Source: Jimgerdemannia flammicorona
Taxonomy: Eukaryota
Assembly: GCA_003990765.1 (NCBI GenBank)
Contig: RBNJ01000198.1
Location: 1-37,041 of the forward strand
Direction: 5' to 3'
Length of the DNA stretch: 37,041 nucleotides
A program made the translations under genes and the position numbers. Shown one piece after another: positions 1 through 37,041 of this stretch (its first letter is position 1; every line of letters starts with the position of its first letter). Below the pieces are notes generated by a model. It saw nothing but the letters and a program-made list of their open reading frames with translations, made no database searches and had not been told where the DNA came from.

Positions 1-878
1 CCTCCCTTCCTCCCTCTCCCCTCTCCCCCCCTCCGTTCCGCTATATACCAACCTATACCGTGCTTTGTGCTGTACTAGAATCCGGTCTTTATTATGTTTA
101 TTATGCTTTGATGCGTTCGTACGCTTATGATTCCTGCTTCTATTTTGGAGTGTAATTTATTTTAGCTGATGGCCAGCAAATTATGAGTAAAATATTCCCT
201 TTTTTCTCGTGTCGTATATCCGAACGTGTGTTGAGCTTGGGAAGGTCATGTTGGAAATCGGTTTACTGGTTCATACTCTCAAGCCATTTAATGCTATCGT
301 AATGACAATCAAAATATACATATAAATCATATATTTGCATGGCCATTAATAGCTGTCACTGTCTGAATCAAATGTGTCTAACGGATGTATTTTAACTCAA
401 AGATCCTAAGTATAACTTCATATATTGAAAGCTAGCAAACTTAGATATATGTATTATTCTAATATTATTATATTAGTTTCAGCCATCACTTCTCTTTTTT
501 TTAATTATTATCAACTCTCTCTAGACAAAGTTATAAATTAAGAAATTCAAATATGTTTAAGATTTAAAATATAACCATTTAGTAATTTATCTATATTGTA
601 ATTATTTTTATTTATTTTATTTTTTAAGATATATTGTTACTAAAATGTTAATATTATTGATGAAGTTATTGTTTTAATTTTTAATTCGATATAATGATTG
701 ATATATTAAAAGAGAGTTAATATAAAATAAACTAATGTAATTAGAACTAAATAAAATAATTATAAGTGTAATGTAATATTTTAATTTATAGCTACCACTG
801 GCTAGTTTTCAGAATCAATGAATTCAACCATCAATTTAATTTGATCTTGAGAGCCGAGAGGGTAAAGACAACGTATAT

Positions 879-1824
879 ACACTGAACGACCAAAGACTCT
901 GAACGGGAAAAGACACCGAACGGCCAAAGATACTGAACGGACAAAGATACTGAACGGACAAAGACACCAAACGGCCAAAAACACTGAACGGCCAAACGTC
1001 AAAGACACCGAACGGTCGAAGACACCGAACAGCCAAAGACCCGAACTACCAAAAATACTGAATGGTAAAAGACACCGAATGGCCAGAAACACTGAACGGT
1101 CAAAGACACCGAATGTGGCCCAAAACAAAAAGACATCGAATGGCCAAAGACACCGGACAGCCAAAGACACTGAATGGCCAAAGACACCGAACGGTCAAAG
1201 ACACCGAACAGCCAAAGATACTGAACGGTCAAAGACACCGAACGGCCAAAGACACCGAACGGTCAAAGACACCGAACGGCCAAAGATACTGAACGGCCAA
1301 AGGCACCGAACGGTCAAAGGCACCGAACGGTCAAAGACACGGAATGGCCAAAAATACTGAACGGGCCAAAGCCACAAGGCACTGAACGGGCAAAGAAACG
1401 AACGGGCAAAAACACCGAACAGCCAAAGACACCGAACGGTCAAAGACACCGAACGGCCAAAGGCACTGAACACTGAACGGGCAAAGACACCGAACGGGCA
1501 AAGACAGCGAACGGGCAAAGACAGCGAACGGGCAAAGACACCGAACGGGCAAAGACACCGAACGGGCAAAGACACCGAACGGTCAAAGACACCGAACGGG
1601 CAAAGACACCGAACGGGCAAAGACACCGAACGGTCAAAGACACCGAACGGGCAAAGACACCGAACGGGCAAAAACATTGAATAGACAAAGACACCGAATG
1701 GCCAAAGACACCGAACGGTCAAAGACACGAGCGGTCAACAGGCAAAGACGCCGAACGGTCAAAGACACTGAACGGGAAAAGGTATTGACATTGACATTGA
1801 ACGGGCAAAGACACCGAACGGTCA
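879..1824. repeat. 17-bp minisatellite, consensus ACACCGAACGG(T/C/G)CAAAG, about 55 copies
   Basis: Units are directly readable (e.g. 1201-1285). ORFs across it show 17-aa periodicity (3 units = 51 nt). Units abut with no unique spacers. Confidence 0.95.
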
Positions 1825-2543
1825 CTCATCCTCCTGGACTTCGCTATTGGCATTATCTAGATTATCATCCTTGTCACCATCTTCATCCTCGCTATCACTT
1901 TTTTTTTTTTTTTAAATATCATTCTTCATCCATGACACAAATCCGTGTGCCCTCAACACCTCCGCGATGACTCCTTTCTTCATATCGGCGATCTAACCCG
2001 TCTGGATCTTCCGCGCCCTTACCTCTCACCTCCGCAGGCTAAGCCTCCGCACTCATCAACTAAATGTATGCTTGATGGCCTCAAAGTTGGAAAGCTTCCC
2101 GATGCACTAGAAAACCTGCACGAGACCCTTAGGTTGAATAATCACATTCTACCAAGAGCTCCTATCCCTTTCAAAGGGAATATCAGGTACTTTCTTGAAG
2201 GAGCCAACCTCCTTCATGAACAAGTATGCCGGCTGACAGACGATCATGCAACAATATGCGAAATAAAGTATTTATAATCTGGCTATCTATTCGCATACGA
2301 TTTTACGAATTAATTAACTAACGTACCACTTCCCTACTTCTGCAATGCAAAAAGAAGTACACAACTATCCATGATTAAAAGGCGTGGATAGATTAAACGA
2401 AGCGACATGAACCGACACTGCTTACTAGTTTATATATATAGTCGCGCCATCATTCCACAACCTTAAATTGGACGCGTCACCAAACACGTGCCTTAAACGT
2501 CATTCTCTCTCTCTCGATACACACAACAGCATTACAAACAACC

Positions 2544-3617
2544 ATGTCCAACCAACCTAGGAGCGGGTTCAGCCTAAAGGACGATATCGCCGTCGTCTGG
2601 AAAAACGCCGCCTTCCACGACGTGACCATCGTCTGCGCGGACGGCGTCAAGCTCGGCGCCTGCCGTTCTGTCCTCGCCGCGCGGTCCGACTTCTTTATGA
2701 CGATGTTTCTTGGAGACATGCGCGAGTCTGCCTCGAAGGAGATCGCCCTGCATGACATCGATTCGGAGGCCATGAAAATTGTCCTTGGCTACATCCACAC
2801 AGAGGCGGTCGATTCGGCTGCTCCCTTGATGGCGCTCGAGGTGTATCGCGCGGCGAGCTTCCTCCTGCTTCCCAAGCTCGTGGATATGGCAGTGGAGCTG
2901 GCGAAAGATGTCGAAGTCAAAGTAGCCGTACCGTTGCTCAACAAAGCCATTGGGTTCGTACCCAACAGCGAAGACAGTAAAGGGCTTTATGACATAATTC
3001 TCAAATCTTTTTGCAACCATCGCCTCGAGATAGGCGATCTCAATGACCTTACCGACGAAGCTCTGGAGCTAATACTCACACGACCCACGACAGTATTTAC
3101 CACATCCGAATATGACCTGCTGCTTTGCGTCATCGAATGGGCATGGGCTCGTACCGAGGACGCCCCACCTATAACCGAACGTCACGCGGTCTTCCGCATC
3201 CTGGATGACTTATCGGACTCCGACGTCAAAATTGGCATAGGGAATGGCCCTTCGCGCGCGGCCTTGGTGAAAATGTTGCAGCATATTCGTTTTACCCTCC
3301 TATGCCCCCACCGCTTGAGCTATCTCAACGGGGTCATTGACGCGCTCACCGACAATTCACCCCACTATAGCTCGGCACTTTATTATGCCTGCAGGAACAC
3401 CAAATGTTCTTCTGGGCACCCGTCGGAGTACCGATCCAAAGCTGTGTCCGGCCCCGTTGTTTCGAAGGACAGTAAGGTCGTAAGTTTCGTCAAAATGATT
3501 CTGAGGGCGCTGAAGCTGATAGTGCTGACGGCGCTGTTTGGCCTAATGGGGCTGGTGGCACTGATGGCGCTGGGTTCGCTGGAGGTGCGATCCCTCAGCG
3601 CATACAAGTGGGATTAG
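2544..3617 (+). CDS. BTB/POZ-BACK-like protein, SPRY domain disrupted, C-terminal hydrophobic tail (357 aa)
   Basis: BTB motif DVTIVC..G..LGACRSVLAARSDFF..MF...MRES...EI.L.DID.EAM..VL.YIHT. Aligns with the paralogs to about residue 310, then deletions and a frameshift end it early. Confidence 0.8.
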   Translation: MSNQPRSGFSLKDDIAVVWKNAAFHDVTIVCADGVKLGACRSVLAARSDFFMTMFLGDMRESASKEIALHDIDSEAMKIVLGYIHTEAVDSAAPLMALEVYRAASFLLLPKLVDMAVELAKDVEVKVAVPLLNKAIGFVPNSEDSKGLYDIILKSFCNHRLEIGDLNDLTDEALELILTRPTTVFTTSEYDLLLCVIEWAWARTEDAPPITERHAVFRILDDLSDSDVKIGIGNGPSRAALVKMLQHIRFTLLCPHRLSYLNGVIDALTDNSPHYSSALYYACRNTKCSSGHPSEYRSKAVSGPVVSKDSKVVSFVKMILRALKLIVLTALFGLMGLVALMALGSLEVRSLSAYKWD

Positions 3618-3779
3618 TTCGGACGTTGACAATGACGACGGCATAACGTTCCATTTGGACATGAAAATGACACAGTCAATCAACAGAAGGAACTATGGTG
3701 TTTCTGGGACAATCTTCCAGATGTTGTATACCCTGCTGTATCATTGTTTTCTGAAAATAAATACCGTTTATATCTCTAG
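3618..3779 (+). pseudogene. Remnant of the SPRY C-terminus of the first copy, beyond its premature stop
   Basis: Pieces ITFHLDMKM, SINRRNYGV and WDNLPDVVYPAVSLF can be read after the stop codon. Confidence 0.85.
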
Positions 3780-5285
3780 CTGCTTAATTTGTGTCTTTTT
3801 ATTTCTTTTTTTACCTCTCTGCTTTCAATTCCCTGATACATGGTTACGATGTCGTCATATATTGCTTATATGCTCTTAATAAAATTTATAAACATCGCAT
3901 ACTATCTTCTCCACTCTAAAAATCTTTACGATAGTACATTTTTCTTCCGCGCAGCATTACATATCTTGATCTCTATGCTCGCAGGACGGAATTTGATCGA
4001 TTCAGAGATTTCGCTCTTTAGAAATTTCGAATTAGAAATCCTATGAACTAAACGACCACTTGGTCATGCCTACAACCTCCAAAATTCATTCGGAGTGGAA
4101 CGCGCAGCTCTGTATCTATGGGAGTAAGCCATATCGATTGCTTGGTTTATAAAGCATGGATCGGCGTAATCTTATGGAGACGATTGACGCCAGGTTAAAT
4201 GCAAATGGTTTTATCGGTAGCTGAGAGGCGTCAGATGGTTGCCATACCTTTTTAAAGATGCTCAATGAAAGTACCTTGAATAATATTTCAATCTACCATA
4301 TGATGGCAAAGACCAAAACAGTTAAATACACTGGATGATAAGCAAAGATACTGAACATGTGCCGGCCCTTAGGTATTGAGCAATTTGCTGCAAAGCCATT
4401 TGATCATATGCCACAAAGGAGACATGCATATTGGCCATCAAAAGCCAATAGGACCATTAATCATCATTGGTCAGAATTGTTGTATATACGGCATTCAAAC
4501 AAAGATAAACCCAGCGAATACGTGGGATTACAAGACGCCAGAAGTGTCTAACCCGAGGTGACCGACCATTGCACCGTTTACGCGAACACAAAGACCGGGG
4601 CTTTTACATATCATGTATAATATATTTTGTTGCTTGTTAATTAACCTGGGTGTCCACGGTTCGTCATTCTCCTGGACATGTCCTGACGTCATCCTGGCCT
4701 CCTTGATCGTCCTCACTCTTATTCAATTCACTCTCTTCCACTTCGTCAAAGCCACCCCCTCCTCTCATCACTTTTTTTTTTCAAAATATCATTTCTCCAC
4801 CGACATAAACCCATGTACCCTCAACGCTTCCACAACGACCCATTTCACCACATCCCCACTCTCAAGCGGCAATCTAAACCGCTTTGCTCCTGCACACCCC
4901 ATCACCGCTGCCATCACAAACTTCACCCATACCCCGCTGCATATCTGCAGGCCGAGCCTCCCCACCCACGAACCTCGACACGCGGCACTATTATCAGCAA
5001 AATGTATGCTAGCTGGCCTCATAATATTTCAAAGGTAGGGTAGCCTTCCGATATATAAGACTTTTGGGTAAAAATGATCACACGCCCCTATCCCTTTCAA
5101 ACGGAAATACCGGGTACTTTTTAAAGGAGCAAATCACATTCATGGAGGTTCAGGACAAGGAAAAAGTGCTGAGTATATTGGAGTGTCCCGGATGGCAGAC
5201 CGTCACATCATAAGATATACAATCATACGAAGGAGTTATAATCAAAGCTATTCAACAACGATTTTTTAATTTACGAAATGCAATA

Positions 5286-5323
<38 letters not shown>

Positions 5324-5683
5324 ATAGAAACCATCGTAATCTGGTTGTGTATTTGTATCAGATTTTACGAATTAAGTGAACTTTTATTAACTAACGCGCC
5401 ACATTCCTACTCCTAAAGCACAAAAAGAAGTTTACAATTTAAAATTGTGGAGAGAAGGTAATTGTCTTGGGTAATATATTCACCAGGATCAAACGGCCTA
5501 TTGAAATGCCGCTGCCTACATGCGTAAACTAGTTTGTATCATTTCCACCTTCACACGCTTCTAAGAATAGCTGAAAGCGAGTAGATCTACGATACCACAG
5601 TCTTCCCGCTTGCGGGGTCGAGTTAACAGGGAACACTACCTTGAGCTAGTGTTCCAGAAGTCCGGAGTGGAAGACATGTGTAC

Positions 5684-6592
5684 CTTACAGCGAAACCAGT
5701 AAAGAACTTTGACATACTTTTCAAATCTTTTTGAAATCACCGCTTGAGATAGGCGATCTCAATGACCTTACCGACGAAGCTCTGGAGCTAATACTCACAC
5801 AGCCCAAGGCGACAGTCTTCAATACACCCGAATGGGCATGGGATCGTAACGGGGACGCCCCATCTATAACCGAATGTCACGCGGTCTTCGACATCATTCT
5901 CGTAGGGAATGGCCCCTCACGCGCGGCCTTAGTGGAAATGTTGCAGCATATTGATTTCACGCTCATATGCCCTCATCGCTGGAGCTATCTCAACAGGGCC
6001 ATTGACGCGCTCACCGACAATTGACCCCTCTACGCTCGGCCATTTATCATCCCTACATGTACACCAGACGTCCTAATGGTGTCCCCAATGGGGCCGATCC
6101 AAACTATCGTCCAGTATCGTTCTTTCGGAGAACGGTACAGTCGTAAGTTTCCCCAGCTTACCTTTAAAGTCGCGGACGGTGCGAGCCTCTAGAGTATGCC
6201 ACGCGGATATTATTGGGCTCTGCGAGTGGGATGTTGTCGTCCAATCGGTCGGCTGCCTCGGGATTGAAGTGAGATTGGGAGATAAATCGTTGATACGTTC
6301 GAACGGGCTATGTCTTGTGGATTGGCCAAAACGGCGTGGATTTTCGGAGCTATGATCGAGGGAGGAAACGTTATTCTGTCACCGATGTACCAGTACGCCG
6401 CCCCCTATGGCACTGGCATTCACGATGGTGACATCATAACGTTCCTTTTGGACATGGAAGTGAACAGTTGCTCACTGTCAATCAATGGAAGGAACTATGG
6501 TGTTATCTGGGATAATCTTCCAAATGGTGTACATATATCTTGCTGTATCATTTTTTATCGAATCTAAATACCAATTTAGATCTCGAAGTTAA
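5684..6592 (+). pseudogene. 5'-truncated, frameshifted BTB-SPRY paralog (BTB missing; BACK-like and SPRY fragments)
   Basis: LEIGDLNDLTDEALELILT, LCEWDVVV and GDIITFLLDMEVNSCSLSINGRNYGVIWDNLP lie in broken frames with stops. Confidence 0.9.
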
Positions 6593-6985
6593 ACATTCTA
6601 CACACAAATTCATATAAATAAGTACATAGCTGATCGATTTATCTCTCTTTTCATTTCTTATTTACCTCTCTTCTCCCAATTCTCACTGATACATGGTTAA
6701 GATATTGCCAAACATTGCGCTCTTATGGAGATTACTAAATATCACATACACTCTACAAATCTTTACAATGGTATATTGTTCTTCCGCGCAACTCTCGATC
6801 TCTATGCTCGCACGGCATACAGAGGAATTCCATAGATACAGATATACTTCGCTGTTTAAAATTTTCGAATCTTATTCTTTAGCACAAATGTTTGGCACAC
6901 GTCCGAAACAGGAATCATATGAGCTAAACGATCACTACAACCACCAACATTCGTTCGGAATGCAACGCGCGGCACTATACCTATG

Positions 6986-7473
6986 TGTAAGGCTTCGAAT
7001 GGTTCACAGTAAATGGGTCATCCGATTCGGATCGGATTAAATCCGACCTTAATTTTAGCGCAAGGAACGATCCTCCGCTTATACCATCCAGGACGTTCTA
7101 TCCCGTTCAGAACGCTTCAACCCGTCCGGAACGGTTTGCCCTGGACCTTGTCAATTAAACCGTACCTTATAGTTTAAGCCTGTTTAGTTTAGCGTAGCTT
7201 AGTCAGAGGACCGTTGCGCAGCGACTATCTACAACCGCAGTCATATTCGAACCACAGTAAGGTCCAAAGGCAAGGCGCGCCACTTAGTCACCCTTAATAT
7301 AGGATATTTGTAAAAACACCCTAGTAGTTTAGCAGTTGCCTTTGCTCGCCTTGCCTGTGACTACCTTTGCTTATTGCCTTGGTAACTTGTTCTAACAATA
7401 GACTGCGCCAGATTGGATCGAACTGCGCCGGATCGGACTGGATTGCAGAACACCTAGTAAAGCCGGCGTAACA
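6986..7473. mobile_element. Putative solo LTR (~488 bp) replacing the normal intergenic spacer
   Basis: Sequence absent from the other units. Starts TGTAAGGC and ends GCGTAACA (TG...CA with imperfect terminal inverted repeat). No target-site duplication visible. Confidence 0.6.
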
Positions 7474-7490
7474 CAACACAACAAACAACC

Positions 7491-8888
7491 ATGTCCAATC
7501 AGCCTAGAAGCGGGTTCAGCCTGAAGAACGATATCGCCGTCGTCTGGACCAACGCCGCCTTCCACGACGTGACCATCGTCTGCGCGGACGGCGTCAAGCT
7601 TGGCACCTGCCGTGCTGTCCTCGCGGCGCGGTGCGACTTCTTTATGGCAATGTTTTTTGGAGGGATGCGCGAGTCCACTTCTAAGGAGATCGCTCTGCGT
7701 TCCATCGATTCGGAGGCCATGAAAGTTGTCCTTGAGTACATCCACACAGAGGCGATCGATTCGGCTGTTCCCTTGATGGTGGCCAAGGTGTATCTCGCGG
7801 CGAAATTCTTCCTGCTTCCCAAACTCGTGGATATGGCACTGGAGCTGGCGAAAAAAGTCAAAGTCAAAGGAGCCGTGCTGCTTCTCAACAAAGCCATTGC
7901 GTCCGTATCATACAGCGAAGACAGTAAAGATCTTTATGACATAATTCTCAAATGTTTTTTCAAGCACCGCCTCAAGATAGGCGATCTCGATGAGCTTACC
8001 GACGAAGCCTTGGAGCTAATACTCACAAGATCCAAGGCGACAGCCTTCAGAACACCCGAGTATGACTTGCTTATTTGCGTCGTCGAATGGGCATGGGCTC
8101 GCAACAGGGATGCCCCACCTATAACCGAACGTCGCGCGGTCTTCGACATCCTAGGCGACTTATCAGATTTCGACGTCAAAATTGTCATAGGGAATGGCCC
8201 CTCGCGCGCGGCATTGGTGAAAATGTTGCAGTATATTAATTTAAGCCTCATATGCCCTCACCGCTTGAAGCATCTCAACGGGGCCATTGACGCGCTCACC
8301 GACAATTCACCCTACTACAACTCGGCCCTTTATTATTCCTGCATGAACACCAAATGTTCTTTTGGGCACCCATCGAAGTACCGTGGCCATCCTAAATGGT
8401 GTCCCCAATGGGACAGATCCAAATTGGTGTCCGGCGTCGTTGTTTCGGAGGACGGTACGGTCGTAAGTTCCCCCGGATTTTATTTGGGGTCGCCGACGGC
8501 GCGAGCCTCCAGCGAATGCCTCGCGGATGATAATGGACTCTGCGAGTGGGATATCGTTGTCGAATCGGTCGACGAGGACGGGTTCATTGAAGTCGGATTG
8601 ATCAATGAATCGTTCAATACGTTACAATGTGCCATGTGGGGTTTCCAAGCTACTATCGAGGAGGGAATCATCATCCTACCACGGATGCACCAGAGCGCTG
8701 GCCCCTATGGCACCGGCGTTGGTAATGGCGACGTCATAACGTTCCATCTGGACATGGAAATGCACAATTGCTCACTGTCAATCAACGAAAAAAACTATGG
8801 TGTCATCTGGGACAATCTTCCAGATGTTGTATATCCTGCTGTATCATTGTTTTCCGGAACTAGTTACCGATTTAGAGCACGATCTTAA
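7491..8888 (+). CDS. BTB/POZ-BACK-like-SPRY/B30.2 protein (465 aa), putative Cullin-3 substrate adaptor
   Basis: Intact intronless ORF. N-terminal BTB motif; SPRY motifs EWDIVV...EVGL, GD.ITFHLDM...SLSIN..NYGVIW.NLP..VYPAVSL. Has an 8-aa in-frame deletion in SPRY relative to paralogs. Confidence 0.92.
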   Translation: MSNQPRSGFSLKNDIAVVWTNAAFHDVTIVCADGVKLGTCRAVLAARCDFFMAMFFGGMRESTSKEIALRSIDSEAMKVVLEYIHTEAIDSAVPLMVAKVYLAAKFFLLPKLVDMALELAKKVKVKGAVLLLNKAIASVSYSEDSKDLYDIILKCFFKHRLKIGDLDELTDEALELILTRSKATAFRTPEYDLLICVVEWAWARNRDAPPITERRAVFDILGDLSDFDVKIVIGNGPSRAALVKMLQYINLSLICPHRLKHLNGAIDALTDNSPYYNSALYYSCMNTKCSFGHPSKYRGHPKWCPQWDRSKLVSGVVVSEDGTVVSSPGFYLGSPTARASSECLADDNGLCEWDIVVESVDEDGFIEVGLINESFNTLQCAMWGFQATIEEGIIILPRMHQSAGPYGTGVGNGDVITFHLDMEMHNCSLSINEKNYGVIWDNLPDVVYPAVSLFSGTSYRFRARS

Positions 8889-8949
8889 AATATTCTTAAA
8901 TATTTTGCACCAAAATTTGTATAAATAAATACATAGCTGATCAATATAT

Positions 8950-8984
<35 letters not shown>

Positions 8985-10855
8985 CATTTCATTTCGTTTC
9001 TTTCCACTTCCAATTCCCACTGATACATGGTTATGATATTGCTATACATTACGCTTTATGAAAATTTGTAAACATCAAATACTATATTCTCCATCTACAA
9101 GTCGTTACAAAGAGAAATTGTTCCTCTGCGCAGCATGACATATTTCGATTTCTATGCTCGCACGGCGTACAGGAGAATTCTATCGATTCAGATATTTCGC
9201 TGTTTATAAAATTTTGTGTCATATCCTCCGGCACAGAAAGCCTGTGAGCTAAAAAAAAAAATCACCACAACCTTCAACATTCGTGCGGAATACAACGTGC
9301 GGCGTTGTACCTATAAGAGTAAACCATATTGGTTGCTTGGTTTATAAAGCGTGTATCAGTGTAATCTTCAACGTCAGATAAAAGTAACCGGTATGACTTT
9401 GCCACGGGAATTCGGATAGTTGAGAGGCGTCTGATAATTGGCATACATTTTAAAAGAAGCTCAATGAAAATACATGGGCGAACGAACGGACAAAGATGCG
9501 AACACGTGCCGCCCCTCACATTCAAAAGGGACTTAGTCAGAAATCCTTGTACGACATTCAGAACAATAATATGCTCCAGAAGAGTCATCACAAACTAATC
9601 CAAGGTGCCCGATAATTGTGCCGTTTTACACGAACGCGATCAGACCATTGGGGGGGGTTTTTTTTTTTTGGTCATGTATATAATTATAGTTTGATTTTTC
9701 ATTAATTTGGGTGGAGGACGCCAATAATTTAAATAGCTATTGATCTTTAGGCTAACAGCATAAATAAAGTGCGGGGGGGTGCGTGAAGCACGTTTTCTCG
9801 TACAATCATTGGGGTACGATGGGGTAGTGGTATTTGGTGTCATTGTTGTAAAAAATTATTGATATCATAGTTTGTAAAGTAACTCGAGTGCTGACTGGAA
9901 GTGGTTGATGTGCAGATTCCGATATCTTCAAAAAAAAATGGACCAGAGTATATACAAACCTCACCAACCTCTGGAAAATACAACACAAACCAACCTTCTG
10001 ACATCCTTCATCTCGCCATCACCCTTCTGGACTTCGCTATCTGATTATCCTCGACCCTCGGCGACGACCCTTTTCTCCACATCCCCACTCGCAAGCGGCA
10101 ATCTAAACCATCTCGATCCTGCGCGCCCCTACCCCACCGTCATTACAAACTTCACCCACATCAGCCTCCGCACCAAAGGCGACACTCTCATCAACCAAAT
10201 GTATGCTTGATTGTCATAATATTTAAAGCGGGGAACCTGCACGAGAATCTTAATTTGAAATTGTCGCACGCCATCCGCTAGAGGGAATCATCAGGTACTT
10301 TGGATACTTTATTAAAGGTGCCAACCACCTTCATGGCGTTATAATCTGCCTATGAATTCGCATCGGATCTTACGAATTAAATAAATCTTTGACCGCTTTC
10401 CTACTCCCACAGTTTACAACTATTCATAATTAAAAATTGTGTGTAGAAAATAATTATCTTGGGCAATGTACTGGATCAAACGGAGCGACATGAACGGGGT
10501 CCAGAAGTTGCGGTTCTCCTATCCGGCTCGATAACATGACGCTGCCTACATGAGTAAACGTAGTTTGCCTTAAAAAGAGTGTATGTATTACCATTAGATA
10601 GTCTTCCCGCTCTCATTCGAATTAAACACCATAAGTCCGTGACGTGTGTGAAAGACCTCGCTGAGAAAGCCTAAAAATGAACATGTTGAAATTGCACGCG
10701 TTCTTGTCGATTCTATTTATACAGCCTTCGCAATCTAATACTATCTATAATCGACGTAATGGTCACATCGTTCCACAATCCAAATTAGACACGTACCTTA
10801 CAACGTGTTCACCTTGTTCTCTCTCAGCCACCCCCTTGATACACAACAAATAACC

Positions 10856-12322
10856 ATGTCTAATCAGCCTAGCAGCGGTTTCAGCCTGAAGGATGATATC
10901 GCCGTCGTCTGGACCAACGCCGCCTTCCACGACGTGACCATCGTCTGCACGGATGACGTCAAGCTCGGTGCCTGCCGTGCTGTCCTCGCCGCGCGGTCCG
11001 ACATTTTTATGGCAATGTTTCTTGGAGGCAAGCGCGAGTCCGCCTCGAAGGAGATCGCTTTGCATGACATCGATTCGGAGGCCATGAAAATAGTCCTTGA
11101 GTACATCCACACAGAGGCGATCATTTCGGCTGCTCCCTTGATGGCGCTCGAGGTGTATCGCGCGGCGAGCCTCCTCCTACTTCCAAGGCTCGTGGATATG
11201 GCACTGGAGCTGGCGAACGAAGTCGAAGTCAAAGTAGCCGTGCCGCTCCTCAACAAAGCCATTGCGTCTGTACCCCACAGCAAAACCAGTGGAGAACTTT
11301 ATGACGTACTTTTCAAATCTTTTTGCAAGCATCGCCTCGAGATAGGCGATCTCAATGACCTTACCGACGAAGCTTTGGAGCTAATACTCACACGACCCGC
11401 GACAGTCTTCAACACATCCGAGTATGACCTGCTGCTTTGCGTCGTCGAATGGGCATGGGCTCGTAACCGGGACACCCCATCTATAACCGAACGTCGCGCG
11501 GTCTTCGACAACCTGGGAGACTTATCAGCCTTCGACGTCAAAATTGCCATAGGGGATGGCCCCTCGCGCGCGGCCTTGGTGAAAATGTTACAGCATATTA
11601 ATTTAACCCTCATATGCCCTCACCGCTTGAAGCATCTCAACGGGGCCATTGACGCGCTCACCGACAATTCACCCCACTACAGCTCGGCCCTTTATCATGC
11701 CTGCATGAACACCAAATGTCCTTCTGGGCACCCGTCGAAGAACCGCGATTATTCTAAATGGTGTCCCCAATGGGACCGATCCAAATTGGTGTCCGGCCTC
11801 GTTGTTTCGGAGGACGGTACGGTCGTGAGTTTTCCCAGAACAATTTTTGGGTCGCTAAAGCTGACGGTGCTGAAGGGGCTGGCGAGGCCGACGGGGCCGA
11901 CGGGGTTGGCGGCGCGAGCCTCCAGCGTTTGCCTCGCGGATGCCAATGGACTCTGCGAGTGGGATGTCGTCGTCGAATCGATCGACGAGTATGGGTTCAT
12001 CGAAGTGGGATTGGTCAATGAATCGTTCAATACGTTCGAACGAGCCATGTCGAATGGATTGGCCGCAACGGCGTGGGGTTTCGAAGCTACGATTAAGGGG
12101 GGAAACATCATTCTGCCACCGATGAACAAGAGCACTGGCTATGGCACCGGCGTTGTTAATGGCGACGTCATAACGTTCCATTTGGACATGAAAATGCATA
12201 ATTGCTCACTGTCAATCAACGGAAGGAACTATGGTGTCATCTGGGATAATCTTCCAGGTGTTGTATATCCTGCTGTATCGTTGTTTGTCGGAAATAGATA
12301 CCGATTTAAATCTCGAACATAA
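10856..12322 (+). CDS. BTB/POZ-BACK-like-SPRY/B30.2 protein (488 aa)
   Basis: Start set at the conserved MSNQP ATG (aaccATG context). Same domain motifs, with an expanded loop before ARASS. Confidence 0.92.
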   Translation: MSNQPSSGFSLKDDIAVVWTNAAFHDVTIVCTDDVKLGACRAVLAARSDIFMAMFLGGKRESASKEIALHDIDSEAMKIVLEYIHTEAIISAAPLMALEVYRAASLLLLPRLVDMALELANEVEVKVAVPLLNKAIASVPHSKTSGELYDVLFKSFCKHRLEIGDLNDLTDEALELILTRPATVFNTSEYDLLLCVVEWAWARNRDTPSITERRAVFDNLGDLSAFDVKIAIGDGPSRAALVKMLQHINLTLICPHRLKHLNGAIDALTDNSPHYSSALYHACMNTKCPSGHPSKNRDYSKWCPQWDRSKLVSGLVVSEDGTVVSFPRTIFGSLKLTVLKGLARPTGPTGLAARASSVCLADANGLCEWDVVVESIDEYGFIEVGLVNESFNTFERAMSNGLAATAWGFEATIKGGNIILPPMNKSTGYGTGVVNGDVITFHLDMKMHNCSLSINGRNYGVIWDNLPGVVYPAVSLFVGNRYRFKSRT

Positions 12323-13099
12323 ATATTCTATACGAAATTTGTATTGTTTCTTTTCTACCCCATTGCTCATTGATACTAAGTTAAGATATTATACCTTGCT
12401 TATATACTCATTGTGAAAATTTGTAAACATCACAAATTATATTCTTCACTCTACAAATCTTGACAATGGTACATTTTCGGTGCAACGTGATATATGTCGA
12501 TCTCCGTACTCGCGCAGCGTATAAGATAATTCCATCAATTCAGATGTTTCGCTGTATAAAAATATCGAATCCTATTCACTACACCCACCCTCCAACATTC
12601 GTTCGAAATGCAACGCGCGGCGCTGTACCTATGTGAGTAAGCCATATCAGTTGCTTGATTTAAAGAGTGTGGATAAGTATAATCCTGTGGAGACGATTGA
12701 CGTCAGATCAAATGCAAATGTAAACGGTACGGTTTTGCTAGGGTAGCTGAGAGGCGTCAGATGGTTGCCATACTTTTTTTTAAAGAAGTTGAATGAAAGT
12801 ATCATTGACTAGATATTTCATACAACAATCACAAAGGCACTGAACGGGTAAAGATACCGAATATGTGCGTTATTCAGAAATAAAATGAACCAACAATCGC
12901 ATGAATATAATTCGGCAAAACTTGTGGATTTCAAAATACTCCTGCGAACGTGATCAGACCAAACAGCTATTGGCCTTTAGGTTAACAGCATAAATTACGT
13001 AGTGCTAGGCTTTGGCCAAAGTGCATTGGCGTGTGTGAAGCACGATTTTTCGTAAAATCGTTAGGGTACGATATAAATGGGTTCTCTAGACATCTCAAT

Positions 13100-13740
13100 T
13101 TTCAAGTAACCCGACGAAAGTGCCTGAAAGAATATTATATGCAGATTCCAATGATCTTCAGAAAATGGACCAGAGTATAAACCTCACCAACCTCCGAGAA
13201 ATACAACGCAAACCCTCTTTTCTGATATCCATCATCTTGAGATCTTCCTCGCCGTCATTCTACTGGGCTTCGACATTGACATTATCCTGATTATCTTCAC
13301 CATCTTCGCCACACAATTCAACATCATCCTCTTCCGTTCCCGCGGCAACACCTCTAGCGACACAAATATATGTGCCCTCAACACCTCGGCGGCGACCCTT
13401 TCTCCACATCCTCTTCCGTTCCCGCGGCAACACCTCCAGCGACACAAATATATGTGCCCTCAACACCACGGCAACGACCCTTTTCTCCACATCCTCACTC
13501 GCAGGTGGCAATCTAAACCATCTCAAACCTACCACACCATCATCACAAACTTTATCCATACCCCGCAGGCTGTACCACACCCACTGCAACACTTTCATCA
13601 GTCGAATGTATGCTTGATGGTCTCATAATATTTCAAAGTGGGAGTTGAAAATGTCACACTCTCCCAACAGCCCTTATCCATTCAAAGGGAAACGTTGGGT
13701 ACTTTTCGGTACTTCTTTTTACGGAGCCAGCCACCTTCGC
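13100..13740 (-). pseudogene. Decayed divergent ORF relic with acidic segment (one of seven copies); boundaries approximate
   Basis: Minus-strand pieces EEDDVELCGEDGEDNQDNVNVE, EEDLKMMDIRKEG and EVGEVYTLVHFLKI. Homologous to ~1825-2217, 4670-5143, 9880-10334, 17000-17540, 20155-20705 and 23410-23920. Confidence 0.5.
13325..13496. repeat. Local ~82-bp tandem duplication
   Basis: catcctcttccgttcccgcggcaacacct...gacccttt occurs twice, bounded by the microhomology CATCCTC. Confidence 0.9.
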
Positions 13741-14093
13741 GGCGTTATAATCTGGCATCGGATCTTACGAATTAAATGAACCTTTGGCCGCTTTCCTGCT
13801 GCAGTTCACAACTATTAATGGTTAATTATTGTGAGTAGAAAAATAATTATCTTGGGCAATGCACTGGATCAAACGGGGCGACATAAACGGGAGGTCCTCC
13901 TATCGGCCAGATAACGTGACGCTACCTAATTACATGAGTAAACCTAGTTTGTCTTTATAGGCTTCTAGGACAAGTGAAAAAAGTGCATGTGTGACCACCA
14001 GACAGTCTTCCGCTCGCGTTCGAATTAAGCAGGGAACACGCATTATGAAACTAACGTATATATATTATCTTATAATTTCGCAGTGACCTTGTC

Positions 14094-14637
14094 CAGGGGT
14101 ACAGTGGCGAGAGGTATTCTAAAAATTACTTCATACTTTGTTTTAAGATTATTTTTCTATAAATCTACGATTTCATTTTTCAAATTGAATGTTAGGATGT
14201 TGAGTTTTAGTTATTTAAAGTTATATATGCGGAGGAAAATTGAAAAATAAGGAAAAACAATCACTATATAGTGAATATTCAACAAAACTAAGCTTGCTGG
14301 ATTCGCCTGATTAAGGGAGGAAATTGACAAAACCTGTATTGTCGGAAAGCCCTTAATCAGGCGAATCCAGCAAGCTTAGTTGAATTTGGATAAATTTTCA
14401 TCCGACCCGTTCACGGATACATAATAGTCACAACAACTCAAATTGAAATATGAGGAAAGGCAGTCACGATTGGTTGGCAACAATGATGTCACCCAAATTG
14501 GTGATTTTAATAATTCGGATATCAAAATTTATTTAGACTTTATTCTAATTATTTATTAGGCCTTATTCTAATCTCCAAGTGACTGCTCCTTAAAATGGAA
14601 ATAAATATCACGTGATGTCGGGACTACGCCACTATCT
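14094..14637. mobile_element. MITE-like (possibly hAT-like) insertion ending ~36 bp upstream of the ATG
   Basis: Absent at the equivalent site of the 21148 unit (gtgactttgtc...ttctctgtcagtcaccc). Ends CAGTGGCGAG (14102) and CTACGCCACTA (~14634) form an imperfect TIR. No 8-bp TSD seen. Confidence 0.55.
14286..14381. repeat. Perfect 32-bp inverted repeat with 32-nt loop
   Basis: AACTAAGCTTGCTGGATTCGCCTGATTAAGGG (14286-14317) and its exact reverse complement (14350-14381). Confidence 0.97.
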
Positions 14638-14673
14638 TTCTCCGTCAGTCACCCTTGATACACACAAACAACC

Positions 14674-16107
14674 ATGTCCAACCAACCTAGAAGCGGTTTC
14701 AGCCTAAAGGACGATATCGCCGTCGTCTGGACCAACCCCACCTTCCACGACGTGACCATCGTCTGCGCGGACGGTGTTAAGCTTGGCGCCTGTCGTGCTG
14801 TCCTCGCGGCGCGGTCTGATTTCTTTATGGCAATGTTTTTTGGAGGCATGCACGAGTCCGCCTCGAAGGAGATCGCTCTGCGTGATATCGATTCGGAGGC
14901 CATGAAAATTGTACTTGAGTACATACACACAGAGGCTATCGGTTCGGCTGCTCTCTTGAGCGCGCTCGACGTGTATCGTGCGGCGAGTTTCCTTCTACTT
15001 CCCAAACTCGTGGATATGGCACTGGAGCTGGCCAAAGAAGTTGAAGTCAAAGTAGCCGTGCCGCTGCTCAACAAAGCCATTGCGCTCGTACCCTATAGCG
15101 AAGCTAGTAAAGAACTTTATGAAATACTTTTCAAATCTTTCTGCAATCATCGCCTCGAGATAGGCGATCTCAATGACCTTACCGACGAAGCTCTGGAGCT
15201 AATACTCACACGACCCAAGGCGACAGTCTTCAATACACCCGAGTATGACTTGCTGCTTTGTGTCGTCGAATGGGCATGGGATCGTAGCGGGAACGCCCCA
15301 TCTATAACCGAACGTCACGCGGTCTTCGACATCCTAAGCGACTTATCGAACTTCGACATCAAAATTGTCATAGGGAATGACGCGACCTTGGTGAAAATTT
15401 TGCAGCATATTGATTTCACGCTCATATGCCCTCACCGCTTGAAATATCTCAACGGGGTCATTGACGCGCTCACCGACAATTCACCCCACTACAACTCGGC
15501 CCTTTATTATGCCTGCATGGACACTAAATGTTCTTCTGGCCACCCATCAAAGTGCCGCGGTTATTCTAAATGGTGTCTCCAATGGGACCGATCCAAATTG
15601 GCGCCCGACATCGTTGTTTCGGAGGATGGTACTGTCGTAAGTTTGCCCAAAACGATCTCGGGGTCGTCATCTGAGGATGTGTTGGTGGCCCGGACGGCGC
15701 GAGCCTCCAGCGTATGCCTCGCGGATGCTAGTGGACTCTGTGAGTGGGATGTTGTCGTTGAATCGTTCGGCTGGCGCGGGATCCAAGTGGGATTGGTCAA
15801 TGAATCGTTCGATATGTTTGGAGGAGCCATGTTTAATGGAATGGCCGCAACGGTGTGGATTTTCCGAGCCGATATCAAAAACGGAAGCATCATTCTGCCA
15901 TTGATGCCGCACAGCTCTGTCCCCTATGGCACCAGCGTTGGCATTGGCGACGTCATAACGTTCCATTTGGACATGAAAATGCACAATTGCTCACTGTCAA
16001 TCAACGGAAAAAAGTATGGTGTCATCTGGGATAATCTTCCATCTGTTGTCTATCCTGCTGTATCGTTGTTTCCTGAAACTAAATACCGATTTAGACCTCA
16101 TACTTAA
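14674..16107 (+). CDS. BTB/POZ-BACK-like-SPRY/B30.2 protein (477 aa)
   Basis: Intact intronless ORF with BTB and SPRY motifs as in the paralogs. Confidence 0.93.
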   Translation: MSNQPRSGFSLKDDIAVVWTNPTFHDVTIVCADGVKLGACRAVLAARSDFFMAMFFGGMHESASKEIALRDIDSEAMKIVLEYIHTEAIGSAALLSALDVYRAASFLLLPKLVDMALELAKEVEVKVAVPLLNKAIALVPYSEASKELYEILFKSFCNHRLEIGDLNDLTDEALELILTRPKATVFNTPEYDLLLCVVEWAWDRSGNAPSITERHAVFDILSDLSNFDIKIVIGNDATLVKILQHIDFTLICPHRLKYLNGVIDALTDNSPHYNSALYYACMDTKCSSGHPSKCRGYSKWCLQWDRSKLAPDIVVSEDGTVVSLPKTISGSSSEDVLVARTARASSVCLADASGLCEWDVVVESFGWRGIQVGLVNESFDMFGGAMFNGMAATVWIFRADIKNGSIILPLMPHSSVPYGTSVGIGDVITFHLDMKMHNCSLSINGKKYGVIWDNLPSVVYPAVSLFPETKYRFRPHT

Positions 16108-17870
16108 ATATTCTACACAAATTTATATCATTTCTTTTCTACATCTCCGCTCCCAGTCTCCCACTGATACATGATTAAGATATTGCTATACCTTTCTTAT
16201 ATACTCATTATAAAATTGTAAACATCACAAATTATATTCTCCACTTTACAATAGTACATTTTCGGCGTAAAATGACATATCTCGATCTCCATACTCGCAC
16301 AGCGTACAAGAGAATTTTATCGATTCAGATATTTCACTGAATAAAAAATACTACACCCTCCAACATTGTTCGAAATGCGCTGTACTTATGGGAGTAAGCT
16401 ATATCAGTTGCTTGGTTTATAAGAGTGCAGATCAGTATAATACTATGGAGACGATTGACGTTGGATCGAATGCAAATGTAAACGGTATGGTTTTGTCATG
16501 GGAACTCGGGTAGCTGAGAGGCGTCAGATGGTTGTCATACTTTTTTTCGGTGAAAGTATCTACCATTGACCAGATATTTCATATAACGGTCACCAAGGCA
16601 CTGAACGGGCAAAGGTACGAATATGTGCATAGCAATAGGGACCATTAGCCATCATTAATCCGAAATCCTTGTATGTCATTTATAAACAAAAATGAACCCA
16701 AGGCGTTCTGGAAAACTTGCGGATTTCAAAATACTCCGAGGTGCCCGATAATTGCGAACGTGATCAGATCAATATATTTTCTGTTTCATTGTACATAAAC
16801 CTTGGTGGAGAGCGCCCATGTTTTTAAATAGCTATTGACATTTAGGTAACATAAGATATTTAGTACTAGGCTTTGGCCAAAGTGCATTGGCGTGCGTGAA
16901 GCACGATTTCTCGTACAATCGTTAGGTACGATGATGTAAATCGGCGCTTCGGCGTGATAGTCCCATTGCTCTAACAATTTTAGATATCTCAGTTTTTAAA
17001 GTAACCCGACGGAGGTGTCTGAAAGAATATTATGTGTAGATTTCGATGATCTTCCAGAGTATAAACTTCGCAAACCTCTGACAAATACAACACAAACCTC
17101 CTTTTCTGACATCCATCAACTCTAGATCTTCCTCGCCGTCATTCTCCTTGCCTTTGCTATTGACATTATCCTGATTACCTTCGCCATACTTGCCATCCTA
17201 TTCAACATCATCCTCTGCCATTCCCACGGCAACACCTCTACCAACACAAATACGTATGTTTTCAACATCTCGGCGACGACCCCTTTCTCCACACTCTCAC
17301 TTGCAGGCGGCAATCAAAGTCACCTCAACCCTGCGCGTCCCTCCCAACCGTTATCACAAACTTTTCCATACCCCGCAGGCTGAATCTCCATACCCACTGC
17401 AACACTTTCGTCAATAAAATGTATAGTTGATGGTCTCATAATATTTCAAAACGGGGAAGTACACGAAAACCTGCACCACACTCTCCCAAGAACCCTTGGT
17501 ACTTTTGGGGTACTTTTTTTTAAGGAGCCAACCACCTTTATGGCGTTATAATCTGGCTTTGAATTCACATTGGAGCTTACGAATTAAATGAATCCTTGGC
17601 CGCTTTCCTAATCCTACAGCCCACAACTATTCATAATTAAAATTGTGAGTAGAAATAAAAATAATGATCATGGATCAAATAGAGTGATGTGGATGGGGCC
17701 CAGAAGTTGCGGCCCTCTATGACATGACGCTGCTTATATGCGTAAAGCTGGTTTACCTTCATAGACTTCTAAAAGAGTGTAGGTATGACCATGCGATTTG
17801 TCCAATTTATCGCCGTGACGTTATTCACTTCTCCCTCAGCCACCTCCTTGATACACAAAATAACACAACC

Positions 17871-19292
17871 ATGTCCAATCAGCACAGAAGTGGTTTCAGC
17901 CTGAAGGACGATATTGCCGTCGTCTGGACCAACCCAGCCTTCCATGACGTGACCATCGTCTGCGTAGACGGTGTTAAGCTTGGCGCCTGCCGTGCTGTCC
18001 TCGCGGCGCGGTCTGACTTCTTTATGGCAATGTTTTTTGGAGGCATGCATGAGTCCACCTCTAAGGAGATCGCTCTGCGTGACATCAGTTCGGAGGCCAT
18101 GAAGATTGTCCTTGAGTACATCCACACAGAGGCGATCGTTTCGGCTGATCCTTTGATGGCGCTCGACGTGTATTGTGCGGCGAGCTTCCTCTTGCTTCCC
18201 AAACTCGTGGACATGGCATTGGAGCTGGCCAAAGAAGTCGAAGTCAAAATAGCCGTGCCGCTGCTCAACAAAGCCATTGCGTCCGTACCCTACAGCGAAA
18301 CCAGTAAAGAACTTTATGACATACTTTTCAAATCTTTTTGCAATCATCGTCTCGAGATAGGAGATCTCAATGAGCTTACCGGCGAAGCTCTGGAGCTAAT
18401 ACTCACACGACCCAAGGCGACAGCCTTCAATACACCCGAGTATGACTTGCTGCTTTGCGTCGTCGAATGGGCATGGGATCGTAACGGAGACGCCCCATCT
18501 ATAAGCGAACGTCACGCGGTCTTACACATTCTGGGCGACTTATCGGACTTCGATATCAAAATTGTCATAGGGAATGGCCCCTCACGCGCGGCCTTGGTGA
18601 AAATGTTGCAGCATATTAATTTAACCCTCATATGCCCCCATCGCTTGAAGTATCTCAACGGAGCCATTGACGTGCTCACCGACAATTCGCCCCACTACAA
18701 CTCGGCCCTTTATCATGCCTGCAGGAACATCAGATGTTCTTCTGGCCACCCATCAAAGTTTCGCGGTTATTCTAAATGGTGTCCCCAATGGGACCGATCG
18801 AAATTGACGTCCGGCCTCGTTGTTTCGGAGGACGATACGGTCGTAGGGTTCTTCAGTTTTACTCTTTGTGAGTCGCGGACTGCGCGAGCCTCCAGCGTAT
18901 GCCTCGCGGATGCTAATGGGCTCTGCGAGTGGGATGTCGTCATTGAATCGTGCCGCTGGCGCGGGATCGAAGTGGGATTGGTCAATAAATCGTTCAATAC
19001 ATTTGGACGGGCCATGTCTGATGGATTGGCCGCAACGGCGTGGGCTTTCCGAGCTAAGATCGGGGGAGGGGAAATTATTCTATCACCGATGCAACAGAGC
19101 GCTAGCCCCTATGGCACCGGCGTTGGCAATGGCGACGTCATAACCTTCCATTTGGACATGAAAATGCACAATTGCTCACTGTCAATTAACGGAAGGAACT
19201 ATGGTGTCATTTGGGAGAATCTTCCAGATGTTGTATATCCTGCTGTATCATTGACTGCCGGAAATAGATACCGATTTAGACCTCGAATTTAA
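17871..19292 (+). CDS. BTB/POZ-BACK-like-SPRY/B30.2 protein (473 aa)
   Basis: Start at the conserved MSNQ ATG. Intact BTB and SPRY motifs. Confidence 0.92.
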   Translation: MSNQHRSGFSLKDDIAVVWTNPAFHDVTIVCVDGVKLGACRAVLAARSDFFMAMFFGGMHESTSKEIALRDISSEAMKIVLEYIHTEAIVSADPLMALDVYCAASFLLLPKLVDMALELAKEVEVKIAVPLLNKAIASVPYSETSKELYDILFKSFCNHRLEIGDLNELTGEALELILTRPKATAFNTPEYDLLLCVVEWAWDRNGDAPSISERHAVLHILGDLSDFDIKIVIGNGPSRAALVKMLQHINLTLICPHRLKYLNGAIDVLTDNSPHYNSALYHACRNIRCSSGHPSKFRGYSKWCPQWDRSKLTSGLVVSEDDTVVGFFSFTLCESRTARASSVCLADANGLCEWDVVIESCRWRGIEVGLVNKSFNTFGRAMSDGLAATAWAFRAKIGGGEIILSPMQQSASPYGTGVGNGDVITFHLDMKMHNCSLSINGRNYGVIWENLPDVVYPAVSLTAGNRYRFRPRI

Positions 19293-20154
19293 GTTTTCTA
19301 TTTACAAATTTGAATTGTTTCTTTTCTACCTCATCGCTCCCAATTTCCCACTGATACCTGGTTAAGATATTGCCATACCTTACTTACATACTCTTTATAA
19401 AAATATGTAAACATCAAATGCTATATTCTCCTTCTACAAATCTTTACAATGGTACATTTTTCTTCCACGCAGCATGACGTATCTCAATCTCCATGCTCGC
19501 GCGGCGTACAAGGGAATTTCATCGATTCAGATATTTTGCTGTTTAGAATTTCAAGTTACATCCTCCTGCTACGAGTCGACGTAAATGATTGGCACACGTC
19601 CGAATTATAAATTCCGTGAGCTAAACGATTACTACAACCTCCAACATTCGTTCGAAATGCAACACGCGGCCTGTACCTACGGAAGTAAGCCATACCATTT
19701 GCTTAGTTTATAGAGTGTGGATCAGTGGAGGCGATTGACGTCGGATCAAATGCAAATGTAAACGGGATGGTTTTTGCCAAGGAATTTGGGTTGCTGAGAG
19801 GCACCAGATAGTTGCCGTACTTTTTATCAGTAAAAGTATCTATTTCATATAACGGCAAAGATACCGAATATGTGCATAGCAATAGGGACCATTAGCCATC
19901 ATTAATCGGAGCTTTTTGTACATTATTCAGATACAAAAACGAACCAACTCTCACACGGATAACAACGTCCGAGGCCGCCGATAATTGCACCGTTTACGCG
20001 AACGTGATCAGACCAATATGTTTCTGTTGCATTGTTCATTAATCAGATGGAGGACGCCAAAGTGCATTGATGTGCGTGAAGCACGATTTCTCGTACAATC
20101 GTTAGGGTACAATCGGCGCTTCGGTGTGGTAGTCCCATTGCTCTTGATCTCAGT

Positions 20155-20705
20155 TTTTTAAATAACCCGACGGAAGTGCCTGAAAGAATATTTTGTGCTG
20201 ACTTTGATGATCATCGAAAAATGGACCCCCTTTTCTGATATCCATCGTCTAGAACTCCTCCTCGCCATCGTCCTCCTAGACTTCGCTATTGTTATTATCC
20301 TGATTATCCTCGTCACCCCTGTTATCCTCGCCAACATCTTCATTCTTTTCCACTTCGTTAAAGTCATCTTCCTCCGCTCCACCGACACAAACCCGTGTGC
20401 CCTCAATATTTCGGCGACGACCCTTTTCTCCATCCCCACTCGCAAGCGGCAATATAAACAATCTCAATTCTGCGCGTCGCAACTCCCCCCATCATTGCAA
20501 GTTTCGCCCGCACCCCGCAGGTTGAGCCTCCGCACCCATGGCGACATTCTCATCAATCAAATGTATACTTGATGGTTTCATAATATTTCAAAGTGGGGGA
20601 AACTCCAAAGGTTGAAAATTTCACTCACCCCCAAGAACCCTTATCTGTTCAAAGGGAAACATTAGGTGTTTTTCGATACTTTTTTTACGGAGCCAACCAC
20701 CTTCA
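20155..20705 (-). pseudogene. Decayed divergent ORF relic with acidic segment; boundaries approximate
   Basis: Minus-strand GGAEEDDFNEVEKNEDVGEDNRGDEDNQDNNNSEV*EDDGEEE; homologous to the other units. Confidence 0.5.
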
Positions 20706-21147
20706 AGGCGTTATAATCTGGCTACGAATTGGCATTGGAACTTACGAATTAAATGGACCTCTGGCAGCTTTCTTACTGCTACAGTCCACAACTATTCGTG
20801 ATTAAAAATTGTGGGAAGAAAATAATTATCTTGGGCAATGTACTGAATCAAACGGAGCGACATAAACGGGGGGTCTCCTATCGGCCCGATAACATGACGC
20901 TGCCTAATTACATGAGTAAACCTAGTTTGCCTTCATAGGCTTCCAGGACAAGTGAAAAAAGTGTATATATGACCACCAGACAGACCCCCCGCTCGCGTTC
21001 GGATTAAGAAAGGAACACTCATTATGAAATTAGCGTATATTATCCGAGTCTTTGAGCCAAATCGTATAGGTGACTGAAATTTCGAAGTGACTTTGTCGAT
21101 ATATTTTAGATGTTCTCTGTCAGTCACCCTGATACACACAAACAACC

Positions 21148-22563
21148 ATGTCCAACCAGCCTAGAAGCCTGAAGGACGATATCGCCGTCGTCTGGACCAA
21201 CTCCGCCTTCCACGACGTGACCATCATCTGCGCGGACGGTGTTAAGCTTGGCGCCTGCCGTGCTGTCCTCGCGGCGCGGTCTGATTTCTTTATGGCAATG
21301 TTTTTTGGAGGCATGCACGAGTCCGCCTCTAAGGAGATCGCTCTGCGTGACATCGATTCGGAGGCCATGAAAATTGTCCTTGAGTACATCCACACAGAGG
21401 ATATCGGTTCGGCTGCTCCCTTGAACGCGCTCGACGTACATCGTGCGGCGAGCTTCCCTCTACTTCCCAAACTCGTGGATATGGCACTGGAGCTGGCCAA
21501 AGAAGTTGAAGTCAAAGTAGCCGTGCCGCTGCTCAACAAAGCCATTGCGTTCGTACCCTACAGCGAAATCAGTAAAGAACTTTATGACGTACTTTTCAAA
21601 GCCTTTTGTAATCACCGCCTCGAGATAGGCGATCTCAATGATCTTACTGACGAAGCTCTGGAGCTAATACTCACACGACCCAGGGCGACAGTCTTCAATA
21701 CACCCGAGTATGACTTGTTGCTTTGCGTCGTCGAATGGGCATGGGATCGTAACGGGGACGCCCCATCTATAACCGAACGTCACACGGTCTTTGACATCCT
21801 AGGCAACTTATCGGACTTCGACATCCTAGGCGACTCATCTGACTTCGACATCAAAATTGTCATAGGGAATGACCCCTCGCGCGCGGCCTTGGTGAAAATG
21901 TTGCAGTATATTGATTTCACGCTCATATGCCCTCACCGCTTGAACTATCTCAACGAGGCCATTGACGTGCTCACCGATAATTCATCCCACTACAACTCGG
22001 CTCTTTATCATGCCTACAGGAACATCAGATGTTCTTCTGGCCACCCATCAAAGTTTCGCGGTTATTCTAAATGGTGTCCCCAATGGGACCGATCCAAATT
22101 GGCGTCTGGCGTCGTTGTTTCGGAGGGCGGTTTGGTCCCTATGTCGCGGACGGCGCGAGCCTCCAGTGTATGCCTCGCGGTTGCTAATGGGCTCTGCGAG
22201 TGGGATGTCGTCGTTGAATCGTCCGGCTTGCGCGGGATCGAAGTGGGATTGGTCGATGGATCGTTCAATACGTTTGGACGGGCCATGTCTAATGAATTGG
22301 CCGGAAAGGCGTGGATTTTCCGAGCCAAGATCGAGGGAAAGGGGGTTATTTTGCTACCGATGGAGCGGAGCGCTGGCCCCTATGGAACCGGCGTTGGCAA
22401 TGGCGACGTCATAACGTTCCATTTGGACATGAAAATGCACAATTGCTCACTGTCGATCAACGGAAGGAACTACGGTGTCATCTGGAATAATCTTCCAGAT
22501 GTTGTATATCCTGCTGTAACAATTTTTCCTGGAACCAGTTACCGATTTAGACCTCGACCTTAA
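21148..22563 (+). CDS. BTB/POZ-BACK-like-SPRY/B30.2 protein (471 aa)
   Basis: Intact ORF. Carries a 27-nt in-frame duplication (DILGNLSDF DILGDSSDF), has lost GFS near the N-terminus, and has a shortened first SPRY loop. Confidence 0.92.
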   Translation: MSNQPRSLKDDIAVVWTNSAFHDVTIICADGVKLGACRAVLAARSDFFMAMFFGGMHESASKEIALRDIDSEAMKIVLEYIHTEDIGSAAPLNALDVHRAASFPLLPKLVDMALELAKEVEVKVAVPLLNKAIAFVPYSEISKELYDVLFKAFCNHRLEIGDLNDLTDEALELILTRPRATVFNTPEYDLLLCVVEWAWDRNGDAPSITERHTVFDILGNLSDFDILGDSSDFDIKIVIGNDPSRAALVKMLQYIDFTLICPHRLNYLNEAIDVLTDNSSHYNSALYHAYRNIRCSSGHPSKFRGYSKWCPQWDRSKLASGVVVSEGGLVPMSRTARASSVCLAVANGLCEWDVVVESSGLRGIEVGLVDGSFNTFGRAMSNELAGKAWIFRAKIEGKGVILLPMERSAGPYGTGVGNGDVITFHLDMKMHNCSLSINGRNYGVIWNNLPDVVYPAVTIFPGTSYRFRPRP

Positions 22564-23409
22564 ATATTCTATGCCCAAATGCTTCTTTTCTACCTCATTG
22601 CTCCCAATTCTCCACTGATATTTGGTTAAGATATTGCCAAAACCTTGCTTATAGAAATTTGTAAAAATCACATGCTATATAAATTTTTACAATGGTATAT
22701 ACATTATTCTTCCGCGCAGCACGACGTATCTCGATCTCCATACTCGTGTGGCGTACAAAGGAATTCCATCGATTCAGATATTTTGCTGTTTAGAAATTTC
22801 GAGTCATATTCTCCGGCAACGAGCCGACGCAACGTTTGGCACATGTCCGAATTAGAATCATGTGAGCTAAACGATCACTACAACCTCAAAAATTTGTTCG
22901 AGATGCTGTATCTATGGGAGTAAGCCATACCATTTGCTTGGTTTATAGAGTATGGATTAATGTAATCCTATGGAGACGATTGCCGTCGGATCAAATGCAA
23001 ATGTAGATGGTATGTGTTTATCATGGGAACTCGGGTAGCAGCGAGGCGTCAGATGGTTGCCATGCATTTTTAAAGAAGCTCTATGAAAGTATCCTTGATT
23101 AAATATTTCACATAACGGCCACAAAGGCAAAGATACCGAATATATGGATGGCAATAAGGACAATTAACCCATTAATTAGAAATCCTTGTACGTTATTCAG
23201 AAACAAAAATAAACCAACAATCGCATGTAGGGCGTTCGGGCAAACATGAATTTCAAATAATCCAGGAGTCGCCACAAACTAATTAATCCGAGGTGCCGGA
23301 TAATTGCGATCGCGATGGGGGGGGGGGTTGGTGTCATGTGTAATATGTATTCTGTTGCTCTGTTCATTAATCTGGGTAGAGGACCCCACGATTTACTATT
23401 GACCTTTAG

Positions 23410-23920
23410 AATATTATGCGCAGATTTCGATGATCTTCGAAAAATGGACCAGAGTATAAACCTCACCAACCTCTGACAAATACAACACAAACCCCCTTTT
23501 CTGGTATCCATCGTCTCGAGATCTTCCTCGTGGGCTTCGATATTGATTATCTTTGTCATCCTCTGCTATTCCCGCGGCAATACCACCGACACAAATACAT
23601 TTGCCCTCAACGCCTCAGCAGCAGCGACCCCATTTTCCACATCCTCACTCGCAGACGGCAATCTAAACCATCTCAACCCTGCGCGTCCCTACCACGCCAT
23701 CATCACAAACTTTATCCATACCCCGCAGGCTGAAGCTCCATACACACTGCAACATTTTCATCAGTCGAACGTGTGCTTGATGGTCTCATATTATTTCAAA
23801 GCAGGGAATCCTCCTGAAGCACAAGAAAACCTGAACCATACTCTCCTAAGAGCCTTTACCCGTTCAATGGGAAACATCAGGTACTTTTGGGTACTGTTTT
23901 AAGGAGCCAACCACCATCAT
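23410..23920 (-). pseudogene. Decayed divergent ORF relic in the final, gene-less unit; boundaries approximate
   Basis: Minus strand starts MMVVGSLKQYPKVPDV at 23920 and runs, with internal stops, to EVGEVYTLVHFSKIIEI. Confidence 0.5.
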
Positions 23921-24206
23921 AGCCTTATAATCTGGGTCCAAATTCACATTGGAGCCTACGAACTAAACGAACCCCTGACTGCTTTCCTAATCCTACAGCC
24001 CACAATTATTCATGATTAAAAATTGTAGGTAGAAAATAATTATGAGTGACATGAACGGGCCCAGAAGTTGCGGCCCTCCATGATATGACGTTGTTTATCT
24101 AGTTTACCTTCATAGGCTTCTAGGACAAATGTATAGTGCCAGACATCTAGTCCCAACATAAACCTTAAATTTCCTCAATTTCGAAAAGAGTGATTTTTTA
24201 ATTTAA

Positions 24207-24320
24207 TTTTTTTTTTTTTTTTTTAAAATGGACTCAAAGTCCCACAGATTTTTATTGGAAGAGAATCTAGACTATATAGGCCAAAACCCTCCCCTACTAT
24301 TCACCAAGTACTGTCCCCCT
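24207..24320 (-). mobile_element. 3' end of a polyadenylated (non-LTR-like) retroelement, hypermutated old copy; probably extends further right
   Basis: Poly(T) at 24207-24224, then sequence matching 36954-37041. On the minus strand AATAAA lies ~25 nt before the poly(A). Confidence 0.7.
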
Positions 24321-25266
24321 ATAAATCTAGACTAACTATTATCCAGCAGCTCAACTATGCTAGGTATAGTAAGGCCTATATTAGTCTATATCTCATTCTG
24401 TGTACCATGCTCTTCTTACCACTAGGGGGAACTCAGTCATATACTAATAATAGAAAGCATATGCCCAAAAACCCCAATATACATATATATAAGGTCACAT
24501 CTGAGCTAAATAGAGATTAGCTCCTATCACCCCAAAAAGGATAATAGGTAAAAAAAAAACTCTCATCAAAGTACCTCATGGTGGGTAGAGCCTGGTTCTC
24601 TCAGATGAGGTAAGTAGAGGACTTATATATGAGGTGGAAAGAGACCTCCAATACCTCATTACTCAAGCCTGCAGACCTTGATCATATTGCCATATTAATT
24701 CCTGGTTCTAGTTGAGTATAGTCAAGATGTCTAAAATGGGTAGCCTTGGGTCTCCTGACCCCCCTCAATGATCAGGGCCCAATCTGCTAAATTGTCAAAA
24801 GAAGCTAAGAGTGTTACCTACTACCTAACTACTCAGTATAATCAAAAGACCCTACTGAAGCAGTATCTGCCCTAGTCCTAATGACTACTCTCAGTCTAGT
24901 ACTCTACTGATTTACTATAATCACTCTTCCTCCTATCTGTGATGGCCATCTCTCCTCCCATCTTGATAACACCTGAAAAGCAGTCACCTACACCAGAACT
25001 GCACTCACCAAGAAGCTTGTCAAAGCCAGAGAGCCCCACCACAGGTACTGAGAACCTGTAGATAACCTACACTAAATACTTGATGCTCAAGATCAGCCAA
25101 CTCCCTACATAGCTCATGATATATCAAGACAGTATCTTGTTGATGATAGCAAAAGGAAGAAAGTGTTGCACCAAAATGAATATACTCCAGATATAGCCAA
25201 AGGTACCAGAAACTATGAAAAAGTAGAGAAGACACCAATTTGATACCAATAAAGAGACAACTTATC

Positions 25267-25399
25267 ACCATTGCCTCCCTCCCACTACTCTACAACAGAT
25301 ACAGCAAACCAACCTAAGATAAAGGGGGTAATAATTGTGGAAAGTAGACTCAGAAGGTTATCTATCAAACTATTATAACTGGTAAGGTAGTGGAGAAAG
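25267..25399 (+). repeat. Left arm of a diverged ~133-bp inverted repeat pair (partner 27994-28125)
   Basis: accattgcc...tacagcaaaccaac...agggggtaataat...gactcagaag...gagaaag aligns to the reverse complement of 27994-28125. Confidence 0.85.
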
Positions 25400-25539
25400 A
25401 AGCAATAGTGATTTTTTAATAACCTTCCTTAGCTATCATTCATCACTATCACCAATATCCTCATTGTCAATATCCAATATCCAATTCTCTTTATTAATCT
25501 TTGCCTATATTATATTTTTGCTGAAATTCTCCATCAATA

Positions 25540-25880
25540 TCTTTGTCTTTACTGAGACTTCTTTTACTATCTTTTCTTTATCTTTATCTTATTTGTTGTC
25601 TTTTCTTTACTATCTTTAACTCATTCTTTACTAAGATCTCCTTTGCTGTCTTTTCTTTACCATTTGCCATCTTTGATCTATTTGTCATCTTCTCTTTGCT
25701 GTCTTTAACTTATTTACTATCTTTAACTTATTTGTCACTTTTATTCACTATCTTTATCTTATTTACCATCTTTTCTTTGCTATCTTTAACTTATTTATCA
25801 CCTTTACTAAGATCTCCTTTGCTATCTTTCCTTTATTGTTTACTATCTTTGACCTATTTGCCATCTTCTCTTTGCTATAG
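25540..25880. repeat. Degenerate pyrimidine-rich tandem repeat (~18-bp subunits such as ctatctttaacttattta)
   Basis: Recurrent 'tctttaacttattt', 'tctttgacctatttg' and 'ctaagatctcctttgct'. Confidence 0.75.
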
Positions 25881-26215
25881 TAAGAGATAAAATCTTTTCA
25901 ATATTTTTTTATTTTTTTTTTTAAAAAAAAAAGATATTGTAGCCCATAATTATACTTCAATAATAAAGTAATATCTGGGCTTAATATAATATAAATTTTA
26001 TTTATTTCAGATAATTTTTTTACAAAATTTATAGTATATAAATTAATATTGATTATTAGAAAGGTTTTGTTCTTAACTATTATCTGAATATATTTTACAT
26101 TATCATACCTCTCAAAAAATTGCATAATATATAAAATAATATCTCTATATTCTTTCCAACTCCCTCTATACTCCTATAGTATTTCTTTTTTTAAATTTAT
26201 CTCATTTTTAACATA

Positions 26216-27183
26216 ATGAAGAAGATTTTGAATGATACTCATAACTACATCATTCACTTGCTCAACTCTGGTATATCTAGGTATAAAGTTATAAAACAAA
26301 CAGGTATCAGCATAGTGACTGTAAGTTATATAAAACAAGAATTCTGCTCTGACATTTTGTCTTCCAAAGAAGGTCAATTGTATACTCTTACAGCTTATAA
26401 TAAGTCATAGATAGTTCAACAAGTAATAACTAATAAAGCAGATACATATAACTATGGATATTATAAAAGCAATACTAAGTAATAGCAAACTAGGTATAAG
26501 TACCAAAACTATCTACTAAATATTGAAAAAGACTGAGATAAAAGCAATTGTCAAGTAAAAAAAGTCAAGATTGCTATCTCAACATATCAAGACCTAATAT
26601 GACTTTGCAATTAAGTATAAGAATTGAATGGTAGATGATTGGAAATGTGTAATCTTTTTTAATGAGATAAAAAAAATCAATCATATTAGATTAGATAAGA
26701 GGTAATAGATATGGAAAACCAAAGGTACACTACTCAAGAAATAGTACATGACTCTAATGATAAAGTTCAGTAGTAGATCAGTTATAATTTGAAGATATAT
26801 GATATATCAGAGGGTGAGATATATGTATAAGATTAATAGATAAATAGATGTAGATCTCTACTGAAGTATTCTTAATATAAATAATGAGATAATATTTCAG
26901 CAGAATAATAATTTGAAACATATATCAAAAAAGCATGCAAATGGTTTTCTAATTATATAATTTCTTTATTAGACTGGCTGATATAATCCCTAGATCTAAA
27001 TCCAATTGAATATTTATAATAACATTTTAAATGAATACTTAATATATACAAGAAATCTCTGATAGATATAAATGAACTTTAGGAGTGGGTAGAAATAAAA
27101 TAGAAGGCAATTCTAGACAATATTTATGCTGGATTAATTGAAAGTATGTCAAGATGTATTATAGCTATATTTAAAGCTATAAG
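26216..27183 (+). mobile_element. Tc1/mariner (IS630-Tc1, DDE) transposase pseudogene, heavily C>T/G>A mutated
   Basis: Relic motifs VDDWKCVIFFNEIK (W..V.FSDE.K), IFQQNNNLKH (FQQDNDPKH), DWLI*SLDLNPIEYL* (WP.QSPDLNPIE..W) and LIESMSRCIIAIFKA, plus an N-terminal HTH-like region and many stops. Confidence 0.92.
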
Positions 27184-27189
27184 CATACA

Positions 27190-27560
27190 ACCTCCAAGCC
27201 ACCAAAATCATATGTCATCCTCAGAACCAATTTGGAAACCACATGTGAGACTACAAAACAAGTTACTGAAGAGATCATCTAGTTATACAAAATATACCAG
27301 TAAGTATAAGAACCTACTATCAAGACACAAGAATACCAGAAGAAGTACTATAACTATAAGACTGACTCTGAACCTCTATAATTAGTTTAATATACTGTAC
27401 TATTATAAAAGGAAACTAAAAGTACCAAAATCAAACCAAGACAAGAAGAACCCTATCTCATCCATCAAAGGTTCATGAACTGTACTTATCAACTTAAGAC
27501 CAAAATATACTACAACTATACAAGATCTCATTACTTAGCAGAAGTAAAATGCATTTGAAC
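27190..27560 (+). mobile_element. Ty3/Gypsy-like integrase C-terminal relic
   Basis: QEYQKKYYN followed, in a shifted frame, by EEPYLIHQRFMNCTYQL, resembling the Q..QK.YY / GPY.I....NGTY.L (GPY/F) module after G>A changes. Confidence 0.55.
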
Positions 27561-27993
27561 AACTCTATTCACTCTATCTGTGTTACCTCTATTGAAGAGT
27601 GATGGATGCTTCATCTGAACTCAAGAAAGCCAATATTATCAAAACCAATCTCAAGCTATTTATATAATAGATATTACTACTAGAAATTGCCTCAGATTAC
27701 AGAAAATATTATTTTTGAGAGGTTTGAGTCCCCAGCTATGATATTGGGAGCCCTCACCCTAGACAAAAATGGCCAGTCCTTACAAATATGCCAGAAGTCC
27801 AAAAAAAAAGAGAACCAAGACCTGTTATTCTTATACAACTACCACTACCAAGGATAGTCTTAATCTTGCAAGAGATGGAAGTGATGACACCTTTGAAACT
27901 GATGATGTCAGAAGTCAGAAAATTGCTCAGACTTTGCCAGAGATAATATTATCAATAGTAATATCATCAAAGACTAACCAGACAGTGAGACCC

Positions 27994-28125
27994 CTTTCTC
28001 TGCTACTTTACTGGTTACAAGGTTTGGTAGGTAATCTTCTGAGTCCCCTTTCCCCTATTATTACCCCCTCTACCTTAAGTTGGTTTGCTGTACCTGCATG
28101 GGCATAGTGGAAAGAGGGCAATGGT
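27994..28125 (-). repeat. Right arm of the inverted repeat pair, abutting poly(T) 28125-28150
   Basis: Reverse complement aligns to 25267-25399, mostly with transition differences. Confidence 0.85.
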
Positions 28126-28187
28126 TTTTTTTTTTTTTTTTTTTTTTTTTAATAGTTATAGTTCGACATTTATTAGTTCGATATTAC

Positions 28188-31100
28188 TCACCTAATGCTA
28201 TATTTTTGTGGATTGTATTCAAAGGTGGGAGGCTTATGCGCTCCGTACCCATACCACTGCGGTGAAGGACAGTAGGATTCATCGTCGATCGCATCCGTTC
28301 CAAGTTTTTGAAAGTCTGTTCGATCCAATTGCATCTCATAAAAAGAAACACACATTTTTGCTGGCCTTAGAGTCTCCAATCGGTATTCAAAGTCAATCAG
28401 CGTCTCTGATCTCCAACGATAGGAAGCTGAAGTGCATTTATAGTAATCAATCTTTGCTGCTCCTAAAAAACATCATTTTAAACCGAATCCTACAGAAACT
28501 AAAACCCGCAGTTCAGCTTACATGTCTGTTCCTTGATGATAATAATGTCCAATGAGAGTCTTTATAGAGAAGATATGCATTAGGTTTATACAAAGGTTTA
28601 TTAGCAACAGTTAACGGAAATCACTACTGAGGAATCAGAAAATACAATCACGCTTACCCTGAATTAAACCGATCTATCAGAAGTTTACGAATGCGCTGTA
28701 TACTTTTCTTGTCCAATTCTGCATTCTTCATGCTAGCAGCGTATTTCAACTGGTCCAAAACCGCGTTACTCCTCACGTTCATCCTTGCGTTCGTGATCCG
28801 CTTAATACTATTTATCAATTTTTTCTTTACCCAGTCGTCAAAGGCAATGATAAAATCTTCCCGTAGTTTTTCTTTGATGTTGGTGATGTCGGCGTTGGAG
28901 GTTGCAACGTCGGTGACGCCAGCGTTGGAGGTTGTAACGTCGGTGCCGGCGTTGGAGGTTATAACGTCGGTGACGCCAGTGTTAGAGGCTGCGACGTTGG
29001 TAATGCCGGCGTCGATGTCGGCGAATAGCAGAATTTCGGCAAATTCGGCGTCTGTCGTGTTCGTTAAATTATTATTGGTTTGACTACGTAAAGCCTTCAC
29101 CTCGTCGCTGGTGAATGCTTGTCTAATGCGCCCGAATAAGCCAATATTTGTTGTAGAAAGATGTTTTTTTGCTAGGCTGGAAAGCTTCGTCTCTTTATCA
29201 CAAAATAGTTCATACACGAGTTGAATGTATTCTTCTCCTTTGTAGGGTACGGTGCCGTTCAATGAAGAAAGGTTGTTGATAGTCGATGTTTCGCTCGAAT
29301 TGCTCTCGCTTCGCAAAATCGTGTCTGCAAGAACCCTAGAGAATAAAAATCGCTTTTTCTTCTTTTTCCAAACTTCGGAATCAACGGATCTGACAAGCTT
29401 CCGAATTTCCCCGTCAATATTCCAAAATGCCGAAGGTAAACTATATTCATCTGGAAAAATAGGCACAGTGAATATGTCAGTTTTGTTGAAATGATGAAAC
29501 AATATACAAGTATGACATTTTCATGAACTGAAGTATTTACCGGATGGCCCTGTAGCATGCGTAGTCTTTACCAAGTTTGGATAAGTTTCTTCCAAATAAC
29601 GTGTAAGACAGCATTCTACCCATTTATCTACGTCTTCTTTTTCCTTGATGATGTTACCTATCGCTTTTTGTTCTTCAGATACGTAATTCTGTTGAATCAT
29701 TTGCCTTTCGACCTCTAAATTTGGAAAGCATTGTTGTGAAATATCGTCTGGTAATCCCGCGTTGTCAACAAAAGTACGTAGATCCTTCAGAAGAATGGAT
29801 TCTGGAAGATTCAGCTGGCAAGTTGGTAGAAAATCCCGCAGTTTTTTCTGAAGTGCAGTTGAAGAGAGTGTCTCGCGCACCGTCGGGTAAATAGTGCTGG
29901 CCGGTATATAGTATTTTGTTGCAAGGGTTTGGTGGTGTATGCTCTCAATAATCTCAGGACTCAGGTCGACGTCAGGTGATCGATGACTTTCTTGGGAATT
30001 GGGGAGTTTGGGGATCCGAATCTGTGAACAACAATTACGATGAATAAGATTAATAAATAATGTTGACTACACGGATGCAGGTCATTACGTCAATTGCATC
30101 AAGTTGGATCCTTGCCTGGAAGCCTTCGCGATATGTGAAATCTTCCTTTTGCTCTTGGGTGCTTTGCACTTCAAATTCAAAACAAGTGTCATTGTCCCCG
30201 CTTTCATCCAGAACAGTGCAATCATCGTTATCTTCATCCATCCATATGAAGGAAGCGACGTCGTCTTCTGTCATTAGACACACCTGTCGATCGGTGAGCT
30301 TGCACAAGTACCTGCAGTGAATAATTCCAAGAATATAGATATAATATTTGTTTAGTTTCTTCTCAAATTAAAATTGGCATATGCAGCGACTAATGAGAGA
30401 AACCTGTGTAAATTTATCATGTTTTTTTTCTTATCGGCGGAAGCGTTTTCAGCAAATGAACCACGCTCTGGCCAATGTATCACTAGGCCACAATAGGAGG
30501 GCTTGTGATGATAAAGGTAGATTCCGGGGCTCAATGACGGCAAAACATTCATTGAGTTGTCGTATGTCGACTCGCTTTCACTACGCAGATGCTGCAGCCT
30601 ATTATTAATAATCAACACAATCATATTTCAGTATCCTATTACAGCATGTGGCGCGTAGAAAAGATCGAGTGACATACATTTCTGCAGTTATGGCGTTGAT
30701 GCTAAACAGGAGCTGGGCAATCATGACAGGGTTGCCATATACGCCAATATAATGCAAAGATCGTTGGCACAGATCGTCGTAATCGACTTTACTGACAGAG
30801 TGAAAGCTTCCAGGAGTGATATCGTCGCAAAATTTCTCCATTTGATCTGGGGACAGAATTATCTTGTCGACTGTAGAATGGAAAACGCCGATGAAAATGA
30901 AAATTGATTCATAAATGGGAGAAATGAAGAGGCAGGATAAGCTGATTGAATAGGTAAATTTCATGTATCTTACCGAGTCCGCTAACTCCGTTGTCTTTGT
31001 ACAGACTGAGCATGCGATATAGACCTGGCACCGTGTTGACAATGTCGTCGTTTGGGGTTTTAGAAGCAATCTCAGATAGTGAGATATCGGAATCATCGGC

Positions 31101-32233
31101 ATCCACGTTTTCATCACGCCTTTGCTGCGAAACGGACCCTCCGAGGCCCTCAGGTTCCAAGGGGTTTGGTGTGGTACTTTTAAATAAATGCCCTCAAAAA
31201 TTAGTACATCTAACAATCTTTCACTTTGGAATGGCCAATGTCGACATCCGAATCCCTCACCCGAGATGATCTGGAGCTCTGTCCACCTCCATGCTTTCGG
31301 CAGCATATCGCTGGCCTTCGGGCGCGCTCTGGGGCGTGGTGCCGGCATCGCTGGAACCGGCCGCTACGGCGATACTTTCTTCCATCGGGACAGATGTTAG
31401 GGTACTTGCACTCTCATATTGGGCTCCAGTTTCTTGATGAACAGGTATACTCCTTATGTGACCAAATATATGATGTATATCAGAATTCCTGTCATATCCG
31501 AACACAAGTAATTAGCATTCATGAGTCTTACCCAACGTGACTTGGAGGTTGGTCGAGCACGCTTGCACCCGACATATTCTCAAGCATTTTCGGCAGTGCG
31601 TTTCCAGTGTGACTTGGGTTCGCCGCTGGACGAGCACCTTGATCATTAACGTTGTCGTCGTCGAAGTTGTGGCATGGGGGTACTGTGGACGATGGTGTGG
31701 TTGCTATACATGCGAGTGGGCTGTCTATTTCCATGCTTTCGGCAGTATGTTGCTGGCCTTTGAGCGCGCTCTGGGGCGGGGCATCGCTGGAACCGGCCGC
31801 TACAGCTATACCTTCTTCCTTTGGGACAGATGTTGGGGTACTTGAACTCTCATATTGGGCTCCAGTTTCTTGGTGAATAGACACCTCCCTTATGTGGCCA
31901 AATATATAAATATATGATATACATCAAAATTCCTATCATATCCGATTAGCATTCGTGATCCTTACCCAACGTAAACTGGAGGTTGATCGGACTCTATTGT
32001 ATCCGACACATTCTCGTCGAGCACATCTGGCTGCGCGTTGATAGTGCGGCTTGGATTAGCCGCTGGATGAGCCTCGTAGAAGCTCCCTTGATCGTCATCG
32101 TCGTCGTCGTCGAACCATGGGGACACTGTAGACGACGGTGTGGTTAATATATACGTGTGAGCAATGTTTTCGTATTTGACTTGGCGGATGTTCCCAGTGG
32201 CCTATCGTGCTTACCAAATTGATTAGACGCCAT
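28188..32233 (-). CDS. Multi-exon uncharacterised protein (~1040 aa), probably 3'-truncated. Exons: 32233-32215, 32125-31966, 31888-31532, 31452-31261, 31176-30974, 30870-30678, 30598-30404, 30311-30089, 30021-29541, 29450-28658, 28559-28522, ~28456-28191
   Basis: The GT..AG junctions give consistent phases and one open frame (MASNQF|V...GLYRMLSLYKDNGVSGL|VDKIIL...NLHR|YLCKLTD...). The last acceptor must be a downstream AG to avoid a TGA. Exon 8 may instead end at a CAG|GCAAG donor near 30116. Confidence 0.8.
28880..29015 (-). repeat. Coding 27-30 nt tandem repeat (4-5 copies of NAGVTDV.TS)
   Basis: DAGITNVAAS NTGVTDVITS NAG-TDVTTS NAGVTDVATS NADITN in exon 10. Confidence 0.9.
31283..32160 (-). 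repeat. ~435-bp intragenic tandem duplication of an exon-intron-exon block
   Basis: HQETGAQYES...AVAAGSSDA...AESME and PAANPS.T.NA.P...DQPP..VG each occur twice, as does the intron (31453-31531 vs 31889-31965). Confidence 0.9.
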
Positions 32234-32293
32234 TGAGATTAGCTGCGTTTCGAATGAGGAGGTTCGTATTTAGTGGTTACCTTTGTTCATCTG

Positions 32294-33450
32294 CTAGACC
32301 ATCCACTGGGTTGTGTCGTCCAATATTGTGGTGTAAGAATATATTACCGTTTCTTCAGATCTCGTAGAGGATGGTAAAACATAGTGTACCCACCTTTCTG
32401 AGAAGTTTTTGTCTAGCAAATTGCTTACAGCGGCGAAGAGTGAAGTGGTAACTAACGTCTCGGCGCAAGGCTCAGATGTGCGATGAATCGCGACCACATA
32501 CACTGGTTCTCGGTTCAAAAAGGCAATCATATGCAGGTCGCACGATTTTGTTGACATCAGCGGACCTTTACATAATTTTAACTCAAAACTCAAACTGGAA
32601 AGCAACGACCCCAAGCCCACATCATTTTGAAAGACAAAAGATGATTCATCTTTCACTTCTGGTTAACAAAGAAATATCTTTTCGCCTAACTTGAGAGCGT
32701 TACCTTAGGTCCCAATCAACACGATGTTCCAAATGGTGCGCTCAGCTGGTCTTACGGAAACATTGGACACAACGAATATTTATCGCTTTCACTGAGTTTG
32801 GGCGATTTTGCTTCCATATAACACAAACATTCCAAAGGTATCATTTTCATAAAATTTGCACGAACGTCTTCCAGGAATGGAATCTGTGCGATCTACTTGG
32901 CAGGGACCATAAAAAGGTTAAAGTTTACTGTACTTGGATGTAACCTTGAAAAATCGTTATAAATAGGAGGGACCAGTCTGGGTCAGGGACCTGATCAAGA
33001 TCGATTTCCTGGAAGCCAAGTTCGAACTTTGCTGAAGACACAAGATTACGGCATGATTACACCCTCTGTTACAATTCACCCTCTATCTCAATTCCAATAT
33101 TCCATAGCAATACAATGTGTGTATATTCAACATATAAAAGATCGATCATGGAACCGCCAGGAGCAAGATGTTCAAATTTTTCTGCCATTTCGCGCGCAGG
33201 TCAATCCATTTACTAGGATGACATTCGAAGATTACGGCCGCGATGGGATCCTCCTATCCGCTCGCCTCCATTTGTCGATAACCAGTTTCTTTGTTTGAAA
33301 GCCCCAACGCTGGTCTTGCCATTTCGGATCGGACCTAGATAAAATGTCTGCCCAGTCGAGAAAAGGCGGTTGCATGTGAATTTGGAGTGCTGCGCAATAG
33401 AAAATGCTTTGTTCGGCACAAAAATTGTGGCTTGGTGAAATACGAAATCA
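32294..33450 (-). pseudogene. Possible decayed P-loop NTPase gene
   Basis: FYLGPIRNGKTS resembles a Walker A after a hydrophobic strand. Downstream frames are broken (TIWNIVLIGT*). No clear Walker B. Confidence 0.3.
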
Positions 33451-33831
33451 CGCGGTGAAGTCGTATGAACCCGAGAAGAGGTTGGCGGGTTCGTCGCGCC
33501 TGTGGTCTCGGCAGTCGTGGCGGGAAGAAAAGAAGTTCCGAAGAGAGAAGGCGGGGAAAGAAAATGGTGAGTGTGGGACAAAGGGTGGGTTGCAATTTGT
33601 GCTCACATGAGCGTGATGTCACATCCTCGTGAACGTGCGGCTTTCAACTCGCACCGATTTAGGTTGCGGTGGTGAATATTGGCATTGTCTGACTGGTTCA
33701 TCTGACATCACTTTGCGCAATGTTAATATATAGATTGGATTTCAATTTCTTCGACATGTAAGCACGTGACATCTGTTACGCCACACTTGTATACGTCATC
33801 AATTACTACGCCACTCATCAGCCAGCCTTAG

Positions 33832-36533
33832 TCCCACAACATAATTAAATGACCTACTGCAATGATCCCCGCCGAGATTGTCTCTGCCGAGGTCTTCCTG
33901 CTGTGAACACGCTCCACAATGCGGAGCACGGGTGAGTCGATGTATAGACCTATTATGTCCACAGGCAGCTCGTTCATAAACACTCCGGCGACATTCAGAC
34001 CATCAAGACCCCTTTGCTGACAATGGCCAAAACTGCTGGTTGTGACTCGAGTCTCCACCAACGAAATTCCTACCCCATCGACGACTTTCCCACCCATCGA
34101 CAAGACTCCTCTGATGACAATCGCTGAAATCGCTTCGTAATACCTCGCGGTGGTTTGTCTTTTAGGTTGACCCATGAAGAGCACTATTATCGTCATTCTG
34201 CACTCAGTCGTCGTTCATCGCCGTTCTGCGCTTAATCGTTGTCATTGTTCTATGCTTATCCGTCATCCTCCATCCATCGCCTGTCGTCGTCATCATCGCC
34301 GTTGCGCTTAGTCGTCGTTCATCGCTGTTCTGTGCTAAGTTGCTGTTCATTACTGTTCTGCGCTTAATCGTCGTTCATCGCTGTTCTGTGCTAAGTTACT
34401 GTTCATTACTGTTCTGCGTTTAATCGTCGTTCATCGCTGTTCTGTGCTAAGGTGCTGCTCATTACTGTTCTGCACTTAGTCGTCCGTCATCCGTCATCCG
34501 TCGTCCATCGTCCGTCGTCGCCATCGCCATCGCCATTCTGTGCTTAGTCGACGTTTATCGCCGTTCTGTGCCTAGTCGTTCTGGACTTGTTGTCGTTCAT
34601 CGCCGTCATCGTTCATCGTTCTGCGTTTAGTCATCCATCATCCGCAATCCATCGCCCATCGCCCATCGCCCATCGCCCATCGTCCGTCGTCATCTGTCAA
34701 CTGTCGTCCGTCATCCTTCCTCTCATTTATAATTTATAAGTAAATTAGCTTTAGTTGTAGTCTTTTTTTTTTTATCTCTAATAATTATTTTGGTATTGTA
34801 TGATAATAAAAAGAGAATTTAGTGTGTTTTGAGGTACATTTATGAGCGAACTGAATTGGAGACACATGCATCGAGAATATTGCGTCTACACTGCTACGCA
34901 TCCGCATCTATTCTGTGAACATCTGCATTGGGGCATCGGGAACGACATCTACGACATCTGAGATTGCATTGTCATCTGGGAATACATCCCAGATGTCTAT
35001 GACGTGTATCTGATCCACTTGACAACGATCTCGAGCAAAATGCGTTATATAACAATCCAGCGCAAATATCTCTCCTTCTCGTTAACGTCGTTCTCACAGG
35101 TGCTTCAAGACGAGCAAGCATTCGCCGGTCCGCACAATCACTATGTCGTCCTCAGGGTGCTCGGCACAGAGGATGATGGCCAAAGTCGTTATTAGAGATG
35201 GCGGTTTGGTCGAGCACAGAGCGTGCGAAAAATCGCCGAGGGAGCTTGGTTGGTTGATAGGGATCGGGTATTTGCTGGAATTAATGGGTCCTTTAGGACT
35301 CGCTTGTTTGGAACCTTTTGGGCCGGGGGAACATCATCACGAATTTTTTTTGGAGGTTCTGAACGATTTCTGAGAGGTTCTGGTGAGTTTTTAGGACATT
35401 TATAGAAACTTGCCAGGAGCCAAAATAGAAGTTGTGAGAAGCAGAACCCAGGTTTGGAAGCCAGAAATGTCCAGAAGTTAAAAGCCAGATGTAGCCAGAA
35501 GCCAGAAGCTAGAAGTTCATTTCCCGTGGGTCATATCTGGAATCGTTTGTATGTACTTCTACTATGAATGTGGTTTATTAAAGATATATTTCTAATAAAT
35601 AAAACTAACAATAATCATCAAGAACAATAGACTCCAGATATTTGAAAATTGGTCGCTGCTGTCATCGCGATTGCCGCTACTGTTATTGTGGTGCATGAAG
35701 GACCGCGTAGATATTGGCACCCTGAAATGCAAACCCCATCACGCGAACCACTTCACTAGGTGGAGAGGGGGTTTTACCTTCAGAATCTGAGAAGAGATGC
35801 AAGTTGAGTAAATATCCTGGTCAATACAGAGCTCCCCTTTTTCCTTCCCCTTCCCCTTTGCCACCCCCGCGGAACCACTCACTCATTATACATTGAACAC
35901 TTACATTCCCAGATCTCAGTTAAACTCCTGCACAAATACCTTCGGTCTTGCTGCTACGTCCACTTCCTTACTGAAATGTGGCTCGCAGTACACCACATAC
36001 TTGGCCGTCAGCGTGTATTCAAAGTCCTTGGCGTTGGCGCCAACCGGGCAAGAACGTAGGTGGGTCTCTTGTTTTTGCACATTGACGAGGTCCGTTGGGG
36101 TTGCTGTGGAGTCGTCGAAATTAATTTATATAAGATCAGTAGTAGGCTTTCGGAAGTGGAGGTAAGGGGACGTCGCTCGTTTGGTACGATGGATAACACC
36201 GTTTGGATCAATCGCGTCAGATATCAGATCCCCGCCTCACTGCTGGTCAGTTCAAATACCACGGCATCCTCCAACACTTCCCCAACAATCAAGCGATACA
36301 AAAACAAACACAAATCAAAACTTCGAAGGATGACAGATGACGGATAAGCACAGAACGATAACAATTAAGCTCAGAACGGCGATGAACGATGACTAAGTGC
36401 AGAATGATAGTGCTCTGCATGGGTCAACCTAGAAGACCAACCACTGCGAGGTACTCACGAAGCAATTTCAGCGGTTGTCAGCAGAAGGGGGGGGGGGCAG
36501 TAGGTCATTGCAGTAGAGTCTATGTCGTGGGCG
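33832..36533. mobile_element. Element bounded by long inverted repeats, or two inverted copies of one repeat (arms ~33832-34720 and ~36324-36533)
   Basis: 34108-34268 aligns well with the reverse complement of 36329-36488. Short extra matches: cccac(a/g)acata and aatgacctactgc outside, gtcatccttc inside. Confidence 0.65.
34195..34720. repeat. Minisatellite of ~28-bp units (ttctgtgcttagtcgtcgttcatcgccg) mixed with 7-bp units (catcgcc, cgtcatc)
   Basis: Tandem units are directly visible. Confidence 0.9.
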
Positions 36534-36907
36534 TAGGAATGAAGGAAAGAGGAGTTCAAAGTGCTAACCCCTTTATTTCATTAACAGTGCGTGAAGGCCA
36601 ACTTACAAAAGACCACGCAGACAGAGACGTAGCCAGGCCGTCTCCTAGCGATTATCAACCACGTGCGCATGAATTTAGAAAAATGCTTTTTGCAATCTGG
36701 ATATGCTATGCCACCTGTGTCGACCCAAAAATGGGTTCAATTGAACAGTCAAAGTCCCCCAATCCCACCTGTTCAATTGAACGCAAATCCAGCAAAATCG
36801 GCGCCTGGTATTTAATCCCAGCAAACTACAATTATGGCATATAATTAATTAAATTTATTCATACAACACATGCAAACGCAAATGCGAAAATAGCAAATGT
36901 GAATACA

Positions 36908-36909
<2 letters not shown>

Positions 36910-36956
<47 letters not shown>

Positions 36957-37041
36957 GGACTCATGTCCCGCGGAATTTTATTGGAAGGGAACCTAGACTA
37001 TATAGGCCAAAACCCTCCCCCACCACCCACCAAGCTCTGCC
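36910..37041 (-). mobile_element. 3' end of a polyadenylated retroelement, young copy, running off the window
   Basis: 44-nt poly(T). Minus strand reads AATAAAattccgcgggacatgagtccgtt(A)n. A second copy lies at 24207. Confidence 0.72.

Follow-up and report, generated by a model that had tools for sequence, protein, structure and literature searches.

Diversifying selection on the SPRY region of a tandem BTB-SPRY gene array in Jimgerdemannia flammicorona

Results

Organization of the array

The window, i.e., the whole stretch of 37,041 nucleotides of Jimgerdemannia flammicorona contig RBNJ01000198.1 that was analysed, carries seven head-to-tail units on the + strand between positions 2544 and 22563. 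Five are intact intron-less open reading frames (ORFs) of 465-488 amino acids, one has a gutted C-terminal domain and one is a 5'-truncated relic (Table 1). The initial annotation had rightly recognized tandem BTB-SPRY copies, and the five intact ORFs contain all 20 peptide strings that it quoted. The array comprises seven units rather than six clean ones, two of them being decayed. Intact ORFs are spaced by 3.2-3.8 kb, the repeat unit (gene plus spacer) measures about 3.3-4.9 kb, and the inter-gene spacers share 69-79% identity in blastn comparisons.

Table 1. Features of the BTB-SPRY array in window coordinates
Feature	Position	Strand	Description
c1	2544-3767	+	357-aa ORF (2544-3617) that retains BTB and middle domain; Pfam, tblastn
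c1b	5680-6534	+	5'-truncated degenerate pseudogene fragment; 44% identity to c4 residues 139-460
c2	7491-8888	+	Intact BTB-SPRY ORF, 465 aa
c3	10856-12322	+	Intact BTB-SPRY ORF, 488 aa; longest loop 1
c4	14674-16107	+	Intact BTB-SPRY ORF, 477 aa; copy used for structure model
BTB/POZ domain, c4 residues 21-118	14734-15027	+	Pfam E 1.9e-19; fold match
M59-H60-E61 of c4	14848-14856	+	Aligned to SPOP alpha3-beta4 loop Met-Glu-Glu, which contacts Cul3 (excerpt of PMC3597819)
Middle domain, c4 residues 125-300	15046-15573	+	All-helical in model; putative 3-box/BACK-like BTB extension
SPRY beta-sandwich, c4 residues 301-477	15574-16104	+	Pfam, family profile, fold
Loop 1, c4 residues 325-339 (segment 1)	15646-15690	+	Indel hot spot; NG86 dN/dS 1.53
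Hairpin turn, c4 residues 365-368 (segment 2)	15766-15777	+	Entropy 3.23 bits in 40 other members
Hairpin, c4 residues 396-413 (includes segment 3)	15859-15912	+	Alternate strand positions, turn and following loop vary
Last loop, c4 residues 466-470 (segment 4)	16069-16083	+	dN/dS 1.56; entropy 3.26 bits in 40 other members
c5	17871-19292	+	Intact BTB-SPRY ORF, 473 aa counted from conserved MSNQ start
c6	21148-22563	+	Intact BTB-SPRY ORF, 471 aa; shortest loop 1
Spacer 3' of c6	22583-24122	+	Homologous to other inter-gene spacers; repeated unit ends here

The SPRY domain of c1 is mostly deleted and its frame lost: tblastn aligns c4 residues 1-328 at 77% identity and then only residues 446-472, a relic of the last strands at 3687-3767. 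The c1b fragment shows stops and frame breaks. In c6, the middle domain is nine residues longer through a 27-nt tandem duplication at 21785-21852. An in-frame ATG lies upstream of c5 at 17724 and is absent from the other copies.

Pairwise dS among the five open ORFs is 0.17-0.31. When neutral decay was simulated along the terminal branches alone, 5-15% of copies remained open, giving a product of approximately 1e-5 for all five, and the gap blocks between intact copies are without exception in frame (13 of 13). The proposal of birth-and-death evolution is supported, as two decayed copies adjoin five ORFs that neutrality would rarely leave open.

Domain architecture and predicted structure

Each of the six ORFs scanned with Pfam contains a BTB domain (E 3e-17 to 2e-19). 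By profile, fold and alignment it is nearest to the genuine Cul3 adaptors SPOP, KLHL3, KBTBD2 and KLHL22: the c4 BTB superimposes on that of SPOP in its Cul3 complex (4eoz) with Z 17.5 and an rmsd of 2.0 over 113 aligned residues at 30% identity, the family profile matches the SPOP BTB with E 2e-19, and the top Foldseek matches of the c4 model are KBTBD2-CUL3 complexes. The M-H/R-E motif of the array aligns with Met-Glu-Glu of SPOP and Met-Ser-Glu of KLHL3; in SPOP Met233, and in KLHL11 Phe130, inserts into Cul3 (excerpt of PMC3597819). Four intact copies (c2, c4, c5 and c6) keep this M-x-E contact motif, as does c1, and E61 (c4 numbering) is invariant; the fifth intact copy, c3, has K-R-E, with Lys in place of the hydrophobic residue.

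Residues 1-300 of c4 are predicted to form a homodimer (score 0.52 versus 0.00 for the best control) through residues 8-26, 40-47, 84-87 and 110-111, with three runs sharing at least 66% of contacts and a partner pLDDT of at least 78. Among 30 proteins solved as same-chain pairs, 21 pass the mark applied, and among 23 solved as single chains none does. The pass of c4 may stem from solved BTB dimers that are similar or were learnt by the predictor. The middle domain that follows may be similar to known BTB extensions, as family profile positions 5-187 align to KBTBD2 residues 11-184, and SPOP 182-362 matches residues 6-297 of the c4 model (Z 16.4, rmsd 3.7), a fold search in which the helical part is barely tested.

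Pfam detects SPRY in five of the six ORFs at 21.9-33.3 bits, three of the five intact copies scoring above the 26.3-bit gathering cut-off, and in 36 of 45 family members. Searches of PDB SPRY domains with the family profile gave E values of 1e-17 to 1e-9 for RanBP9/10, TRIM9 and SPSB, with RanBP9/10 at 1e-17 and TRIM9 at 8e-16. In the c4 model (pLDDT 86.5), the SPRY domain aligns with RanBP10 (Z 19.0, rmsd 3.5, 171 aligned residues), TRIM67 (Z 18.8, rmsd 2.3, 153 aligned) and SPSB2 (Z 17.2, rmsd 2.4, 155 aligned), and Ash2L and DDX1 are also among the structural or profile matches of this region. The domain assignments made at the outset therefore stand for BTB and for SPRY, the latter with two intact copies below cut-off. 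Pfam finds BACK in none of the 45 family members.

The array belongs to an intron-less family, specific to Mucoromycota, that joins BTB, a helical 3-box-like domain and SPRY. Its nearest named relatives, which are uncharacterised proteins, come from Endogonales and Glomeromycotina, and named members occur in Ambispora, Paraglomus, Geosiphon and Rhizophagus clarus. J. flammicorona itself is a soil fungus related to the mycorrhizal Endogonales. Our literature search found neither the BTB-SPRY sub-family nor selection on its SPRY loops described, beyond incidental mention.

The BTB-helical module need not always present a substrate, because in one close relative from J. flammicorona, P0010, it is coupled to a kinase: the protein matches profile positions 1-307 (E 2e-123), and a protein kinase domain replaces SPRY. 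Together with the missing BACK matches and the absence from c3 of the hydrophobic Cul3-insertion residue, this relative would suit a module that is a mere oligomerisation scaffold for varied C-terminal domains (SPRY, kinase) and no Cullin-3 receptor. The SPRY domain would then bind endogenous partners in signalling or localisation, as SPRY domains also work outside E3 ligases, e.g., in Ash2L and DDX1, and the duplicates would have subfunctionalised. We consider such a scaffold unlikely, since the BTB is closest to bona fide Cul3 adaptors and M-x-E is retained in most intact copies and in c1.

Distribution of variation among copies

Variation had been placed in four C-terminal segments, and a concentration there is evident: mean pairwise amino acid identity is 0.35-0.53 within the segments, compared with values of 0.86 for the BTB, 0.80 for the middle domain and 0.81 for the remaining C-terminal part. 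To describe the BTB as nearly invariant is too strong, since 84 of its 117 ungapped columns show no variation. Nor is variation confined to the four segments, as c4 residues 377-393 and 408-413, which form long variable loops, and exposed positions of the 394-407 hairpin differ too.

Segment 1 varies chiefly through in-frame indels, in part by slippage, and loop 1 of c3 contains a 9-nt tandem repeat at 11863-11905. At codon 365, in the hairpin turn of segment 2, the five copies encode five different residues. The most variable loops in 40 other family members are the same ones as in the array, with a gap fraction of 0.50 in loop 1.

Selection on the SPRY region

We analysed the five intact sequences using a custom implementation of codon models rather than PAML or HyPhy. 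As had been anticipated, the SPRY region has a higher dN/dS than the BTB, both by NG86 (0.65 versus 0.26) and as M0 omega (0.77 versus 0.32). Likelihood ratio tests (LRTs) on the whole gene gave 13.8 for M1a/M2a, 15.4 for M7/M8 and 13.9 for M8a/M8. For the SPRY region, the M1a/M2a LRT is 18.3-19.0 under all three topologies (p ~1e-4), and M2a assigns approximately 29% of codons (p2 0.29) to a class with omega2 ~3.0. The same comparison gave an LRT of 0 in the BTB, 0.37 in the middle domain and 0 for the two taken together, and no class with omega ~3 in this part. Diversifying selection, as originally suggested, is thus found in the SPRY region only: the BTB and middle domain are under purifying selection and positive selection is confined to the SPRY region.

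By DSSP class, dN/dS is 0.84 at SPRY non-strand positions and 0.45 in SPRY strands, versus 0.20 in BTB coil and 0.40 in middle-domain coil. Of 21 sites with an M8 posterior above 0.8, 18 fall in the C-terminal 154 of 448 columns (hypergeometric p 1e-6), although these posteriors are naive empirical Bayes values on five sequences only and individually unreliable.

Site-model tests can be inflated by recombination, and the recombination test run alongside the codon models, as the initial annotation had advised, does detect a signal of recombination or gene conversion: PHI gave p 0.004 for the SPRY region and p 0.028 for the whole gene, with mosaic site patterns in which informative sites favour c4+c6 up to about column 270 and c5+c6 beyond it. 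The loop variation could be non-adaptive, produced by relaxed constraint on surface loops of redundant duplicates, slippage indels and patchy gene conversion, with omega above 1 an artefact of recombination and of a sample of five sequences; the predominance of indels in loop 1, with the 9-nt repeat, and the decay of two of the seven units fit such an origin. We judge it quite unlikely on several grounds. The SPRY site class exceeds 1 and is not merely relaxed, because M2a fits better than the nearly neutral M1a, and M8 better than M8a, in which omega is fixed at 1. None of 26 null-simulation replicates reached an LRT of 18.3, the maximum being 6.38. In three-taxon star trees, which are free of any topology to mistake, the SPRY region is significant in 10 of 10, whereas the BTB and middle domain are significant in 0 of 10, and the coil of these two domains is likewise devoid of signal. 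The SPRY LRT is still 17.1 once columns within three of a gap are removed, the selected changes being point substitutions in well-aligned codons.

Discussion

We propose that the array is probably a tandem family evolving by birth and death, which encodes substrate receptors of the Cullin-3 type whose SPRY recognition face diversifies. In these proteins, the conserved BTB module at the N terminus would dimerise and dock on Cullin-3, and the C-terminal SPRY domain would bind a protein destined for ubiquitylation. After each duplication, selection may have favoured amino acid changes, as well as in-frame indels, in those SPRY loops and hairpins that are exposed, such that each paralog would come to recognise a different ligand. 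Purifying selection on a docking domain and positive selection on a recognition domain form the pattern of cullin-ligase adaptor families (Thomas 2006, as summarised in an excerpt of PMC8120010), which further argues against a mere scaffold.

The most likely ligands, we infer, are fast-evolving non-self or selfish proteins. The receptors might instead be diversified against proteins that are polymorphic within the species of the fungus itself, with a role in self/non-self discrimination at hyphal fusion or in the control of selfish nuclei and not in defence against viruses or endobacteria. This alternative is argued by inference from a window that gives no pointer to any particular ligand class, and from the fact that hypervariable tandem recognition families in fungi are classically tied to allorecognition (het/NLR genes). 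We hold it to be improbable to a high degree, as HET, NACHT and other incompatibility domains were unmatched in the six array ORFs and in a further 20 from the window.

Comparison with known systems

The array had initially been called TRIM-like, which is apt only as an analogy of recognition domains. The recognition fold is that of the B30.2 domain of TRIM5alpha and finTRIMs, and the PRYSPRY domains of TRIM67 and TRIM9 are among the best structural matches of c4 (Z 18.7-18.8). According to an excerpt of PMC2657112, these families also share tandem duplication, positive selection by M1a/M2a and M7/M8 that is centred in domain loops, a first long loop that is a hot spot of indels and variation, and some copies without the recognition domain; VL1-VL6 or v1-v4 would be putative counterparts of the array loops. 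Membership of the TRIM family was rejected: the N terminus is a BTB, and RING and B-box families were unmatched in the Pfam scan of six ORFs. The array is built without RING, B-box or coiled coil, and its proposed E3 link is BTB-Cul3, whereas that of TRIM proteins is an intrinsic RING.

In SPSB1-4/GUSTAVUS, a cullin-RING ligase binds its substrate through a SPRY domain (excerpt of PMC2923778), as is proposed here, and the fold is similar to that of c4 SPRY (Z 16-17). The SPSB loops that contact the ligand are five in number and lie on the side of the domain facing away from its termini (same excerpt). SPSB2 loops B and E correspond approximately to loop 1 and the last loop of the array, the numbering offset coming from aligned ranges only (c4 model 298-477 to SPSB2 38-218, with SPSB2 residue numbers from the same excerpt). 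Unlike the array, with its N-terminal BTB and putative Cul3 docking, SPSB proteins use a C-terminal SOCS box (Cul5) as adaptor, and their loops are conserved for one motif where those of the array diversify.

High-copy BTB/POZ families of Glomeromycotina are likewise expanded in mycorrhizal Mucoromycota, sometimes in tandem arrays, and have been proposed to serve environment perception (excerpt of PMC8647823). The BTB/POZ genes are treated there as a class.

Nematode F-box and MATH-BTB and grass MATH-BTB families have, like the array, undergone lineage-specific local or tandem duplication (excerpts of PMC4091423 and PMC8120010). They show the same purifying selection on the docking domain, for which omega in the array BTB is 0.26-0.32, and, among paralogs, positive selection on the domain that recognises the substrate; as in MATH-BTB proteins, the BTB of the array would be the Cul3-docking module. 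Membership of these families by recognition domain was rejected, since that domain is SPRY and not MATH or FTH/FBA; it is C-terminal in the array and N-terminal in theirs. The array moreover resides in a Mucoromycota fungus. The best reading is that the array may be convergent with both the TRIM5alpha/finTRIM and the nematode and grass MATH-BTB families, the MATH-BTB/F-box adaptor expansions probably offering the closer parallel in mechanism than TRIM.

An Array of Seven BTB-SPRY Units

The array runs head to tail along the forward strand (2544-22563) and consists of five intact, intron-less ORFs (c2 to c6) and two decayed units (c1 and c1b), which are listed below together with the other features of the window. 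The copy c4 served as the modelled reference, and all residue numbers are those of c4 (BTB 21-118, middle domain 125-300, SPRY 301-477). The intergenic spacers are mutually homologous, with identities of 65-79% and the last one running to about 24122. What was duplicated is therefore a gene together with its spacer, and start-to-start distances are 3197-4947 nt. In c1, most of the C-terminal domain is gone. The peptide strings quoted in the initial annotation were all found in the array ORFs, and its proposal of a birth-and-death family is supported by the decayed c1 and c1b alongside the five intact ORFs.

Features of the array and of the rest of the window
Feature	Position	Strand	Description
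17-nt tandem repeat	879-1775		consensus ACACCGAACGGCCAAAG, 51.6 copies, 77% match; just upstream of array
c1	2544-3500	+	c4 residues 1-328 matched at 77% identity (tblastn with c4)
End of c1 ORF	3440-3617		long hydrophobic Leu/Ala/Val/Gly-rich stretch, derived from loop-1 region
c1 relic	3687-3767		c4 residues 446-472 (tblastn with c4)
A36	5287-5322		homopolymer
c1b	5680-6534	+	5'-truncated degenerate fragment, 44% identity (tblastn with c4); stops and frame breaks in sequence
c2	7491-8888	+	intact ORF, 465 aa
T32	8953-8984		homopolymer
c3	10856-12322	+	intact ORF, 488 aa
c4	14674-16107	+	intact ORF, 477 aa
c5	17871-19292	+	intact ORF, 473 aa counted from shared MSNQ start
c6	21148-22563	+	intact ORF, 471 aa
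Duplication in c6	21785-21852		27-nt tandem duplication, 2.5 copies; nine extra residues in helical middle domain
AT-rich block	24500-28200		GC 0.28-0.35 vs 0.41-0.50 elsewhere
Inverted repeat	25248-25370 / 28022-28144		123 nt, 75% complementary, flanking AT-rich block
T26	28125-28150		homopolymer
ORF run	28654-31923	-	adjoining ORFs of 288, 181, 105, 91, 252 and 131 aa in differing frames
30-nt tandem repeat	28892-29012		within minus-strand ORF run
T44	36910-36953		homopolymer

The intact copies differ by pairwise dS values of 0.17-0.31. When random substitutions were placed at the numbers implied by the terminal branches, each copy kept its ORF in 5-15% of replicates (five-copy product about 1e-5), and all 13 gap blocks between copies are in frame. 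Over the whole gene, dN/dS was 0.48 (Nei-Gojobori) or 0.59 (M0). The 27-nt duplication in c6 arose recently by in-frame slippage and lies outside the SPRY domain, and the A36 tract between the two decayed units may be the mark of a retroposed insertion. Exact contigs of X1, a coded sequencing run, lie on c1 (2607-3736), c3 (10919-12433) and 16306-16496, with none on c5 or c6; that this run is RNA is a guess, and these contigs do not count as expression evidence. A low-depth X1 contig (2.4) joins the SPRY region of c2 (8568) to that of c3 (11993); it omits 3424 nt and has 11 other letters at the junction. It may stem from assembly collapse, from another paralog or from an unequal-crossover allele one unit shorter.

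Domain Architecture and Relatives

Pfam identified BTB in all six scanned ORFs (E 3e-17 to 2e-19) and gave weak SPRY matches in the five intact ORFs (21.9-33.3 bits, three of them above the 26.3-bit cut-off). Searched against the PDB as a single sequence, the c4 SPRY domain gave marginal matches only (E 0.015), and a family profile was needed. Searching 1.84 billion representatives returned 13,649 matches at E <=1e-3 and 84 at E <=1e-30, and from these we assembled a family alignment of 45 sequences. The resulting profile matched the SPOP BTB domain (E 2e-19) as well as KBTBD2 and KLHL22 over BTB plus the helices that follow it. Its SPRY matches were those of RanBP9/10 (E 1e-17), TRIM9, TRIM67, SPSB1-3 and a SPRY protein secreted by a nematode. 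An AlphaFold model of c4 built from the same alignment reached a mean pLDDT of 86.5 and replaced an earlier, poor model from nine sequences (pLDDT 67). Foldseek ranked KBTBD2-CUL3 complexes at the top for this model, and VIA-align gave Z scores of 19.0 for RanBP10, 18.8 for the TRIM67 PRYSPRY, 17.2 for SPSB2 and 17.5 for Cul3-bound SPOP BTB. Profile matches, model and structural scores together settle the SPRY assignment. The middle domain, about 175 helical residues, aligns partially with the 3-box/BACK region of SPOP and KBTBD2, and Pfam BACK matched none of the 45 family members; we describe it as BACK-like rather than BACK. Pfam, family profile and fold comparison together uphold the BTB and SPRY architecture put forward in the initial annotation.

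The closest proteins share 40-50% identity. Named relatives come nearest from Jimgerdemannia flammicorona and Endogone sp. (Endogonales) and next from Ambispora, Paraglomus, Geosiphon and Rhizophagus clarus (Glomeromycotina), every one of them being annotated as either a hypothetical or a "BTB domain-containing" protein. The protein Atlas pointed to Mucoromycota clusters and also to nematode BTB/BACK/SPRY clusters. An Endogonales-like fungus within Mucoromycota is thus the most likely source of the window. A metagenome scan returned six loci, every one a short BTB-only match at 27-47% identity and unsuited to codon or synteny analysis. Other domain combinations occur among relatives outside the window: P0010 (J. 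flammicorona RUP46980.1) carries a C-terminal protein kinase on the BTB-helical module, P0061 has an N-terminal caspase-like domain joined to that module, and in P0045 an endonuclease/exonuclease/phosphatase domain precedes BTB-SPRY.

Diversifying Selection in the SPRY Region

We fitted site models to the codon alignment of the five intact copies, over the whole gene and over its separate parts.

Likelihood-ratio tests for positive selection (Goldman-Yang F3x4 site models, own implementation; 448 ungapped codons, five copies)
Region	Comparison	LRT	p
Whole gene	M1a vs M2a	13.8	0.001
Whole gene	M7 vs M8	15.4	4.5e-4
Whole gene	M8a vs M8	13.9	1.9e-4
Whole gene, alternative topology	M1a/M2a, M7/M8, M8a/M8	17-19	
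BTB	M1a vs M2a	0	1
Middle domain	M1a vs M2a	0.37	0.83
BTB plus middle domain	M1a vs M2a	0	1
Columns 311-499 (154 codons), three topologies	M1a vs M2a	18.3-19.0	about 1e-4

In the C-terminal part, a class with omega of about 3.0 holds 29% of codons, and the LRT was still 17.1 for the 130 codons left after removal of columns within three of a gap. Among 26 replicates simulated under M1a, the maximum LRT was 6.38 and one reached at least 5.99. By the PHI test, the SPRY region shows recombination (p 0.004, against p 0.31 for BTB plus middle domain), and informative-site support switches near column 270; the analysis was therefore repeated on all ten three-taxon star trees, which carry no topology. 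These overlapping and hence non-independent triplets were significant in 10 of 10 cases for the SPRY region (LRT 7.5-21.7) and in 0 of 10 for BTB plus middle domain (LRT <=1.3). The original proposal that the SPRY loops, compared with BTB, are under diversifying selection is supported: the SPRY region is PHI-positive, yet its signal returns in every star tree.

The sites concerned lie mostly in the same region. With posteriors that are indicative only, given five sequences, 18 of the 21 sites above 0.8 under M8 fall within the last 154 of the 448 columns (hypergeometric p 1e-6). Besides loop 1, the residues assigned omega above 1 are 339, 365, 367, 368, 384, 396, 400, 402, 403, 405, 410, 412, 413, 457, 467 and 470. 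Using DSSP classes, which are independent of variability, dN/dS was 0.45 for SPRY strands and 0.84 for SPRY non-strand residues, with individual loops at 1.53 (loop 1, residues 325-339), 1.00 (377-393), 0.88 (408-426), 2.07 (453-458) and 1.56 (466-468), and a conserved SPRY loop (345-354) at 0.26. That loops simply evolve fast does not explain this pattern, since coil in BTB and in the middle domain has dN/dS of only 0.20 and 0.40, respectively. The codon alignment shows in-register point substitutions between conserved flanks, and codons 365 and 405 each encode five different residues; variation in loop 1 is mainly due to in-frame indels, with a 9-nt tandem repeat in c3 accounting for part of them. 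Among the 40 other family members, column entropy is highest at the same turns (3.1-3.3 bits), and indels sit in loops 1, 377-393 and 408-426.

In SPSB proteins, ligands are contacted by five loops opposite the termini, and SPSB2 is described as using Arg68 (loop B), Thr102, Tyr120 and Val206-Trp207-Gly208 (loop E) (PMC2923778). VIA-align paired residues 298-477 of the c4 model with SPSB2 38-218; by offset, loop B would coincide with loop 1 and loop E with residues 465-468, an estimate taken from range ends rather than from residue-by-residue alignment. In the 394-407 hairpin of the model, selected residues alternate (396, 400, 402), with further ones at the turn and at 405, a pattern that would fit a single exposed hairpin face. 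A strand-parity argument from the DSSP string was dropped as unreliable.

A Candidate Cul3-Docking Module

Pairwise alignment places c4 Met59-His60-Glu61 on Met-Glu-Glu of SPOP and Met-Ser-Glu of KLHL3 in the alpha3-beta4 loop. SPOP Met233 (KLHL11 Phe130) is reported to enter a Cul3 pocket, the adjacent Ser/Glu bonding to Cul3 helix H2 (PMC3597819). The motif Glu is invariant across the nine closest sequences, and the Met is kept in c1, c2, c4, c5 and c6, with Lys in c3 (codon 59); judged from this residue, c3 may dock poorly on Cul3 or act solely as a dimer partner. Two copies of c4 residues 1-300 were predicted to pair with a score of 0.52 vs 0.00 for the best control, with at least 66% contact agreement over three runs, a partner pLDDT of at least 78 and an interface of residues 8-26, 40-47, 84-87 and 110-111. 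Among proteins solved as same-chain pairs, 21 of 30 reached the mark applied, against 0 of 23 single-chain structures. Since many BTB dimers have been solved, the pass may reflect no more than likeness to them.

The Rest of the Window

Pfam found no families in the 20 other window ORFs, and the window contains no Rfam matches and no tRNA genes. Long minus-strand ORFs at the 17-nt repeat were rejected as artefacts of that repeat. The AT-rich block may be what is left of a transposon with terminal inverted repeats. The minus-strand run, in which none of the five scanned ORFs (288, 181, 105, 252 and 131 aa) matched Pfam, is either an intron-containing gene or a decayed gene.

Comparison with Known Systems

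Expanded BTB/POZ families have been described as a long-noted, unexplained trait of mycorrhizal Mucoromycota genomes, and those of Rhizophagus, at times in tandem arrays (PMC8647823), resemble the present array in being expanded and tandem. The array gives one such sub-family a concrete, testable reading, in which a conserved Cul3-type docking module is paired with a SPRY face bearing a statistically supported mark of diversifying selection. The initial annotation is confirmed in what it observed and partly supported in what it proposed; docking on Cul3, ubiquitylation, expression of the copies, one shared binding face and the kind of ligand are inferences. If the reading is right, fungi would join the range of cullin-ligase-based recognition repertoires, and SPRY domains could be used as direct baits for what poorly tractable symbionts fight or discriminate.

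Diversifying repertoires of cullin adaptors are already familiar in principle. Searches of the open-access literature turned up no account of a BTB-SPRY family or of selection acting on one, apart from one incidental mention of BTB-SPRY; what is new is the domain combination and the fungal lineage, previously undescribed in that literature for such a repertoire. Nematode F-box and MATH-BTB families are reported to combine tandem expansion, a cullin-docking domain under purifying selection and a positively selected recognition domain (Thomas 2006, via PMC8120010), and the array resembles them in all three respects, with BTB as the putative docking domain and SPRY as the putative recognition domain. 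For TRIM5alpha and finTRIM, positive selection is reported in B30.2/SPRY loops of tandem families (PMC2657112), and the array shares with them the selected SPRY loops in a tandem family. It is tempting, if rather a long shot, to speculate that the early-diverging mycorrhizal fungi of Endogonales and Glomeromycotina possess a repertoire of innate-immunity-like Cullin-3 "restriction factors", BTB-SPRY receptors whose loops would be in an arms race with mycovirus, endobacterial (Mollicutes-related or other) or transposon proteins marked for degradation. Paralog heterodimers could then multiply specificities, and such a system would be convergent with the vertebrate TRIM5alpha/finTRIM and the nematode MATH-BTB/F-box families.
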